The notes beneath the pieces were generated by a model. That model searched no databases, was not told where the DNA came from, and worked only from the letters and a program-made list of their open reading frames with translations. A stretch of DNA of 64,000 bases from Myxococcota bacterium (lineage in GTDB: Bacteria > Myxococcota_A > UBA9160 > SZUA-336). This document shows positions 1 through 64,000 of this stretch, in pieces (positions within the stretch are counted from its first letter, which is position 1; the number at the start of each line of letters is the position of its first letter). The stretch lies in the NCBI GenBank assembly GCA_965247115.1, contig CBDFGR010000002.1, forward strand, positions 1,248,001 to 1,312,000. The letters are read 5' to 3'. The position numbers were made by a program, and so were the translations under genes.

Positions 1-282
1 TCGATCTTCTGGGTCCACGGATTGTCCGACGGGGCCGGGACGAAGAAGTTCACCTCTACAGCGGGCAGGAATGGCATCCTCGCTGCACAGGAGAGAGAGG
101 CCAATCCAATCAGAGCTACTGCAATCCCGAGGCCGCGCATTCGAAGAGTCCTCACGTCTAGCAGAACGATCCGAGCAGCCCCTCCAGGGGGCTGGAATCG
201 GTCTACCGGGCCTGCGACTTGAGCGGCCGGGAGTCACGCCTCGGGACCTCCGAGGCGTTGTTGCACAGGAGCGACATCACGC

Positions 283-340
283 AGCGCAGACGACGCTCAG
301 AAGCGCAGACGACGCCCAGAAGCGCGGGCGATGCTTCAGA
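283..340. repeat. Short tandem repeat, ~19-bp unit x3 (AGCGCAGACGACGCYCAGA, third copy degenerate)
   Basis: Units at 283-301, 302-320 and 321-340 with no spacers; overlaps the stop codon of the neighbouring minus-strand gene. Confidence 0.6.
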
Positions 341-1577
341 AGAACCAGTCGACCTGGATGTAGAACAGGCCCGGCACGTCCGCGTACGCGGCGTCCTTCT
401 TGTCGCTCCCGATGAAGAGCTGTACGCCCACGCTGATCTCGAGATCGGAGCGCGGGCTGTACGCCAGCGAAGGAACCAGGGCCTCGCTGGGTCCGTTCCA
501 GTCGTGTAGCCACAGCACGTTCCCGGTCAGGAGCGGTGTGAACTCGTACCCGACCATGAAGGCCGTCGTGTGGAGCACGCGAGAGGGAAGACGGGAAACG
601 GCCGCAAACCCCTCCTGCTCCAGCCGACCGAGGATCGGCGCCAGGCTACCAAGCCCCGCGAGGGCCCCGAAGTCCTCCGCATCGACAAGGTCCTCGTTGT
701 ACGAGTGCTCGACGAGCGCGTAGAGCCCGTTGCCCACGCCGAAGGTGTAGTCGGCCGAGCCCACGACCTGCCAGATGCGCCCGCCCGACTTGAGGTGGGT
801 GAAGGTGGCCTCCGCCCGCACTGCCGCTCCGGCGACGTTCCGCGCGAAGTCCGCGCCGAACACCCAGTCCTTGGCGATGCGGCCGACCATGACCGCGGCA
901 TCGAGCTCGATGGTGCTGAGCTCGAGACGTCCCACGGCTCGATGCTGGTCGGGGTCGTCCTGCGGCGACCAGATACCCACGCCCCAGAGCTCAGGAGTGA
1001 GACGAACGCGCACGAGCGCGGCGTCCTGGCCAATGCGCTGGTTCGACTCGATGGCCAGCGCCGGAATCGGATTGAACAGATCGGTGGGGTTCCAGATGCG
1101 ACCCCTGCCGAGTGCGATCCGCTGCCGGCCCAGTGTCACCTCGAGGCCGTCGCCCTCGTAGCGCACCCAGGCGCGATAGAGAAGGTGGCGCCAGAACCCG
1201 TCGCGGTGATCCGAGATCGTCCGATCCCAGTCGAACCACGTCGCGAACGGGATCTCCTTGCTGAGCTGGAAGGACACCGAGTCGAGCGCCGAGCCGGTGA
1301 AGAACTCGCTGTCGTAGGTGATCCAGCCCGAGATGCGGTCACCGTAGGTGCCCTCGAGGCTCACTCTCGCCCGCTCGAGCAGCAGCCCGCTGTCGCTGCG
1401 TCGCGTCGATCCGTCGACGAGCAGCCCTTCTGCATCGATGCTGCGCGTGTGGCGAAAGAGCGTCCGCAGGCTCCCCGAGAGCTCGAGATGGAGCTCCCCG
1501 CTCTCGAACTCTACCCCGCGTGCTGGGCTCGCAATCAGGAGCGAGAGGGCCGCCAGCCACAGCGGCAGACGCGTCAC
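336..1577 (-). CDS. Putative outer-membrane beta-barrel protein associated with the ABC transporter operon
   Basis: N-terminal signal peptide, amphipathic beta-strand pattern, GRQRI..G.G..WNPTD motif, C-terminal aromatic residues (DWFF); coupled to the ATPase gene. Confidence 0.7.
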   Translation of the reverse strand: MTRLPLWLAALSLLIASPARGVEFESGELHLELSGSLRTLFRHTRSIDAEGLLVDGSTRRSDSGLLLERARVSLEGTYGDRISGWITYDSEFFTGSALDSVSFQLSKEIPFATWFDWDRTISDHRDGFWRHLLYRAWVRYEGDGLEVTLGRQRIALGRGRIWNPTDLFNPIPALAIESNQRIGQDAALVRVRLTPELWGVGIWSPQDDPDQHRAVGRLELSTIELDAAVMVGRIAKDWVFGADFARNVAGAAVRAEATFTHLKSGGRIWQVVGSADYTFGVGNGLYALVEHSYNEDLVDAEDFGALAGLGSLAPILGRLEQEGFAAVSRLPSRVLHTTAFMVGYEFTPLLTGNVLWLHDWNGPSEALVPSLAYSPRSDLEISVGVQLFIGSDKKDAAYADVPGLFYIQVDWFF

Positions 1578-2269
1578 GGGTCGCGCCGTTCGTCGCTCTC
1601 GATCTGGCCATCCGACAGGCTCACGATGCGCCGCGCTCTCCGCATGACGCGGGGATCGTGGGTGCTGAACAGGAAAGTCACGCCGCGTTCCTCGTTCATC
1701 CGCAGCATCAGGTCGAGCAGCGACTCCGCTGTCTTGGAGTCCAGATTCGCGGTCGGCTCGTCTGCAAGGACGATTTCGGGGGCCGAAACGATCGCGCGGG
1801 CGACGGCGACGCGCTGCTGCTGGCCGCCGCTCATCTCCCCCGGTCGTTTGTCCGAGAGCTCGGCGAGCCCGAGCTCCTCGAGCAGAAGGTGCGAGCGGCG
1901 TCGTCGCTCGCGCGCCGACACGCCCTGCAGCAGCAGCACGAACTCCACGTTCTCAACGGCCGAGAGCACCGGCACCAGGTTATAGGCTTGGAACACGAAG
2001 CCAAGTTTTCTCAGTCGCAGATCGGCGCGCTCGGCCTCAGACATCTCCGTCGTATCGACGCCGTCGACCAGCACCCGTCCCTCCGTGGGGCGGTCTAGCG
2101 TTCCCAGCTGGTTCAGGAGCGTGGTCTTGCCCGAGCCAGACGGCCCACACAGCGTCGAGAACTCCCCGTGCTCCACGCTGAGCGAGACGTCGGCGATCGC
2201 ACGCGTCTCGACCTCACCATCCCGGTAGGTCTTCGTCACTCTGTCCGCTTCGAGGATCGTCTCTGCCAT
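1574..2269 (-). CDS. ABC transporter ATP-binding protein, LolD/MacB-like
   Basis: Walker A GPSGSGKT, signature MSGGQQQRVA, Walker B LADEPT, H-loop STHD; start placed at ATG 2269. Confidence 0.92.
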   Translation of the reverse strand: MAETILEADRVTKTYRDGEVETRAIADVSLSVEHGEFSTLCGPSGSGKTTLLNQLGTLDRPTEGRVLVDGVDTTEMSEAERADLRLRKLGFVFQAYNLVPVLSAVENVEFVLLLQGVSARERRRRSHLLLEELGLAELSDKRPGEMSGGQQQRVAVARAIVSAPEIVLADEPTANLDSKTAESLLDLMLRMNEERGVTFLFSTHDPRVMRRARRIVSLSDGQIESDERRDP

Positions 2270-2280
2270 TCCGACTCTAC

Positions 2281-3519
2281 CTAGACGTGCCGCAGGGCCT
2301 CGGCTGGGCGAAGGCGGGCGGCCTTGAGAGCCGGCCACAGGGCCGAGATCACGGCCGTCACGACGGCCAAGGTGACGGGAACCGCTACGTCCGCAAGCTC
2401 GACGGCGGGGTACATCCGCACTCCGATCCCGTAGTCCCCCAAGGCATCGGAGAAAGCCGAGATCTCCAGCCCCACCTCGCCCACCCAGAGCACGACGGGA
2501 ATGCCGATCCCCAGCCCGACCAGCGTCCCGGCCACGGTCAGGAGCAGCGACTCCAGCAGGACGAGCGCGATCAGGCGACGCGCCTGCAGGCCGAGAGCAC
2601 GCATCACACCGAACTCGCGGATTCGCTCGTAGACCGCAGTAAGGAGCACGTTCGCGATTCCGAAGGCCATGGCGACGAACACCACGGCATAGAAGATCCA
2701 GCGAACGTTGCTCATCAAGTCGAGCATGGCCGCGAGGCGCGGCTCGCGCTCCTGCCAGGTCAGGACCTCCAGTCGCTGCTCGGGCAGGACCTCGCCCAGG
2801 CGCGTTCGCGACCAGGCCTGCACGACGGTCCCGGCGTCCGGATCGTCGACCGCCGCGACCACGGCCGTGATCCTGTCGCCGACGTCGAGAAGCCGCTGCG
2901 CGTCCTCGAGCGCAACGAACAAGAATACCTGATCGAAGGCCGTGGACACGGTGCGGTAAATTCCGCCGACGCGGAACGCCCCCAGTCCGTAGTCGCCGGG
3001 AACGCGCACCACGACCTTGTCGCCCAGTCCTACCCGAAGCCGCTCCGCGAGCTCGGCGCCGACCAGAATGGGACGGTTCCGGCGACCGGCCGGCACCTCC
3101 AGATAGGACCCCGCGACCAGCGAGTCCGCCACGCTCGAGACGTCGCGCTCGAGAGTCGGCACCACGCCCACCAGTACGGCGCGCGAGCTGCGGCGCGCGC
3201 TCTGAATCAAGCCCCCGCCCTGCAGGCGCGGCGCGGCATGCACGCCGCTACGTGTCGAGAGCTCCTCGACGATCCGGCGACCAGAGTCCGGGATGCTCCG
3301 ATCCGGATCCGGGCTCGCATGGTAACCCTCTGCGTGGACAGCGAGGTGGCCCAGCTGGGTCCGCACCGCTGTGTCCGTCATCTGCTTCATCAAGCCGAGC
3401 ATCCAGGCCATCAGCACCAGCATTCCCCACAGACCGATGGTGATCGCGGTCACGACGATCGCGCTGCGTCGCCAGCCGCGCCACAAGTTGCGCCAGGCGA
3501 TCCGCACGAGCACACCCAC
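2281..3519 (-). CDS. ABC transporter permease, FtsX/LolC-E family
   Basis: AWRNLWR N-terminus, large periplasmic loop, ERIREFGVMRALG motif, C-terminal TM helices. Confidence 0.9.
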   Translation of the reverse strand: MGVLVRIAWRNLWRGWRRSAIVVTAITIGLWGMLVLMAWMLGLMKQMTDTAVRTQLGHLAVHAEGYHASPDPDRSIPDSGRRIVEELSTRSGVHAAPRLQGGGLIQSARRSSRAVLVGVVPTLERDVSSVADSLVAGSYLEVPAGRRNRPILVGAELAERLRVGLGDKVVVRVPGDYGLGAFRVGGIYRTVSTAFDQVFLFVALEDAQRLLDVGDRITAVVAAVDDPDAGTVVQAWSRTRLGEVLPEQRLEVLTWQEREPRLAAMLDLMSNVRWIFYAVVFVAMAFGIANVLLTAVYERIREFGVMRALGLQARRLIALVLLESLLLTVAGTLVGLGIGIPVVLWVGEVGLEISAFSDALGDYGIGVRMYPAVELADVAVPVTLAVVTAVISALWPALKAARLRPAEALRHV

Positions 3520-3520
3520 T

Positions 3521-4759
3521 TCAGGTCTCGCGGAGCGCGTCGACGGGACGGCCGCGGGCTGCCCGTACCGCAGGTGGCAGCGCGGCGAGCAGGGCCACCA
3601 CGCTCAGCGCCAGGGCCGTGCCCACAAGCTGACGGGCGCTGAGCTGGACCTCCATCACCGCGTCGATCTCGAAGAGCTTCGCCATCTCCGCGAGCTCCCC
3701 AGTTGCGATGGGAAGCGGGTGCGCCGTGAGCCAGAGCAGCAGCGGCACGGCGACGCCAAAGCCCAGCGCGAAGCCGAGCAGCGAGAGCTGGAACGACTCC
3801 AGCATGACGAGCGCGAACACCCCCCGCGGCTTCAGGCCCAGCGCCCGGAGCACGCCGAACTCGTGCACGCGCTCGAAGACGGACATCAGGACGGTGTTGA
3901 GCAGCCCGAAGCCAACGACCACGATGATCACGGCGAGGGACAGCCAGCCCCCGACGCGGTCCATCAGCATCAACTGGATCACCTCGGGGACGAGCTGCTC
4001 CCAGGAAAGGATCTCATAGTTCGTGTCGGGGAACAGGCTCAGCAGCTGGGGGCCGAGGGGCGCGACGGCATCGCTGTCCTCCACGAAGAAGGCGACGTGA
4101 GAGACGGCCTGGCCGACTTCCAGGAACTCCTGGAGCGTCTGCAGGTCGATCAGCGCGGCGTAGCCGTCGAAGTCCCCGAGGCCGACCTCTATGGTACCCA
4201 GCACCGGGAAGCGATCGGCGGACTGAGAGCCGTAGTAGTCCGCTGCGATCAGGATCACGCTGTCCCCGGCGCCAACGCCGAGATTCCGGGCGAGCACTTC
4301 GCCCAGGACGAGACCACGCACCTGTGCCGCAGAACCTCGCGCATCTTCCAGCGAGCTCCCCAGCTTTGTGAGCACGCTCTCTCTGTCCAAATCCACTCCG
4401 ATCAGCCAGGCGGGCCGGCCTCGGGAGCCCTCGCGATCGGGCATGGCCAGCGCCCAGGACTCGAGCCGCGGCGCCCAGCCCTCGACCAGCGACAGCCCGT
4501 CGAGCTCCCGGCGCGAGTCCGCGTCGAGCGTCATCCCGTAGTCCAGCGTGCGGTGCTCCCGATAGCCCGCAAGGCTGACCTCGTAGTGCCCGGGATAGAC
4601 CCGCACGGTGTTCTCGATCCAGCGCTCGTAACTCCCCTTCTGAATGGCGAGCGTGGTGAGGGTCAGGGCGCTTGCGAACATCGCCGCGGCCGTCGTGAGC
4701 GCGGTGCGACGGCGGTTGCGGCCCAGGTTCCGCCACGCGAGCTGGAGCAGCGCGATCAA
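3521..4759 (-). CDS. ABC transporter permease, FtsX/LolC-E family (second subunit)
   Basis: AWRNLGRNRRR and ERVHEFGVLRALG motifs; TTG start at 4759 overlaps the upstream stop. Confidence 0.88.
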   Translation of the reverse strand: MIALLQLAWRNLGRNRRRTALTTAAAMFASALTLTTLAIQKGSYERWIENTVRVYPGHYEVSLAGYREHRTLDYGMTLDADSRRELDGLSLVEGWAPRLESWALAMPDREGSRGRPAWLIGVDLDRESVLTKLGSSLEDARGSAAQVRGLVLGEVLARNLGVGAGDSVILIAADYYGSQSADRFPVLGTIEVGLGDFDGYAALIDLQTLQEFLEVGQAVSHVAFFVEDSDAVAPLGPQLLSLFPDTNYEILSWEQLVPEVIQLMLMDRVGGWLSLAVIIVVVGFGLLNTVLMSVFERVHEFGVLRALGLKPRGVFALVMLESFQLSLLGFALGFGVAVPLLLWLTAHPLPIATGELAEMAKLFEIDAVMEVQLSARQLVGTALALSVVALLAALPPAVRAARGRPVDALRET

Positions 4760-5589
4760 CGCGCCCGCTCCGCCCGCCGGAGGTTCTGCTGCGTGAAGAT
4801 CCCGTCCTCGAACTTCTGGTCCAGCTCGACGGACTCGATCGTCATGCTCGTGCTCTGCCCCGGCTTGTCGACGGGGACGATCTCCCAGAAATGGGGCATC
4901 GGGCGGCCCTGGACCTCGCGAATGTCCGAGAAGCTCATGCGCCGCAGCAGCTCGTACTCGCCCGGCGCGGGCTCGTCGTAGTACAGGTACACGAGCGGGG
5001 CGAGCCGCTCCTTCTCGAGCCAAAGCTCGACCCGAGCCCAGACTACCGGTGCCTCTTCCTTCGGAATGAGGTCCACGCCGAGCGCGGTTACGCCGTCGAT
5101 GAGCTTCTCGCCGAGCGCCTCTGGCCTGTAGTCGTCGATCATCGAGGAGTCGCGGGCCAGGTCGTCGTTCGTGAAGTCACTGCCCATCCAGGGTTGCAGC
5201 ATCATCGAGGGCGGGATGCGCATGGTCCGCTCCACCCGCGGAAGGTAAGTCCAGAAGGTCTCCTCGAGCCGCAGGAAGCCGACGCCCCGGTCCTTGCTCG
5301 GCTCGATAATGCGGATGAAGCTGCGATCTCCCAGCCTGTCGTCCCAGGAGTGGAACTTGACCTCCCGTGTCCAGCGCGGGGTGGTGATGACCATGACAGC
5401 GCGCATCTCGGCCGTGTCTCCCCGCAGGGCGTCCTCGGCCCGGCGAACGACCTCGGCCGCGTCGAACGGCTCCTCGCCGCCCGCCGAGAGGACAAAGAGC
5501 GGGGTGAGAAGCAGGAGCAACCGACTCAGCCGGGCAGCTACGCGCTCAGAGACGGCCGCCGGAGGAACGTTCGCACCGTGTCTATCCAC
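4756..5589 (-). CDS. Outer-membrane lipoprotein-sorting (LolA-like) periplasmic protein
   Basis: W.YLP..ER..RI...MM.Q.WMGSDFTNDDL motif typical of LolA-like proteins; hydrophobic signal segment; start uncertain. Confidence 0.8.
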   Translation of the reverse strand: MDRHGANVPPAAVSERVAARLSRLLLLLTPLFVLSAGGEEPFDAAEVVRRAEDALRGDTAEMRAVMVITTPRWTREVKFHSWDDRLGDRSFIRIIEPSKDRGVGFLRLEETFWTYLPRVERTMRIPPSMMLQPWMGSDFTNDDLARDSSMIDDYRPEALGEKLIDGVTALGVDLIPKEEAPVVWARVELWLEKERLAPLVYLYYDEPAPGEYELLRRMSFSDIREVQGRPMPHFWEIVPVDKPGQSTSMTIESVELDQKFEDGIFTQQNLRRAERAR

Positions 5590-5716
5590 CGACGTGTTTG
5601 TACCAACGTGACCTCCTGGGCGCAAAGCAACCTCGGCCCGTAGGGGCGCGCGACCGCTCGCGCGCCGGGACCCACAAGATTTGGCGGGATCGCACGGCAA
5701 CAGGTATGAACTGTGG

Positions 5717-8700
5717 ATGGCCAAACCTGGCGGACGTCGTTCCTATCCAAACGTGGATCCTCAGCCGAGCTTCCCCGAGATCGAGCAGCGGGTGCTCGAC
5801 CGCTGGCGCCGGGACAAGACCTTCCTCGCCTCGCTGGAGGGACGCGCTGCCGGAGAGGACGGCTCCAACGAGTACGTCTTTTTCGATGGTCCCCCGTTCG
5901 CGAACGGGCTGCCGCATTACGGTCATCTGCTCACGGGGTACGTGAAGGACATCATCCCGCGCTACCAGACGCTCCGCGGGCGCAGGGTGGAGCGTCGCTT
6001 CGGCTGGGATTGCCACGGTCTTCCCGCCGAGCTGGAGGCCGAGCAGGAGCTCGGCATCTCGGGTCGGGTCGCGATCGCGGACTACGGCATCGAGCGCTTC
6101 AACGAGTACTGCCGCACGTCAGTGCTGCGGTACACGGAGGCGTGGCAGGAGTCCGTCACGCGGCAGGCCCGCTGGGTCGACTTCAAGCACGACTACAAGA
6201 CGATGGACCTCTCCTACATGGAGAGCATCATCTGGGCGTTCAAGCAGCTCTGGGACAAGGACCTCATCTACGAAGGCTATCGCGTCATGCCCTACTCGTG
6301 GGCGGCGCAGACCCCGCTTTCGAACTTCGAGACCCGCCTCGACGACTCGTATCGAGAGCGCCAGGATCCCGCCATCACCGTTCGCGTCGCACTCGAGCCG
6401 GATTCGGGAGATGGAGGACCGACGGATCTCCTGGTGTGGACGACGACGCCCTGGACCCTCCCCTCGAACCTCGCGATCGCAGTGGGCCCGGAGATCGAGT
6501 ACGCCGTTTTCGAGCTCGAAGGACGTCGCCTGATCCTGGGGGAGGGTACAGTCGCCAAGTACGAATCCCGACTCCAGGACGCGCGCCGCGTCGGCAGCAT
6601 CCGCGGGCGCGAGCTGGCCGGCCGCCGCTACGTACCGCTCTATCCCTGGTTCGAGAGCAACCCGCGCAGCTTCCGGATCCTTGCCGCGGAGTTCGTCGAC
6701 ACCGAGGAGGGTACGGGGGTCGTGCATCTGGCGCCGGGTTTCGGCGAGGAGGACCTCGAGATCTGCAACGGCGCCGAGATTCCCGTTGTGTGCCCCGTCG
6801 ACATCGACGGAAAGTTCACGAGCGAGGTGCCAGCCTACGAGGGCCAGCTGGTCTTCGACGCAAATCGCCCCATCATCCGGGAGCTGCAGGCGCGAGGCGC
6901 GCTGTTCAGCGAAGACAGCTACCTGCACAACTACCCGCACTGCTGGCGCACGGGAGAGCCGCTCATCTACAGGGCCATGAGCTCGTGGTTCGTCAAGGTC
7001 ACGGCCCTCCGCGAGCGGATGCTGGAGCTGAACCAGCAGATCCGCTGGGTGCCCGAGCACATCCGCGACGGGCAGTTTGGCCGCTGGCTCGAGGGCGCGC
7101 GCGACTGGTCCATCAGTCGCAACCGCTTCTGGGGCTCGCCCATCCCGGTCTGGCGCAGCGATAACCCAGCACATCCCCGGATCGACGTCTACGGGAGCCT
7201 GGACGAGCTCGAGACCGACTTCGGCGTCCGGCTCCACGACCTGCACAGGCCGGGGATCGACGAGCTCGTGCGGCCGAATCCGGACGATCCCAGCGGACGC
7301 AGCATGATGCGCAGGGTGCCAGACGTGCTCGACTGCTGGTTCGAGTCCGGCTCCATGCCCTACGCCCAGGTGCACTATCCCTTCGAGAACAGCGACTGGT
7401 TCGAGAAGCACTTCCCCGCGGACTTCATCGTCGAGTACATCGCCCAGACCCGCGGCTGGTTCTACACGCTCATGGTGCTGTCGACCGCGCTGTTCGACAA
7501 GCCGCCCTTTACGAACTGCATCTGCCACGGCGTGGTGCTCGACGAGAACGGCAAGAAGCTCAGCAAGAGCCTGCGCAACTACCCAAACCCCGATGAGATG
7601 TTCGACACCTATGGCGCAGACGCACTGCGCTGGTTTCTCGTCGCCTCGCCGATCCTGCGCGGGAGCGACCTCCAGATCGATCGGGAGGGCCAGGCGATCC
7701 GCGAGGTCGTACGCCTCGTTCTCAAGCCCATCTGGAACTCCTACAGCTTCTTCTGCCTGTACGCGAACGCGGAGAACATCCGGGCCGCGTTCGGCACCGA
7801 CTCCGAGCAGCTGCTGGACCGTTACTTGGTCGCAAAGACGCGAGACCTGGTGGACGGTGTAGCCGAGGATTTCGACGCGTACGACATCCCGGCAGCCTGT
7901 CAGCGGATCACGAGCTTCATCGACGCGCTCAACAACTGGTACATCCGTCGCAGCCGACCGCGCTTCTGGAGTCAGGAGAAGAGCGCGGACAAGATCGACG
8001 CCTACAACACGCTCTACACAGTGATGCACGTGCTGCTCCGCGCCGCTAGCCCGCTGCTTCCGCTGATCAGCGAGGAGATCTTCAAGGGACTCACGGGGGA
8101 GCGCAGCGTCCACCTGTGCGATTGGCCGGACGCCAGCGCGCTAACCCGTGACGCCGAGCTTGTAGCGTCGATGGATCGTGTTCGCGAGATCTGCTCCACC
8201 GCGCTGGCGCTGCGCCGGGCGCACGACGTGCGGGTGCGCCAGCCCCTGCGTGGCCTCACGGTCGCGGGCAGCGACCTCGGAGGACTGGCATCGCTCACCG
8301 ACCTGATCCGCGACGAGGTCAACGTGAAGGAGGTCGTGCTCACTCCGGAGATCGACCGCTACGCGAGCTTCCGGTTGCAGGTGAACGCGCGGGCGCTCGG
8401 GAGTCGCCTCGGCAAGAAGATGCAAGACGTCATCAAGTGCGCGAAGGCGGGAGAATGGGCTCGGCTCGACGGCGGACGCGTCGAGGTCGCCGGGGAGATC
8501 CTCGAGGAAGGCAACTTCAGCCTCAAGCTCGACGCGAAGAAAGACGTCGCCTGCCAGGCGCTGGGATCGAACGACGCGATCGTGATCCTGGATCTGGAGC
8601 TCGATGTCGAGCTCGAGCAGGAAGGGCAAGCCCGCGACATCGTGCGCGCCGTTCAGCAGGCGCGCCGAGATGCAGACTTGCACGTCGTCGACCGCATTCA

Positions 8701-8890
8701 CCTGGTGCTCGACGTTCCAGAGGGCTGGGAAGACGCGGCGAGCCGCTTCGGCGATTACATCGCCGAGCAGACATTGGCGCTGCAGCTCGACGTCTCGGCC
8801 AGCGCCGCCGACTCGAGCTTCGCGCGTCACGACGCATCTGTCAGCGGGCAACCGATCGGCATCAGCTTGAAGGTCCTACCGAGCCCGTAG
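5717..8890 (+). CDS. ileS: Isoleucine--tRNA ligase (type 2, eukaryote-like)
   Basis: DGPPFANGLPHYGH (HIGH), KLSKS (KMSKS), WTTTPWTLPSN, DCWFESGSMPYAQ.HYPFEN; long C-terminus without the type-1 zinc finger. Confidence 0.96.
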   Translation: MAKPGGRRSYPNVDPQPSFPEIEQRVLDRWRRDKTFLASLEGRAAGEDGSNEYVFFDGPPFANGLPHYGHLLTGYVKDIIPRYQTLRGRRVERRFGWDCHGLPAELEAEQELGISGRVAIADYGIERFNEYCRTSVLRYTEAWQESVTRQARWVDFKHDYKTMDLSYMESIIWAFKQLWDKDLIYEGYRVMPYSWAAQTPLSNFETRLDDSYRERQDPAITVRVALEPDSGDGGPTDLLVWTTTPWTLPSNLAIAVGPEIEYAVFELEGRRLILGEGTVAKYESRLQDARRVGSIRGRELAGRRYVPLYPWFESNPRSFRILAAEFVDTEEGTGVVHLAPGFGEEDLEICNGAEIPVVCPVDIDGKFTSEVPAYEGQLVFDANRPIIRELQARGALFSEDSYLHNYPHCWRTGEPLIYRAMSSWFVKVTALRERMLELNQQIRWVPEHIRDGQFGRWLEGARDWSISRNRFWGSPIPVWRSDNPAHPRIDVYGSLDELETDFGVRLHDLHRPGIDELVRPNPDDPSGRSMMRRVPDVLDCWFESGSMPYAQVHYPFENSDWFEKHFPADFIVEYIAQTRGWFYTLMVLSTALFDKPPFTNCICHGVVLDENGKKLSKSLRNYPNPDEMFDTYGADALRWFLVASPILRGSDLQIDREGQAIREVVRLVLKPIWNSYSFFCLYANAENIRAAFGTDSEQLLDRYLVAKTRDLVDGVAEDFDAYDIPAACQRITSFIDALNNWYIRRSRPRFWSQEKSADKIDAYNTLYTVMHVLLRAASPLLPLISEEIFKGLTGERSVHLCDWPDASALTRDAELVASMDRVREICSTALALRRAHDVRVRQPLRGLTVAGSDLGGLASLTDLIRDEVNVKEVVLTPEIDRYASFRLQVNARALGSRLGKKMQDVIKCAKAGEWARLDGGRVEVAGEILEEGNFSLKLDAKKDVACQALGSNDAIVILDLELDVELEQEGQARDIVRAVQQARRDADLHVVDRIHLVLDVPEGWEDAASRFGDYIAEQTLALQLDVSASAADSSFARHDASVSGQPIGISLKVLPSP

Positions 8891-8971
8891 CTCGCTGAGC
8901 TCCGATTCGCATGGCGCCCAGGAGCACTGGTAGGATGACGAGCGTCCAACACCGAGAGGAGAGAGCCCAGC

Positions 8972-9781
8972 ATGTCCGAGCGCGTATCGATCGAGATCAA
9001 AGACGGGATCGCCGACGTTCGCCTGAACCGACCGGAGAAGATGAACGCGATCGACGCCGCCATGTTCAACGGGCTCGTTGCTGCCGGCCGAAAGCTCGCC
9101 GAAGACGCGTCTGTGCGCGTCGTCGTCCTCTCTGGAGAGGGTCGCGCGTTCTGTGCGGGTCTCGACTTCTCGAGCTTCCAGGCCATGGAAGGCTCCGAGC
9201 GGGACGAGAATGTCGAGAGCGTCTTCGGGCGCGACGGTGAGAGTCCCGCAAATGCGGGTCAGCGGGCTGCCTTCATCTGGCAGGAGCTTCCGATGCCGGT
9301 GATCGCCGCTGTGCACGGACCCGCTTTCGGCGGCGGCCTGCAGATCGCGCTGGGCGCCGACATCCGCTACGTGCGGCCTGACGCTCAGCTCTCGGTCATG
9401 GAGGTCAAGTGGGGACTCGTGCCCGACATAAGCGGCACGCAGACACTACGGCACATCACCTCGCTCGACGTGGTGAAGGAGCTGGCCTTCACGGGCAGGG
9501 TCATCAACGGCACAGAGGCCGTGAAGCTTGGCCTCGCGACCCGCGTCGCCGAAAACCCCCGGGAGGAGGCCATGGAGACGGCGCGTGAGATCGCCTCCAA
9601 GTCCCCAGACGCCATCCGTGCGATAAAGCGTCTCCTGAACGACTCCGTGCAGTCGACGCTCGCAGACGGCCTCCAGCTCGAAGCCAAGCTCCAAGCCTCG
9701 CTCATCGGCCGCCCGAACCAAACCGAAGCCGTAAAGGCAAACCTGGCCCGCCGCGACCCAAACTTCGAAGACCCCACCTAG
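8972..9781 (+). CDS. Enoyl-CoA hydratase/isomerase (crotonase family)
   Basis: LNRPEKMNA, AFCAGLD, AFGGG.QIALGADIR, MEVKWGLVPD motifs. Confidence 0.92.
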   Translation: MSERVSIEIKDGIADVRLNRPEKMNAIDAAMFNGLVAAGRKLAEDASVRVVVLSGEGRAFCAGLDFSSFQAMEGSERDENVESVFGRDGESPANAGQRAAFIWQELPMPVIAAVHGPAFGGGLQIALGADIRYVRPDAQLSVMEVKWGLVPDISGTQTLRHITSLDVVKELAFTGRVINGTEAVKLGLATRVAENPREEAMETAREIASKSPDAIRAIKRLLNDSVQSTLADGLQLEAKLQASLIGRPNQTEAVKANLARRDPNFEDPT

Positions 9782-9818
9782 CAGCGAACCAAGAAGTTAA
9801 GATTGGGGACGGGGGCAG

Positions 9819-10820
9819 CTAGCCCGGCTGCACGCCCGCAACGACGTTCTCGAGCGGCTGTTTGCGGGCCCAGCACTCCAGGTTTCGCAGGAAGTAGGCG
9901 GCCTGACGGCCGCGGTTGCCGAGCGCGCCGCCCGCGCCGTGGGGTGACACGATCACGTTTGGGAGCTCCCACAGCGGGGATTCCTGTGGGAGCGGCTCGA
10001 CCTCGAACACGTCCAGGTAGGCGCCGGCAACGTGGCTGGAGCGCAGCGCTTCGATCAGCGCTGACTCCTCGATCACCTCGCCGCGGGCGATGTTGAGCAC
10101 GTGCGCTCCCTCGGGAAGCCGCGCGATCGCCGTCGAGTCGATCAGGCAGCGCGTCTCGTCGTTGAGGGAGCACGCCAGCGCTAGCCAGTCCGCGCGCGGC
10201 AGGACCTCGTGCAGCCGGCTCGGGTGCACGAGGTCGTCGACCGGATCCTCCGATCGCCGGGGGCTCCTGCGGACTCCGATCACATGGAGGCCGAGGCTTC
10301 GGCCAAGTCGCGCGATCTCCGAGCCGATCGAGCCCAGGCCCACGACCACCAGCGTCTGGTCTGCGAGGTCAACCGGCACCTCGCGTCCGGAGAAGGGTGG
10401 CCACTCGCGCCGGCTCTGGGCGCGTTGCCAGCGCGGGAAGCCACGCGCGAGCATCAGCAGCCCACCGATCAGCGTCTGCGCGATCGGCACCGCGCTGGCC
10501 CCCGCCGAGTTCGTGAGCAGGATGCCCCCTTCGATGAAGCGCTGGAAGACGGCATGATCCGTCCCCACGTTGAACACGTGGAGCCAGCGCAGCCGCGGCG
10601 AACTGCTCGCTGCGGATAAGAACGCCGGCGAGAGCTCCGGAAACATGTCTGCAGAGAAGTGGGCGATCTCCACGCGTGCAAGCTCCTCGGGATCCACACG
10701 CCCGTCGGGTTCGCTCGGCAACAGGATGCGCTCCAGCGACACGCCCGTCTCCGATTCGATGCTCTCCACCTGGGCGCCGTACTCGCGGAGAAAGCCGCGG
10801 GAGGTGAGGAAGCCCGTCAC
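9819..10820 (-). CDS. D-isomer-specific 2-hydroxyacid dehydrogenase family protein
   Basis: GLGSIG Rossmann motif, NIARG, AGAYLDVFEVEPLP, SPH. Confidence 0.9.
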   Translation of the reverse strand: MTGFLTSRGFLREYGAQVESIESETGVSLERILLPSEPDGRVDPEELARVEIAHFSADMFPELSPAFLSAASSSPRLRWLHVFNVGTDHAVFQRFIEGGILLTNSAGASAVPIAQTLIGGLLMLARGFPRWQRAQSRREWPPFSGREVPVDLADQTLVVVGLGSIGSEIARLGRSLGLHVIGVRRSPRRSEDPVDDLVHPSRLHEVLPRADWLALACSLNDETRCLIDSTAIARLPEGAHVLNIARGEVIEESALIEALRSSHVAGAYLDVFEVEPLPQESPLWELPNVIVSPHGAGGALGNRGRQAAYFLRNLECWARKQPLENVVAGVQPG

Positions 10821-12265
10821 GCGCCGAGCAGCTGCGACAGGATTGCTCGCACTCCGTCCGGGCTCGCCTTGCCGCCGGTGGCTTTCATGACCTGGCCGAC
10901 GAAGAAGTTGAAGAGCTTCTCCTGTCCGGCCCGGTACTTCTCGACCTGCCCGGGATGCTCCTCGATCACGGCACTGGCGATGCGCTTTAGCTCGTCCACG
11001 TCCGAGACCGCCTCGAGGCCAGACCCGCGCATGATCGTCTCGGGCCGCTCGCCGCTCCGCGTCATCTCGAAGAAGATCTCGCGCGCGCTCGTTGCCGTAA
11101 CCCGACCGGCATCGAGCAGACCGAGCAGCTCTACCAGGTGCTTGGGCGTGATCGGGAGCCCGTCGAGCGAGGCTCCGGACTCGCCAAGCACGGCGAGCAG
11201 GCTGCGCATGATCCAGTGGGAGACCTGCTTGGCGTCCCCCCCGAGCGCAACAGCGCTCTCGAAGAACTCGGCCACTTCCCGATCCTCAGTCAGGACTTGT
11301 GCCTCGGCGTGAGGGAGTCGGTACTCGCTCGCATAGCGCGCCCGCTTCTCATGCGGCAGCTCCGGTAAGTCGCGGCGCAGGGCCTCGACCCACTCCTCGG
11401 TGAGAGCGAGCGGGGGCAGGTCCGGATCGGGGAAGTAGCGGTAGTCGTCGGCCTCCTCCTTGCCCCGCAGCGGGCGCGACTCGCCCGCGCTCTCGTCCCA
11501 GTTACGTGTCTCCTGCACGACCTCGCCCCCGTCCTCGAGCAGGTCACTCTGGCGTTCGATCTCGTGAGCGAGCGCCTTCTCGACGAATTTGAAGGAGTTC
11601 AGGTTCTTGAGCTCGACCCTTGTTCCGAGCTCCCTCTGGCCGCGAGGGCGCACGGACACGTTCGCGTCGCAGCGGAAGTTCCCCTTCTCCATGTCTGCAT
11701 CGGACACGCCGAGGTAGCGGAGGATGCTTCGCAGGCTGCGCAAGTAGGCCCCCGCCTCCTCCGGACTCTTCATGACAGGCTCGGAGACGATCTCGATCAG
11801 AGGAACGCCGGCGCGGTTCAGGTCGACGAAGGTCGTTCCGGCGGTGATGGCGTCGTCGTGGATGTTCTTCGCCGCATCTTCTTCCATGTGGATCCGCGTC
11901 AGCGCGACGGCGGAACTCTCTCCATCGAGCTCGATCGGAACGGCGCCCCCGGTCGAAAAGGGCTGCTCGAACTGCGAGATCTGGTAGCCCTTTGGCAGGT
12001 CCGGGTAGAAGTAGTGCTTGCGGGCAAAGATCGAGACGGGGCGGATCTCGCAGTCGAGAGCCAAGGCCGCGCGCACCGCGAGCTCGACGGCGCGTTCGTT
12101 GATCACGGGCAGCACCCCCGGCATGCCGACGTCCACCTCGGTGGTCCGTGTATTCGGCTCGCCCCCGAACTCATTCGGCGCGGAGCTGAAGAGCTTTGCT
12201 CGGGTCTTCAGCTGCGCATGAACCTCGAGGCCAATGACCGCTTCCCAGCTCGTCGTCACGCACAC
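10817..12265 (-). CDS. gatB: Asp-tRNA(Asn)/Glu-tRNA(Gln) amidotransferase subunit B
   Basis: VIGLEVHAQL, YFYPDLPKGYQISQ, DLNRAGVPLIEIVSEP, DYRYFPDPDL, C-terminal YqeY-like domain; start may be 12259. Confidence 0.97.
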   Translation of the reverse strand: MCVTTSWEAVIGLEVHAQLKTRAKLFSSAPNEFGGEPNTRTTEVDVGMPGVLPVINERAVELAVRAALALDCEIRPVSIFARKHYFYPDLPKGYQISQFEQPFSTGGAVPIELDGESSAVALTRIHMEEDAAKNIHDDAITAGTTFVDLNRAGVPLIEIVSEPVMKSPEEAGAYLRSLRSILRYLGVSDADMEKGNFRCDANVSVRPRGQRELGTRVELKNLNSFKFVEKALAHEIERQSDLLEDGGEVVQETRNWDESAGESRPLRGKEEADDYRYFPDPDLPPLALTEEWVEALRRDLPELPHEKRARYASEYRLPHAEAQVLTEDREVAEFFESAVALGGDAKQVSHWIMRSLLAVLGESGASLDGLPITPKHLVELLGLLDAGRVTATSAREIFFEMTRSGERPETIMRGSGLEAVSDVDELKRIASAVIEEHPGQVEKYRAGQEKLFNFFVGQVMKATGGKASPDGVRAILSQLLGA

Positions 12266-12269
12266 ACCC

Positions 12270-14882
12270 TCAAAGCACGATATTCAGAAGCCGCCCTGGA
12301 ACGTATACCACCCGGCGCGGCTCCTTGGAGTCGACGTGCCTGGCGACGTTCTCGTTCTCGACGGCAAGGGCGTAGGCGCTGCTCTCGTCGGCATCGGCGG
12401 GGACACGAACGCGCGCTCGCATCTTCCCCTGAACCTGGACACTGATCTCGACCTCTTCCTCGACGAGCAGCAGGGCGTCCGCCTCCGGCCACTCCGCGTA
12501 GGTGATCGACGTTTTGTGCCCGAGTGCCTCCCAGAGCTCCTCGCACAGGTGCGGGGCCATCGGACCGAGCAGCCTCAGAAAGGTCTCCCCGAGCCCGCGC
12601 GGTAGCGGCGCATCCCTGTCGACGTCGCGGACGAACACCATGAGCGCAGAGATCGCAGTGTTGAAGCTGAGCTTCTCGAAGTCCTCGGTTACCTTGTGCA
12701 CGGTCCTTGCCAGGAGCTTTCGCTGCGCCTCGCTGCCCTCCCCCTCTGGCAGCTCGCGCGCCGCGTCCGCGTCGTCGATGAAGAGCCGGTACACACGCTG
12801 TAAGAAGCGCGCCACCCCGGGAATGCCCTCCGTCGACCAGGGCGCTGCCTTTGCAAGCGGTCCGATGAACATCTCGAAGAGTCGCAGGGAGTCCGCGCCG
12901 AACTCCTCGATCACGTCGTTGGGGTTCACGACGTTGCCACGGCTCTTCGCCATCCGCTCGATTACCTCTTCCAGAGCGATGTCGGTATCGGGTGCGAGTG
13001 GGTGCTCCGGATCTGCCCAGCGCACGTCCTTTGGGTCCACCCAGAGCTCGCGCAGCTCCCGTCCCGAGCCGACGTGAACGGGCGTCTCGCTTTCGTAGCG
13101 CACGTCGGCGGAGGAATAGTACTTGGGACCATCGTCGGTCTCCTCGCCGAAGTAGCGGTAGCTCTTTCCCTGGATCATTCCAGGACTGAGCAGCTTCTGG
13201 AACGGCTCCAGCGTCGAGACCAACCCGAGGTCGTAGAGGACCTTGTGCCAGAAACGGGCGTAGAGCAGGTGCAGCACGGCGTGCTCGGCGCCACCGACGT
13301 ACAGATCGACGTTCATCCAGTACTTCTCGGCCTCGCTCGAGCAGGCCACCTGGTCGTTGTTCGGATCGCAGAAGCGCAAGTAGTACCAGCAGCTCCCGGC
13401 CCACTGGGGCATGGTGTTCGCATCGCGCTTTGCCGGCGCACCCGTGTCGGGGTCCGTGGTCTCGATCCACTCCCTGACCCGCGCGAGCGGCGGCTCGAAG
13501 TCTCCCGAAGGACGGAAGTCCTCGAGCTCCGGCAGCAGCACGGGCAGCTCGTCCTCGGGCACGAGCTTTGTCGTGCCGTCCTCCAGGTGGAGGACCGGGA
13601 AGGGCTCCCCCCAGTAACGCTGCCTGCTGAAGATCCAATCGCGCAGCTTGTAGTTGATGGCGCGCTCGCCCTTGCCCTGCTGCTCGAGCCACTCGATCAT
13701 CGCGGCCTTGGCGCGGCTCGTCTCGAGCCCGTCCAAAAAGCCCGAGTTCAGGGCCACGCCCTCACCCACGAAGGCCTCGCGCGAGATGTCGCCTCCGGAG
13801 ACCACCTCGACAATGGGTAGGTCGCAGCTCCGCGCAAACTCGTAGTCCCGCGTGTCGTGGCCCGGGACGGCCATGATCGCGCCCGAGCCGTAGGAGATGA
13901 GCACGTAGTCCGCGACCCACACCGGGATCTTCGCGTCGTTCACCGGATTGATCGCATACCCGCCAGTGAACACTCCGGTCTTTGCTCGCGCCTCTGCCAT
14001 GCGGGAGCGCTCACTCTTACGGCCGGAGGCCTCCAGATAGTCGCGAACGGCGCCGCGCTGATCATCGGTGGTGATCGCGTCAATCAGGGGGTGCTCGGGC
14101 GCGAGGACCATGTATGTGGCCCCGAACAAGGTGTCTGGCCGCGTCGTGAAGATCTCGATCGGGTCCTCGTCGAGCTCTACCAGGGGGAACTTTACGCGGG
14201 CTCCCTCGGAGCGTCCGATCCAATCGATCTGCATCTTGCGGATCGATTCCGGCCAATCGACCCCGTCCAGGTCATCGATCAGCCGATCCGCGTAGGCCGT
14301 GATCCTGAGCACCCATTGCTTGAGAGGGAGACGCACGACGGGGAAGCCACCGATGTCGCTCTTGCCGTCCCGCACTTCCTCGTTGGCCAGCACGGTCCCC
14401 AGCTCCGGACACCAGTTGACGGGCACCTCCTCCTGGTAGGCAAGCCCGCGCTCGTACAGCTTGCAGAAGATCCACTGCGTCCAGCGCACGTAGCTCGGGT
14501 CGGTCGTGTCGATCTCCCGGTCCCAGTCATACGAGAGGCCCAGCGCCTGCAGCTGCTGCTTGTAGTTGGCTACGTTCGCGGCGGTGGTCATCCGCGGATG
14601 CTGGCCCATGCGCACCGCATGCTGCTCCGCGGGCAGGCCGAACGCGTCCCACCCCATGGGATGCAAGACACTGAAGCCACGCATGCGCTTGTAGCGCGCG
14701 TACACGTCGGTGGCGACGTAGCCCTTCGGATGTCCCACGTGGAGCCCCTCCCCGGACGGATACGGAAACATGTCGAGGATGTAGAGCTTCGGGCGAGTCG
14801 CATCGATCTCGGCCTTGAAGGTGCCCTCCTCGAGCCAGTGCTTCTGCCACTTGGGCTCGATGTCTCGCGGTACGTAAGGCAT
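12270..14882 (-). CDS. leuS: Leucine--tRNA ligase
   Basis: MFPYPSG.GLHVGH, GWDAFGLPAE, SRQRYWGEP, GGAEHAVLHLLYARFW, RMAKS (KMSKS variant). Confidence 0.97.
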   Translation of the reverse strand: MPYVPRDIEPKWQKHWLEEGTFKAEIDATRPKLYILDMFPYPSGEGLHVGHPKGYVATDVYARYKRMRGFSVLHPMGWDAFGLPAEQHAVRMGQHPRMTTAANVANYKQQLQALGLSYDWDREIDTTDPSYVRWTQWIFCKLYERGLAYQEEVPVNWCPELGTVLANEEVRDGKSDIGGFPVVRLPLKQWVLRITAYADRLIDDLDGVDWPESIRKMQIDWIGRSEGARVKFPLVELDEDPIEIFTTRPDTLFGATYMVLAPEHPLIDAITTDDQRGAVRDYLEASGRKSERSRMAEARAKTGVFTGGYAINPVNDAKIPVWVADYVLISYGSGAIMAVPGHDTRDYEFARSCDLPIVEVVSGGDISREAFVGEGVALNSGFLDGLETSRAKAAMIEWLEQQGKGERAINYKLRDWIFSRQRYWGEPFPVLHLEDGTTKLVPEDELPVLLPELEDFRPSGDFEPPLARVREWIETTDPDTGAPAKRDANTMPQWAGSCWYYLRFCDPNNDQVACSSEAEKYWMNVDLYVGGAEHAVLHLLYARFWHKVLYDLGLVSTLEPFQKLLSPGMIQGKSYRYFGEETDDGPKYYSSADVRYESETPVHVGSGRELRELWVDPKDVRWADPEHPLAPDTDIALEEVIERMAKSRGNVVNPNDVIEEFGADSLRLFEMFIGPLAKAAPWSTEGIPGVARFLQRVYRLFIDDADAARELPEGEGSEAQRKLLARTVHKVTEDFEKLSFNTAISALMVFVRDVDRDAPLPRGLGETFLRLLGPMAPHLCEELWEALGHKTSITYAEWPEADALLLVEEEVEISVQVQGKMRARVRVPADADESSAYALAVENENVARHVDSKEPRRVVYVPGRLLNIVL

Positions 14883-14940
14883 GCGGGGACTTTAGCCGCG
14901 AGCCCGGCTTTTCGCAGCGCACCATTCCGACTAGACTCCG

Positions 14941-16095
14941 ATGGCCGCAACAGCCGGCCCCGGAGGCGCCCCGATGCCCGACGAGAAGAGCGAGGAGCTC
15001 GGCTTCGCGTGGACCTATCCCGAGCTGGGGCCAACCGAGCAGCGTCGCAAGGACGGCCTGCTCCAGCAGCCGATCGAATCTTTGCAGCCATCCAGGACAC
15101 ACACCGTTGCCGACCTGGTGAGGGCCATGTCGGGGATGAGCGTGCAGGCTCGCTGTGTGGGGCAGTGCTACGAAGTGCTCCAGGAAATGCTCCGAGATCC
15201 CGATCGCCCGACCATTCTGCTCGGCCTCGCGGGTCCGTTGATCGCGGGCGGGCTGCGTCAGGTCATCCGCGAGATGATCGAGGGCGGACTCGTCGACGTC
15301 GTTGTCTCCACGGGGGCGATTCTCTACCAGGACGTCTATCAGGCACGGGGCTGGGGCCACTTCCGGGGCTCCTCGGCCGCGGACGACGGCGCCCTGCGAG
15401 ACCTGTACATCGATCGCATCTACGACACGTACGTCGACGAGGTGGGCTTTGGAAAGACGGACTCGTGGATCGGGCTGCTGGCGGACGAACTCGAGCCCGG
15501 GATCTACTCGAGCCGCCAGTTCATGGACGTGCTCGCCGACGCCGTGGACGACCCGGCCTCGATCGTTGCCACGTGTCGGCGTCTCGGGGTGCCGATGTTC
15601 GTGCCTGCCCTCAACGACAGCTCCATCGGCATCGGCCTCACCGAGCACCACCACCGCTGCGTGAAATTCGACCGTCCCGGCATCCACATCGACTCCATCC
15701 AGGACAACTACGAGCTCACACAGATCGTCGTCCAGTCGCCTGCGACGGCCGCGATCTACGTCGCAGGCGGCGTCCCGAAGAACTACATCAACGACTCGGT
15801 GGTCATGAGCTACATCTTCGACCAGGGGGCCGAGGGCCACCGCTACGCGCTGCAGGTCACCACGGCTGTCACTGCGGACGGAGGGCTGTCGAGCTCCACG
15901 CTCGACGAGGCAAAGAGCTGGGGCAAGATCAAGAAGACGGCCGAGCGCGCCATGGCCTGGGTCGAGCCGACGGTCTCGCTGCCCTTGCTGGTGACCGCGG
16001 CCCTTCAGGAGCGGCTCGCGGAGGGCCGCACGCGACTCACGTACTCGTGGAACGGAAAGATTCTCGAGAAGCTCGCCACCGCCGAGCGCAGCTGA
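14941..16095 (+). CDS. Deoxyhypusine synthase-like protein (homospermidine synthase family)
   Basis: VVSTGA, PALNDSSIG, GGVPKN, DGGLSSSTLDEAKSWGK with the catalytic Lys; start may be 14974. Confidence 0.88.
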   Translation: MAATAGPGGAPMPDEKSEELGFAWTYPELGPTEQRRKDGLLQQPIESLQPSRTHTVADLVRAMSGMSVQARCVGQCYEVLQEMLRDPDRPTILLGLAGPLIAGGLRQVIREMIEGGLVDVVVSTGAILYQDVYQARGWGHFRGSSAADDGALRDLYIDRIYDTYVDEVGFGKTDSWIGLLADELEPGIYSSRQFMDVLADAVDDPASIVATCRRLGVPMFVPALNDSSIGIGLTEHHHRCVKFDRPGIHIDSIQDNYELTQIVVQSPATAAIYVAGGVPKNYINDSVVMSYIFDQGAEGHRYALQVTTAVTADGGLSSSTLDEAKSWGKIKKTAERAMAWVEPTVSLPLLVTAALQERLAEGRTRLTYSWNGKILEKLATAERS

Positions 16096-16922
16096 TGCTG
16101 GTCGAGCCGGAGGCGCTCGAGCGCCGGCTGGGCGACCCCGACCTGCGCGTGGTCGACGCGACCTGGTACCTGCCGGCGCAAGGGCGGAACGCGGCCGAGG
16201 AGTTCGCTCGCGAGCACCTGCCCGGCGCGATCCACCTGGACCTCTCGACTGACCTGACGGACAGCGAGGCTTCCGTCCGGAACACGATCGCAGCGCCGAA
16301 GGAGCTCGCTCGCAGCTTTGGCATGGCGGGGATCGGGACCGAGCACCATGTCGTGGTGTATGACAGGCTCGGTGGCTTCTCGGCAGGTCGCATCTGGTGG
16401 GCTCTCCGGCTCGCGGGCCACCCGCACACATCACTGCTCAATGGAGGCTTCACGCGCTGGGTCGCGGAAGGCCGGCCGGTGACGGCGGAGCTACGGCGCC
16501 TTCCCGCAGCGCGCTTCCAGGCTGCGCCCCGCCCCGAGCTCCTGGCGAGCAAGAGCGACGTCCTGCGCGTGCTCTCCGCGGGAGAGACCACGATCGTCGA
16601 CGCCCGCCCGCTCGACCGCTTTCAGGGAACCGGGGAGGAGCCGACCCGCTACAAGGGCCACATTCCGAGCTCCGTGTGCATCCCGCACGAGCGCAACCGG
16701 GACACCGACCTAGCGTTCCGCCCCGCGGACGAGCTCCGCGCACTCTACGAGGAGGCGGGAGTGCGCTTCGATCGTCCCGTCATCACCACCTGTGGCTCCG
16801 GCGTCACCGCGTCTCTGAGCGCGTTCGCCCTCACAATGCTGGGCCACACGGACGTACGGCTCTACGATGGCTCCTGGGCGGAGTGGGGGGAGTTGGACGA
16901 CGTGCCCCACGAGAGGTCGTGA
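16095..16922 (+). CDS. sseA: 3-mercaptopyruvate/thiosulfate sulfurtransferase (tandem rhodanese)
   Basis: HLPGA, LNGGF..W, DAR, GHIP, active site CGSGVTA, LYDGSWAEW; ATG overlaps the upstream TGA. Confidence 0.88.
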   Translation: MLVEPEALERRLGDPDLRVVDATWYLPAQGRNAAEEFAREHLPGAIHLDLSTDLTDSEASVRNTIAAPKELARSFGMAGIGTEHHVVVYDRLGGFSAGRIWWALRLAGHPHTSLLNGGFTRWVAEGRPVTAELRRLPAARFQAAPRPELLASKSDVLRVLSAGETTIVDARPLDRFQGTGEEPTRYKGHIPSSVCIPHERNRDTDLAFRPADELRALYEEAGVRFDRPVITTCGSGVTASLSAFALTMLGHTDVRLYDGSWAEWGELDDVPHERS

Positions 16923-16964
16923 GCCGGCAACCGCGTTGGACGAAGGGATGCGAGAGACCACCCG

Positions 16965-17648
16965 TTGATCCCGATACGCGACGACATTCCGGCCAGCGCG
17001 ATCCCCATCATCAACTACGCGCTGATCGCCCTCTGCACCATCGGATTCGGGACGGAGGTAGCGCTCGGGTCCGGGATCGATCGGCTGATCGAAGCGAACG
17101 GCCTCATCCCGGAGCGCTTCCTCACCCTTGGCGAGCGCTTCGGCTTCCTGCGGCCCGTCCTCTACGTACCGTTTCTGACCTCCATCTTCCTTCACGGGGG
17201 ATACCTGCACTTCCTCCTGAACATGCTCTTCCTGTGGATCTTCGGAGACAACGTGGAAGATCGGATGGGGCATGCTGGCTACACGCTCTTCTTCCTGACT
17301 GGCGGCGCGCTCGCTGGCGCGGCCCACGTGGTGGCGAACCCGGCCTCAGTCGTGCCGACGATCGGTGCGAACGGAGCGATTGCAGCGGTGATGGGCGCCT
17401 ACCTGGTCTTGTACCCGAGGGCCAGGATCGAATCGCTCGTTCTGTTCGGGTTTTCGCTGCGCTGGCTCTCCGTGCCCTCGATCGTGTACCTGATCGCGTG
17501 GCTGGCGTTGCAGCTGCTGCAGGGCAGCCTGTCGCTCGGCGAGGCGCAGACCGGGGGGGTCGCCTGGTGGGCGCACGCGGGAGGCTTCCTGTTCGGTGCC
17601 GCTCTCGTGAGCGTTCTGGGCCTGCGCGCGCCACCGCGCCTGGAATGA
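16965..17648 (+). CDS. Rhomboid family intramembrane protease (catalytic Ser position reads Asn)
   Basis: TSIFLHGG..H...NMLFLWIFGDNVEDRMG; GANG in place of GASG; WWAHAGGF retains the catalytic His. Confidence 0.88.
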   Translation: MIPIRDDIPASAIPIINYALIALCTIGFGTEVALGSGIDRLIEANGLIPERFLTLGERFGFLRPVLYVPFLTSIFLHGGYLHFLLNMLFLWIFGDNVEDRMGHAGYTLFFLTGGALAGAAHVVANPASVVPTIGANGAIAAVMGAYLVLYPRARIESLVLFGFSLRWLSVPSIVYLIAWLALQLLQGSLSLGEAQTGGVAWWAHAGGFLFGAALVSVLGLRAPPRLE

Positions 17649-17723
17649 GAACCCGCTGCGCTCGTCGCGCCAGGGGTCGCCGTACGCTGCAAGCAAGACG
17701 CTGCGTCGCCCCGTAGAGGCGAG

Positions 17724-17751
17724 GCGTCGCGCCCCGAACGGGGCGCGACGC
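17724..17751. terminator. GC-rich hairpin between convergent genes (probable terminator)
   Basis: GCGTCGCGCCCC-GAAC-GGGGCGCGACGC perfect 12-bp stem; no strong U-tract. Confidence 0.55.
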
Positions 17752-17759
17752 TGTGGCCG

Positions 17760-20267
17760 CTAGTAGGTGAAAGCCACCTCTACGCCAAACCTCCGCGGCG
17801 GTCCAGCGTTCCAGTCGAGATCGTTGCCGAAGACATTGATACCGAAGTTGTGATACGGGTCATTGGTGAGGTTTTTCCCGAAGACCGAGACGCTGTACCG
17901 GTCGTCCGGGGAGAAGTACGTGATCGACGCATCCCAGATGGTATAGCTGTCGACCGGAACCGTGTTCTGGTCGTTCCCCCAGGTACGATCCCGCCAGTAC
18001 ACCGAGGCCTGCAGAGCCAACGTCCCCTCCGCGAGCACGGGAACCGGGAACTCGTACCTTCCGTTCGCGCTCCAGGTCCACTCTGGAACGTAGGCGTAGT
18101 CGAGCTCTCGCCCGACTCCCCCCGGTATGTCAGCCGGAACCCACAGACCACCGGTTCCGCTTCCCTCCCCGGGATTGCTCACGTTGAGGTCCGTTATAAG
18201 CTGGGCGCCTTTGGCGCACGGTCCGATCGGTTGTGTGCTGCACACTCCCGAGAAGCTATCGTACTCCGCGTCGACCCAGCCGACCGTCGAGTTGAGGGTC
18301 AACCCCTCGATCGGCAGCCAGGTGACCTCCCCTTCGACGCCGGCGACGTGCCCCTTGGCCGCGTTCTTCTGATCTTGAACCACCCCGACCAGGATCGTGC
18401 GCTGAATGTCGTCGCCCCGGTTGTAGAAGCCGACCAGGTTCGTGCGCAGCGTGTTGTCCAGCCAGTCGCCCTTGAGACCGAACTCATAGGCGTCGATCCG
18501 CTCTTCGTCATACGGTGAGAGCGGGATCGTGTTACTCGCCCGGAGATTGTAGCCTCCGGCGCGGAAGCTGCGCGTATAGCTACCGTAGACCATAAGATCG
18601 TCGGTCACTTGATAGCGGAGTCCGGCGTGGCGACTCCAGTAGTCCCACGTGTCTTGTTCGGCCCGCAGGCTATCATCGAACCCGGTGACCGTGTTAATCC
18701 CGCGGTCGGACTCGCATTCGGTGAACACCTGGTTGCAGAGCGAATTCCCGAGAATTGACGGCCACACTTTGGCCACCTTCTCCTCCCAGGTCCAGCGCGT
18801 ACCAAGGGTCATGGTCAGCCGGTCGGTCAGCTGGTAGTCACCTTGGATAAACCACGCCCACGACTGGTGATCCAGTTGACCGCGGGAGGCCCCGAAGGCC
18901 CCCCCCAACGGGAAGGAATCAGAGGGTTCTCCAACGGTGCCAAAACCGAAGGTGCAATCCGCCGGCGGCGGATCGTCCCCGCAAGCGGGGTCGGGTTGGC
19001 CGGTACCAATTAAGATGCGTCGGTTCTCTCGGTAATCGAGATCCTGCTTGAAGTAATACACACCCGTGGTGAAGTCCAGGTTCTCTCCGACCTGCGTGGC
19101 ATAGCGGAGCTCGCTACTGACCTGCCACTGGTAAGTATCCGTCGGCCGACGTCCACTCACTCCCGTCGATCCCGTGACACCTCCCTGGAAACCGTCAATC
19201 GGCAGGCCATCGACATCGTAGGTGTTATTGACTTTCACATCGCGCCAGCCGGTGATGGATGTCAGAGTGCCAGGGCCGACGTCCCAGGTCCCCTCCACCG
19301 TCCCGCGCTGGACTTTGAAGCCCTGGTCGCCCCGGAAGTCGATCGAGAGGTCGAAGTTCGAGGTACCCACCGTATTGCCCGCAGATCCAAGGCAGCGGGT
19401 CGGGCTCGTACAGTTGTGTTGGCGTACGAAGTTGCCGTCGGAATCGTGTTGGATCACTTCATAAAGGGCCTCGATATGGATGTCTTCGGTCGGCGACCAG
19501 GAGAGCATGGGACGGACCGTCCAGCTCTTGCTGTGGCCTTGCTCTCCCCCCTGTGCCGGCGTGTCGAAGATACCGTCCCGGTCCTTGCTGAGGAGGTCGA
19601 GCTTAAACGCCAGATCCTCGGTGATGGGTCCCTCAACGGATAGAGCGCCATCCTTTCGCGAGTAGCTCCCGAGCGTAAACCGTCCCCGGACGCCGAACTC
19701 ACCCGAGGGCCGCCTGGTGCGGGCGTTGAGGGCGCCTCCGGTCACGTTGCGGCCGAACAGGGTCCCCTGCGGGCCGCGCAGGATCTCCACCATCTCGATC
19801 TCGAACAGGTCGTGGATGGCCGCGACGTTCATGCCCGCGTAGATGCCGTCCACGAAGATCCCGACGAGTGGCTCGTCCGAGGTGATGCTCGAGAACATGG
19901 CATTCCCTCGGATGGAGAAGTTCGACGTTCCCGCGGACGTCCCGACGTTGGACAGCTGCACGTTCGGAGCGCTTCGACTGATGTCTTCGAAGTCCTCGAC
20001 GAAGTTCTGCTCGAGAAAGTTCCCAGTGAACGCGCTCACCGAGATCGGAACTTCCTGCAGGGCTTCCACCCCCGCCTTCTTGCGGCCAGTGACCGTGATC
20101 TCCTCCAGGCCTCTTGGGAGGCCGCGCGCCTGTGGCTCCTCAGTTGCGACCGCCGCTGGGGCAGCCCCTTCTCCTTCGGCCTCGTCCGCTATTGCGTTCA
20201 TCGCTGGCAGCGCCAGCAAACCGACGATCGCCCAAACGAAGGCGAGCTTCTTCGAGTGCTCAAGCAT
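17760..20267 (-). CDS. TonB-dependent receptor
   Basis: Signal peptide, TonB box EEITVTG, plug motif EILRGPQGTLFGRN, C-terminal aromatic strand; RBS GAAGGAG before ATG 20267. Confidence 0.92.
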   Translation of the reverse strand: MLEHSKKLAFVWAIVGLLALPAMNAIADEAEGEGAAPAAVATEEPQARGLPRGLEEITVTGRKKAGVEALQEVPISVSAFTGNFLEQNFVEDFEDISRSAPNVQLSNVGTSAGTSNFSIRGNAMFSSITSDEPLVGIFVDGIYAGMNVAAIHDLFEIEMVEILRGPQGTLFGRNVTGGALNARTRRPSGEFGVRGRFTLGSYSRKDGALSVEGPITEDLAFKLDLLSKDRDGIFDTPAQGGEQGHSKSWTVRPMLSWSPTEDIHIEALYEVIQHDSDGNFVRQHNCTSPTRCLGSAGNTVGTSNFDLSIDFRGDQGFKVQRGTVEGTWDVGPGTLTSITGWRDVKVNNTYDVDGLPIDGFQGGVTGSTGVSGRRPTDTYQWQVSSELRYATQVGENLDFTTGVYYFKQDLDYRENRRILIGTGQPDPACGDDPPPADCTFGFGTVGEPSDSFPLGGAFGASRGQLDHQSWAWFIQGDYQLTDRLTMTLGTRWTWEEKVAKVWPSILGNSLCNQVFTECESDRGINTVTGFDDSLRAEQDTWDYWSRHAGLRYQVTDDLMVYGSYTRSFRAGGYNLRASNTIPLSPYDEERIDAYEFGLKGDWLDNTLRTNLVGFYNRGDDIQRTILVGVVQDQKNAAKGHVAGVEGEVTWLPIEGLTLNSTVGWVDAEYDSFSGVCSTQPIGPCAKGAQLITDLNVSNPGEGSGTGGLWVPADIPGGVGRELDYAYVPEWTWSANGRYEFPVPVLAEGTLALQASVYWRDRTWGNDQNTVPVDSYTIWDASITYFSPDDRYSVSVFGKNLTNDPYHNFGINVFGNDLDWNAGPPRRFGVEVAFTY

Positions 20268-20388
20268 CTTTGGGTCTCCTTCCAAGTACTTCCTGGCTAG
20301 GAATTTTACTAGGAAAAAGAGCCTGAGGATACCACCAAATTCTCTTCGAAAACGGGAGAAAATACTCGCAGCCTGCCCCATGTCGGGC

Positions 20389-21738
20389 CTATTCCAGGGA
20401 CAGGATCTCGCCTTCCAGATCCGGGGCGCGGACTCCGGTCAGGGTGGCCTCGACCAGATCGCCGACCCGGGCGGTGCCCTTCAGGAGGACCATGCCGTCC
20501 ACCTCGGGGGCTTGGGACCAGAGGCGGCCGGTCGAGCTGCTGTTCGTGCTGCTCTCCACCAGGACGCGGACTCGGCGTCCCACCTGCGCGTCCAGGGCCG
20601 CGCGCATGTGGGATTTCTGCAGGTCCATCAGGTGGCGGTGTCGCTCCCGCGCGACGCGGGCGGGCACCTTTTCCGGCAGCGTCTGCGCGCGCGTGTCTTC
20701 TTCGTCGGAGTAGCGGAAGACGCCCAGCCGATCGAAGCGGGCCTCGCGGACGAAGTCGCACAGAAGCTCGAAGTCGGCGTCCGTCTCGCCGGGGAAGCCG
20801 ACGATGAAGGTGGTGCGCAGGACCGCGTTCGGGATGCGCTCGCGCAGTTTCGCGACCAGACGTCGCTGGCGCTCGGCGGTGATTCCACGCCGCATCGCCT
20901 TCAGGATCCGATCGCTCGCGTGCTGGAGGGGCACGTCGATGTACGGCAAGAGGTGGGTTCCGCCAGCGAGCACCTCGATCAGCTCGTCGGATATCGCCGT
21001 CGGATAAAGATACAGGAGACGCACCCAGTCGAGCGACTCGACGGCGTCTAACGCTCGCGCGAGCGCCGGGATTCTGGGACGATCCGGAAGGTCCTTCCCC
21101 CAGGAGCAGGTGTCTTGTGACACGACGTTGATCTCGCGCACACCCTCGCTGCCCAGCGCCGTAGCCTCCGCCACGATGGAGTCGAGCGAACGGCTCTGGA
21201 AGCGGCCGCGAATTCCGGGAATGGCGCAGAAGGCGCAGATCCGATCACAGCCCTCCGCGATCTTGACGTAGGCGCTGTGCCGGGGGCCGATCAGCAGCCG
21301 CGGGCTGTTTTCGTCGTAGAGGTGGGTGCGGCCGGCATCCACGTATACGCCTCTCTCGCCGCCTCCGAGCGCCCGGTCCAGGATGCTCACGATGTCCGGA
21401 AAGTCCCCGGTCCCCACGAACGCGTCCACCTCGGGGAGCTCCTTCGCCAGCTCCTGGCCGTAGCGCTGAGGCAGGCAACCTGCGACGACCAGCGCTCTGA
21501 GACGACCTCCTTGCTTCAGCTCGGCGAGCTCCAGGATCGTATCGATCGACTCCTCCCTGGCCGGCTGGATGAACGAGCAGGTGTTGACCACCGCCACGTC
21601 CGCATCGTCGAGCTCCTCTGCGATGAGGTAGCCTCCGAGGGCGAGCGAGCCGAGCATGACCTCGCTGTCCACCTGGTTCTTGGCGCAGCCGAGGCTGCGA
21701 AAGTGGACTCGGGGTCTTGTCTCCAGCGGATGCGTCAC
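20389..21738 (-). CDS. rimO: Ribosomal protein S12 methylthiotransferase
   Basis: SLGCAKNQVDSE, NTCSFI, GCL.QRY, radical SAM CxxxCxxC (EGCDRICAFCAIP), APEVDG TRAM domain. Confidence 0.93.
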   Translation of the reverse strand: MTHPLETRPRVHFRSLGCAKNQVDSEVMLGSLALGGYLIAEELDDADVAVVNTCSFIQPAREESIDTILELAELKQGGRLRALVVAGCLPQRYGQELAKELPEVDAFVGTGDFPDIVSILDRALGGGERGVYVDAGRTHLYDENSPRLLIGPRHSAYVKIAEGCDRICAFCAIPGIRGRFQSRSLDSIVAEATALGSEGVREINVVSQDTCSWGKDLPDRPRIPALARALDAVESLDWVRLLYLYPTAISDELIEVLAGGTHLLPYIDVPLQHASDRILKAMRRGITAERQRRLVAKLRERIPNAVLRTTFIVGFPGETDADFELLCDFVREARFDRLGVFRYSDEEDTRAQTLPEKVPARVARERHRHLMDLQKSHMRAALDAQVGRRVRVLVESSTNSSSTGRLWSQAPEVDGMVLLKGTARVGDLVEATLTGVRAPDLEGEILSLE

Positions 21739-21797
21739 GCGTGGAGAGTACCCCGTGCAAGTTGGACAGGCGAGGCCACATGGTAATCTCTCGCACG

Positions 21798-22283
21798 ATG
21801 CGAATCGGCGTGCTCGGCTGTACTCATGACAAGCTCGCGAACGTCGCGAAGATCGTCGACCTGTTCAACGCCGCGAACGTGGAGCGGGTCGTGCATACCG
21901 GAGACATCACCACTGCACGCACGCTCGAGCTGCTGGCGGGAATCCGCGCGCCTCTCTACGGGGTGTACGGAAACAACGACGTCGAGCGGGATACTCTCGA
22001 ACACAGCGCTATGCGCTTCGGCATGCACCTGGCTGACCCCCCGCTGCGCCTGTCGTGGTTCGAGCGAGAGCTCTCCGTGGTACACGATCCTGCGACAATC
22101 ACGGCTGCCCTACGGGAGGGAAGCGATGTCGTGCTGCAGGGTCACACACACCGCCGGCTGATCGAGCGCGAGAACGGGCGTCTCTGTTTCAACCCTGGCG
22201 AGTGCGCAGGCACGCTCGAGGGCCACAACACGGTCGGAGTCGTCGACCTCGCGGACCTCACGATCGAGCTCCTACACTTCTGA
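21798..22283 (+). CDS. YfcE/MJ0936-family metallophosphoesterase
   Basis: HTGD, GNND, GHTH and NPGE motifs; first motif reads GCTHD instead of SDTH. Confidence 0.85.
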   Translation: MRIGVLGCTHDKLANVAKIVDLFNAANVERVVHTGDITTARTLELLAGIRAPLYGVYGNNDVERDTLEHSAMRFGMHLADPPLRLSWFERELSVVHDPATITAALREGSDVVLQGHTHRRLIERENGRLCFNPGECAGTLEGHNTVGVVDLADLTIELLHF

Positions 22284-22285
22284 GC

Positions 22286-22915
22286 GTGGTGGGAGAGCTG
22301 CTCGAGATCGCGGACCGCATGCGAGCACTCGCCACGACCGGCCTCCACTACGCGGAGACCGAATTTGATCGCGAGCGCTATCAAAAGCTGATGGGGCTCG
22401 CGGCTCGCCTGGCCGCACTCGGGGAGGGCAGCGATCCCGAGCAGGTCGAGCGGATCTACCGCAGGGTCGACGACGGCTACGTCACGCCGAAGCTCGACGT
22501 GCGCATGGCCATCTTTCGCGGAGATACGATCCTGCTGGTCCGCGAGCGCGCCGACGGGTGCTGGGCGATGCCGGGCGGCTATGTCGACGTGGGAGACAGC
22601 CCGTCGGAGGCCGCGGTCCGGGAGACCGCCGAAGAGGCGGGCCTGGACGTGCTCGTTCGTGGCCTGGTGGGCGTATTTGACGGTCGGCTGCAACCGGATG
22701 CCCCGGCCCACCTGTTCCACATCCACAAGCTCGTCTTCACTGGCGAGTCCAGGGACCCGGACGCCAGACCGGCGGCGGGGCACGAAACCACCGATGCTCA
22801 GTTCTGCCCGCTCGACGCACTGCCTGAGCTCTCGCTAGGCCGCACACTTCCACTCCATATCCGCGAGGCAAAGCGGGTGGCGGAGGATCCCTCGGAGTTG
22901 CCCTATTTCGACTGA
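22286..22915 (+). CDS. NUDIX hydrolase with N-terminal helical domain (ADP-ribose pyrophosphatase-like)
   Basis: GL.Y....FDRERY, GYVTPKLDVR, Nudix box PGG......S.SEAAVRETAEEAG. Confidence 0.9.
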   Translation: MVGELLEIADRMRALATTGLHYAETEFDRERYQKLMGLAARLAALGEGSDPEQVERIYRRVDDGYVTPKLDVRMAIFRGDTILLVRERADGCWAMPGGYVDVGDSPSEAAVRETAEEAGLDVLVRGLVGVFDGRLQPDAPAHLFHIHKLVFTGESRDPDARPAAGHETTDAQFCPLDALPELSLGRTLPLHIREAKRVAEDPSELPYFD

Positions 22916-23031
22916 TCCGAGCGATCGCCTGCACCCGCCGAGTACGCCGCTCACACGCGCAAACGCGCGACGTCCTGACGAAGAGAGCGCCTCGTTTTCA
23001 ACGCCCTTGTTGAGCGCGCGATAGAGCCTCT

Positions 23032-24537
23032 CTACCCTCGCTGCCGAATGAGGAGCGAAGACCCCGCAGTCCTCTCGGCGCACGTCCTGGTGGTCGAGGA
23101 CGAGGCGCTCAGCCGTCGCTCGGTCGAACGGGCCCTGAAGGGGATGGGCTGCGCCACCTCGGCAGTCGGCAACGCGAGCGAGGCGCTCGAGGTCGTTGCT
23201 GGCGGAGGCATCGATGTCGTCCTCGCCGACCTCAAGCTGCCGGGGATGGACGGACTGGAGCTGATCCGCCGCATCGTCGGACCCTCCGCGGCACCCAGAG
23301 GGCGGGGCTTGTGATCCCCTTTTAATTCCATTACTTGCGAACTTCCCGCCCGATTCTCTTGAGCGGCAGCAGGGGAGAGGGGCCGTATAGGGCCGTCCAG
23401 GGCCGCCGAGAGCGCATTCTCGAAGCCCCGGCTCTCGCTAGGCATGAAGTGGCCGTAGGTGTCCAAGAGCAGCTTGGCCGTGCTCCATCCGCCCTGCTCC
23501 TGAATCCACTTGAGCGGCGTACCCCGCGCCATGTGGAGGCTGGCCCAGGTGTGCCGGAGATCATGGGGCGTGGCGCGCCGTCCGGGTCCCAGGGCTTCCC
23601 GGACGATCCGGGGGAACGCTTTCTGCCCGAAGAGCTTCCACGAGAGAAACCCGCCGGTGGCCCCAGTGAACACCAAGTGCTCGGGTCCGACCGGGAAGAC
23701 CGGCGGCCTTTCCGTAAGCAACACCCCCTGCAAGCGCGTGGAAAGAGCCACAATTCGTTCTCGCTTCGTCTTGGTCGGCCCGAGATTCCGGCCGCTGGAG
23801 AGACTCCGGCAGATTCGGGCCCAGCCCGCCTCCACGTCCACATCAACCCAGCGCAGGGCGGCCGCCTCCCCGAGGCGGCACCCCGTCTCCGCCAGGAACA
23901 GCACGAGCGGATAGAACCGCGGATACAGACCGCGCGCCGCGTCCAGCACGCGCTCCCGCCCTTCCCAGCTCAGCACGCGCTCCCGCGCCACGGGCCTGGT
24001 GGATGTGCCGCGGCCCTTGGGCCTGCGGGCCTTCCAGTCGGCGACGGCATTGCTCGCGACCCAATCGCGCTGCTGGGCGAATGAAAGCACGAGCCCCAGC
24101 ACCATCAGCAGCATCTTGATCGACCGAGCGCTCCGGGGCCGCCCGCTGTCGACACAGTGATCATAGAGAGCCTGGACCTTCACCGCGCCGATCGACCGCG
24201 CGTCCTGGTCGCCAAAGTACGGAATCAGATGGACCTCGATGTCGTTGCGGTAGCGCGCGGCCGTGCCCGGCGCGAGATGGCCCTGATGACCGCGCTCGAG
24301 GGGCAGCTCGACCTCCAACCGCAGCCACTCCCGAGCCGCCTCGCGAAACGGCACCGGAGTGGAGCCGCCGGATTTCGCCTCCAGCCCCAACGCGAGCCGG
24401 TGGTTGATCTCCTCCGCCACCTTTCCCGCGCGGCGCTTATCCGCAGCCGTCTTGCCGAAGCGCTTCTTCGTGCGCTTGCCCTGGTGGTGGACTACGACCC
24501 ACCACGCGCTGTTGATCTGCCGAACCTTGGCGGACAT
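23032..24537 (-). CDS. int: Tyrosine recombinase/phage integrase (ORF reads through attL)
   Basis: Arm-binding-like N-terminus; catalytic R (TGCRLGE), K (TKTK), HDLRH, W (GGW) and Y (TYGH) all present. Confidence 0.93.
   Translation of the reverse strand: MSAKVRQINSAWWVVVHHQGKRTKKRFGKTAADKRRAGKVAEEINHRLALGLEAKSGGSTPVPFREAAREWLRLEVELPLERGHQGHLAPGTAARYRNDIEVHLIPYFGDQDARSIGAVKVQALYDHCVDSGRPRSARSIKMLLMVLGLVLSFAQQRDWVASNAVADWKARRPKGRGTSTRPVARERVLSWEGRERVLDAARGLYPRFYPLVLFLAETGCRLGEAAALRWVDVDVEAGWARICRSLSSGRNLGPTKTKRERIVALSTRLQGVLLTERPPVFPVGPEHLVFTGATGGFLSWKLFGQKAFPRIVREALGPGRRATPHDLRHTWASLHMARGTPLKWIQEQGGWSTAKLLLDTYGHFMPSESRGFENALSAALDGPIRPLSPAAAQENRAGSSQVMELKGDHKPRPLGAAEGPTMRRISSSPSIPGSLRSARTTSMPPPATTSSASLALPTAEVAQPIPFRARSTERRLSASSSTTRTCAERTAGSSLLIRQRG
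23048..23280 (+). pseudogene. 5' part (receiver N-terminus) of an NtrC-family sigma54 response regulator interrupted by the integrated element
   Basis: VLVVEDE and DVVLADLKLPGMDGLELIRRIVG; homology stops at the att core; the frame continues at 63076. Confidence 0.9.
23263..23280 (+). repeat. attL core GATCCGCCGCATCGTCGG
   Basis: Identical to 63076-63093. Confidence 0.92.
23376..23406 (+). repeat. Putative integrase arm-type sites (left): tandem GGGCCGT(ATA/CCA) units
   Basis: AGAGGGGCCGTATAGGGCCGT at 23376-23396 is identical to 62965-62985; ~95 bp inside attL. Confidence 0.75.
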
Positions 24538-24731
24538 TACTTCAGCCTTCCCCTTCCACTGCTCTCACGATGGCCTCAAGCACAACACGATTCGTCATCG
24601 AGGATCGAGTAGTAGATCACAATCGGATCGGCTTCCCGGACCGCGTCTGTAGTAGGCCACGCCCAAATCGCCGGGTTTAGAGGCGCGGCAAGAACCGTGG
24701 CAGTTTTCGTGCCATCTTCGCATCGGGCCCC

Positions 24732-24986
24732 TCAATCTCCAAGCGCCTCCAGCATACTCCCCGCGTCCCGCTCGGTGTCCCGAGTCTGCTCTCGAGCCCG
24801 CTCCGCCGCCCAGCGCCGGACCGCGTCCACCGGGATGAGCGTGCGGTGGCCGAGCGAGAAATGGGGGATCTGCGAGAGATGATCCCGGAGATGGCGCTCA
24901 CTGACCCCGAGCGCCTGCGCCGCCTCCCTGAGCCCGAGGGCAACCCGGTTGGCGAGGTCGAGCGTGGGAGCCGATTCGCTCTTCAT
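24732..24986 (-). CDS. Excisionase-like helix-turn-helix protein
   Basis: LGLREAAQALGVSERHLR..L..IPHFSLGHRTLIP..AV..W; immediately upstream of int. Confidence 0.8.
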   Translation of the reverse strand: MKSESAPTLDLANRVALGLREAAQALGVSERHLRDHLSQIPHFSLGHRTLIPVDAVRRWAAERAREQTRDTERDAGSMLEALGD

Positions 24987-25360
24987 GCGGCGTCCTCCTC
25001 CACCCGCACAACGACATGCTGCATCGCGCGCCGCGGCGCCTTGCGCCAGTGGTAGTCGGGATGCCCGCCCACGAAGTTTCGGGGCTTGTCGTCTTCGAGC
25101 ACGCGGGCGGCGACCAGGCCGTCCAAGAGCGGCTTGAAGCTGTGCACGAGGTTGTCGTAGTCGGGTTCTTGCATCGAGACCCGGATGCACGTGACGCCAG
25201 CATGAGAGAGCGGCGCGGAAGGCGCGCGCGTCGCGAAGCGCCAGTGCACCGCCTGCTTCCAGACGCGGTCCTCGCGATGGACCTGCGCCCAGTGCGCCCG
25301 GCGGCGATGAGACTGGAGCGGTGGTAGGCCGTGGAAGATGGCCTCGGCTCGGTAGCTCAT
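24983..25360 (-). CDS. RusA-like Holliday junction resolvase (phage)
   Basis: PDYDNL...KPLLDGL....LEDD acidic motif pattern of the RusA family. Confidence 0.7.
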   Translation of the reverse strand: MSYRAEAIFHGLPPLQSHRRRAHWAQVHREDRVWKQAVHWRFATRAPSAPLSHAGVTCIRVSMQEPDYDNLVHSFKPLLDGLVAARVLEDDKPRNFVGGHPDYHWRKAPRRAMQHVVVRVEEDAA

Positions 25361-25368
25361 TCGGAGAC

Positions 25369-25590
25369 TCACCTGCCCTCGACCGTGACGCGCAGCTTCG
25401 CCTGGATCCGGTCGCACGCTTCTTCGCTGCGCGCGAGGTTCTTGTATGCATACCGCTGCACCGAAAGCAGGTCGGCGTGTTTGCCGTAGTTGGAGATCAG
25501 CCAATTCACCCGGTTCACCCCCGCCTGCGCGAGGCGCACATCGCGCTCCGCTGCCTTGACCTCCTCCTCTTCGCTGGGCCGCGACATCAC
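25369..25590 (-). CDS. Phage hypothetical protein
   Basis: Small ORF co-oriented within the early-gene cluster; no recognisable motif. Confidence 0.45.
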   Translation of the reverse strand: MMSRPSEEEEVKAAERDVRLAQAGVNRVNWLISNYGKHADLLSVQRYAYKNLARSEEACDRIQAKLRVTVEGR

Positions 25591-25629
25591 GTCGCTCCGC
25601 TGGTCATCGGCATGAGATTTCCTCCTCCT

Positions 25630-25828
25630 TCATCGGTCCGCCCGTCGCATCCGCGCAGCGCGCGGATCCAACGCGAACAGCCCCACCGCTCCCAGCGCGT
25701 ACTCCCAGCCCTTCACGATCAAGACCTCCTTCATCAGGCTCTCGTTCTCGTCGGTCCGGAGCGACACCACCAGATCCGCCTTGTGATCCCCGAAGCGCCC
25801 CTTGGTGCGGCCTTCCTTGTTCAGCTCT
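25630..25828 (-). pseudogene. 3' remnant of a phage hypothetical gene
   Basis: Open frame abutting the decapitated resolvase at ~25828; no credible start. Confidence 0.35.
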
Positions 25829-26341
25829 GGCATCTCCGGAGCGAGGGCATCTCGTCCGGCCCTGGATCGGCTTCTCTACGGCGCTCGACGAAGGCAGTTC
25901 GACGCCGTGGTAGTCTGGAAGCTCGACCGGCTGGGACGCTCGCTCCGTCATCTGCTCGAACTGGTGGACGAGCTAAAGGCGATCGGGGTCGGGCTCGCCT
26001 CTCTCAGGGACCCCGGATTCGACACGACCACCCCCCAGGGGGAGCTCGTATTTCACGTGCTCGCGGCCGTAGGACAGTTCGAGCGGGAACTCATCAGAGA
26101 GCGCATCCGAGCGGGGCTTGCCCGAGCCAAGCGGTGCCCCAAGAAGGGTAAGAAGCGGCCCGGTCGCCCCAGGAGGGTCCGGCTCGATCTCGATGCCGCC
26201 CAGCGACTGATCGCCCAGGGGAGACCCCTGGCGGCGGTAGCCCGGCAGCTGCGGGTGTCGCGGGGGGCTCTCCGCTACCGGCTTGAAGTCGACGTCCGTC
26301 GCTCCAACCGAGATCTGAATAGATCTACGATCAGCGGCTGA
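25829..26341 (+). pseudogene. Serine resolvase/invertase lacking its N-terminal catalytic segment
   Basis: GISG...RPAL, VVVWKLDRLGRS, FERELIRER..AGL..A and C-terminal HTH present; no Y.RVS motif upstream. Confidence 0.8.
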
Positions 26342-26580
26342 TGTCGACTCGTGACAGATTCGTCTGGAGCCCTGAGACCGGGATGCCAAAGGTTACGGGG
26401 CTGTTCAGCCGCATCTCCGACCTCCCCGAGTCCGTGCAGCAGCGCCTGACGGAAGCGCAGCAGCGCAGGTGGATGGAGGTGTTCAACTCGACCTTCGCGC
26501 AGATGTTCGCGGACGACGAGGGCGACCTCGAGGAGAGGAAGGCCGCCGCGTTCCGAGCGGCTGACAAGTCAGTCAGATAG
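26341..26580 (+). CDS. ChaB-like protein
   Basis: SDLPESVQ..L...QQRRWMEVFN......AFRAA...V resembles the ChaB family pattern. Confidence 0.6.
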   Translation: MSTRDRFVWSPETGMPKVTGLFSRISDLPESVQQRLTEAQQRRWMEVFNSTFAQMFADDEGDLEERKAAAFRAADKSVR

Positions 26581-26696
26581 AAGGAGAGCGGTTGCCGGGG
26601 TCTTTGGCGCGGCTGGCTGATACCTCCCGCCCACCCGGCGTTCCAAGCACCCGCCGCGGCGCTGGACAGCACCGGCAGAAAACCGGCAGGCGAAAC

Positions 26697-26842
26697 CATC
26701 AGGTTTCGGCCAGCTCCTAGCTGGGATGAGCCGGATCGAGCGAGTCAGAGCCCGACAGCCTCAACTCCCTCCGCACTCGATCCGCGTGCCCGGTTGCACC
26801 CATCTCGCTGTAGAGCGCGTGGGCTTCGCGGAGCTGGCGCTC
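26697..26842 (+). repeat. 146-bp imperfect direct repeat, copy 1
   Basis: First 25 nt (CATCAGGTTTCGGCCAGCTCCTAGC) identical to 44929-44953; colinear thereafter. Confidence 0.85.
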
Positions 26843-27186
26843 ACGGCCGGCCTCGTGGTCGATGGCGCGACCTTACCTGCTGCTTCTGGGGGACGCGGGG
26901 ACGATCAGACAGTCGTCAGACGGAGCTCGTCGAGGCGCCTCTGCCGAGAGAGCGCTCCGGTGCTTGCGATGAGGCTCGCGATGAGGTCGAGGTCGGCCTC
27001 CAGGCGGTACGCGCGGTCCGTCTGGACCCGTGCCCGCACCAACGCCAACCTCGCATCGATCTCCTGGGTCAGCGCCTCCCTGCCCGGCGCCGTCGCCACA
27101 TCGAGCGCCCGCTCCGCCGACTCGAGCGCCCGCTCCAGCTCGCCGCACCCTAGCAGCGCCTCCGCGAGGCAGGCCCTCCTGAGCAT
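26717..27186 (-). pseudogene. Decayed C-terminal TPR tail of an adenylate cyclase/AAA-TPR family protein
   Basis: LAEALL, LREAHALYSEMGATGHADRV..EL; internal stop and frameshift; paralog of 44949-45137. Confidence 0.55.
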
Positions 27187-27701
27187 CGGGTGGCGTACTC
27201 CTTCCTGCCCGGCCTTCGGCCGAGCTCCAGTTGTTTGGTTTCAACTGGAAGGATACGCCGCCTTCTTCATTCCCTCGATCCACAACTTCTGGTCATAACC
27301 CAGGTCGAACCGAAAGGCAGTCCTCGATGCAGCGCTTGGGGGTGGGGTAACGACGCGGTCGCTGAAGGGCGTTTGCATCGGCAAGTGGGCATGGCTCTAG
27401 ACGCCTCGGAGCCGAACGAGTGATATAGATCTACTCCGCAGCAAGCTTGACCTGGGCGCGGTCTTTATCCCCTTCATTCTCTGCCCTGAGTCGCTTTCGC
27501 CGCCTGAGCCTGTTTATTCTCTTTCACCCCCGAAAGCGACCACGAAAGAGCGAACCTGGTCACGACCATTGCCTATCCCCGGCCTGGATCATTTCCGGTG
27601 GGCTCGGGCCCGACCGACGATTGTAATCCCCTGCTGGGCCCGGCATGCTTGACCCGAGCCCCCCCGAGAAGCGTAGGCGAGTTTCTTAACCTCAGGAGAC
27701 G

Positions 27702-28619
27702 TTGAGCGTGCCGCTGCCACCGAACCGCGTCGACTATAGCCCCATCATCGACCGGCCCCGCATCGAGTGGCCAGACGGCGCCAGAGTTGCGTTCTGGGTC
27801 GCACCCAACATCGAGCACTACGAGTACGTGCCAGAGTTCGACGGGCGCCGAAATCCCTGGCCGCGCACCCCTTACCCGGACGTCCAGCAGTACGGCTACC
27901 GGGATTACGGCAACCGAGTGGGATTTTGGCGCATGCTCGAGGTACTCGATGGGCACCACATCAAGTGCTGTGTCTCGCTGAATCTAGCGGTTCTGGAGCA
28001 CTTCCCGGAAATCGCGGAGGCCATGATCAGCCGGGACTGGGATTACATGAGTCACGGCATCTACAACACCCGATACCTGGAAACCCTGAGCGAAGACCAA
28101 GAGCGCGAGTTCTATCGAGACTGCATCGAGACGCTGAAACGCCACACCGGCAAGATACTGAAGGGCATGCTCGGACCCGCAATATCGGGCAACATAAGAA
28201 CTCCGGACCTCATGGCCGAGGCAGGCCTCACCTACCACACCGATTGGGTGCACGACGACCAGCCCGTGCCCATTCACGTAGCCTCGGGCAAGCTGATATC
28301 CGTTCCGTACTCCTTCGAGCTCAATGACGCGCTGGTGTTCACTCGCCATTTCGAAGGAGAGTACTTCGTCGAGATCTGCAAGGCGCAGTTCGACCAGCTC
28401 TACGCAGAAGGCGAAGTGAGCGGGCGCGTCATGTGCATTGCCCTGCATCCCTTCCTGTTCGGGCAGCCGCACCGGCTCCGCTATCTGGACGAGATTCTGG
28501 GCTATGTCCGATCCCACGACGCGGTATGGCACACCACCGCCGATGAGATCGCCGATTACTACCTTGCTCACTGCTACGGCGAAGCCGTGACGCACGCCCA
28601 ACAGTTCACACAGAGGTAG
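27702..28619 (+). CDS. Polysaccharide deacetylase family protein (PuuE/allantoinase-like)
   Basis: YSPI.DRP...WP.GARVA, DYGNRVG.WR, SHG, WVHDDQP, YSFELND, IALHP..GQP.R. Confidence 0.88.
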   Translation: MSVPLPPNRVDYSPIIDRPRIEWPDGARVAFWVAPNIEHYEYVPEFDGRRNPWPRTPYPDVQQYGYRDYGNRVGFWRMLEVLDGHHIKCCVSLNLAVLEHFPEIAEAMISRDWDYMSHGIYNTRYLETLSEDQEREFYRDCIETLKRHTGKILKGMLGPAISGNIRTPDLMAEAGLTYHTDWVHDDQPVPIHVASGKLISVPYSFELNDALVFTRHFEGEYFVEICKAQFDQLYAEGEVSGRVMCIALHPFLFGQPHRLRYLDEILGYVRSHDAVWHTTADEIADYYLAHCYGEAVTHAQQFTQR

Positions 28620-28624
28620 TCAAC

Positions 28625-29542
28625 ATGCCCGCAGAGCGCCGACCCGGCATGGACCACGAGCACTATCTCTGGTCACCCATTCACACCCGCGGGACGCTTC
28701 GATGGCCAGGGGAGGCCCCACTGGCGTTCGCGATCATCGTCAGCCTAGAGCACATGGAATGGGAGCCCCCCGAAGGCGCGTATCAATCACCAGTGCTGGC
28801 GGGCGGGATCGGTCGGCGCCCTCCACCAGACTACGCTCGACTTACCCTGCGTGAGTACGGGCATCGGGTTGGCATCTTCCGGGTGCTCGACGTGCTGGAG
28901 AAGCACGGCATACCGGCCACCATTGCCATGGACGCTTTGACCGCGGAGCACTACCCCTACCTGGTTCGCCACTGCCAGTCGCGGGGCTGCGAATTCGTGA
29001 GTCATGGCATCTCGGTGAGCCGGATGATTACCAGCCGCATGAGCGAGGATGAGGAGCGCGAGTACATCCGCGCTTCCCTCGATGTCCTGACTCAAGCCAC
29101 CGGCACCGCACCAGCCGGTTGGCTGGGGCCGGAGTACGGGGAGTCGACTCGCACTCCCCAGCTGTTGGCCGATGCCGGGATTCGGTACGTGTGTGACTGG
29201 GTCAACGATGAGCAGCCCTATCCGATGACCACATCCAGCGGCGAGCTCTACGCGCTGCCGCTCGCGTTGGAGATCGACGACGTGCATGCCTTGCACGACC
29301 GTAGAGTGCCGCCATCGCGTTACGCGCGCTTATTGCTCGAGAGCGCGGAAGTGCTGCGTCAAGACGGGGCCCAAAACGGCCGCGTCATGGTGCTCCACCT
29401 GCACCCGTGGCTCAGCGGCCAACCATTTCGAATCGGCGCCCTCGACCGCGCACTCGGCGATCTGATGGAACCAGGCGAAGTGTGGGCCGCCACCGGTAGC
29501 GACATCATCAACTGGTACCGAGACCATCCGCCTAGCGACTGA
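28625..29542 (+). CDS. Polysaccharide deacetylase family protein (PuuE-like), second paralog
   Basis: EYGHRVGIFR, SHG, GWLGP, DWVNDEQPY, LHLHPWLSGQPFR. Confidence 0.88.
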   Translation: MPAERRPGMDHEHYLWSPIHTRGTLRWPGEAPLAFAIIVSLEHMEWEPPEGAYQSPVLAGGIGRRPPPDYARLTLREYGHRVGIFRVLDVLEKHGIPATIAMDALTAEHYPYLVRHCQSRGCEFVSHGISVSRMITSRMSEDEEREYIRASLDVLTQATGTAPAGWLGPEYGESTRTPQLLADAGIRYVCDWVNDEQPYPMTTSSGELYALPLALEIDDVHALHDRRVPPSRYARLLLESAEVLRQDGAQNGRVMVLHLHPWLSGQPFRIGALDRALGDLMEPGEVWAATGSDIINWYRDHPPSD

Positions 29543-29755
29543 GCAACCACCCAAGCTGTGGGCCCCGGACCGCTTCAAACGGACCCAGGCGCTCCGGCGA
29601 GAAGTGGACAATCAGTTCAGCTTCGGCCGGGCGTAGCCATCCTGCGCAAGCGGCATCTCGCACGCCGGGCGGAAGCTGCTTGCGCCGCACTTAAGCCAGG
29701 CCGTAAGATCGTTCTCCACAAATTGGCGAAGAGTGGGGAAAGGGGAGGGCTACCG

Positions 29756-30811
29756 ATGTCCAGCGAGCTACTCGGCCTACAAGGGTCGGTCACGGCAGAT
29801 GAAGAGATCCCGATCCTCGATGTTGGGCCTTTTCTCAGGAGGGAACACGGGGCCCTGCCCCGACTCGCCAAGGAAGTGCTATACGCCCTCGAGAGCATCG
29901 GGTTCTTCTTCATCAGGAACCACGGAGTGTCCCAGGATCTGATCGATCGTGTGTTCGCGGAGAGCACGCGCTTTCACGAGCTTCCGCTCGAGCGGAAGAT
30001 GGCGCTCGTAGTCAACGAGAGCCTCAGCGGGTATCTGCCGTCCGGGAACCAGCAAATCAAGAGCTTCGAGGGCATGCAGGACAACAAGCCGGACCTGGTC
30101 GAGGCTTTCTTCATGGCACGCGAGTCCGGAACGAATTCGGATGGCCCGGAGGGGCTGTTCAGCCCGCGCGGCAACCAGTGGCCGGAAGGCCTGCCCGGCT
30201 TCCGCGAGACGCTGATCGAGTACTCCGATACCCTCGAGGCTCTCTGCGAACGTCTGTTGCCGGTCTACGCGAGCGCCCTCGATCTTTCGACGGACTTCTT
30301 CGACGAGGCCTTTCTCGACGGTAAAGCTCGCTGCGCCCAGCGCCTGTCCCGCTATCCGTCGATCGAGCTCGAAGAAAACCAATACAATACGGCGCCGCAC
30401 TGTGACGGCTCCTTCATCACTCTCCTGGCGCAGTCGAAGGTTCCGGGCCTACAGATACGCAGCCAGTCGGGGAAGTGGTTCAAGGCTCCCGCTCTGGATG
30501 GCTGCTTTCTGGTCAATTCCGGTGAACTGTTGAGAATGTGGAGCAACGACCGCTTCCTCTCGACGACACACCGCGTAATCAACGCCTCGGGCGGGGACCG
30601 CTATGCGATTCCGTTCTTCTACTTTCCGAACCCGGATACGCTGATTGAGTGCATGGAGACCTGTAAGGGTCCCGACAACCCGCCCCGCTATGAGCCGATC
30701 ACCGTGGGTGAGTACTCGGAGTGGTTCGCGAGCAAGAACCTTCGCCACTACGGACCCCGAGGCCACCCCTCTCGAGGAGTATCTGGGCCAAGTCGGTTGC
30801 ACCGGCCTTAG
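29756..30811 (+). CDS. Isopenicillin N synthase family 2OG-Fe(II) oxygenase
   Basis: GFFFIRNHG, NQWP..LPGFR, HxD (PHCDG), distal His (THRV), RYAIPFF; the C-terminus runs into a foreign fragment. Confidence 0.88.
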   Translation: MSSELLGLQGSVTADEEIPILDVGPFLRREHGALPRLAKEVLYALESIGFFFIRNHGVSQDLIDRVFAESTRFHELPLERKMALVVNESLSGYLPSGNQQIKSFEGMQDNKPDLVEAFFMARESGTNSDGPEGLFSPRGNQWPEGLPGFRETLIEYSDTLEALCERLLPVYASALDLSTDFFDEAFLDGKARCAQRLSRYPSIELEENQYNTAPHCDGSFITLLAQSKVPGLQIRSQSGKWFKAPALDGCFLVNSGELLRMWSNDRFLSTTHRVINASGGDRYAIPFFYFPNPDTLIECMETCKGPDNPPRYEPITVGEYSEWFASKNLRHYGPRGHPSRGVSGPSRLHRP

Positions 30812-30950
30812 CTTGATGGCAGAGCGAGGCGATGTTGAGGTCGTCGACAGGATTCAGAAGTTCATGATCGGTTGCAACTGGAAGCTGGCAGTCGACAAGC
30901 TCTTTGACTGGTACCACCCACAGGTCACCCATGCGTCGGCCTTCTTTCCG
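30750..30950 (+). pseudogene. Internal fragment of a ring-hydroxylating dioxygenase alpha subunit
   Basis: LEEYLG...CNWKLAVD.LFDWYHPQVTHAS mononuclear-iron motif; no start, no Rieske domain. Confidence 0.7.
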
Positions 30951-31422
30951 AACGGGTCCGCCCGTGGCTCGATCCCATGACCGGGTACTGCTCCGCGGCG
31001 TAGCCGTGTGCCTTCTCGACTGCGTCGACCCAGTATTGGTCGTGCTTATCCTTCCCGTCGCGCTCGGCCCGCAGGTATTGGATCGCGTGCTCGATCTCCC
31101 AGCCCTCCAGCTTGGGGGCCGCGCCGGACCGCCAGTAGGGTCGCGATGGACATGTCGATGCCGCTGCCGCTGTCATCCTCAAGTCCCTCAGTGTCCCCTT
31201 CTACTCGGGTGGAGAGCCTCAGATCGCGCTTGAGAGCCTCCGCGGCGCGAGGCAGCCACGGCTGCCGCGCCGTTCACGATCCAGGCGGCGAGCTGCGCGA
31301 GCACGAGATTCGTGGCGCGGACGTTCACATGCTTCGTTCCGTCTTCGAAACGCTCGGTTCGGATGATTTGGGACGCTGGCGCGACCCAGAGGAAGGCTGA
31401 CCGACCCGTACCCTCGTCATAC

Positions 31423-31869
31423 GTGAGGTTGCCAGGGATCGCCTTCGCCCTGGTGATGTTGGCCGCGGCGTGCGGAGACAGCGACAACGACGAGGCCGCC
31501 CAGCCCGGGACGACGGCTGTGGCTGCGCCGACAACAGCGGCGCCGGCCACCACCTCAGCTACGCCCGCGACTACCGCAGCCGCCCCGGCAACGACTACGG
31601 CACCAGCCGAGCTCACCATGACCGTTGCCGAGTTCGCCGATGGCGCGGCGATACCAGTGGCGAATCCTTGTGGCGGTGAGGATTTGATCCCGACGATCAA
31701 CTGGACAGGCGTGCCCGATGGGACAGTCAGCCTGGTGCTCATCGTCGACGATCCGGACGCCCCGCAGGACCCCATCTTCGTGGTGGCTTCCACCAAAGGG
31801 CGACATCGTCGGCGCGATCGCCAACTCGATCCTCGCCGAGGCGACCTACACCGGCACTACGACCGGTAG
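31423..31869 (+). pseudogene. YbhB/YbcL (PEBP-like) lipoprotein with an internal deletion
   Basis: Lipobox LAAAC, Thr/Ala/Pro-rich linker, P.I.W.GVP.GT.SL.LIVDDPDAP; the HW/PCPP core is missing and the C-terminal piece is in another frame. Confidence 0.65.
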
Positions 31870-31880
31870 AACACGCAGCG

Positions 31881-33059
31881 TCAGGGGAGGGGGATGTTGT
31901 ACAGCTCGACGGCGTTGTCCTGCAGGATCTGCTTCAAAACCGCGGGTTCGAGCCCGGAGAGGGTCTCCCGCACCCGGTCAAGCGGCTTCGGGTAGAGGCA
32001 GGTCGCGTGGGGGAAGTCGGTCTCGAACATCACGCTCTGGGGGCCGATCCAGTCGAGCAGGTGGGTGAGGCCGACGGTCTCGAACCAGAAGCACCCGTAG
32101 AACTGTCGTCGGAAGTACTCCGACGGCAGCATCGAGAGTCGCTTCCGGTCTCTCGGCGCGCTCTCGCCGAGCTGGTAGTCGAGGGCTTCGAGGAAGAACG
32201 GGATCCACCCGATCCCGCTCTCGACCGACACGAACTTCAGCTCCGGGAATCGCTCAGGGACGGCTGCGTAGATGAGGTTGCTGAGGACGCGGGCGTTACC
32301 GAGGAAGAGGTTCGCCGACCCGATCGCCAGCTTCGACTCAGAGCTCATCGACGGCCACGGCGACCCCTGGCCGAAGAAGTCCAACACCGTCTTGGACGAC
32401 CCGATGTGGAAGTTCACCGGCATCTTCAAGGCCTGGCAAACCTCCCAGAACGGATACCAGTCCTCGGTCCCGAGATCGGGCATACCAGCCTCCTCGGGAT
32501 TCGAGCACGTGACCACGCCCTTCAGCCCGAGCTCGTGGCAGCGCTCGACCTCGGCCACCGATGCTTCGATATCCCACCAAGGCATGAGCGCCATGCCGAA
32601 GACCCTCTGGCCCGACTCCTCCTGCATCTCGGCCATGGCGTCGTTGTAGATCTCGGCACAAGCGATACGCAGGGCCTTGTCCTCGACCCTAATGAAGCTC
32701 TGGTTCCCGAAGCCAGCCACGTTCGGGTACATCACCTGAGCCCAGATGCCGAGCTCGTCCATCAGGGCGGTCCGAGCCCCCATCTCCCACGAAGCCGGGT
32801 GCACCTCCTCGGTGTTCTTGCGAAGGAACTCGACGCCGAGCACCTTCCCGCCGTCTGGGGCGATCACGCTGACGGCGGACGTGTAGGCGATCTCTATGTC
32901 GCCATCGACGATCCACCGCAGGCCCTTGGCCCCCTCCTTGATCTGGGGAACGCGATCCCGGTAGGCGGCTGGCGCCCTGGAAGTCCAGAGGTCAGGCGGC
33001 TCGGAAAGGTGCGTATCGGCGTCGATGATTCGGAGGTCGTCGAGCAGGTCTTCGGCCAT
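31881..33059 (-). CDS. Amidohydrolase family protein (Amidohydro_2)
   Basis: IIDADTH..EP, PVNFH, VESG.GW.P, FETDFPH. Confidence 0.9.
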   Translation of the reverse strand: MAEDLLDDLRIIDADTHLSEPPDLWTSRAPAAYRDRVPQIKEGAKGLRWIVDGDIEIAYTSAVSVIAPDGGKVLGVEFLRKNTEEVHPASWEMGARTALMDELGIWAQVMYPNVAGFGNQSFIRVEDKALRIACAEIYNDAMAEMQEESGQRVFGMALMPWWDIEASVAEVERCHELGLKGVVTCSNPEEAGMPDLGTEDWYPFWEVCQALKMPVNFHIGSSKTVLDFFGQGSPWPSMSSESKLAIGSANLFLGNARVLSNLIYAAVPERFPELKFVSVESGIGWIPFFLEALDYQLGESAPRDRKRLSMLPSEYFRRQFYGCFWFETVGLTHLLDWIGPQSVMFETDFPHATCLYPKPLDRVRETLSGLEPAVLKQILQDNAVELYNIPLP

Positions 33060-33350
33060 GGCCTAGATTCTCCTCTCGGGTGGCTCCCAGCCCCTGCTTG
33101 GCCGCGGGGCGCTCGCGCCAACTGTCGTCGGCGAACGGGTTCGAACGATCTTACGGTCTGGGCTAAGTGCGGCGCAAGCAGCTTCCGCCCGGCGTGCGAG
33201 ATGCCGCTCGCGCAGGATGGCTGCCCGGGGGCGGGTCGTCGATCTGCTCGACGGAGATCTTTCCGATCGGGGAGCTGTTCACGAGCGGCCGCCCATAGCA
33301 CGTGGGCGCTCGGCCCGTCCCCTTCCGGGAATCGGGGTAGACTGCTCTGC

Positions 33351-34223
33351 ATGAAGTTTGGCTTCCTCAGCTCGAATCACGTCGGTGGACCCCGTCCGGA
33401 TGTCCTCGCTAAGGAGCTCGAAGACCGGGGCTTCGACTCGGTGTGGATGCCAGAGCACACCCACATCCCGGTCAGCCGCGATTCGGCGTACCCGTTCGGC
33501 GGCGAGCTTCCCGACGGCTACTGGCACATGATGGATCCGTTCGTCTCGCTGATGGCCGCGGCGGGCGCGACCTCGAGAATCAAGCTCTGCACCGGCATCT
33601 GTCTCGTTCTGCAGCACGACGTGCTCGACCTGGCCTGCACCGTGGCGACACTCGACGCCCTGTCGGGCGGGCGAGTCCTGCTCGGGATCGGCGTGGGGTG
33701 GAACGAGGAGGAGCTCGCGAATCATCGGCCCGACCTCCCGTTCAAGCAGCGGTACTCGGCCATGCGCGAGCGGGTCGAGGCCCTGCGAACGATCTGGACC
33801 AGCGAAGAGCCGGCGTATCAGGGCCGCTGGGACCGCTTCACGGCGTCGTGGGTCTATCCCAAGCCGAATCAACAGCCCGTGCCCATCGCTCTCGGCAACG
33901 CCGGCCCCGTCGGGATCGGTCACGCCGCTGAGTACGCCGACGCGTGGTGTCCGATCGACACGGTGCTCGTCCAGATCGGCGGTCCCGCCACGGCGATCGA
34001 GATGTTCCGCGACCTCGCGGCCAAGGCGGATCGGGATCCCGAGACGATCCCGATCAGCATCTTCTCGTGGGGGCCGCCGAATCCGAGCCGCTACGAGCAG
34101 TACCGGAGCCTGGGCGTGGAGCGCATCGTGCTGCTCCCGCCCTCGATGAACACGGCCGAGTCCGATCGCACACTCCCCTACCTCGACGAGGCCGCGCCGG
34201 TCATTGCGGAGTTAGGCGACTGA
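33351..34223 (+). CDS. LLM-class, probably F420-dependent oxidoreductase (Rv2161c-like)
   Basis: GFDSVWMPEHTHIP, DPFVSL, ATLDALSGGR..LG.GVGWN.EE, PKP.Q. Confidence 0.85.
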   Translation: MKFGFLSSNHVGGPRPDVLAKELEDRGFDSVWMPEHTHIPVSRDSAYPFGGELPDGYWHMMDPFVSLMAAAGATSRIKLCTGICLVLQHDVLDLACTVATLDALSGGRVLLGIGVGWNEEELANHRPDLPFKQRYSAMRERVEALRTIWTSEEPAYQGRWDRFTASWVYPKPNQQPVPIALGNAGPVGIGHAAEYADAWCPIDTVLVQIGGPATAIEMFRDLAAKADRDPETIPISIFSWGPPNPSRYEQYRSLGVERIVLLPPSMNTAESDRTLPYLDEAAPVIAELGD

Positions 34224-34261
34224 GGAGCGCTCGCGTGCACAGTGAGGACCAACGGTAGAGG

Positions 34262-34400
34262 ATGCCCCCGCTCGCGGGGCTCCGCGTCGTGGAGATCTCA
34301 CTCTACGTCCAGGGGCCGATCGCCGGCCTGCCCCTCGCCAGCTTGGGTGCCGACATCGTCAAGATCGAGCAGGTCGGAAGAACCGACTCGATGCGAGCTA
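34262..34400 (+). pseudogene. N-terminal fragment of a CoA-transferase family III (CaiB/BaiF)
   Basis: PLAGLRVVE.....GP.....LA.LGADIVKIE; truncated at the end of the convergent gene. Confidence 0.75.
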
Positions 34401-34402
34401 GC

Positions 34403-35236
34403 CTACTCCTTGATCCCCAAAAACCGACTAATCAGCTGTTGCGTCAGAGCGGCGCCGGGCAAGGTGAGCCCCAGGTCATGGCCCAGCTCTAAGGCTAGCT
34501 GCAGGTCCTTATGCATCAGCTGCATGAGGCCTTGTGGGCCGTTGGTGTAGGTGTCTTTGTAGTCACGCTGGCGAACCCAGTTGTCGGCGACTTTGCTCTG
34601 GCCGGCGCTGGCTTTGACAACTTCTTGGAACATAGTGAGATCAAGCCCGGCGGTTTCGGCCAGTTTCATGCCCTCGGAGGCGGACAGCATATTGATGTAG
34701 GCAATAAGATTATGAGCTAGTTTGGCTATTGAGCCCATGCCCAGATCGCCTAGATGGAAGATGTTTGCTCCCGATGTCTCAAACACGGGCCGACATTTTT
34801 CAAACGCGGCCTGGTCGCCACCGACCATGTAACACAGCGTCTGGGCTTCTGCGCCACGTTCGCCACCACTGACTTCAGCATCGATAACGCTCACCCCGCG
34901 TGCCTCGGCCAGCTCGGCGATTTTGCGGATCGTTCTAGGATGCACGGTGCTATGAATCGCAATGACGCTGCCGGGCTTGGCACCGCTTAGGACTCCACCT
35001 TCTTCGAGCGTGACTGCCTCGACCTGGGCGTCGTCTACCACAACGAGTTCGATGATCTCGCCGTGGGCACCAATTTCGTTCGCAGAATGCGCAGTCTTCG
35101 CCCCAGCAGCAGCCAGCTCGACCAGCGGTTCCTCTCGTAGATCATAAGCCATAAGGTCAAAACCAGCCTTGGCCACATTGAGGGCCATGGGTTTGCCAAT
35201 ATTTCCAAGACCGATAAAACCGACGCGTGTTGTCAT
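34403..35236 (-). CDS. NAD(P)-dependent beta-hydroxyacid dehydrogenase (3-hydroxyisobutyrate dehydrogenase family)
   Basis: [23 protein letters not shown], catalytic AKLAHN, KDL; visibly lower GC than the flanks. Confidence 0.9.
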
Positions 35237-35254
35237 TGTGTGTCTCTCCACATC

Positions 35255-35400
35255 GTGTACGTGATCATGGCTTCCGCCAACCGCGATCCGCGCTTTATAG
35301 CCCCAGACACCTTGGACATATTGCGCGAAGACAACAAGCACCTTGCCTTCGGTGGCGGAATCCACTTCTGCCCGGGCGCCCCGCTCGCCAGGCTCGTGGC
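35255..35400 (+). pseudogene. C-terminal fragment of a cytochrome P450
   Basis: [31 protein letters not shown] heme-binding signature only. Confidence 0.8.
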
Positions 35401-35406
35401 GGCGCC

Positions 35407-36558
35407 TCAGTCGAGCTTGTAGATCCGGCGCACGTTGCTGCCCAGCACGTTGCGGCGCGTCTCGGGGGTGAGCGGCTTCACGAAGTTCTCGAGCGAACGC
35501 ACCCAGGAGTGCGGGTGGTCAAAGTGAGGGTAGTCTGTTGCCCACATGAAGTTGCCGGCGCCCACGTGGTCGATGATGTGGGGGGCGGCCGTCTCGTCGG
35601 GGTCGCCCGAGATGAAGCACTGCCGGCGAAAGTACTCCGCGGCTGTCGGGCCCGGCTTGACCTTCCGCAGGTTCATCGCGTCGCTCATCCCGTCTATCCG
35701 GTCGAGCACAGAGCCGATCCAGCCGGAGCTCGACTCCAAGATGCCCAGGCGCAGGGTCGGGAAGCGGTCCAGCGTGCCGTAGGCCAGGAAGGAGAAGAAG
35801 GACTGCTGCACCCACGCGCGGACGAAGAGCCCGGCCGCAATGAAAGCGTCATTCTCGCGGGTCCACTCGAAGAGGTCGCCGTTGATGGATCCCGGAACGA
35901 AGGTAGGGTGCAGCGCAATCGGCACGTCCAGCTCCACCGCCTTGGCGTAGATCGGGTCGTGGTCGGGGTGCCCGTGGGGGACTTTGCTGTGGCTGAACGG
36001 AGCCAGATACGCGCCCTTGCAGCCGTCGCGCACCGCGCGCTCCAGCTCGATCGCTGCGGCCTCCGGGTCAAGCAACGTCAGGTGGGCGATTGGGACCAGG
36101 CGACCGCCAGAGTCGCGGCAGAGGTCCGCGATCCAGCGGTTGTACGCGCGTTGGTAGGCCACGGTGATCTCCGGGTCGGTGACCGCCCACTCCCAGAGCA
36201 GCCCAATGCTCGGGTAGAGCAGCGCCTTCTCCAGGTTCTCTCGGTCGAGTAGCTCCAGCCGCTCCTTCGGGTCGGCAGCGCCGTACGGGATGTGGTCCAT
36301 GTAGCGGCGCTCGGGGCTCGGGCGCGGGTCCTCTTCCCCCATGGCGCCGATGACCCCGAGCGAGCCCCTGTTGGTCCGCTCCGACTTCCGCCCATCGATC
36401 TCGAGGTACTCCAGGCCCTCGTCGTCGACCTGGATGCGCATCGCGCGCGACTTGTATCTCTGCTCCAGGTAGTCCTCCCAGAGGGTCGCGGGCTCCAGGA
36501 CGTGGCCGTCGGCGTCGATCGTGCCGTCGTAAGGAAAGCGCAGGATCTCGTAGGCCAT
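35407..36558 (-). CDS. Amidohydrolase family protein (Amidohydro_2)
   Basis: [29 protein letters not shown]. Confidence 0.9.
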
Positions 36559-36760
36559 CGCAGGGCTCCTATCGGATAGGGCGCCCAGTATACACGCTCC
36601 CGCCGACGCCAAGGAGCCGCCCGTACTCTCCGTGACCGTCACGTGAGCGTGTAGCCGCCGCTCTTGCGCCCTCGCATTGGCACTCCGGGATCGGACGAAA
36701 GGCAATTGTCAAGAGCACGAAAGCCCTTTTAGACTGTCCGATGGCTCAAAGGAGTGCGAC

Positions 36761-37630
36761 ATGGCGGAGCGGACCCTCAAGGCGAACGGGATCGAGATCT
36801 GGACGGAGGACTTTGGAGACCCCTCCAATCCCCCAATCCTCTTGATCATGGCAGCGACCGCCCAGGGCCTGCATTGGCCGGAGGCGTTCTGCGAGCAACT
36901 GGTCGCGGGGGGGCGGTACGTCATTCGCTACGACAACCGCGATACCGGCCAGACCACCTGTTTCGACTTTGCAACCGACCCCTACACGCTCGACGACATG
37001 GCCCGAGACGCGGTGGGCGTACTCGAAGGCTACGGGCTGGAGTCGGCCCACGTGGTCGGGGCGTCGATGGGCGGGATGATCGCCCAGATCTTGGCCCTCG
37101 ACTTCCCAGAGCGCGTGCGCACCCTGACCCTCGTCTTCTCGTCACCGGTCTCGAACGTGGCCGGACGCGACGTGATGCAGGAGCCGGGTGAGCTCCCCGG
37201 GCCCACACAGCCGGTTCTGGACATGCTGGCCGAACGCGCGGAGCGGCCGCCGCAGACGCGGGCCGAGCGCATCGAGGCCGGCGTGAAGCTGTGGCGCACC
37301 ATGAGCGGCAGCTTCGCCCCCTTCGACGAGAGCTGGTTTGGAGCGCTCGAGACCCGCTGCGTCGACCGCGCGTTGAACCACGACGCGGCGTTCAATCACG
37401 CTTTGATCAGCCCCCACACCCCCCCCCGCCCCGACGCATTGAAGGCGCTTCGCCTGCCCACCCTGGTGATCCACGGCACTGAGGACCCGATCCTCCCCCA
37501 CGCGCACGGGGTCGCCCTGGCGGATCAGATCGAGGGCACGAAACTCGTGTCGATCGAGGGCCTCGGTCACGAGCTACCGCCGGCGGCGTTTGAGCGCTTC
37601 TCCGACGCGATTCTGAGCCACACCTCGTGA
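36761..37630 (+). CDS. Alpha/beta hydrolase (RdmC-like esterase)
   Basis: IRYDNRDTG, nucleophile GASMGG, HGTEDP, GHE. Confidence 0.9.
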   Translation: MAERTLKANGIEIWTEDFGDPSNPPILLIMAATAQGLHWPEAFCEQLVAGGRYVIRYDNRDTGQTTCFDFATDPYTLDDMARDAVGVLEGYGLESAHVVGASMGGMIAQILALDFPERVRTLTLVFSSPVSNVAGRDVMQEPGELPGPTQPVLDMLAERAERPPQTRAERIEAGVKLWRTMSGSFAPFDESWFGALETRCVDRALNHDAAFNHALISPHTPPRPDALKALRLPTLVIHGTEDPILPHAHGVALADQIEGTKLVSIEGLGHELPPAAFERFSDAILSHTS

Positions 37631-38183
37631 CCCGCGCAGGCGGGCACCGCGGAGCACACGGCACTGAGCTGCACGGATGCGGCCGTCAGGTGTGAACTAA
37701 CCGTCGTCGTAACGCCCGAGGTCAGACGAAAATATTGTCTCCGACGCCCATCATGCGGGAGACGCCCTCATTTTCCTGGGGTGCCGATGGCCCGTCCCGG
37801 TCCGTCGGGTAGGGGTGCCACGGACGGAGCGCGTCGTTGAGCTCGGGGTACTTCTGAACCGCCTTGGCGTTGTCGCCAACGGCTACCGTCTCAGACCACG
37901 TGTGAATGGGTTAGAGGTAGCTGCGCCCGTGGCATCAGAGCTTGGAGCTCCTCCAGGATCGCCTTCATGGGCCCGGACACGTCCGCGCGTGTACCGGTCA
38001 TCGAGCTTTCTCCATCTTGCTAGTTCGCGTGCGACTACCCGATCTTTAGGCCAGCTCTTGCATCCCTACTGCGATAGGACGACTCAGAGTGACCCCAGTT
38101 TCGCTTGACAACAGGGCTTCGCCGTGACGCAATCCTGTAGTCATTGCTACATGAAATGGTGCTTGTGCACTCGGAGGGAGACC

Positions 38184-40520
38184 ATGAGTTTGTTGCGAAT
38201 TTCCTTCTCAGCAGTCCTCATCCTCGGCGGGCTGAGTGTCGTCCCGGCGCCAGCCGTCGGTCAGGAGGCGGAGTCCGAGGCCCAGGAGTCTCAGCGCTAC
38301 GGGATCGAGGAGATCGTCGTCACGGCCGAGCGTCGCGAGAAGAGCGTACAGGACACTCCCATTGCGATCTCAGCGTTCTCCGCGGCCGAGATCGGGCGCA
38401 GCGACCTGGACGCAATCGAGAACATCCAGTTTCAGGTGCCGGGACTCGTGTACGCCGAGGTCGAGAGTTACTCTCAGGTTACCCTGCGCGGCGTGGGTCT
38501 CGAGGTCCTAGCCACTGCGGGCGAGCCGGGCGTCGCGTTCAACATCGACGGCGTCTATCTCCCGCGAAGCACCACGTCCAATGTGATCCTGTCCGACCTG
38601 GAACGGATCGAGATCCTGAGAGGTCCACAGGGGACGCTGTACGGCCGCAATACGGCTGGGGGTGCGATCAACCTGTGGACCAAGGTGCCCTCGGGCGAGT
38701 ACGAAGGGGATATTTCGGTCCTCTTCGGGAACGAGAACCGTTTCCGGACCAGGGCCGCGATCTCCTTCCCCATCGGCGAGCAGCTGAGCGCCCGCGTGGG
38801 CTTCGCCTCGGACGAGCACGACGGCTACCGAAGGAATGAGTTCGCGGGGGGCGGGGCTCAGCATGGCGGCGCGTGCACGATTGCGAATTGTCGCGTCAAG
38901 CGCGAAATTGACGAGCGGGACCACGACTCCTTCCGCGGCGTCCTGCGTTGGGTTCCGACGGACGATGCGGAGGTGCTCTGGCGCTACGCGTATTCCCGCG
39001 ATCACAACGGGGGGCCCTCCTTCCAGTACGGTACCGAAATTATTCCGGCACTCGCTCCGAGTTTCTTCGGCGGCATTTCCGGCGACCGTGGCTCCAACTT
39101 TCAGAACGACTTTCCGAGCAAAATTGTGCGGCGGACTCAATCCTTTAGCCAAACGATCAGCTTGGACCTGAGCCTCCCATGGCTGGGCGACACGACCCTC
39201 AAATCGGTCACCGCGTACCAGAAGTTCTACTGGAGATATCACGCCGACAATGACGGCACCGACATCGCCTTCCTCAATGCACTGGACACCGAAGAGACCA
39301 AGACCTGGAGCCAGGAGTTAACGCTCAGTTCCGCGGGTGACGGCCCGCTCGAATGGGTGGGCGGACTCTTTTACTTCTCCGATCGGGCGGACTCTGGCCG
39401 CTTTGATCGCCCGTTCGAGAACCCGGAGACGTACGTGAACCCGATATTACCTGAGAATCTTGGTTTCAATCTCAACCAGAAGATCGAGGCGTGGGCGGCG
39501 TTCGCCCAGGGCAGCTATCACGTGACCGACCGCCTTCGTCTCACGGTCGGGGCTCGCTTCACGCGCGAAGAGAAGGATTTCAAGAATCACATCGATTTCA
39601 CTGTCACAGACGTACAGGGCGGGTTCTTCGGTATCCCCGGCGGCACTCTGTTAGTTTCCTGCCCCGGCGTCGAACACGATAATGACTGGTCCAAGTGGAC
39701 GCCCAAGTTTGGAATCGACTACAGCGCGACCGATGACATTCTACTCTTCGCCTCGATCAGCCGGGGCTTCAAGGCGGGCGGAGCGAACGGGTTCGCTTGC
39801 GGGGAGCAGTTCGATCAAGAGGATCTCTGGGCCTACGAGGTGGGAGTGAAGAGTCAGTGGTTCAACAATCGACTCCAGGTCAATCTGGCCGGTTTCTACT
39901 ACGACTACGAGGACTTCCAGGCGCTCATCTTCACCGAGGCCGCTTCGAGGCTCGAGAATGCCTCTGACGCAGACGTCTGGGGTGCAGAGCTGGAGTTCGT
40001 GGCGGTCCCCTTTGAGGGGTTTCAGCTCAAGGGAGGGGGGTCGCTTCAGAAGGCGGCATTTGACGACTTCCCTACGGTTGATCAAATGTGCCAACCCGGG
40101 GTCCCCGAAAACTTGAACGCGGGGTGCTCGAGAGCCAGGCAGCTGAAGGGAAACGATCTTCCGCGGGCCCCGCGAATGAGCTGGTTCGTCAATGCGGAAT
40201 ACGAGCGACCCATCGGAGATTGGGGCACCGGGGCTCTGCGGTACGAGTTCTCATGGACGGATAAGTACTACTTCACCCCGTTCAACAACTTTTACACGCA
40301 GCAGACTGCCTTCAGTCTCAGTAACGTACGTTTTATCTACGGGACCTCCGGCGGACGCTTGGAGGACAGGCTGGGTGACATGGAGCTCCATCTGTACATC
40401 AACAACTGGGGCAACAAGGACTACCTCGGTAGCGAAATCGAAGTCACCCTGACAGGCGGAACTTTGGCTCAGTGGCAGAACCCGAGAAACTACGGAGTCG
40501 AGCTCCGCTACAGATTTTGA
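38184..40520 (+). CDS. TonB-dependent receptor
   Basis: Signal peptide, EEIVVTAERRE, EILRGPQGTLYGRN, C-terminal YRF; GGAGG upstream of ATG 38184. Confidence 0.92.
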   Translation: MSLLRISFSAVLILGGLSVVPAPAVGQEAESEAQESQRYGIEEIVVTAERREKSVQDTPIAISAFSAAEIGRSDLDAIENIQFQVPGLVYAEVESYSQVTLRGVGLEVLATAGEPGVAFNIDGVYLPRSTTSNVILSDLERIEILRGPQGTLYGRNTAGGAINLWTKVPSGEYEGDISVLFGNENRFRTRAAISFPIGEQLSARVGFASDEHDGYRRNEFAGGGAQHGGACTIANCRVKREIDERDHDSFRGVLRWVPTDDAEVLWRYAYSRDHNGGPSFQYGTEIIPALAPSFFGGISGDRGSNFQNDFPSKIVRRTQSFSQTISLDLSLPWLGDTTLKSVTAYQKFYWRYHADNDGTDIAFLNALDTEETKTWSQELTLSSAGDGPLEWVGGLFYFSDRADSGRFDRPFENPETYVNPILPENLGFNLNQKIEAWAAFAQGSYHVTDRLRLTVGARFTREEKDFKNHIDFTVTDVQGGFFGIPGGTLLVSCPGVEHDNDWSKWTPKFGIDYSATDDILLFASISRGFKAGGANGFACGEQFDQEDLWAYEVGVKSQWFNNRLQVNLAGFYYDYEDFQALIFTEAASRLENASDADVWGAELEFVAVPFEGFQLKGGGSLQKAAFDDFPTVDQMCQPGVPENLNAGCSRARQLKGNDLPRAPRMSWFVNAEYERPIGDWGTGALRYEFSWTDKYYFTPFNNFYTQQTAFSLSNVRFIYGTSGGRLEDRLGDMELHLYINNWGNKDYLGSEIEVTLTGGTLAQWQNPRNYGVELRYRF

Positions 40521-40573
40521 ATGACGGGGGGAGAAGGCATTCGCTGGGGGGCAAAACCCAATACGAGCGCTGC

Positions 40574-40909
40574 CTAGGCAAGCGGCACAACTGCAGCCAG
40601 CACCTGCTCACTGCCAACCACACGAGTAGTGTGGCCTTTGCCGGTGAGATCTTCTGCCAGATTGGCATCTCCCGGCCCAAAGCGCCGTACCGTACCGTCT
40701 TCTAGGCCGATTTCCATCTGGCCAGAAAGAACAAACACATATTGCCGGCGCGGCGCATTATGCCAATCCATGAATGTATCTACAGGCAGCTCATGGAAAA
40801 AGATCTCCCCCGTGGCCTGCGGCGAGGTTAAGCCCGGATGTGAGGCCAGAGCCTGTTCCTCAATATGAGACTGCCCATCGGTGCCTGTATATAAGCGAAA
40901 AATACCCAT
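40574..40909 (-). CDS. Cupin domain protein
   Basis: DGQSH, WHNAPRRQY, GD...AEDLTGKGH; lower GC; RBS AGGAG. Confidence 0.8.
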   Translation of the reverse strand: MGIFRLYTGTDGQSHIEEQALASHPGLTSPQATGEIFFHELPVDTFMDWHNAPRRQYVFVLSGQMEIGLEDGTVRRFGPGDANLAEDLTGKGHTTRVVGSEQVLAAVVPLA

Positions 40910-41259
40910 GTTGTTTCTCCTTGACCTTAATGCCTGAGCCTGTGCTAAGCCGCAGAAATATACTTGATGCAGCGGCGCGACCGTTGCCAGGTTCTTCGCG
41001 CCGCTCTACGAACGCCGGGGTTCGGCGATGAAGTCGGCGAGATCGGCTCGGCTCGTCGCCTGGAACAGGTCGACGTTGCGGTAGGGATAGTTCACGGGGA
41101 CGCAACCGATCTTGGGGTCCTCCTCGTCGTCGATCCCCTCTTCGAGGTGGGTCTGCACGAAGAACAGCGCGCGCCCGAGCGTGGCCTGGAAGCGCCCGAG
41201 CCAGGAGCCGGTGACCCTCCTTGTCTTGCCTACTACGCAAGGCGTAGGATAGGCCCACC

Positions 41260-42453
41260 ATGGAAACAATGCGCCACGGGGTCTTTATACCTCCGCACCA
41301 CCCGGTCGACGAGGACCCGACGCAGTGCATCCAGCGCGACCTGCAGCTCATCGAGCACCTCGACGCCCTGGGCTACGAGGAGGCCTGGATCGGCGAGCAC
41401 CACTCGTCCGGCTTCGAGATCATTGCCTCGCCCGAGATTTTCATCGCCGCTGCGGCGGCTCGCACCGAGCGCATCAAGCTCGGCACGGGCGTGGTCTCGC
41501 TCCCGTACCACAACCCGCTCATGGTGGCGAACCGCATCATCCAGCTGGACCACCAGACCATGGGCCGCGTCATGTTTGGCGTGGGCCCGGGTCTTCTGCC
41601 GTCCGACGCCATCATGTTGGGGATCCATCCCAGCACGCAGCGCGAGCGCATGATGCAGTCGCTCGAGGTGATCCTGCGCCTGATGAAGGGTGAGACGGTC
41701 ACGGAGAAGACCGACTGGTTCGAGCTCCACAAAGCGCGCTGCCACCTACTCCCCTACACCAAACCGCATCCCGAGGTGGCCGTCGCCAGTGCGGTAACGC
41801 CGTCTGGCGGGCGCGCGGCAGGTCGCTACGGCTTGGGGATGCTGTGCGTCACCTCGACCCAGCGCGATGGCTACGACGCGCTCGGAATCAACTGGAGCAT
41901 TGCGAACGAGATCTCGCAGGAGGTGCGCGGCGTGCCGATGGACCCGAGCGTCCTGCGCCTCGTGGGTCCGGTCCACCTGGCCGAGACACGCGAGCAGGCG
42001 CGCAGCAACGTCCGCTTCGGCTTGGAGAAATGGATTGACTACTTCTTCAGGATCAACCCGGCCGCGCAGCTGGGCGGCGACATCACCGGCCGGTCCCAGT
42101 CCGAACAAGACCTGGACCCAGTCGAATCCATGATCGAGTCGGGATGGGGCGTCATCGGCACACCAGACGACGCGATCGCGCAGATCGAGCGGCTGCAAAA
42201 GAAGGTCGGCGAGTTCGGCGCGTTCGTCCAGCTGGCCCACAACTGGGCCGACTTCGAGAACACGAAGAAGTCGTACGAGCTGTGGCAGCGCTACGTCGCG
42301 CCCTTCTTCCGGGGCGCCAACCGCAACCGCGTCGACTCGTTGCAGTGGGCGTCCGATAACGCGACCGAGTTCATGGGCGCGGCGATGAAGGCCGCGACCG
42401 AGATGATCCAGAAACACGAGGCGGAGCGGGCGGAGAAGAAGGCCGCGTCGTAG
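41260..42453 (+). CDS. LLM-class flavin-dependent monooxygenase (limonene 1,2-monooxygenase-like)
   Basis: LGYEEAWIGEHHS.G.E....PE.FIA, LGTGVVSLPYHNP, G.GPG.LPSD. Confidence 0.88.
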   Translation: METMRHGVFIPPHHPVDEDPTQCIQRDLQLIEHLDALGYEEAWIGEHHSSGFEIIASPEIFIAAAAARTERIKLGTGVVSLPYHNPLMVANRIIQLDHQTMGRVMFGVGPGLLPSDAIMLGIHPSTQRERMMQSLEVILRLMKGETVTEKTDWFELHKARCHLLPYTKPHPEVAVASAVTPSGGRAAGRYGLGMLCVTSTQRDGYDALGINWSIANEISQEVRGVPMDPSVLRLVGPVHLAETREQARSNVRFGLEKWIDYFFRINPAAQLGGDITGRSQSEQDLDPVESMIESGWGVIGTPDDAIAQIERLQKKVGEFGAFVQLAHNWADFENTKKSYELWQRYVAPFFRGANRNRVDSLQWASDNATEFMGAAMKAATEMIQKHEAERAEKKAAS

Positions 42454-42467
42454 CCATCCCGCGCCCG

Positions 42468-42650
42468 TTGCGACCCATCGGAGTCATCGTCAATCCGGTC
42501 TCGGGTCCGCGATGTCCGCCGGCTCGCGTCGCGGGCGCGCTCGTCCACGCCCTAGGACGAGCGCAACCAGGTCTCGGGCGTCGTCATCGACGCCGCGGCC
42601 GCCGGCAGCGAGCACATCCTACTGGTGCGGGAGCCGTTCCGCATCGCGTT
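42468..42650 (+). pseudogene. N-terminal remnant of an ATP-NAD kinase/AcoX-like gene
   Basis: IGVIVNPVSG followed in another frame by RDVRRL; internal TAG. Confidence 0.5.
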
Positions 42651-42832
42651 TCCGTTTACAGTGCGGATCCGGAAGTACACGCATACCCAGTCGCCGGGAA
42701 TCGGCTACGACGTCGAGATCTCGGATCTGCACGATATCTTCAGCTGGGCATTCGGCGATCTGCGCGTGCCGAGCCTCTACCCGGTACCGGCGCACAGTTA
42801 ACCAACAACTAGAACAACACCAGGAGACGTGA

Positions 42833-43927
42833 ATGCCTACCAGCGCCACCGCCGCCGTGCTGCATGATCCCCATGGGCAGTTCACCCTTCAGGAGGTCGA
42901 ACTCGACGACCCGCGCAGCGACGAGATCCTCGTTCGCATCGAGGCCAGCGGCGTTTGCCATACCGATGAGATGGCGAAGGGGATGCTGGAGCCGCCGATG
43001 GTTTTGGGCCACGAAGGCACCGGAGTGGTCGGAGCCATTGGATCCGGAGTTACCCGGGTCAAACCCGGCGATCGGGTCGTTATCTCTTACGCCTGGTGCG
43101 GTACCTGCCGAGAATGCACCACTGCGCATGGCTACCGGTGCGAGCGGGTGCTGCCGATCGCGTTCGGCGGCTCGCGCCTGGATGGATCGAAGACCATCAC
43201 CTTAGACGGTAAGCTCATCTCCAGCGCGTTTTTTCAACAGTCCTCGTTTGCAACCCACTCGATCACGCTCGAACGAGACGTGGTGCCGGTGGCGCATGAC
43301 CACGCAACCGAGATGATGGCGGCCATTCCCTGCGGTATACAGACGGGGGCGGGGGCGATCCTGAATTCGATGCAGGTTCGCGTCAAGGACGTGCTGGCGG
43401 TGTTCGGCACCGGCGCGGTCGGGCTGAGTGCGGTGATGGCGGGACGATTGTCCGGCGCCTCGCCATTGATTGCCGTCGATATCGTCGATGAACGGCTTGA
43501 GCTCGCGCTCGAACTGGGAGCCACCCACGCCATAAATGCGAAAGACGGCGAGGTCGCCGCCAGGATTAAGGAGATCGTGCCGCGCGGCGTCGATTTTTCG
43601 CTGGACACGACCGGCAACGAGCAGGCGCTCGAGGACGCCATCAGGTGTCTGGCCATGGGCGCCGAATGCGGCATCGTCACGGCGCCGCATCTCGGCGAGA
43701 AGTTCCCGTTCACGCCGATGGGTATTTTTGTCCGCACCGCAACCCTGCGCGGTATCATCCAGGGCTCGGCGTTGCCGAACCTGTTCCTGCCCAAGCTCAT
43801 CGAGCTGCAGCAGCAGGGCCGCTTCCCTTACGAACGTCTGATCCGGACATACGACTTCGCAGACATCAACCAGGCGTTCGAGGACTCGGCCGCGGGACGC
43901 ACTATCAAGCCAGTGTTAAGGATGTAG
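42833..43927 (+). CDS. Zn-dependent (aryl/benzyl) alcohol dehydrogenase
   Basis: GVCHTD, GHEG, CGTCREC....C, PCGIQTGAG, G.GAVG. Confidence 0.9.
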   Translation: MPTSATAAVLHDPHGQFTLQEVELDDPRSDEILVRIEASGVCHTDEMAKGMLEPPMVLGHEGTGVVGAIGSGVTRVKPGDRVVISYAWCGTCRECTTAHGYRCERVLPIAFGGSRLDGSKTITLDGKLISSAFFQQSSFATHSITLERDVVPVAHDHATEMMAAIPCGIQTGAGAILNSMQVRVKDVLAVFGTGAVGLSAVMAGRLSGASPLIAVDIVDERLELALELGATHAINAKDGEVAARIKEIVPRGVDFSLDTTGNEQALEDAIRCLAMGAECGIVTAPHLGEKFPFTPMGIFVRTATLRGIIQGSALPNLFLPKLIELQQQGRFPYERLIRTYDFADINQAFEDSAAGRTIKPVLRM

Positions 43928-43963
43928 GAGCGATGGAGGGTTCGTTCCTCTCAGCCTCAATCC

Positions 43964-44463
43964 CTATGCGCACGCTCTGTTCATCGCCGGACACCGCCAC
44001 CTCACCCTGGGTGAGCCCCTCCCGCCGGCCACCTGGATGGGGTTTCCCGGTGAGGACCCGTCGTGGATCGACCGGGACGAAAATGGCAACGCGACACTGA
44101 CCCCCGATCGCCTGGCGCAGCTCAAGATGCAGATCAACCCCTTCACAAGAGCAGCCCTTCGGCGATAGCGTCAGAGGGCCGATTCGGCCCCCCGAGGTAG
44201 AAGCCGGTCGGGGTACGTACCTCAGCTTCGATCCGGACTTCCAAATGGGTCAGCAGATCCTGAATGGATCGTTCACGGACCTGAAGTGCGAGCCGCTGCC
44301 CGACGGGAGCGTGCGCTACCCGAACCACGCGCGCTACGTGCGTCAGATCGCCCGGGCGGCCGAGGAACTTGTGGATACGTTCGACCTGCTCCTTGAGGAC
44401 GCCGACGCCATCATCTCTGAGGAGGCGCGGGCCGACGTCGGCTTCCGGAACTCGTGCTCCTGA
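43964..44463 (+). pseudogene. Fragments of the C-terminus of an alpha/beta-hydrolase-like domain protein
   Basis: IDRDENGNA and YPNHARYV......A..LV...LL.EDA..II segments in broken frames. Confidence 0.4.
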
Positions 44464-44553
44464 GCGGCACCGTCGGTGTTATTGCCCATGGTGACCCACC
44501 CGCCGTAGGCTAAGTACTCTGATCCGAAAGTTCGGTGACGTATTCTGAGCGGC

Positions 44554-44745
44554 TCAGGCGGCCCGGGGAAGCGGCGGCTGGGTGGCTTCCAGGCGCCGGA
44601 GCAGGGCCGCGAGATCTTTGCGCGTGAACTTCCACGCAAAGGGTTGGGCGGCGCATTCGTAGTAATCCCCAACGCGCGCGAAATCGTTTCTCGCAACGCT
44701 CGCCCCGGTGAATCGAAGCGTTGTCGATGATCCAGAAGACACGGC
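44554..44745 (-). mobile_element. IS630-family transposase 3' remnant
   Basis: VFWIIDNASIHRG and PFAWKFTRKDL motifs in shifted frames. Confidence 0.6.
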
Positions 44746-44869
44746 AGAAGGCCGAGCCGGCTGGCGGCGTGGCACCGCAGCTCCCGCAGGTGAGCTCGAG
44801 CCGCGCGCCGCACGCGCTGCAGAAGGCCGAGCCGGCCGGCGGCGTGGCACCGCAGGTTGGACAGGTCAC
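44746..44869 (-). pseudogene. Double zinc-ribbon N-terminus (adenylate cyclase-type) truncated by the IS remnant
   Basis: CPTCG......AFCSACG..L...CGSCG......AFC. Confidence 0.65.
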
Positions 44870-44928
44870 GGTCCCATCTTACCTCTCGAAGAGAGGCTCC
44901 TAGGACCGGCAGTAGCGCGTCAGGTAAA

Positions 44929-45074
44929 CATCAGGTTTCGGCCAGCTCCTAGCGAGGATGAGCCGGATCGAGCGAGCCGAAGCCCGACAGCCCCAACTCC
45001 CTCGCCACCCGCTCCGCGTGCCCGGCCGCGCCCATCTCGGTGTAGAGGTGGTGGGCATCGCGGAGTTCACGCTC
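44929..45074 (+). repeat. 146-bp imperfect direct repeat, copy 2 (3' end of a TPR-tail gene fragment, 44949-45137 minus strand)
   Basis: Colinear with 26697-26842; encodes ELRDAHHLYTEMGAAGHAERVARELGL. Confidence 0.85.
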
Positions 45075-45182
45075 GCGGGTAGCGTTGTCGTCGAGCAGGC
45101 GCGCGATCTCAGCTCGCGCTTCCGCAACTTGAGGCAAATAAACCGTTAGGCCTGTTTCTTCGATGCTCCGGGGCGGCCGTTA

Positions 45183-45940
45183 GCCTGCACGCGGGCGTCG
45201 GCGTCCCTGCGCGGGACCGCGCGCGCCTCGAGCGACTCTGTCGCTACGTGGCCCGGCCGCCCATCGCCACCGAGCGTCTCTCCGCTCTCCCCGACGGGAA
45301 TCTCTCCTACCGGCTCCGGCACCGCTGGCGCGACGGTACGACCCACGTCGTGTTCGAACCGCTCGAGCTGATCGAGAGGCTGGTAGCCCTGATCCCACCC
45401 CCCCGTGCGCACCAGGTCCGCTACCACGGAGTGCTTGCCCCCTGTGCCGGCTACCGCGATGCGGTCGTTCCCGGCCACCTCTATCCGGCCACCACAACTC
45501 CCGCTGCCGAGAACGCCGCAGCCCTTGCTGCAGAGCCGGCGCGGGACGAGCCACAGCCTGCGGCCCAGGTCCACAGCGACTGTCGCGGCTCAGAAGCACA
45601 CGCGACGGATGCCGGGCGCCCCAACGCGGGTCCACGACGCGCGGAGTCGGCGCCCGAAGGGGCGCCCGTAACCTCCGCGCACGCTGATCCTGCACAGTTC
45701 TCCTTGGCCCGGCCCCTCAGACAGCGACTCCGGTGGGTGGACCTCATGCGTCGCGTCTTCGCGGTCGACGTCCTCGCGTGTCCGCGTTGCGGAGGCCGCA
45801 TGCAGCTCATCGCTGCGATCGAACAGCCGCGCGTCGTCGAGGCAATCCTCCGCTGTTTGGGACTCTCCGCGCGACCTCCACCCATGGCCCCGGCGCGCCC
45901 AATCGGCCAGCCCGTGCTGCCGTACGTCGACGCCCTCTAG
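45183..45940 (+). mobile_element. IS91/ISCR-like rolling-circle transposase, 5'-truncated
   Basis: SLHAGV...DRARLERLCRYVARPP, RWRDGTTH, RYHGVLAP, W..L.RRVF..DVL.CP.CGGRM. Confidence 0.82.
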
Positions 45941-46356
45941 AGAGACGATCGTCAGATCCTCGCCCTAGCTCGGCTGCAGAACCGATGCGCGCCGCACGGC
46001 AGCCGTGCGCCTCCGCAGGGCACCGAACGGGCTCAACCCCGGCCGCACTGGCGTACCACCCGCTTAAAGGCCCCGCGCCCCGGCCCTCAGACCAATCGAT
46101 AGGACGGGAAGGGCCATTGTCACAACCCGAAAAACCCTCTTAAACTCCCTTCCATAGGGTAGGAGCGCAAGACAGACTTCCCCGATCGCCACAGATTCTT
46201 CGATCCTGGCGTCTGCTCCCGTTGTGGCTAGGCGGTCTCGAGTTGAGAGTTCGTGCTCGTGGTTCCGTCGGAGCAGCGGCGGAGCCTCTACGAGCTGCTC
46301 GGTCTGAGGATTCGTACGAGGGCAACCCCATCGCATCGCGATTCGTTGGCGTGTGT

Positions 46357-46500
46357 GCTCTCCACGGAAACGTGGGAACCATCCTTCCATCTGGGCCTCT
46401 GTCGGCCATCGCTTCGTTTGGTTCTTCGGAGGGGCATAGCTTATCCGTCGGACCTCCAGGCTCTTGGGCCGTCGGCCAGGGAGTTTATGGATGCTCACCT
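46357..46500 (-). ncRNA. Putative bridge RNA / seekRNA of the IS110 element (ends approximate)
   Basis: Two stem-internal-loop units; guides match the left target flank plus core (10/10), core plus right target flank (7/7) and core plus donor end (7/7). Confidence 0.72.
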
Positions 46501-46593
46501 CCGCGGCCACGCAGAGCGTGGCATGCGAACACTCTTCGCGGCTGTGTACTCGAATGATTGCCTTCTCGTCGACTCTCCCGATCGAGCGGTCGC

Positions 46594-47660
46594 CTAGCCT
46601 TCGCACGTCTCCGTGGGCGGACTGGCTCGTCCGGGGTTGTACTCCTCCTCGTCCTTCCACATCCGTAGCACCGTGGCTGCGATCATGCGGGCCAAGCTGA
46701 GCTTTGCGAGCGTCGGCTTCGTTCCACCATCGAGAAGCCGCTGGTAACGCGCATGGATGGGATCCTTGTTGCGCTGCGTGATCACCGTCGTCGCGGCGCC
46801 CTTGAAGATGCTCTTCAAGACGCGATTGTGCTGGCGGGAGAGCCCTCTCGTCTGAGGAACCCGCGCCTGGATCCAGCTTCCATCGGCCGTCTGGACCCAG
46901 TCCGAGCTCGAGCGGGTCACGATACCCAGCCCGCAGTAGCTCCAGAACTGTCGCTTCGTGCGGAAGCGGTGGGGCGTCACGACAATCGGGACCAGTCGTG
47001 CTGCGCGGATCGGTCCGAGGCCGGGTGCGGTCTCCAGGATCGGGACGATGGGGTGCTTCTTCGCCTCTCGAAGGAGATCGGCCTCTGCCTGCTTCTTCTG
47101 CTCCCACAAGAAGTCGAGATGATCGTAGAGTCTTGTCGCTCTCGTCTGCGCGCTGGAGCAGAGCTGCTTCTGCCACTCGTCGCGGCGACGCGGGCTGTAG
47201 ACATCCAGGCCGGTCACCAGGACACCGCGCGATCGGTACAGGCTCTTGATCCGAGCCTGCACCCGCACGACGTCTCCGACCCCCGTCATGTGGATCCGCG
47301 AGAGCTCGCGCAGGCGCGTGAACTCTCGCGGTGCCTTGAAGACCGGCTTGTCGAGGTTCCCCATGCGCAGCTTCTCGGCCAGGCCATACGCATCGCGCTT
47401 GTCGCTCTTCGAACCCCGGCTCTCCGTGATCCCCGCAACCACGATCTCGTCCACGTGAGGACTCAGCGTCTCGTACAGCCACGCGCTCTGAAGTCCCTCT
47501 TCGAAGACCAGATACTTCCGGCCCGGAATCATGCGGACGGCCTCGACCAGGGCCTGGCCGTTGGTCTCACCGGGAAGTCCTTCAACCGCTTCCCTGTCTG
47601 CGAGATCACCGCCAGCGTGCAGCTCGCGGCGTGGATGTCCATCCCGATGTATCGTTCCAT
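46594..47660 (-). pseudogene. IS110 recombinase/transposase with a single frameshift near codon 31
   Basis: YIGMDIH, VFEEG, KSDKRDA (DEDD), PGLGPI, SYCGL....SS; GTGAGACC at ~47568 lacks one G relative to GTG GAG ACC. Confidence 0.85.
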
Positions 47661-47821
47661 TGGTGCCTCCTCTCGTTGGGTATTGTTGATTTCCCAACTC
47701 GAGGATTCCCGACGGGCTCGGGAGGCACCACCCTCCGCCTCCGGGCTCACGGCTCGCCCTGCAGACGCCATACCCCTATGATGCTTATCCCCATCGACAG
47801 ATTTGGGCAGAGGGGGATCCC

Positions 47822-48687
47822 ATGAAGGTCTGCACCCGAGCGCTCGCTCTCCTCGTCATCGCATTGCCGATGACTCTCCACGCCGCACCGGAGGTCGTGC
47901 AGCTGCAGACGGAGGGGCTGAATGCAATCGAGCTCGAGGCCTTCGACCCCTTTCTCGACTCCGTGGTCCTCTCGGGCGTCAGCGAGTACGCGATTAAGGA
48001 GCTGTACCGCGGTGAGTTCGTAGCCGCATTGTACGAGGCAAAGCCGGCGCTTCTGGACATCATCAGTACGCCGTTCCCGTTGGACGAGTTCGTCTGGGTG
48101 ACGAGCGGCGAACTCATCCTGACCGATGTCGATGGACGCAGCGAGAGCTACGTGGCGGGCGACACCCTGCTCGTTCCCAAGGGCTGGAAGGGCACCTGGG
48201 AGATGCGCGGCAACTATCGCGAGTTCGTCGTGATCGAGACCCGCGCCAACGACAGTGTGGATGGCTTCTGGAAGAACATCGGGCTGATCATCGCGGGTTG
48301 GTTCCGGGATACGCCCCACGTGGTGCCGCTGCCGGCCGAGGAGTTCCGGCGCGCCGAACTGGAGCCCGTGCAGCCCACGTCGGCTGATCTCAAGATGACC
48401 GGCGGCGATCCGGAAGCCTGGAAAGCGGTGGGGAGTTCATCGTAGAGCTGTACGCCAGCCCCGCGGCCGTCGTGCAGATCGACGATCCCTTCCCCTACGA
48501 CGAGTTAGTGTGGATGCTGTCTGGCGAGCTGGTTCTGACGCCGACGGGGGGCGAGGCGGTAACCTACGGCGCGGGTGAGGGCGTGGTGGTGCCCAAGGGA
48601 TTCGTGGGAACCTGGGAGACGCGAGGCGACTACCGCGAGTTGATCATCATCGAGACCCGGGCCATGAATCGGGTCCACGAGGAGTAG
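47822..48687 (+). pseudogene. Secreted tandem cupin (DUF861/EutQ-like) protein, frameshifted at ~48425
   Basis: Two homologous FP.DE.VW..SGEL.LT...G....Y.AG....VPKG..GTWE repeats in different frames. Confidence 0.7.
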
Positions 48688-48690
48688 ACG

Positions 48691-48830
48691 ATGCCGAAGC
48701 CCATCACCCGGCGAGATTTCCTCAACGGGGCCGCGCTCACCGTAGCGGCCGGAGCAACGCTCTCCCCGCAAGAGCTGTTGGCACTCGAGGCAGAGGTGAT
48801 CTCTGGTCGATCACCCACATACCCACAGGC
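48691..48830 (+). pseudogene. N-terminal Tat-signal remnant resembling spermidine dehydrogenase-like flavoproteins
   Basis: ITRRDFLNGAALTVAAG; truncated after ~45 codons. Confidence 0.5.
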
Positions 48831-49405
48831 CACTACTGTGCGAAGGTGGACACGCTCCGCGACGGCAGGGAGTTCGCACGAAGGTTGAGGAAGTTGGACT
48901 GGGAATTTCCGGAGTCCTCGGTCCTCGAAGATGAAGGCCCTCGGTGAACCCGTCCGGAAGGTACTTGGCGACTTGCGCGCAGCGCGAAACGGCCCCGAGA
49001 TCCGCCGACGACGACCGCATCCCAACACCGTCGGTCAGGAGGAGTGATGGCCCGCTGCTACGCCCAGGATCTGGAAGCCTCGAAAATCTGCTTGAGGCAA
49101 CCGACCCTCGCCTGTGGAACCAATCCCACCTTGAGCGACTCGGGGACTTTCTCACGGCAGGTCGCGTCTATTGTTACCACCCCATCGGGGGGGGGAGCAC
49201 GCGCACACGAACAGGACGAGGGCTCTCAGGAGGAGGTTGGTCAGCTGCATCAAATACGTATCTAACGGGCAAGCGGAGGCGCACTGCCGATGTTCAGCAC
49301 ACCGACGCAGAACAGGAGCGTCGAGTCCCGCCTAAATGGTCCCCAAACGACGGCTAGCAAGGTCTGTGAGGGGTCCCCGCGCTGAAGGTAGCAGGGCTCG
49401 CAGCG

Positions 49406-51994
49406 TCAGTCCTCGTCGATCTCGATGGAGAGGTCACCGTCCGGGCTTGCGTTCGGTGGAGTTCGCTGTGTCTCGCGGTAGAGCTCGGTCTCCACGCTGC
49501 GCTCGCGCAGCCGTTCGCGGAACTCCTCGAGCGTAGCCTCGTGCTCCGCAGTCTCGAGCGCGTCGGGCATGTAGTGCAGCGTGACCTGCTGGATGATCGG
49601 TTCGCGGTCCTGGATCGTGGCAAGGACCTCAATCTCGTTACGGCCGTCCTGAAGCTCCAGAAAACCGTCAAACGAGCCATCCGGAAACACGCGCACGGCC
49701 CGCGCGGCGGTCTGGTTCGTCTGGTTGCGAATCTCTACGGCTTCTAAGCCGCTAAGTCGGACCTCGGCGAGCCTGGCCACGATGTCTCCGGGATCCTCGA
49801 GGGAAACGTAGGAGCCCAGGCTCACCTCCGCGATCTCGCGATAGGTTTCGGCGGTGCGAAGCGGCCCGAGGGCGAACGCGTGGATCCGGATCCCGTACTC
49901 CCCGTAGAAGCGTGCGACTCGAAGCGCGTCCCTACTCGCTGCGGGCACACTAGGAGCTGTGGGGCGGCCGTCGGACAAGAGCAGCACGCTGCGTTTGCGT
50001 CGAGCATCGGGATCGGCGTGATCGACGAGCTCCTGGAGGCTTACCGCGAGCGCGATCGCATGGCTCGTCCCCGTCGGATCGAACTTGATCTCGTAGGCGT
50101 CCAGGGCCGCGAGGACCGCCGAGGGGGGACCAAGCGGGACCAGCACGCGTGCGCTGGCGGTGAATGTTACGAGCGCGACCCGCGTGGTGCGAGGGTCGAG
50201 CCGCCCGACCAGCCTGTATGCCGCTGCGAGTTCTGCCTCGATGATCGAGTCATTGGATCCATCCCCGTCTATGTCGCGGTGCAGCTTCGTCAGCGTGCTG
50301 TTGGACTCGTCGAGCGCGATCACGACGTCGTGAAGCGTGGTCTCGAACAGGCCGGCGCTCCCGAACAACTCGGTGAGGGGGAGCGGCCCCGTGATCACCT
50401 GTCCCTCTTCAGGGGTTTCGAGCTCCAGCCGCGCCGTCAGGTGGCGTGTAGAGCGTCCACCTTGAGTCGCGATTCCGGAATCTCGGATCAGCCGCTCGAT
50501 GCGGCTCTGATCCACCTCTCTCAGTGCTTCGTCGTGTGGCTGCGAGTTCACGCGTCGCAGCAGATCGCGAGCCTCCGCCGTCCTGTCGGCTTTCAGGTAG
50601 AGCTCCGCGAGCTCCAGGTTGAGCGGCGAGTAGCCGGGTGCGCGTGCCCGAGCGGCTTCGAGTGAGCGGATCGCCGCGCCCGGGTCACGTTGACCCTGGA
50701 TTCGGGCCAAGCCAACGTGCGAAGCCGCCTGGGTCGGGTCTAAGTCCAGGCTCGTCTCGTAGTGGGATCGCGCGCTATCGATGAGCTGCGACCTCGCCGA
50801 CCGAGATCCGGCCGAGCTCGCGGAAGCGCGTGCGAGCAGCGCATCTCCCGCGAGCCTGTGCACCTCCGGGTCGGCGGACCGTAGCTCGAGCGCCCGGTTG
50901 ACCAGCGCGCCGGCCTTCACGGGGTCGGTGCTGACGAGGAGCCGCCCGAGAGTTGCGCAAGCCTTTGCGTGATCCGGGTCTGCCTCCAGCGCGGACTCAA
51001 GCAGCTGCTGCGCGGTGCTCAGATGCCGCTGGCTGCTGTGCAATGCGAGGTCGGCGAGAAGATACAGCTGCTCGGGCTTATCGAGCGGGGCGAGCTCAAC
51101 CCACCCGTCTGAACTCGTGTCCTCCAAGGGGAACGGTACGATGGGGATCTTTCCGGTCCGAATGTACTGAACGAGCTCGCGCTCGAGCTCCTCGACATCC
51201 GAGCCAAACGCCGACTCGACAGCCTGTTCCGGATCCTCCCCTCTGTGGACCGCCCGGAGGTAGTCCGCCAGGCCCTCATGCCATTGTCGATACCCCTGGA
51301 GGTGCCCGTGGTGGAGAAAGTGCGTGAGAGCCCACGACTGCGCGTAGAACATGGCGAGTGCGCGATCCGACCAGCTGAGGATGTCCGTCGCGCTCAGCAT
51401 TCGGCGTAGACCGAGGAGGTTTCCGTAGACCAGCCAGTCGGCGCGGCCGTGAGGGACATCGCCGAGGTGCACACGGCGTTCGGCGACCCTGACAGAGCTG
51501 AGAAACTCTGCGAAGCCCTCGTCATACCAGGCCGGATAGGACACGTTCGACGCGTTCCGGAGCACGAAGTGGACGTACTCGTGGAACGCGATCGGGATCG
51601 CTCGCTTTTCTTCGCTGGCGTTGACCGTGAGGAAGTTGCGGTGCAGCCCGGGGACCATGAACCCCTCGACGTTGGAGCGCGGCCTGAACCTGGCAAAGGT
51701 GCGAGCGTCTCCAAAGAGGTACACCGTGGTCGGTAGCGTCGGCTGGATGTCCTCGAGCTCCGTTACGCTGATCACGATTTGGCGGAACCGTTCCAGTTCC
51801 CGCGTGATCGCGCGGGTTGTCTCTGCGTCCGCGCTGCTGATGCCTTGGAAGTGCTCAGAGCGCAACCGGATCCAGTGCTGATCCGTCACCGGTGTGGCGC
51901 AGGCTCCCAGTCCCCCGAAGAGGGCCGTCGTCAGCAGCAGCGCTCTGACGAACCCTATGATGGCTCCGACGTTGTCTTGGGGCGCGGGGGGCAT
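49406..51994 (-). CDS. Probable lipoprotein: gluzincin/DUF1570-like HExxH domain + TPR repeats + VWA domain
   Basis: Lipobox-like GLGAC, FHEYVH...WYDEGFAEF, TPR helices, MIDAS DESNS...T...SDG. Confidence 0.75.
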   Translation of the reverse strand: MPPAPQDNVGAIIGFVRALLLTTALFGGLGACATPVTDQHWIRLRSEHFQGISSADAETTRAITRELERFRQIVISVTELEDIQPTLPTTVYLFGDARTFARFRPRSNVEGFMVPGLHRNFLTVNASEEKRAIPIAFHEYVHFVLRNASNVSYPAWYDEGFAEFLSSVRVAERRVHLGDVPHGRADWLVYGNLLGLRRMLSATDILSWSDRALAMFYAQSWALTHFLHHGHLQGYRQWHEGLADYLRAVHRGEDPEQAVESAFGSDVEELERELVQYIRTGKIPIVPFPLEDTSSDGWVELAPLDKPEQLYLLADLALHSSQRHLSTAQQLLESALEADPDHAKACATLGRLLVSTDPVKAGALVNRALELRSADPEVHRLAGDALLARASASSAGSRSARSQLIDSARSHYETSLDLDPTQAASHVGLARIQGQRDPGAAIRSLEAARARAPGYSPLNLELAELYLKADRTAEARDLLRRVNSQPHDEALREVDQSRIERLIRDSGIATQGGRSTRHLTARLELETPEEGQVITGPLPLTELFGSAGLFETTLHDVVIALDESNSTLTKLHRDIDGDGSNDSIIEAELAAAYRLVGRLDPRTTRVALVTFTASARVLVPLGPPSAVLAALDAYEIKFDPTGTSHAIALAVSLQELVDHADPDARRKRSVLLLSDGRPTAPSVPAASRDALRVARFYGEYGIRIHAFALGPLRTAETYREIAEVSLGSYVSLEDPGDIVARLAEVRLSGLEAVEIRNQTNQTAARAVRVFPDGSFDGFLELQDGRNEIEVLATIQDREPIIQQVTLHYMPDALETAEHEATLEEFRERLRERSVETELYRETQRTPPNASPDGDLSIEIDED

Positions 51995-52270
51995 CCTCTG
52001 CTCACCCTACCACGGTGGGACTACCGAGCGGGCTCAGGCGCTTTCTCACTAGGCGACCGATAGCCCGCGACGCCCGCCGGCGGCGCCCTCCAATTCCGGT
52101 TTGTGGCTGACACCCTGCATCTTGACGAGCGCCCGCCAGTGGTTCGCCGCGAAGACCCGTCGTGTTTCGGTCAGATACGCGCAGGCAAGGAATTTCATCC
52201 GACATGATGCTCTTCGCCGCCGCCTTCAGGGCCGTGCCTGCCAGCGGATCGTCGCCGGCCATCTGTATGG

Positions 52271-52609
52271 ATGCTTCAATTGCAATTGCGAGGTTGGAGA
52301 GATCCGTTTACACACGAGCGAGTTGCTGATGCATGGGGTGATCTCCCTCCGGAGGTTCTCGATCACGAACCAGATACGAGATGGAACTCTTTGACCAATG
52401 CAGATGATGTTGGAGACCATATCCAGAATCAGAGGCTTCCTGGCGGTTATCATTTGACAGTTGATAAAGGTGATTCATCGGTGCGCGTCCACCATGATAT
52501 TTATGATCCGACCTTAGATCCGTGGTCGGCCCTATGGCACGGGATTGAGTACTTATTTCGCGATCGGTCGCGTTCGATTCGTGGCAACAATTATCCCGAC
52601 TGGGAATGA
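52271..52609 (+). CDS. Orphan polymorphic-toxin C-terminal cassette (putative)
   Basis: VHHDIYDP...WHGIEYL, low GC, abuts a lipoprotein gene; probably lacks a true start. Confidence 0.45.
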   Translation: MLQLQLRGWRDPFTHERVADAWGDLPPEVLDHEPDTRWNSLTNADDVGDHIQNQRLPGGYHLTVDKGDSSVRVHHDIYDPTLDPWSALWHGIEYLFRDRSRSIRGNNYPDWE

Positions 52610-53131
52610 ATGGCTGTGCGGATCAAACATTACGTCAGTTTACTCTTGAGAGCGGCATTGCTCTTCCTCGTCATTCAAGTTGTGGGATGTGATCGGGGAA
52701 TCATCACTGAGCTGTTAGTTGAGCAAGATGAACTAGCGAAGCCTGTCCTGATTCTCTCGGTCCCACCTGACGGGTCGAGCGCATTTCGCAAGTCGTTTTC
52801 TGTGAAATACCGAGGACTGTATGTAGTAAAGTGGTTTACGACTCTCAAGAACAAAGACGTTAAGCTATATGAGCTTCCTGACAAGACCAGGACCTTAGTA
52901 GCCGAGTTCAGAATTTATGGAAACGACAATGTCGAAATAGAGAAACACGACTTCACAGTTGACTTCCCAACCACAGTTACAGGTACAAGTCTTTTCTCAC
53001 TTGCTTCTCCTAGACAACTTCCGCTCAACCAAAATCTAATATTTGAAGTCTCAGTGTCCATAGCTGGTGGTTCAGAGCTATACGACTCGGTTACTTTTGT
53101 GATAAGGAGGTGGACATATTTGTATCACTGA
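52610..53131 (+). CDS. Low-GC lipoprotein, putative immunity protein
   Basis: Lipobox VVGC; starts directly after the toxin-like stop. Confidence 0.55.
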   Translation: MAVRIKHYVSLLLRAALLFLVIQVVGCDRGIITELLVEQDELAKPVLILSVPPDGSSAFRKSFSVKYRGLYVVKWFTTLKNKDVKLYELPDKTRTLVAEFRIYGNDNVEIEKHDFTVDFPTTVTGTSLFSLASPRQLPLNQNLIFEVSVSIAGGSELYDSVTFVIRRWTYLYH

Positions 53132-53184
53132 GATGTCCGCTTAGTGCGCCTGCTTGCCGGCCAAAATGTTCGCGTTGTACGCAC

Positions 53185-53508
53185 TGTAGGCCGTGAGCCG
53201 AGTTTGGACAGATGGGGTCGATGATCTAAGAGAGGGTTCCGGGCTCTGAGGGGAGAAGGAATCCATGGCCAAGAAGGAATCGGCAGAGAAGGCGGGCCGA
53301 GACATCCGACGGAAGACACGACGGCGGTTCTCGGCGGAAGAGAAGATCCGGATCGTGATCGAGGGCCTGAGGGGCGAGGAGAGCATCGCCTCATTGTGCC
53401 GCCGCGAAGGCATCGTGGCGAACCTCTACACCCGCTGGAGCAAGGAGTTTCTGGAGGCGGGCAAGAAGCGCCTGCTGGGAGATACGCAGCGAGAGGCGAG
53501 CTCGAGTG
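53185..53508 (+). mobile_element. IS3-family left end and truncated orfA
   Basis: RRRFSAEEKIRIVIEGLRGE.SIA.LCRREGI...LY.RWSKEFLEAGKKRL; cut off by the toxin duplicate. Confidence 0.8.
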
Positions 53509-53763
53509 ATGGCACCTGGCGAATATAAGCCGACTACAGCGTCAGGCATCGCGCTGATCGGGCACGAGGTACTTCACGCACAGCAGTATCAAGAGCTTGG
53601 GAACTTCCGGTTTAGAGTCCGCTACCTGAGAGAATATCTGGGAGGCCGGCTGGGTGGGTTGAGCCCCGATGAGGCCTACGAGAAAATCTCCTTAGAGCAG
53701 GATGCGTCTGCGTTAGAAGATCGAATACAGCCCGATCTCGTAGAACAGGGTTATCCCCGATGA
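53506..53763 (+). pseudogene. Orphan HExxH (DUF4157-like) toxin tip, 5'-truncated copy
   Basis: ALIGHEVLHAQQY; paralog of the Rhs tip at 58210-58458. Confidence 0.7.
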
Positions 53764-54287
53764 ACACCTGCAAGCAAGCGTCGCTCTCTCTACTCGCTGT
53801 TGTGCTGCTATTGGTCCTGGGGCTTAGCGTCTGCGATCCCGTGCCATGGGTTCGGTGGTTGGTCGCCCGCAGCTGCTCCGACGTCGAGAAGGAGTTTTTC
53901 CGCAAATCGGGTCCCGAACGACGGCGTTTGATCCTCGACTACCCGCTCGAGCAGCAGGTTAATCTCTATCTAAAGTCGTTTCATTGCAGACATCCGGGGG
54001 ACTTGAGCCTGTCGGGCGTAGTGGCCAGCAACGGAGCAGACATTGTTCCCATTCTGAGAGATCGCATTATAGAAATTGACAGCGAGCATCACAAAAGTGT
54101 CCTAGTCGGTATCTTCTTCGATATGCAGTTTTCTGGCTACTATCCGGTTGCTTCGGACACTGAAACCATGAACTTCTTAGAGCAGCAAGCAGCATTAATG
54201 GAAGATACCGTGTGGAGGGAACTAACCGTTAGGGATATTATGCTGATTAAGAAGAAAGGCGGGTTGAGGCCAAGCGAAGTCGCACAG
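53512..54287 (+). repeat. 776-bp diverged duplicate of 58210-58985 (toxin tip + partner gene)
   Basis: Colinear without indels; constant offset 4698. Confidence 0.93.
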
Positions 54288-54290
54288 TGA
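53760..54290 (+). CDS. Membrane-anchored putative immunity protein (copy A)
   Basis: N-terminal hydrophobic segment; ATGA overlap with the toxin tip; paralog of 58458-59030. Confidence 0.65.
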   Translation: MNTCKQASLSLLAVVLLLVLGLSVCDPVPWVRWLVARSCSDVEKEFFRKSGPERRRLILDYPLEQQVNLYLKSFHCRHPGDLSLSGVVASNGADIVPILRDRIIEIDSEHHKSVLVGIFFDMQFSGYYPVASDTETMNFLEQQAALMEDTVWRELTVRDIMLIKKKGGLRPSEVAQ

Positions 54291-54654
54291 GGCAATCGTT
54301 CCCACAATCGTCTCGCTCGTTCCCGCGATTCGGTGCTTAGTTGACACCCTGCGGCGGTTTGTGTTCACACCCGACGCAGCGGCCTGCGGATCTCGCTGGG
54401 GCTGCGCGGACGTGCGCTCGGTCTGCCTCCGGTTGCGAATAATCGCGCGGAATCATAGCCCTGTCGTGCCGGAAGCAGAGCGACCATTTTGGTCGCTCTT
54501 CTGAACCCCCGGATATTGCGATGCTTTCTTCTCGGCCGCGCGTTCGTTCGCGGTTGCAAACGGGGTAGCCACGGGGGCGTTCGGGAGGCTGTTCCCAAAC
54601 GGCGCCGATTCCGCACTTGGCGCACAAGAGGCGGAAGGCTGGGTAGCGCTTATT

Positions 54655-55035
54655 GTGAGAGTGTTGACCACTTGGCACTACGAGGGTCGCAGGGCAAGAA
54701 ACTCAAACTTACCACCGACTGCAAACGAGGCTGAAGCTGCGGGATGGGAGAAGAGGCCACCAGACCAAACGAGTTTTCACGATGACGGCCCCCGCGAAGT
54801 AAAATACATCCATCGGGATGGGCGAGAGGCTGTATATAGGAACGGCGCCTTGGTTACAGATCCGCGCATTGCCGGTACTTATAACTACATAAACCCGGGC
54901 ATGCCTCAGAGTCCATACGACGTTTGGGGTTGGGGGAAATATGCAGTTAGAGGTGCGGCCCATGTAGTCGTTGATGTGCTCCCATATTTTATTGGAGGTA
55001 ATACCCGAAGCGGAGATCTACAACAATGCTGTTAA
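54655..55035 (+). CDS. Orphan polymorphic-toxin C-terminal cassette (putative)
   Basis: DGREAVY..G.LVT....GTYNY..P......H...DVLPY...GN pattern; overlaps the downstream lipoprotein gene. Confidence 0.5.
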   Translation: MRVLTTWHYEGRRARNSNLPPTANEAEAAGWEKRPPDQTSFHDDGPREVKYIHRDGREAVYRNGALVTDPRIAGTYNYINPGMPQSPYDVWGWGKYAVRGAAHVVVDVLPYFIGGNTRSGDLQQCC

Positions 55036-55547
55036 GAATGCTGTCGCTAATATTGGTGTCGTTAGGTTTGTTCGGATGCTTGCCGACGTACATTGTTTCA
55101 AATGAATTATCTAACAAATACGATGAGAGTAGATACAATGAGAGCAGAGCGTTCTTTAGCGAGGACTATTCATCACTGAAAGACAATGATGTACTTTTCT
55201 ATATCTACACTGGCTATTACCACAAAAAAGAGAAAAAACTCATTGTATTCTTGGAGTACGATTTTTTGGACGAAGTAGATACCTTCTTGACTAGAGCTGA
55301 CCTGCTTGCAAATGACCAACTGTTTACAAGTGCCAGTACTGGAGACAGCTATTCAGAGACGCCAACAAAGTTTGATGACTATGTCTTGTACCATGGCAGC
55401 GCACGGCTAGCGTTCGATGTTCAGGATATTGATGATCTTCTGGGTAATGACTTGTCAATAGAAATGGGATTTCGTTATAGAGAAATAGACAGTTCCATAC
55501 GTATTGACATCGATATTGATCTGATGTTTCTTATGCCAACCACTTGA
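55026..55547 (+). CDS. Low-GC lipoprotein, putative immunity protein
   Basis: Lipobox LFGC; strongly AT-rich relative to the host. Confidence 0.6.
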   Translation: MLLRMLSLILVSLGLFGCLPTYIVSNELSNKYDESRYNESRAFFSEDYSSLKDNDVLFYIYTGYYHKKEKKLIVFLEYDFLDEVDTFLTRADLLANDQLFTSASTGDSYSETPTKFDDYVLYHGSARLAFDVQDIDDLLGNDLSIEMGFRYREIDSSIRIDIDIDLMFLMPTT

Positions 55548-55683
55548 GGTGTCCTCGTAGCCCGATCGATTCATCCTGTACTGAATCACCCCGAGATTCC
55601 CGGGAGTCTCGAGCCAGCCGCAAGACGGTCCGCGTCATCGCGCTCACGGCGAGAGTGGCCGAGCGCCAAGCGGATCGCTCGCC

Positions 55684-56058
55684 TCATCCCGACAGGTCGA
55701 GCTGGAGCTCGCGCGGATGGGGCAACTCGCCAACCTTCCAGCCCTGAACGTGGAGCCGGGTAGGCTCGTAGTGCTCGCCGACGTAGGTGTGGTACTCAGG
55801 CCGCTCGCGTTCCGTACGCTCCACGGCCATCTGCCGTCCCTCGGGTGTGTCGAAGACGATATCGATCGCCTCCCCCCACCCGGACCCGAACTGGTGCTTG
55901 CTCTTCTCGTGGCCGCCCACAAGCGCGTTCCGCTTCTCGGTGCGGCAGCCACCCGTGACCGATCCGCCATACCAGCAGCAGAGCTGCCAGCACCAGAGCA
56001 CGAACTCGCCCACATCGACCCAATCGATCTGGTGCGGCTCCGAGAGAGGCAGGCTCAT
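55684..56058 (-). CDS. Peptidase M15-like phage protein (putative endolysin)
   Basis: R...RN..VGG...SKH......AID....LH Zn-ligand pattern; ATGA-coupled to the upstream gene. Confidence 0.6.
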   Translation of the reverse strand: MSLPLSEPHQIDWVDVGEFVLWCWQLCCWYGGSVTGGCRTEKRNALVGGHEKSKHQFGSGWGEAIDIVFDTPEGRQMAVERTERERPEYHTYVGEHYEPTRLHVQGWKVGELPHPRELQLDLSG

Positions 56059-57206
56059 GGCGCCAGCGAACGCATCCAGTCCGGCATCGTCCGGTCGTGC
56101 CGGCAGCGCAGGCCCGCTTCTGGGCCGCAGGTATCGTAGGCGCCGAAGTTCCCGCCCAAAAAGACCGCGCGGTGGTAGAGGAACCGGATCCAGCGCCAGC
56201 GCCACGGGAGCGATGTGCGGATGTTCTCCTTGAGCTCCCCATCGGCGTCGTTCTTGCGCTGCCACGTCATCGAGCCGGCCGGGTGACAGCGGGTGCAGTA
56301 CCTCCAGTCGTGGATCCGGCAGGCCCAGCGGAAGTCGAAGCCGAAGAGATCGTCCGGCGAGCTCGAGCAGCCGTCGTCCCGGAAGTGCTCCGGGATCTCT
56401 GCAAGCGTCCGCTTCGCCTCCTTCGGGATCGGCCGCTGCAGTCTGAAGGTCTGGCGGCTCGCGACGGCATCCGCCCCCACACCGGGGCCGTTGAAGACCC
56501 GGTCGGCGTTCCACTGCCCGACCCCGGCCGTCATGGCAATCGAGGTGCCCCGGATCCAGGTCGTGAAGTCACCGTTGTAGACCGCGTTCTCCGCGATATT
56601 GATCCCGAGCGTGTCCCTAGCTACCGCCAGGCTCGCGTCGTCGAGCAGCGTCGCGCCGTAGGCCGACACAACACCCGTGTAGTCGGCCAGACCGCCCGCG
56701 AGGATCGCGGCAGCGACGTGCTGCTTCGTGGTGAGGTCCGTATCGTTGACGGGGTCCACGGCACCCGTCGCCCGGTTCCCGTTGAAGTCGTAGCGGCCAG
56801 AGCCGTCGGTGTCCCCCTCGATCAGGCTGGGGGCGCGCTCCACAAGCTCGCGCGTCCGCTTCTGCTGAAGGGTCACGCGGTCGAGCGCGTCCTCGTGGCT
56901 TGCCGCGGGGAAGGGATCTCCAGAGACGTAGTCCGTGAGTTGCGTCAGATCCGGATCGATGTAGATGACGAGGGTCTGCCCCGTAGGCGGGGCCGTAATC
57001 ATCGTTAGCGTGCCGCCTGCATCGAGTCCCGCTCCCGTAAGCGTATAGTTCGTGGTGATGACCTGGACGACATCCGTCCCGAGAGCGTCATCGTGGAGAA
57101 GAGCCGCAATGTCCCCATTCGCGAGGAACTTGAAGGGAACCGCGAAGACCGTCGTGGAGCCGTTCCCGGCGTAGGTGACTCGGGTCTGTTCTGTGGAGAT
57201 TGTCAT
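56055..57206 (-). CDS. Phage tail-fibre N-terminal domain fused to a phospholipase A2/DUF1353-like domain
   Basis: YAGNGSTTVF..PF.F...TQ.TDY...DPFPA..HE.ALDR.T (T7-type tail-fibre adaptor) plus DGCS..PD......AC.IHD..Y...R..AD. Confidence 0.65.
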   Translation of the reverse strand: MTISTEQTRVTYAGNGSTTVFAVPFKFLANGDIAALLHDDALGTDVVQVITTNYTLTGAGLDAGGTLTMITAPPTGQTLVIYIDPDLTQLTDYVSGDPFPAASHEDALDRVTLQQKRTRELVERAPSLIEGDTDGSGRYDFNGNRATGAVDPVNDTDLTTKQHVAAAILAGGLADYTGVVSAYGATLLDDASLAVARDTLGINIAENAVYNGDFTTWIRGTSIAMTAGVGQWNADRVFNGPGVGADAVASRQTFRLQRPIPKEAKRTLAEIPEHFRDDGCSSSPDDLFGFDFRWACRIHDWRYCTRCHPAGSMTWQRKNDADGELKENIRTSLPWRWRWIRFLYHRAVFLGGNFGAYDTCGPEAGLRCRHDRTMPDWMRSLAP

Positions 57207-57215
57207 GCCTGCTCC

Positions 57216-57445
57216 TTACAGAAGAGACGCGCCGAAGCCCGCCGCCCTTGTGGTCCCAGAGAGCAGCGATGCTGCGGCCCTGTTTCGGCCAATCTTCTTC
57301 GCACTCTTTGCGCGCTGCCTCTCAAGGAACGCTGTGTTCCTCGCCTCGATCCCCGCATTCGTTGCGTCGAGCTCGAGTTCTGCGGCGTTCTCCGCATCGG
57401 GAGAGGACGCCTGGGAGGACGCGGCGCTGGCGATTGCCGGGGTCC
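57216..57445 (-). pseudogene. 3' remnant of a phage internal-virion-like gene
   Basis: Ala/Gly-rich helical C-terminus immediately upstream of the tail-fibre gene; cut by the Rhs fragment. Confidence 0.35.
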
Positions 57446-58458
57446 AGACCCCACGCGGGTTCACCGACCACGAGCATCTGGACGACTTCGCGCTCGTCCA
57501 CATGAACGGCCGGATCTACGACCCGGTGCTGGGCCGGTTCCTGAGCGCGGATCCGTTCATCCAATTCCCCGAGTCGACCCAGGGCTTAAACCGCTATAGC
57601 TACACACACAACAATCCGCTGTCCTTCACCGACCCCTCGGGCTACGTCTTCAGGTTTCCTTTGCCCGTATGGCTTACTTTCGAGACCGTGTCCCTAAACA
57701 TCCGGAGGGAGATCTTCCTCAGCGACCTAGCCCACTCCATTGCCAATCTCCTCGGTCGCGTGTTCCGGCGTGCGGATACCGAAAGCCCCGCCAACGTGTT
57801 CCACCCCGCCGATCCGATCGAGACGCCTCCCCAGGGCGCGGGTGGGGAGGTCGGCTCGGAGCACGGCCGCGACCGCTTCAGGCAGGAAAGTGTCGCCGAC
57901 TCGGTAACTCGCCGATTTATGGCAGCGGAGGGCCGAATCGTCCGCGACGCTGTCGTCGGAGCCATCGCTTCCACCCTCGGAGGCCAAAAGTTCGCTAACG
58001 GCGCAGTCACCGCCGCATTCGGAAGGCTGTTCGCAAACGGTGCAGCCACCGAGGGTCAGGGATTTCCCTTACCGCGCGAAGTCATTGATGCTCTCGATCC
58101 TTACTTCGAGAATTTCGACCTCCACGACATTCTTGTCCGAATGGGCATACCGCGGTATGTCCGCGGTGACCGAATCGTAGCCTATACGGACAAAAACAAT
58201 ATCTTCTTCGCACCTGGCAAATATAAGCCGACTACAGCGTCAGGCATCGCGCTGATCGGGCACGAGGTACGTCACGCACAGCAGTATCAAGAGCTTGGGA
58301 ACTTCCGGTTTAGAGTCCGCTACCTGAGAGAATATCTGGGAGGCCGGCTGAGTGGGTTGAGCCACGAGGAAGCCTACAAGAACATCTCCTTTGAGCAGGC
58401 TGCGTCTGCGTTAGAAGATCGAATAAAGCTCGATCTCGAAGAACAGGGTTATCCCTGA
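57446..58458 (+). pseudogene. Rhs core C-terminal fragment with a DUF4157-like HExxH tip
   Basis: RGFTDHE.LD...L.HMNGR.YDP.LGRFLSADP, NRYSY..NNPL...DPSG, FANGA.TAAF, LIGHEVRHAQQY; 5' Rhs repeats missing. Confidence 0.85.
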
Positions 58459-59030
58459 TGAACACCTTCAAGCAAGCATCGCTCTCTCTACTCGCTGTTG
58501 TGCTGCTATTGGTCCTGGGGCTTAGCGTCTGCGATCCCGTGCCATGGGTTTGGTGGTCGGTCTCCCGCAGCTGCTCCGACGTCGAGAACGAGCTTGTCCG
58601 CAAATCGGGTCCCGAACAACGGCGTTTGATCCTCGACTACCCACTCGAGCAGCAGGTCGATCTCTATCTAAGTTCGATGCATTGCGTACATCCGCCGGAC
58701 CGGAGCCTGTCGGGCGTAGTGGCCAGCAACGGAGCAGACATTGTTCCCATTCTGAGAGATCGCATTATAGAAATTGACAGCGAGCAGTCCAAAAGTGTCC
58801 TAGTCGGTATCTTCTTCGATATGCAGTTTTCTGGCTACTATCCGGTTGCTTCGGACACTGAAACCATGAACTTCTTAGAGCAGCAAGCAGCATTAATGGA
58901 AGATACCGTGTGGAGGGAACTAACCGTTAGAAAGATCATGCTGATTAAGAAGAAAGGCGGGTTGAGGCCAAGCGAAGTCGCACAGGGGGATGTCCCGGAG
59001 GCTGTTGGACTTGAAGACTTGAAAGACTGA
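58458..59030 (+). CDS. Membrane-anchored putative immunity protein (copy B; last 14 codons derive from the IS256 end)
   Basis: Paralog of 53760-54290; the native TGA is replaced by the IS inverted repeat. Confidence 0.65.
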   Translation: MNTFKQASLSLLAVVLLLVLGLSVCDPVPWVWWSVSRSCSDVENELVRKSGPEQRRLILDYPLEQQVDLYLSSMHCVHPPDRSLSGVVASNGADIVPILRDRIIEIDSEQSKSVLVGIFFDMQFSGYYPVASDTETMNFLEQQAALMEDTVWRELTVRKIMLIKKKGGLRPSEVAQGDVPEAVGLEDLKD

Positions 59031-60439
59031 GGGCGGCGGCTCCTTCCGCCTCCGTGTGTTACGGAGGTGGTGCCAACCATAAGGAAGGAGCCACCATGGC
59101 CAAGCATGCCAGTCCGCCCGCTCATCTCCAAGTCGTCGAGTCTCCGAAGACCGTGGCGGTCCAGATCCCGCTGCCCGTTCTGGGGGCGCTTGTGGACGCG
59201 AAGAGTGCCCTGTTCGACCTGTGTGTCGGCGTGGGCCAGCAGGTCCTGGGCGTGCTGATGGAGCACGACCGGGACACGTTCTGCGGCCCGAAGGGGAAGC
59301 AGGACCCCAAGCGGAAGGCGGTCCGCGGAGGCAGCACGCGCTCAGAGGGAACGCTCGGAGGACGCCGAATCCCGGTCCGTCGGCTTCGGGCACGAGGCGC
59401 CGCAGGCGAGCTCGCGCTGCCGAGCTTCGTCTTTGCTGCCGACCGGGACCCGTTGGATCGACACACGCTAGAGGCGATCGCGTGCGGCGTATCGACGCGC
59501 AAGTACGCGCGGAGCCTCGAGCCGCTCGCCGAGGCGGAGGAGCGGAGCGTCTCGAAGAGCGCTGTGTCGCGGCGATTCGTGGCGCTGTCCCAGCAGCAGA
59601 TGACAGCGTGGCTGACCAAGCCGCTTCACGACGTGGACCTCCGGGTCCTGGTGATCGACGGAGTCGTGTTTCGGGACCACACGATCCTGATCGTGCTGGG
59701 TGTGGACAGCGACGGGCGGAAGCACGTCCTGGGCCTGTGCGAGGGCACGACCGAGAACAGCCGGGTAGCGCAGGCGCTGCTCCGCGATCTGCTCGAGCGG
59801 GGTCTCGACTCCGAGCGCGCACGCGTCTTCGGGATCGACGGGTCGAGGGCGCTGCGGGTCGCGATCCGCAAGACCTTCGATCGGCTGGGGGTCGTGCAGC
59901 GCTGCCAGATCCACAAGCGGAGGAACATCCTCTCGCACGTGCCCGAGGCACTCCACGCCAGCGCGTCCAAGGTCTTGGTCGAGGCCTGGGACAGCCCGGA
60001 CGCGGAGCTGGCGGAGCGTCGTCTGCAGAGGCTCGCCGACTCGCTCGAGACCGAGCATCCCGGAGCCGCGGCGTCGATCCGCGAAGGCCTCGAGGAGACG
60101 CTCACACTCCAACGTCTGGGGCTCAAGGGCGCGCTGTACCGGACACTGCGGAGCACGAACACGATCGAGAACCTCAACGGTTCGGTCGCGACCTACACAC
60201 GCAACGTGAAGCGGTGGCGTGGAGGCTCGATGCTCGTCCGCTGGGTCAGTGCGTCCGTGCTCGATGCCACGCGGCGCTTCCGAAGGGTCCGCGGATATCG
60301 AGACCTCGCCGCCCTCGTCGTCGCACTGCAGAAGGTCGAAGACCAACAGCAAGACGCCATCCACCCTCAGGTCGCGTAGTAGAATCCCTCAAACCCGGAG
60401 CCGCCGTTCTCGAAGTTCAACACCGAACGGGACATCGCC
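58986..60439 (+). mobile_element. IS256-family insertion sequence
   Basis: Imperfect ~32-bp terminal IRs GGGGATGTCCCG...GACTTGAAGA and TCTCGAAGTTC...CGGGACATCGCC. Confidence 0.85.
59096..60379 (+). CDS. IS256-family (Mutator-like) DDE transposase
   Basis: GVSTRK, SKSAVSR, LVIDG, IDG, QRCQIHK.RN, RSTNTIEN. Confidence 0.92.
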   Translation: MAKHASPPAHLQVVESPKTVAVQIPLPVLGALVDAKSALFDLCVGVGQQVLGVLMEHDRDTFCGPKGKQDPKRKAVRGGSTRSEGTLGGRRIPVRRLRARGAAGELALPSFVFAADRDPLDRHTLEAIACGVSTRKYARSLEPLAEAEERSVSKSAVSRRFVALSQQQMTAWLTKPLHDVDLRVLVIDGVVFRDHTILIVLGVDSDGRKHVLGLCEGTTENSRVAQALLRDLLERGLDSERARVFGIDGSRALRVAIRKTFDRLGVVQRCQIHKRRNILSHVPEALHASASKVLVEAWDSPDAELAERRLQRLADSLETEHPGAAASIREGLEETLTLQRLGLKGALYRTLRSTNTIENLNGSVATYTRNVKRWRGGSMLVRWVSASVLDATRRFRRVRGYRDLAALVVALQKVEDQQQDAIHPQVA

Positions 60440-60825
60440 CGCGACGCTGTTGCGGCCGAGCTGGTCGTGCTCGAGCTGGAGGCCCTCGATCACGCTCCGC
60501 GTGCGCTGGGCCGCACGGCTCCGCTCTTCCGCTCCCCTGCGCGCATCCTCCCGATCCTGTCGCTCCTTTCGGATCTTGTTTTTCTCGGCTTGCTCCTCGA
60601 GTAGACCAGCAAGCTCCTCCTTCCGCCCGCTCAGGACGTTCTGGTTCCAGCCTAGCGATCCCTGTGTCTCGATTTCTTTTTGGAGATCTTCGACCCGCTC
60701 GTCGATGGGCTTCTCCAGCAGCCCGATGAACTCACCAAACTTCTTCCCCCAGGAGATCAGGGTCGGCAGCGTTTCGGTGTAGCTCTCTGCGAGCTCGGCG
60801 ATCGCGTCTGCATTCTGCAGCAACC
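60440..60825 (-). pseudogene. Coiled-coil fragment, probably from a tail tape-measure protein
   Basis: Charged helical open frame without start or stop, truncated by IS256 and by a deletion junction. Confidence 0.4.
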
Positions 60826-60890
60826 GAGGGGTCGGGATTCGGAACGACGGTTAGGGCCGCTGCTGATTTTCGGCCGCGTTGGGTGGCCAT
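60826..60890 (-). pseudogene. N-terminal remnant of a phage terminase small subunit
   Basis: GGAGG RBS then MATQRGRKSAAALTVVP, directly downstream of the HNH gene. Confidence 0.5.
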
Positions 60891-61306
60891 AAGGATCTCG
60901 TTTCCTCCGGTGATCTCGTTTTCTTACGCTTTAGCGACCAAAAGGGTGGGCTCCGGTTCCCAGGACAGCCCAAGAATCGTTTCACCCCCCCCCATCCCCT
61001 GTTCGCCGGATGCCTGGGGTCGACGGGCCAGCCGTCCAACCCCACCCGGATGTCGTAGCCGCGCCGCTCCTCGCGCTGCTTGTGGCGGTTGTGGCACGGC
61101 GCGCAAAGCGGCTGCCAGTTGCTCGGGTCCCAGAAGCGCTTCGAGTCGCCTCGATGCGGCACGATGTGATCCACCACGCAGGCCTCGGTCACGCGACGCT
61201 CGGCCTGGCACAGAACGCACAACGGGTGCGCGCGCAGGTACGCGTGCCTCGCGGTGCGCCAGCGATGGCCGTAGCCCCGCTTTGCTGCGGATAGGCGACT
61301 CGCCAC
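60851..61306 (-). CDS. HNH endonuclease (phage packaging-associated)
   Basis: RGYG..W...R..YL..HPLCVLC.....VVDHIVPHRGD...FWD..NWQPLC..CHN..K. Confidence 0.9.
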   Translation of the reverse strand: MASRLSAAKRGYGHRWRTARHAYLRAHPLCVLCQAERRVTEACVVDHIVPHRGDSKRFWDPSNWQPLCAPCHNRHKQREERRGYDIRVGLDGWPVDPRHPANRGWGGVKRFLGCPGNRSPPFWSLKRKKTRSPEETRSLWPPNAAENQQRP

Positions 61307-61310
61307 CCCT

Positions 61311-61532
61311 TCACCCTCCGAACAGCGCCGGCCAGAACGAGCGCGCGGTCACGGCCAGCATCCCACCCAAAAGTACGTAGAGCAGCTTGAGGTTGCGCTC
61401 GCTGTGTGCCTCGATCTTCCCGAGCTGCGTTTGGATCTCGCCATAGCGCCGCTCGCACAGGATCTCGTGACGCGAGAGCTTCTCCTGGGCCTCGGTGCGG
61501 ACGCGCTCAACCTCGAGGGTTGCCTCGGTCAT
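61311..61532 (-). CDS. Small phage membrane protein (XhlA/holin-like)
   Basis: HE..C..RY..I coiled coil followed by one TM segment; in the lysis cluster. Confidence 0.55.
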   Translation of the reverse strand: MTEATLEVERVRTEAQEKLSRHEILCERRYGEIQTQLGKIEAHSERNLKLLYVLLGGMLAVTARSFWPALFGG

Positions 61533-62116
61533 TTGCTCACCAGCTGCCGCACGAGGGTTGCGGCGAGACCTTCCTGCCCCGCGGCCACGCGCTTGTCGCG
61601 ACTGCGCGACACCACCCCGACTCCGAGCACGGCCAGCGCGACACTCCACTGCAACGTGAGAGACGCCAGGCCTTCGAACATCGCGCGCAGGAACTCGGTC
61701 GCTGCGCCGCGGTCCTCGGCACCCAAGCTGAACCCCACGACAAGGATCACGCCGACTCCCTGAAGTCCCCAGGTGCAGGCCGAGATGTAGCCCCAGAAAG
61801 GACGCCAGCGGCGCACCACGGGATCCTCGGATGCCAACTCCGCACGCATCGTGCGCTGGATCTCGGCCTGCCGCGTCGACTCGACCTCTAGGTGGAGCGA
61901 GCGCAGCTCGGTGCGGCGCTCCATCTCCAGCGCCCGCAGCCGCTCCGCCGCGGGAAGATCCGAGAGCGCCGTCTTGATTGCCGCCGGATCCTCCTCACAG
62001 CCCAGGGCCGAGGCGATGAGTGTGCCCGCTGCCTTTCCCGCGGGTCCGCCGAGCAATCCGCCCAGAAGCGGCGCGCCGGCCCCGATCACCGCTTGGCTGA
62101 GCTCGCGCCAATCCAT
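61529..62116 (-). CDS. Holin of 3 TMs (GTA-type)
   Basis: APLLGGLLGGPAG, E..S.D...RRWRP..GY, LGV....RS.DK. Confidence 0.75.
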   Translation of the reverse strand: MDWRELSQAVIGAGAPLLGGLLGGPAGKAAGTLIASALGCEEDPAAIKTALSDLPAAERLRALEMERRTELRSLHLEVESTRQAEIQRTMRAELASEDPVVRRWRPFWGYISACTWGLQGVGVILVVGFSLGAEDRGAATEFLRAMFEGLASLTLQWSVALAVLGVGVVSRSRDKRVAAGQEGLAATLVRQLVSK

Positions 62117-62502
62117 CAGTAGCTCCACAGCGCCCGGCCGCCGGGGCGGGGGACGCGGTCGAGGTGCAGGTAGCGTGCGGACCGCTCGCCGTTCTGCTGG
62201 ATCCCCACACCGATCCAGTCGAGAGCCATCGCAAGCGCGAGCAAATCAAAGGCCGCTGCACCCGCCACCCGTACATCCACCGCACCAAGCGTGTGTGCAT
62301 GCAACGCGCCATTGCCTTTGGCGGCTTCGGTCGGATGCTCCGAGCAGCGATAGCCCGACGAGACGCGCATCGGACGGTTGTATGCAACGCGCAGCAGGCC
62401 GAGCGCATCGAGGAACGCCGGGTACTCCTCCCCCTCCGGCAACGCGCCGCAGTGTCGGCAGGCCAGCTCGTCTGCACGGAAGTGCTCGGGCAGATGCACC
62501 AT
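62116..62502 (-). CDS. Peptidase M15A endolysin
   Basis: HF...E.AC..CG, R..YNRPM.VSSGYRC..H, AH....AVD, LHLD. Confidence 0.82.
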   Translation of the reverse strand: MVHLPEHFRADELACRHCGALPEGEEYPAFLDALGLLRVAYNRPMRVSSGYRCSEHPTEAAKGNGALHAHTLGAVDVRVAGAAAFDLLALAMALDWIGVGIQQNGERSARYLHLDRVPRPGGRALWSY

Positions 62503-62584
62503 GCCATCGACCCTATGGGTCCGTGCCGAAACTTCAACGGGCGAGGTCGACCGCTTTTGACCGGTTTGGTCCGGTTTCGACCAC

Positions 62585-62797
62585 TTATTTTTCCGCGAGA
62601 GAACGCCCCAGCTCGGAAACCGGGATCCAGTAGCGCTTCTGACCGCAAGGGCCGGTGGTGATCCGACAACGGATCTGCCTCGTCTGGCACCAGTAGCGAA
62701 CCGTCCTCACGCTGCGCCCGATCCGGGCGGCGAACGTCTGCGGCGTGAGCTCACGCACCAGGCTGCGCGTCTGTGCCCTCGCCGGACTGCTGCACAT
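62585..62797 (-). CDS. Small helix-turn-helix DNA-binding protein
   Basis: LTPQTFAARIGRSVRTVRYWC...I...YWIP; start uncertain. Confidence 0.55.
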   Translation of the reverse strand: MCSSPARAQTRSLVRELTPQTFAARIGRSVRTVRYWCQTRQIRCRITTGPCGQKRYWIPVSELGRSLAEK

Positions 62798-62964
62798 TCC
62801 CTCCTCAAGCGCCCCAGAGACTCCAGGACACGAGATCTTCTACGAACAGGACCCACACATCGTGTTCCCGCGCACAAGCCCGCAGAAACGATCTCTGGCA
62901 CACAAGCAAGCTACACACAATCGTGACACAGCGTAGCTCAATCGCGCTGAGTCAGCGACGGAAA

Positions 62965-62985
62965 AGAGGGGCCGTATAGGGCCGT
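62965..62985 (+). repeat. Putative integrase arm-type sites (right)
   Basis: AGAGGGGCCGTATAGGGCCGT identical to 23376-23396; ~90 bp inside attR. Confidence 0.75.
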
Positions 62986-63075
62986 TTGGCCGTCGTCGAG
63001 ATCGCGCATGATCGACGATGATCATCGCTGATACGCATGCTGCGCTAACTACACGTCTTTGCGTGGGTTGGAATC

Positions 63076-63093
63076 GATCCGCCGCATCGTCGG
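63076..63093 (+). repeat. attR core GATCCGCCGCATCGTCGG
   Basis: Identical to 23263-23280. Confidence 0.92.
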
Positions 63094-64000
63094 CCTCGAC
63101 CTCGATCTTCCCTGCGTGGCGATGACGTGCCTGGCCGGCCCGAAACGGTCGATCGAGGCGCTTCGCGCCGGTGCGTTCTGGTTCGTCGAGAAGCCCGTCG
63201 AAGAGAGTCTCCCGGCGCTGGAGCGCCTGATTGCGGAGGCGCTCCGGACAGGCCGACCGGGCACGGTCGCTCCCGCCACGCCGCGCGCCGGGGGGGAGAC
63301 CATCCGGGGAATCGAGAGCATCGTCGGCAAGAGCGACGCGCTGCGTCGCTCGCTCGAGATGGTGCGCCGCGTGGCCGACTCGGAGGCGACGGTCCTCATC
63401 CTCGGCGAGAGCGGCACCGGAAAGGAGCTCGTCGCACGCGCGATTCACTTCCACAGCCGGCGGGCGAGCGCGAACTTCGTCGCCGTGAACTGCGGCGCGA
63501 TTCCGGAGACGCTGCTCGAGTCGGAGCTTTTCGGCCACGTGCGCGGCGCCTTCACCAGCGCGGATCGCCAGCGCGATGGCCGCTTCGCCGTGGCGAACGA
63601 GGGGACGATCTTCCTCGACGAGATCGGCCAGATGAGCCCCAACCTGCAGGTAAAGCTCCTGCGCATCCTGCAGGACGGGACCTACGAGCAGGTCGGGTCT
63701 TCCATCACGGAGACCTGTGATGTGCGAACCATTGCCGCCACCAATCAGAACCTGCAAGAGGCAATGAGCACGGGGCGCTTCCGCGACGACCTCTTCTACC
63801 GGCTGAACGTCGTGCCGGTCGAGCTCCCGGCACTGCGCGAACGACACGATGACATCCCGCTGCTCGTCGAGCACTTCCTGCAGCGGACGGGCGGCCATTT
63901 GCAGGGCTTCACGAACGAGGCGATGCAGAAGCTATGCGCGTACGCCTGGCCTGGGAACGTGCGCGAGCTCGAGAGCCTGGTCGAGCGCATGTCCATCCTC
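63077..64000 (+). CDS. 3' part of the interrupted NtrC-family sigma54 activator (rest of receiver + AAA+ domain; runs off the window)
   Basis: IRRIVGLDLDLPCVAMT...GAFWFVEKP, Walker A GESGTGKE, ESELFGH..GAFTSA, FLDEIG, FRDDLFYRLNV, WPGNVREL; no stop before the window end. Confidence 0.92.
   Translation, partial: MRRIVGLDLDLPCVAMTCLAGPKRSIEALRAGAFWFVEKPVEESLPALERLIAEALRTGRPGTVAPATPRAGGETIRGIESIVGKSDALRRSLEMVRRVADSEATVLILGESGTGKELVARAIHFHSRRASANFVAVNCGAIPETLLESELFGHVRGAFTSADRQRDGRFAVANEGTIFLDEIGQMSPNLQVKLLRILQDGTYEQVGSSITETCDVRTIAATNQNLQEAMSTGRFRDDLFYRLNVVPVELPALRERHDDIPLLVEHFLQRTGGHLQGFTNEAMQKLCAYAWPGNVRELESLVERMSIL

Follow-up and report, generated by a model that had tools for sequence, protein, structure and literature searches.

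An NtrC-like sigma54 activator gene in the window, the 64,000-nucleotide stretch of Myxococcota DNA that was analyzed, is interrupted by an element of about 40 kb. This raises the question of whether the element is a regulatory switch operated by excision or an ordinary insertion that has broken its target. An 18-bp core, GATCCGCCGCATCGTCGG, is present in two exact copies in the window (two or more matches occurred in 0 of 100 shuffles) and nowhere else in the 5.17-Mb genome. The insert between these direct repeats measures 39,795 bp. Both copies lie in the identical codon register, so that the gene is split in frame into the following parts:

23048..23314, plus strand: 5' fragment of the NtrC-like gene; 77 native receiver codons, followed by 10 codons from the element and a stop; Pfam Response_reg, 8.7e-15
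23263..23280, plus strand: attL core, 18-bp exact direct repeat; the empty-site contigs of runs X4 and X6 diverge from the window right after 23280
63076..63093, plus strand: attR core, second exact copy of the 18-bp repeat
63074..64000, plus strand: 3' part of the NtrC-like gene; receiver remainder, AAA+ sigma54-interaction domain with GAFTSA, and lid; the Fis-type HTH lies beyond the window, to 64309

The 5' fragment is translated as MRSEDP...DGLELIRRIVG, followed by 10 residues from the element and a stop. It aligns with the N-termini of the orthologues in G002 and G001, two congeners, and its Response_reg match spans positions 1-65 of the 111 profile positions. From 63074 the 3' frame reads SIRRIVGLDLDLPCVAMT...GESGTGKE...GAFTSA and continues past the window, 411 codons in all, to a natural stop at window-equivalent positions 64307-64309; it encodes Sigma54_activat (8.6e-69), AAA_lid_14 and HTH_8 (2e-12). 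Combined, the halves provide the complete domain set of an NtrC-family bacterial enhancer-binding protein (Response_reg, Sigma54_activat, a GAFTSA loop of the GAFTGA type, HTH_8), which is currently not contained in any single ORF. The gene, about 484 codons long, is disrupted at codon 77, and the element provides no replacement end, hence the target is broken. Both halves are free of stops, as an earlier note on this DNA had stated, and the 3' part shows no inactivating lesion up to its natural stop beyond the window.

In the two congeners, which belong to the same genus, a single uninterrupted gene of 479 (G002) and 481 aa (G001) crosses the insertion point and carries REC, Sigma54_activat and HTH_8. 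The C-terminal part is 87% identical to that of G002 (open frame of 502 aa) and 78% to that of G001 (open frame of 483 aa). Both flanks align colinearly with the G002 locus (window positions 21781-23278 and 63076-64335), with a 16-base overlap between the alignments that falls inside the 18-bp core. In contigs of the runs X4 and X6, from conspecific-like strains of two other studies, the left flank up to 23280 is followed by the 30 bases downstream of attR. The rejoined form of the gene thus exists in relatives. The duplicated core, the shared codon register and the intact gene in congeners bear out the proposal that a ~40-kb element splits a sigma54 activator in frame, and the uninterrupted gene of G002 and G001 together with the empty-site contigs supports the further claim that recombination between the cores would restore one continuous NtrC-like gene. 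The element arms were absent from both congeners, and the element was absent from all three runs of other studies that were examined (depth 0 in X6 and X7 and about 0 in X4, with 0.81 in one bin). It was seen solely in the source sample.

The element carries a recombination module at its ends:

23032..24537, minus strand: tyrosine integrase ORF, 501 codons; Pfam Phage_integrase 5.4e-16 and Phage_int_M; phrog_1, 7.4e-61
23376..23396, plus strand: candidate arm-type repeat AGAGGGGCCGTATAGGGCCGT, 21 bp, 96 bp inside attL; predicted binding site
24735..24986, minus strand: Xis/AlpA-like HTH gene, 84 aa, predicted recombination directionality factor; Pfam HTH_17 2.2e-5 (under the curated cut-off); phrog_66 excisionase, 7.5e-7
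62588..62797, minus strand: second small HTH_17-like gene adjoining attR; weak Pfam HTH_17 match (1.2e-3) and no PHROG match
62965..62985, plus strand: candidate arm-type repeat, copy 2, 21 bp, exact match to 23376-23396; its end is 90 bp before attR

The integrase is colinear with seven relatives and has kept every residue that is invariant in this eight-sequence alignment. These include R221, K256, H325, R328, W351 and Y361 (PF00589, 5.4e-16), which we take to be the catalytic Arg, Lys, His-x-x-Arg, His/Trp and Tyr. Of 61 related loci, 17 have a homologue of the Xis-like gene directly upstream of int, and the 21-bp repeats came out of a k-mer comparison between the ends of the element. With a full-length int, a conserved Xis-like gene and exact repeats, the module is intact, in agreement with the earlier note. 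The integrase ORF crosses attL and reads on, antisense to the receiver fragment, as far as a stop at 23032. After excision it is predicted to end 8 codons past the core, whereas the integrated protein has a 77-aa foreign tail; the integrase ORFs of relatives likewise read into their target genes. According to the review PMC6070905, the core of myxophage Mx8 lies inside the 3' end of its integrase ORF, so that integration at attB1 or attB2 of the host chromosome yields a new integrase C-terminus (IntP to IntX). The present int ORF also extends across its core and is changed at its 3' end by integration. Mx8 differs in that attB1 and attB2, as far as that source describes them, are not a regulator gene, and no close sequence relationship between its integrase and the present one was seen among the phage matches listed.

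The remainder of the element consists of phage remnants, cargo and insertion sequences:

24986..25360, minus strand: RusA-like resolvase remnant; phrog_34, 1.6e-6
25802..26338, plus strand: serine invertase/resolvase fragment, N-terminal part missing; Pfam Resolvase 3.6e-32, profile positions 41-141 of 145; phrog_125
27418..44515, unstranded: metabolic cargo block, 17 kb (Pfam), matching G002:C29:166794-189897
45248..60376, unstranded: IS- and repeat-rich region (Pfam; other copies in the carrier genome, G000; GC profile)
within 45248..60376, unstranded: Y2_Tnp fragment (Pfam)
46597-47697, unstranded: IS110-family transposase (Pfam)
49409-51994, unstranded: 2.9-kb repeat with a VWA/TPR protein (Pfam), in the IS- and repeat-rich region
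53265-53525, unstranded: IS3-type HTH_Tnp_1 gene (Pfam)
56058..57206, minus strand: tail-fibre N-terminal domain protein, phage remnant; Pfam Phage_T7_tail 2.2e-6; phrog_1640 tail protein, 1.6e-31
59054-60376, unstranded: Mutator-family transposase (Pfam)
60854..62502, minus strand: phage late-region remnant of the three genes below
60854-61306, minus strand: HNH endonuclease; Pfam HNH; PHROGs HNH, 1.3e-38
61532-62128, minus strand: holin-like protein; Pfam GTA_holin_3TM; PHROGs holin
62119-62502, minus strand: M15 peptidase endolysin; Pfam Peptidase_M15_3; PHROGs endolysin, 1.4e-14

No capsid, portal or large terminase gene was found among the scanned ORFs (59 element ORFs against Pfam, 32 against PHROGs). 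All structural and replication genes recognizable to these scans are lost. Only lysis, HNH and tail-fibre remnants of the phage body persist, which matches the expectation that head, tail and replication genes are deleted or fragmentary. The evidence supports a site-specific, integrase-bearing, phage-derived element. By Pfam, the cargo block encodes two polysaccharide deacetylases, a 2OG-Fe(II) oxygenase, two amidohydrolases, two luciferase-like monooxygenases, a 3-hydroxyisobutyrate-dehydrogenase-like protein, an alpha/beta hydrolase, a TonB-dependent receptor and a Zn-dependent alcohol dehydrogenase. Its DNA identity to G002 is 92-99%, compared to 87-91% for the host flanks. The IS- and repeat-rich region includes a low-GC stretch.

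The 61 related integrase loci comprise 22 genome and 39 metagenome loci, some of the latter duplicating the former. Relatives of the integrase were found in records whose titles name Myxococcota or Deltaproteobacteria. A DDAH-like gene has the element at its 3' end in 27 of the loci, and nine lie beside a tRNA gene. An NtrC-like gene adjoins the integrase in 0 of 61, with 300 bp or more of sequence downstream of int present in only 46 of them; the idea that homologues of this integrase target ntrC-like genes was thus not borne out, although the related enzymes are at most 59-60% identical to this one and may not predict its target. Viral contigs contained no relative of the integrase and no exact match to a 28-base attR stretch, and in 50,697 phage records the best integrase matches were below 30% identity, with Mx8 not among the best 12 listed. 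Genomic islands are known at the 3' ends of tRNA and protein genes, and members of this integrase clade insert in the same manner, with a replacement 3' end at the DDAH-like (amidinotransferase-fold) genes. Such islands restore their target, whereas the present element, inserted at an internal codon, does not. A tRNA gene was rejected as its target, as the window is without any tRNA gene. By eye, GATCCGCCGCATCGTCGG and the usual DDAH-type site of the clade share GCATnnTCGG, and the core was considered as a possible look-alike of that site; this likeness is short and post hoc, and it was not relied on.

The best explanation, to which we assign a probability of about 0.7, is that a defective prophage bearing cargo and insertion sequences was inserted by its integrase at the 18-bp core in the receiver region of an orphan NtrC-like activator, likely inactivating that paralogue. 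Recombination by the tyrosine integrase would have placed the 39.8-kb prophage into the receiver-domain coding region, presumably at a time that is recent compared with the divergence from G002. The N-terminal fragment of 88 aa and the start-less C-terminal part would then give no working activator. Int and Xis could probably still excise the element and precisely restore the gene, but any excision would be occasional and not a programmed switch. Since related strains lack the element, an ordinary recent insertion is probable and a genetic switch unproven. In its overall class it is an intragenic site-specific insertion, a known kind. The split gene has 20 synonymous and 5 non-synonymous substitutions on the G000 branch, and 24 and 9 on the G002 branch. 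The dN/dS check that had been suggested for the halves therefore gives no signal of neutral decay, and the past constraint seen in undecayed halves is expected equally from a recent insertion and from a maintained switch.

The insertion might also be permanent, either because integration altered the integrase or because regulation was lost, which would make the activator a young two-piece pseudogene. The change of the Int C-terminus upon integration points in this direction, as does the Mx8 case, where the same arrangement alters integrase behaviour according to PMC6070905. The several transposases and repeats inside the element, and the 16 matches to the AAA+ protein of the activator in the carrier genome, which suggest redundancy, are likewise consistent with it. 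However, sequence conservation in Int stops around residue 391, well ahead of the core, and the foreign tail may therefore not matter; int, xis, the cores and both gene halves are without inactivating lesions. A permanently fixed element is rather unlikely.

Elements that intervene in genes include the nifD, fdxN and hupL elements of cyanobacteria, and the retention of int and xis while morphogenesis genes are lost is the pattern of domesticated elements such as skin. Comparable systems are also Listeria phi10403S in comK, B. subtilis skin in sigK, SPbeta in spsM and the Sa3int phages in hlb. As in the present case, a coding sequence is interrupted by a prophage or the remnant of one that brings its own recombinase and directionality factor and whose precise excision would rebuild the frame, and skin has lost its morphogenesis genes and kept its recombination module as this element has. 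The interrupted gene, the element's own integrase and putative Xis-like factor, and repeats predicted to restore the frame agree with such a gene-intervening element. A defective prophage could accordingly have been kept since regulated excision by Int and Xis rebuilds the activator and, under some condition, turns on its sigma54 regulon, possibly followed by re-integration. This reading is unlikely, though several observations fit it. Excision would restore the architecture of the G002 and G001 orthologues, the residues of Int, the Xis-like gene and the arm repeats are retained, neither half has decayed, the missing capsid, portal and terminase genes imply that excision would not cause lysis, and rpoN was found in the carrier genome. 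At the sequence level, regulated excision is feasible, as the integrase, the Xis-like gene, the arm repeats and both cores are intact and the halves are stop-free. In the known switches, as far as these sources describe them, excision has been observed and is tied to a condition or cell type, and the domesticated elements are conserved at their site across strains or species. The present element, whose target is a sigma54 enhancer-binding protein, was instead missing from the same site in every relative and other sample examined (present in 0 of 2 congeners and 0 of 3 other-study runs). Further points against a switch are the lack of NtrC-like neighbors among the related integrases, the heavy IS and repeat load, which resembles a decaying site more than a maintained device, and the foreign tail of 77 aa that replaces the last 8 residues of the integrated Int. 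No attB or attP form was found among the contigs listed for X1, a weak point since contigs drop rare variants. The suggestion that excision gates a sigma54 regulon is therefore not supported beyond its feasibility. Quite improbable is the more elaborate version, in which the prophage, still able to excise, turns an orphan NtrC-like protein on and off and would be the first phage-derived gate of a sigma54 regulon, coupled to an Mx8-style integrase with a state-dependent C-terminus. Literature searches turned up no prophage inside a gene for an NtrC-type or other sigma54 activator, in line with the earlier note, which knew of no such case in the NtrC family. PMC7466150 does mention a sigma54 activator, though not in this context.

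Receiver-deleted NtrC1 and DctD are constitutively active. By analogy, expression of the 3' part from inside the element could yield an activator with a truncated receiver that needs no phosphorylation to be active. Its frame runs open from 63032 and has in-frame starts at 63059 (TTG, the only one upstream of the attR core), 63116 (GTG) and 63122 (ATG). Against such a new function, the region 62500-63300 is without a sigma70-like promoter, no purine-rich ribosome-binding site precedes 63059, the adjoining element gene is oriented away from attR, and about one third of the receiver fold would persist as an unfolded stub, which makes this very unlikely. That the junctions are assembly artefacts, as might be suspected for a genome that appears to be of metagenome type in 3 contigs, can practically be dismissed because an independent 11.6-kb Logan contig of X1, the likely source, covers 22000-24600 across attL with 0 differences, and because the duplicated core and the precise G002 colinearity are the signature of site-specific integration.

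As a probable recent prophage insertion, the case is of use for annotation and att-site prediction and will not surprise specialists. It indicates that an integrase clade which normally spares its targets, by inserting at tRNA genes or at the 3' ends of DDAH-like genes, has one member that disrupts a regulator. It also points to uncultured lineages in which int and attP overlap as in Mx8, and to a prophage remnant that became the landing pad of a 17-kb metabolic block exchanged recently. Sigma54 enhancer-binding proteins drive development in myxobacteria. If regulated excision were true, the locus would extend phage-derived gene switches to this class of regulators.

The element inside the NtrC-like sigma54 activator gene most probably (about 0.7) is a defective prophage, laden with cargo and possibly still excisable, whose disruptive integration was recent and strain-specific. 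The 18-base core GATCCGCCGCATCGTCGG occurs at 23263-23280 (attL) and 63076-63093 (attR), with no third copy in the window and exactly two copies in the whole 5.17-Mb genome that holds it (G000); two core matches were reached in 0 of 100 shuffles. The N-part of the split gene was located by translation and by a Pfam Response_reg match (profile positions 1-65 of 111):

23048-23314, + strand, N-part of the split gene

This open reading frame encodes 77 receiver-domain residues ending in ...DGLELIRRIV and runs on through the core into 10 residues supplied by the element, stopping at 23312-23314. From 63074, in the same codon register, SIRRIVGLDLDLPCVAMT... translates into the remaining receiver domain, after which comes a Sigma54_activat domain containing the motifs GESGTGKE and GAFTSA. 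On the G000 contig the frame stays open for 411 codons, past the window edge, to a natural stop at window-equivalent 64307-64309, and its final domains are an AAA lid and a Fis-type HTH_8. The description in the earlier note of a gene split in frame around an exact 18-bp repeat stands as written, with both cores in one codon register and the stop-free frame continuing beyond the window.

The C-part was used to query 40 relatives, of which only the same-genus genomes G002 (87% identity, open frame of 502 aa) and G001 (78% identity, 483 aa) have clear orthologues. Both proteins are unbroken: their N-terminus matches the N-part in the window and they are continuous over ...ELIRRI(V/S)(S/A)LD.... 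The G002 protein contains Response_reg, Sigma54_activat, AAA_lid_14 and HTH_8 domains. In nucleotide alignments the G002 locus matches 21781-23278 (86.9%) and 63076-64335 (88.4%) of the window. The two alignments share 16 bases, all of them inside the core, so positions 23281-63075 (39,795 bases) are a clean insertion that has duplicated the core, as is characteristic of site-specific integration.

The occupancy of the site was assessed in 22 listed sequencing runs, scored by their share of sampled words of the attL stretch. Three runs from one sample (X1-X3) reached 0.95-1.00, a further run of this sample (X16) 17%, and runs from ten other studies at most 28%. Contigs of X1 and of three runs from other studies (X4, X6 and X7) were compared with window positions 22000-24600. 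X1, probably the source run, yielded an 11.6-kb contig across attL with 0 differences from the window. In X4 and X6, which belong to two different studies, a contig tracks the left flank to 23280 and then continues with CCTCGACCTCGATCTTCCCTGCGTGGCGAT, the exact sequence that follows the attR core in the window. Depth over 23305-24600 was 0 in X6 and X7 and close to 0 in X4 (0.81 in one bin), and the flanks in X4, X6 and X7 are about 2% divergent from the window (12/701, 16/701 and 31/1252 positions). Thus, closely related strains elsewhere have an empty site without the element. Together with the uninterrupted orthologues, these contigs bear out the claim that excision at the core would restore the gene.

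The recombination module appears intact, as the earlier note had proposed. The integrase is colinear with seven relatives from end to end and retains all invariant residues, among them R221, K256, H325, R328, W351 and Y361, which are assigned catalytic roles. In 17 of the 61 related loci a homologue of the Xis-like gene directly precedes int. Each element end carries, about 90-96 bp inside, one copy of an exact 21-base repeat, AGAGGGGCCGTATAGGGCCGT (23376-23396 and 62965-62985), which holds GGGCCGT sub-repeats and is a plausible arm-type site. The alternative that the element is permanently grounded is unlikely with such a module in place. The X1 contigs include no empty-site or circular-junction form, although contigs drop rare variants.

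The integrase reading frame has no stop ahead of the core and extends from 24537 through attL to 23032 (501 codons), its last 77 codons lying opposite the receiver fragment on the other strand. In the excised form the frame would end 8 codons past the core. The integrase frames of relatives likewise read into their own target genes. In the account of myxophage Mx8 in PMC6070905, attP lies inside int, and integration makes a new 3' end, altering integrase behaviour. Here too the core lies within the integrase frame, but the likeness is architectural only, as the best matches among 50,697 phage records are less than 30% identical to the integrase. A tail swap on integration may or may not matter, since conservation of the protein stops near residue 391, ahead of the core. 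G000:C3:2389705-2390238 encodes part of another integrase from this clade (51% identity, limited to residues 205-383), adjoining IS110-like and invertase-like fragments; it is probably what remains of a wrecked sister element.

Fifty-nine open reading frames of the insert and the two gene halves were compared with Pfam, and 32 with PHROGs. The following features were recognised:

Left end: tyrosine integrase (PF00589, 5.4e-16; phrog_1, 7.4e-61)
Left end: Xis/AlpA-like HTH protein, 84 aa (phrog_66, 7.5e-7; Pfam HTH_17 under its cut-off)
Left end: RusA-like remnant
Left end: serine invertase fragment, first 40 profile positions missing
27418-44515: metabolic block with deacetylases, 2OG oxygenase, amidohydrolases, luciferase-like monooxygenases, dehydrogenase, hydrolase, TonB-dependent receptor and alcohol dehydrogenase
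Adjoining the metabolic block: transposase genes of the IS110, IS3, Mutator and Y2 types, and further repeats
Right end: protein with a T7-type tail-fibre N-terminal domain
Right end: eCIS-core domain protein
Right end: HNH endonuclease
Right end: holin-like protein
Right end: M15 endolysin
Right end: second small HTH gene

These scans recognised no genes for capsid, portal, large terminase, tail tube or replication. Of the phage body, only lysis, HNH and tail-fibre-type remnants were found, in agreement with the earlier view that head, tail and replication genes are gone or fragmentary. The 17-kb metabolic block has a colinear counterpart at G002:C29:166794-189897, with 92-99% identity compared to 87-91% for the host flanks, and sits among insertion sequences in G002 as well. 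For both reasons it seems to have been exchanged recently and looks like a mobile catabolic island. Two additional insertions, about 2 kb and 3.9 kb long, are present in the G002 copy. The phage arms of the element are absent from G001 and G002. With phage remnants at its ends and an exchanged metabolic block and transposases between them, the element is a defective prophage that has come to serve as a landing site for further mobile elements.

Several further repeats were observed. A 2.9-kb unit at 49189-52084, encoding an 862-aa TPR and von Willebrand A protein, occurs three times at 97-98% identity (the window, G000:C3:673138-676033 and C3:2353840-2356582), with no transposase recognised inside it. 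A stretch of about 770 bp (55674-56444), overlapping the 3' part of the tail-fibre-domain gene, has at least five further copies in G000 at 92-96% identity (C3:1184919, C2:2200290, C1:32567, C3:770434 and C2:245960). The GC content of 52000-56000 is 0.53-0.54, against about 0.65 elsewhere, and the reading frames therein, for instance 53760-54287 and 55026-55544, had no Pfam or PHROG match. The eCIS-core (DUF4157-type) gene at 57175-58455 has the tail-fibre remnant on one side and a Mutator-family transposase on the other, and a further match of this gene is to a 2,333-position PHROG of unknown function.

Selection on the two halves was assessed from branch changes assigned by parsimony with G001 as outgroup, 73 further codons being ambiguous.

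Changes in the split gene by branch

G000 branch, N-half: synonymous 5, non-synonymous 0
G000 branch, C-half: synonymous 15, non-synonymous 5
G000 branch, total: synonymous 20, non-synonymous 5
G002 branch, total: synonymous 24, non-synonymous 9

Because synonymous changes outnumber non-synonymous ones on the G000 branch, the interrupted gene was under constraint for most of it. The same counts rule out long neutral decay. This signal fits a recent insertion and a maintained switch alike and does not separate them.

The split gene lies between a Nudix hydrolase gene upstream and an HpcH-type aldolase gene downstream on the opposite strand; no kinase gene is adjacent, and it is an orphan regulator. 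Expression of a truncated activator from the C-part seems unlikely, since no sigma70-like promoter was found in 62500-63300 and the sole in-frame start ahead of the attR core, a TTG at 63059, lacks an evident ribosome-binding site. G000 possesses rpoN, and loss of one activator paralogue is plausible, as 16 matches to the AAA+ protein occur in this genome. Just downstream of the gene, a DUF772/DDE_Tnp_1 insertion sequence is located at G000:C2:1313576-1314493 (window-equivalent 65576-66493). The G002 relative of this insertion sequence has matches of 83% identity in about 30 places of G000, a sign that the insertion sequence has expanded greatly in this genome.

The related integrases, at most about 60% identical, come from Myxococcota or Deltaproteobacteria MAGs and a few others. 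Their 61 loci derive from species genomes (22) and metagenomes (39), and the counts are not independent because some metagenome loci duplicate genome loci. An NtrC-like gene is adjacent in none of the 61, of which 46 offer at least 300 bp downstream of int. In 27 of the 61 the integrase sits at the 3' end of a DDAH-like gene of the amidinotransferase fold, which is preceded by an aldehyde dehydrogenase gene and continues with a replacement tail; a tRNA gene is adjacent in nine. At the DDAH-like sites (L021-L067, e.g. L022:1823-2114 and L025:2713-3805) the int frames cross the conserved ...GGGSVKCMIGDLGP coding end antisense. This gene end is a conserved protein-gene attB for the Myxococcota/Deltaproteobacteria integrase clade. 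G000 has its own DDAH-like gene (C3:1373435-1374325), with no G000 integrase match near it. The earlier proposal of an excisable element serving as a regulatory switch holds for its anatomy and for restoration of the gene, but regulated excision controlling the activator finds no support and is very unlikely: the element occurs in a single sample and in none of the relatives examined, is accumulating insertion sequences and is served by an integrase clade that prefers other targets.

No described case of a prophage inside an NtrC-family gene was found in the literature searched; intragenic site-specific insertion with potential reversibility is a well-known kind of event. With its sites at DDAH-like 3' ends, where a replacement tail is supplied, and beside tRNA genes, the integrase clade normally spares its target, and the element in the window is exceptional in breaking one.

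Follow-up and report, generated by a model that had tools for sequence, protein, structure and literature searches.

A predicted two-loop guide RNA in an IS1111-group insertion sequence that interrupts a dispersed repeat of an uncultured Myxococcota bacterium

Introduction

In insertion sequences of the IS1111 group, the guide RNA is placed in the end that follows the transposase gene (Siddiquee et al., 2024, PMC11187229; Durrant et al., 2024, PMC11208160), and this downstream end is described as the longer of their non-coding regions (PMC11187229). Bridge RNAs have been predicted in the right end of 93.0% of IS1111 elements, and the subterminal inverted repeats of the group are given as 7-17 bp (PMC11208160). 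For ISEc11, insertion is reported to add no bases, with the target-like bases assigned to the left end of the element, and re-joined donor sites went undetected (PMC11187229). The bridge RNA of IS621, from the IS110 group, has been described by Durrant et al. (2024, PMC11208160) and Hiraizumi et al. (2024, PMC11208158), and single-strand excision of IS621 is reported in a preprint.

Here we analyze a 1,636-bp element on the minus strand of a 64,000-nucleotide stretch of DNA (the window) from a Myxococcota bacterium. Compared by description with ISEc11, ISPa11, ISKpn4 and ISPst6 (Siddiquee et al., 2024, PMC11187229), it shares a DEDD transposase with a PF02371 domain, subterminal inverted repeats, a long non-coding region 3' of the gene, two short segments of the predicted RNA for opposite target strands that overlap at the insertion point, and an insertion that adds no bases, the target-like bases being counted to the transposase-proximal end. 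It differs from these four elements in its host, an uncultured member of the Myxococcota and its relatives, in its target, a dispersed repeat of about 95 bp, and in its transposase, which falls below the NCBIfam cut-off; it is also known here from sequence alone. With the IS621 bridge RNA the predicted RNA has in common two internal loops and the inclusion of the core in the guides: the 5' side of loop 1 has the same sense as the left target and core, its 3' side complements the core and right target, and the 3' side of loop 2 complements the core and right donor. Unlike that of IS621, the RNA occupies the opposite non-coding end and would be transcribed towards the end of the element, a left donor guide was not found, the element carries TT where the target has CT, and the subterminal repeats are longer. 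Fixed position and orientation within a multi-copy sequence are also features of ISPpu9 and ISPpu10 in REP sequences and of IS4321 and IS5075 in Tn21 inverted repeats, as these have been described; the repeat studied here likewise offers many landing sites, with six of 15 copies occupied, but unlike the target of ISPpu9 and ISPpu10 it is not a REP palindrome.

On the evidence below we consider it highly probable that this IS1111-group element, inserted on the minus strand within a dispersed repeat, has a 3' non-coding end that yields a two-loop guide (bridge/seek) RNA directing the DEDD transposase to that repeat.

Results

The element has defined ends and belongs to the IS1111 group

The element at 46151..47786 (minus strand) is an IS1111-group insertion sequence of the RNA-guided IS110/IS1111 family. 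Its extent of 1,636 bp was established from a contig carrying the empty allele and from repeat copies, with a one-nucleotide ambiguity that makes 46150-47785 equally possible. Subterminal inverted repeats of 7 nt, CATAGGG at the RNA-bearing end (46153..46159) and CCCTATG at the transposase-proximal end (47774..47780), pair with one another, were read directly and are kept in relatives; they are set in from the ends of the unit by 2 and 6 nt and fit the range given for the group. Non-coding DNA amounts to 443 nt on the 3' side of the transposase gene (46151-46593) versus 126 nt on the 5' side (47661-47786). A first-pass annotation of the window had placed the element in the IS110/IS1111 family, and this assignment stands on the presence of PF01548 and PF02371, the inverted repeats and the long 3' non-coding end; all of the sequence strings that it quoted were found at the positions it gave.

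Eight copies of the flanking repeat that stand uninterrupted elsewhere in the genome confirm the left junction (46150|46151), and four further copies or remnants do so for the right end; five right ends are available in the genome, four reading ...GATGCTTATCC and one ...GATGCCTATCC. Element junctions fall at the same position in six left and five right cases, a look for further genomic copies at the same target having been suggested as a check. The window copy alone has both ends together with the non-coding region. Insertion adds no bases, the empty and occupied sites differing by exactly 1,636 bp, with the same ambiguity of one nucleotide.

The 3' non-coding end matches a conserved two-loop RNA fold

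Relatives were sought with a protein search, positive in 34 of the 225 genomes of the class, and with a scan of a sequence collection that gave 601 confirmed stretches, from which 76 loci were kept. Nineteen non-redundant 3' ends have a mean identity of 81%, and their variable columns cluster exactly at the two proposed target guides. RNAalifold on this 19-row alignment returned a consensus of 32 pairs comprising an outer stem, an internal loop with a short closing stem, a second stem with a loop closed by GGCC/GGCC, and a terminal hairpin. The predicted architecture, an outer stem followed by a target-binding loop, a donor-binding loop and a terminal hairpin, agrees with that of the first-pass annotation. 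A covariance model built from the alignment (R1) detected 86 matches across 87 sources (367,008 bases), on contigs that bear the labels Myxococcota, Gemmatimonadota and Acidobacteriota, each match lying a few tens of bases past the transposase stop codon even where the proteins are only about 40% identical. The window contains exactly one match, as does the whole genome; this match places the predicted bridge/seek RNA at 46351..46511 (minus strand), with a structured core at about 46503-46357.

Across 70 distinct rows, 94.9% of cells are paired, against 79.5% in shuffled and 31-50% in slid controls, and both sides have changed in 24 of the 32 pairs; since this alignment was fitted to the structure of the model and its sequences are related by descent, the controls overstate the significance. 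The position of the RNA and the fold of two loops and a hairpin, both read originally from one sequence, are thus borne out by the covariance model and by the paired changes. The fold energy of the single sequence is unexceptional (z = -0.87; 36 of 200 shuffles fold at least as well), and an Rfam scan of 45500-48500 returned no family, with only two sub-threshold chance matches.

Two predicted target guides covary with the flanking DNA

The left target guide, UAAACUCCCU (46478..46487, minus strand), is identical at 10/10 positions to the plus-strand flank and core at 46141-46150, where it had originally been recognized. The right target guide, GGAUAAG (46440..46446, minus strand), complements the occupied right junction C-TT-ATCC at 7/7 positions and the empty site C-CT-ATCC at 6/7, so that the perfect match first ascribed to it holds for the occupied junction and not for the empty target. 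Within the 443-nt end, strings matching as these do arose in 6 of 20,000 shuffles for the 10-mer and in 461 and 480 of 20,000 for the two 7-mers, GGAUAAG and the donor segment AUGGAAG described below. In the mechanism that we propose, the two target guides would pair with opposite strands, the left one with TAAACTCC-CT on the bottom strand and the right one with ATCC on the top strand.

If the two segments are guides, they should follow the flanks of their own elements. For the flank tests the element end was placed by a perfect 7-nt match to the donor guide downstream, which was present in 64 of the 86 loci; the other 22 were dropped. The left target guide agrees with the 3' flank at a mean of 6.85/10 positions in 55 unique cognate pairs versus 3.52 in 2,926 non-cognate pairs, and matches of at least 9/10 occur in 20/55 and 54/2,926, respectively; poor matches (6/10 or fewer) make up 22 of the 55 unique cognate pairs. 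For the right target guide and the 5' flank the mean is 6.26/8 in 31 unique pairs versus 3.32 in non-cognate pairs, with at least 7/8 in 16/31 versus 16/846. Covariation with the flanks across homologues, which had been suggested as a check on the guides, is therefore observed for both, cognate pairs exceeding non-cognate ones.

The 11 closest relatives illustrate this in individual loci. Compared with the DNA beyond the 3' end, the 5' segment of loop 1 matches at 10/10 positions in L031 and L032, 9/10 in L030, 10/11 in L029 and L043 and 7/10 in L039, and in L033 only with an indel; no match to the 3' flank was found in L034, L028 or L037, and the end of L044 is disrupted. Three variable bases in the 3' segment of loop 1 follow the 5' flank, reading GCA in L031, AGC in L043, GAA in L033 and CGA in L037.

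A predicted donor guide tracks the end of the element

The right donor guide, AUGGAAG (46384..46390, minus strand), corresponds to the last 5 nt of the element plus the junction dinucleotide, and would pair with the element end. For the donor and dinucleotide tests, junctions were placed without recourse to the RNA in 37 unique elements, using a GCAT-motif rule for the 5' junctions. The first 5 nt of the donor guide equal the last 5 nt of the element in 37/37 cases, with the variants ATGGA, ATAGA and ATAGG, and the full segment varies with the element end as ATGGAAG, ATAGAAG, ATAGAAC, ATAGGAC, ATAGATC, TCGGGAG and CTAGAAG, where the ends TCGGG and CTAGA are each represented by a single locus. 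The donor segment identified in the first-pass annotation is thus confirmed at its place in loop 2. Its left counterpart had been reported as a partial match, and partial it is: agreement between the donor end and the 5' side of loop 2 is 4/7, without covariation, and a left donor guide was not found. Other candidates in the non-coding end were uninformative, the best same-sense string being the subterminal repeat and the best complementary one a 6-mer in the outer stem. The missing left donor guide agrees with the remark by Durrant et al. (PMC11208160) that donor-binding nucleotides are differently arranged in many IS1111 RNAs.

The same gap would suit a narrower role, in which the RNA, as a seekRNA, guides target choice only and the transposase reads the ends through the subterminal inverted repeats, loop 2 being structural and its match to the element end a product of common descent. 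The second loop is almost invariant among close relatives, a short ISEc11 seekRNA of 82 nt is reported to support transposition (PMC11187229), and the donor-binding nucleotides of many IS1111 RNAs are placed outside a simple internal loop (PMC11208160), all of which favors such a role; however, the loop-2 segment shifts with the terminal 5 nt of the element across subgroups, in 37/37 elements and also in the TCGGG and CTAGA loci, and we regard restriction of the RNA to target choice as rather unlikely. We continue with a predicted guide RNA that would address both the target and the right donor end.

The transposase gene is interrupted in the assembly and intact in contigs of the same copy

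The DEDD transposase gene occupies 46594..47660 (minus strand) and has 355 codons in intact relatives. In the assembly it is split into two overlapping open reading frames, 47771-47529 and 47697-46594, of which the longer contains PF02371 (E = 2e-11) and the C-terminal half of PF01548. A paralogue with 93% identity on contig C3 (1212324-1213388) is uninterrupted over 355 codons and contains both Pfam domains at full length, with one domain match spanning profile positions 1-149 of 155. This paralogue matches the NCBIfam model NF033542, 'IS110 family RNA-guided transposase', with E = 1e-35 and 123.5 bits, under the curated cut-off of 140. The IS1111-group motif of the C-terminal domain is described as GL-P----S(t)G with a conserved serine (PMC11187229); in the paralogue the corresponding stretch is CGLGIVTRSSS, where S252 is shared by all 12 aligned relatives and the proline and glycine of the motif are absent.

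Alignment with 10 homologues, including the paralogue on contig C3, locates a gap of one nucleotide in the window copy between 47568 and 47569. The frameshift noted at the outset is therefore real in the assembly, but contigs of the same copy from public runs X1 and X3, which differ from it by 0-1 other letters, contain the missing base, at depths of 6.53/6.53 in X1 and 5.72/5.72 in X3. It is also present at a depth of 96.5/107.5 in run X11, in short contigs from several relatives, and in part of the contigs of four RNA-labelled runs. Run X1 may be the sample of origin, and the frameshift may be absent from the population.

These observations bear on whether the window copy is a dead relic, with a frameshifted transposase and with the sole intact paralogue in the genome devoid of the RNA end. 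The deletion of one nucleotide relative to 10 homologues would fit this, as would the single RNA copy in the genome and the paralogue on contig C3, whose similarity to the element ends about 50 nt past the stop codon. Against it stand the X1 and X3 contigs with the missing base, to which X11 can be added, and the existence of an empty allele (below), which makes the insertion polymorphic; we consider a relic unlikely. Taken together, the contigs that carry the missing base and the empty allele, evidence from contigs rather than reads, argue for an element that is mobile, now or recently.

The empty target is a dispersed repeat that lacks the extra T

The left part of the target is a dispersed repeat of about 95 bp (46055..46150, plus strand) that ends ...CTCTTAAACTCCCT; its last 10 nt, 46141-46150, form the left target and core, and the crossover dinucleotide CT at 46149..46150 is the same as in the empty target. 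The right part, ATCCCC (47787..47792, plus strand), makes up the final 6 nt of the repeat unit. At least 14 copies of the repeat are present in the genome. Among 15 copies examined, eight are uninterrupted, seven reading ...CTCCCT|ATCC and one ...CTCCCT|CTCC, and six are occupied, continuing with TCCATAGGG or a close variant that represents the element or its remnants; one copy is too degenerate for a call. We also considered whether the repeat derives from the end of an IS91-type element, as a Y2 transposase fragment of this type lies 213-214 nt upstream of two copies; such an origin is doubtful, with only 2/15 copies near such a fragment and one PF04986 match in the genome.

An empty allele of the window locus is present in run X3, where a contig joins 46149 to 47786, skipping 1636 bases, one of them ambiguous, and continues for 165 bases through the unique right flank with zero differences. 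The insertion is hence polymorphic. The empty sequence is TTAAACTCCCTATCCCCATCG, i.e. TAAACTCC-CT-ATCC, and empty targets in three genomes are without the extra base, in 8/8 copies here and, for targets of relatives in two other genomes, in 5/5 clear copies and 3/3. The target originally proposed, TAAACTCC-CT-TATCC, is one base too long. Three further searches for empty sites contributed nothing to this comparison. An orthologous flank was sought in 30 relatives with no usable match, and so no empty site came from relatives by this route. A paralogous pair of flanks, empty on contig C2 at 2162118 and occupied on contig C3 at 1212197, was rejected for the purpose, as at 87% identity over 332 bp it is too old to settle the question of the extra T. 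For Acidobacteriota-type relatives, a search with the 18-nt predicted target, allowing up to 3 mismatches, did not exceed the control in number of matches.

The element and its target carry different crossover dinucleotides

At the transposase-proximal end the element bears the dinucleotide TT (47785..47786, plus strand; AA in the sense of the element), which does not vary within the subgroup and to which the right target guide is matched. In other subgroups this end starts GCAT..., and the dinucleotide stands before it. In 37/37 elements the right target guide has a core equal to the 5'-junction dinucleotide, in five states (AA, AG, AC, TC and CC), while the two junction dinucleotides of an element are unequal in 15 of the 37. 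In the subgroup of the window element the 5' dinucleotide is AA in 16/16, whatever the 3' one, which is AG in 12, AA in two, CG in one and GA in one, and TT thus travels with the element. The single CT core shared by element and target in the first-pass annotation does not hold: the target has CT and the element TT.

An IS621-like bridge RNA with four guides and one shared CT core would require TAAACTCC-CT-TATCC to be the true target, the CT-ATCC copies to be non-targets and all targetable copies to be filled. Three guides would then be perfect (10/10, 7/7 and 7/7), and no unoccupied CT-TATCC occurs among the 15 repeat copies. Such an arrangement is nevertheless highly improbable, given that the empty allele of the very same locus is CT-ATCC, that empty copies in three genomes are all without the extra base, and that the constant 5' AA of the subgroup moves with the element.

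Returning to a two-loop guide RNA with unlike dinucleotides in element and target, we infer the following account of the extra T. The element would bring along, at the transposase-proximal end, a crossover dinucleotide of its own (TT in plus sense), and strand transfer would keep the CT of the target at the RNA-bearing junction and the TT of the element at the other. The occupied site would consequently be one T longer than under a simple shared core, and the right target guide would fit the empty site less well than the occupied junction. A circle junction, with 47786 joined to 46151, would have the candidate reading GATGC-TT-TCCATAGG. Both the lack of detected re-joined donor sites for ISEc11 and the single-strand excision reported for IS621 can be accommodated by this account; a remnant on contig C3 at position 339740, which reads GATGC-CT-ATCC, is at odds with it. 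More tentatively still, it is possible, if doubtful, that within this subgroup the right target guide has co-evolved with the TT of the element and not with the CT of the target, and that insertions leaving CT and TT are the signature of a one-strand (copy-out, paste-in) transfer, the guide being tuned to the occupied junction, for excision, over the empty site, for insertion.

Public sequencing runs and the case for an RNA

In RNA-labelled sediment runs, contigs cover the RNA region with a depth peak at 46352-46485; these are contigs of relatives, and DNA carry-over is possible. Run X11, for which the library type is not on record, has the same depth profile, so that the peak reflects conservation among relatives and not expression. 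A scan of the minus strand found neither a sigma-70-like promoter nor an intrinsic terminator. By analogy with ISEc11, ISPa11 and ISKpn4, the 3' non-coding end would be transcribed into the two-loop guide RNA, which would be bound by the transposase and steer it to the repeat. That the conserved 3' end works instead as DNA, providing transposase-binding sites or the single-strand hairpins of a transposition intermediate, is very unlikely indeed: compensatory changes suit DNA hairpins equally, and neither the promoter and terminator scan nor the run contigs point to a transcript, but the corresponding region of tested relatives is reported to yield an RNA that co-purifies with the transposase and is active in trans (PMC11187229), and the stems contain frequent G-U pairs (at one pair, 11 of 19 rows have GU), which as G-T on the coding strand and A-C on the other make the fold strand-specific.

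Discussion

The first-pass annotation had put this locus forward as a candidate new pair of programmable recombinase and RNA. It is a real new example, and the class to which it belongs was described in 2024 (Siddiquee et al., 2024; Durrant et al., 2024); the element is a well-supported new instance of that mechanism and introduces no new principle. Its contribution to the RNA-guided IS1111 class is that the guide, the target, the element ends and the empty allele are all readable at one locus. The alignment and covariance model could seed the annotation of an RNA family that lies outside Rfam. Finally, the mismatch between the dinucleotides of element and target offers a small, testable clue to strand exchange in IS1111 elements, a branch that has received less study than IS621.

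Surroundings of the insertion site

The ~95-bp dispersed target repeat at the left flank of the element (46055-46150, plus strand) begins ~115 nt beyond the stop codon of a Y2 transposase fragment of the IS91 type, which covers the C-terminal part of the protein and is found on the plus strand at 45248-45940 (PF04986, E = 6.7e-14); this fragment is the single match to PF04986 in the whole genome. A second copy of the target repeat, at position 823187 of contig C2 of the same genome, also lies near a Y2 transposase fragment, 50% identical to that in the window, and the distance from fragment to repeat end is equal for the two copies (213-214 nt). The target repeat might represent a relic end of IS91-type elements.

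Another copy of the repeat on contig C2 is interrupted by a second insertion of ~1.73 kb (2197371-2199104). Its terminal bases are those of the window element (TCCATAGGGTAGGAGCGC ... TGCTTATCC), with an interior that is decayed or unrelated to it, and the covariance model of the predicted bridge RNA found no match in this insertion.

On the other side, the element lies 36 nt upstream of the start codon of the first of two adjacent cupin-domain ORFs on the plus strand (47822-48445 and 48472-48687). The first of these matches PF05899 (E = 3.1e-07), and the two share ~70% DNA identity.

Transposase and termini of the element and its relatives

The intact paralogue of the transposase, located elsewhere in the same genome (L002:1638-2705), also matched the NCBIfam profile NF052498 for TIGR-Tas RNA-guided endonuclease over residues 133-298 (E = 5e-14), with a score of 52.8 bits that is under the cut-off of 100. 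This match probably reflects an RNA-interaction domain in common.

Within the element, a perfect 10-nt inverted repeat (TGGCGTCTGC / GCAGACGCCA) is positioned at 46207-46216 and 47761-47770, 57 nt and 17 nt inward from the respective ends. Relatives keep both arms, as GGCGTCTGC near the 5' end and GCAGACGCC in the 3' end.

In an Acidobacteriota-labelled contig (L132) the RNA-bearing end is triplicated in tandem, with three identical RNA-model matches (2630-2785, 3220-3375 and 3810-3965) at 590-nt spacing, all downstream of one transposase gene. In the relative L039 the final ~25 nt of the element (GTCTTGCGCTCCGACCCTATGGAA) are present as two tandem copies, which makes its terminus a duplicated one.

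Most family members conserve a TTGAC(A) motif ~20 nt inward from the 3' end, the window counterpart of which is TTGCGC (46167-46172, minus strand). By analogy with the junction promoter described for ISEc11, this motif could serve as the -35 element of such a promoter in a circle junction.
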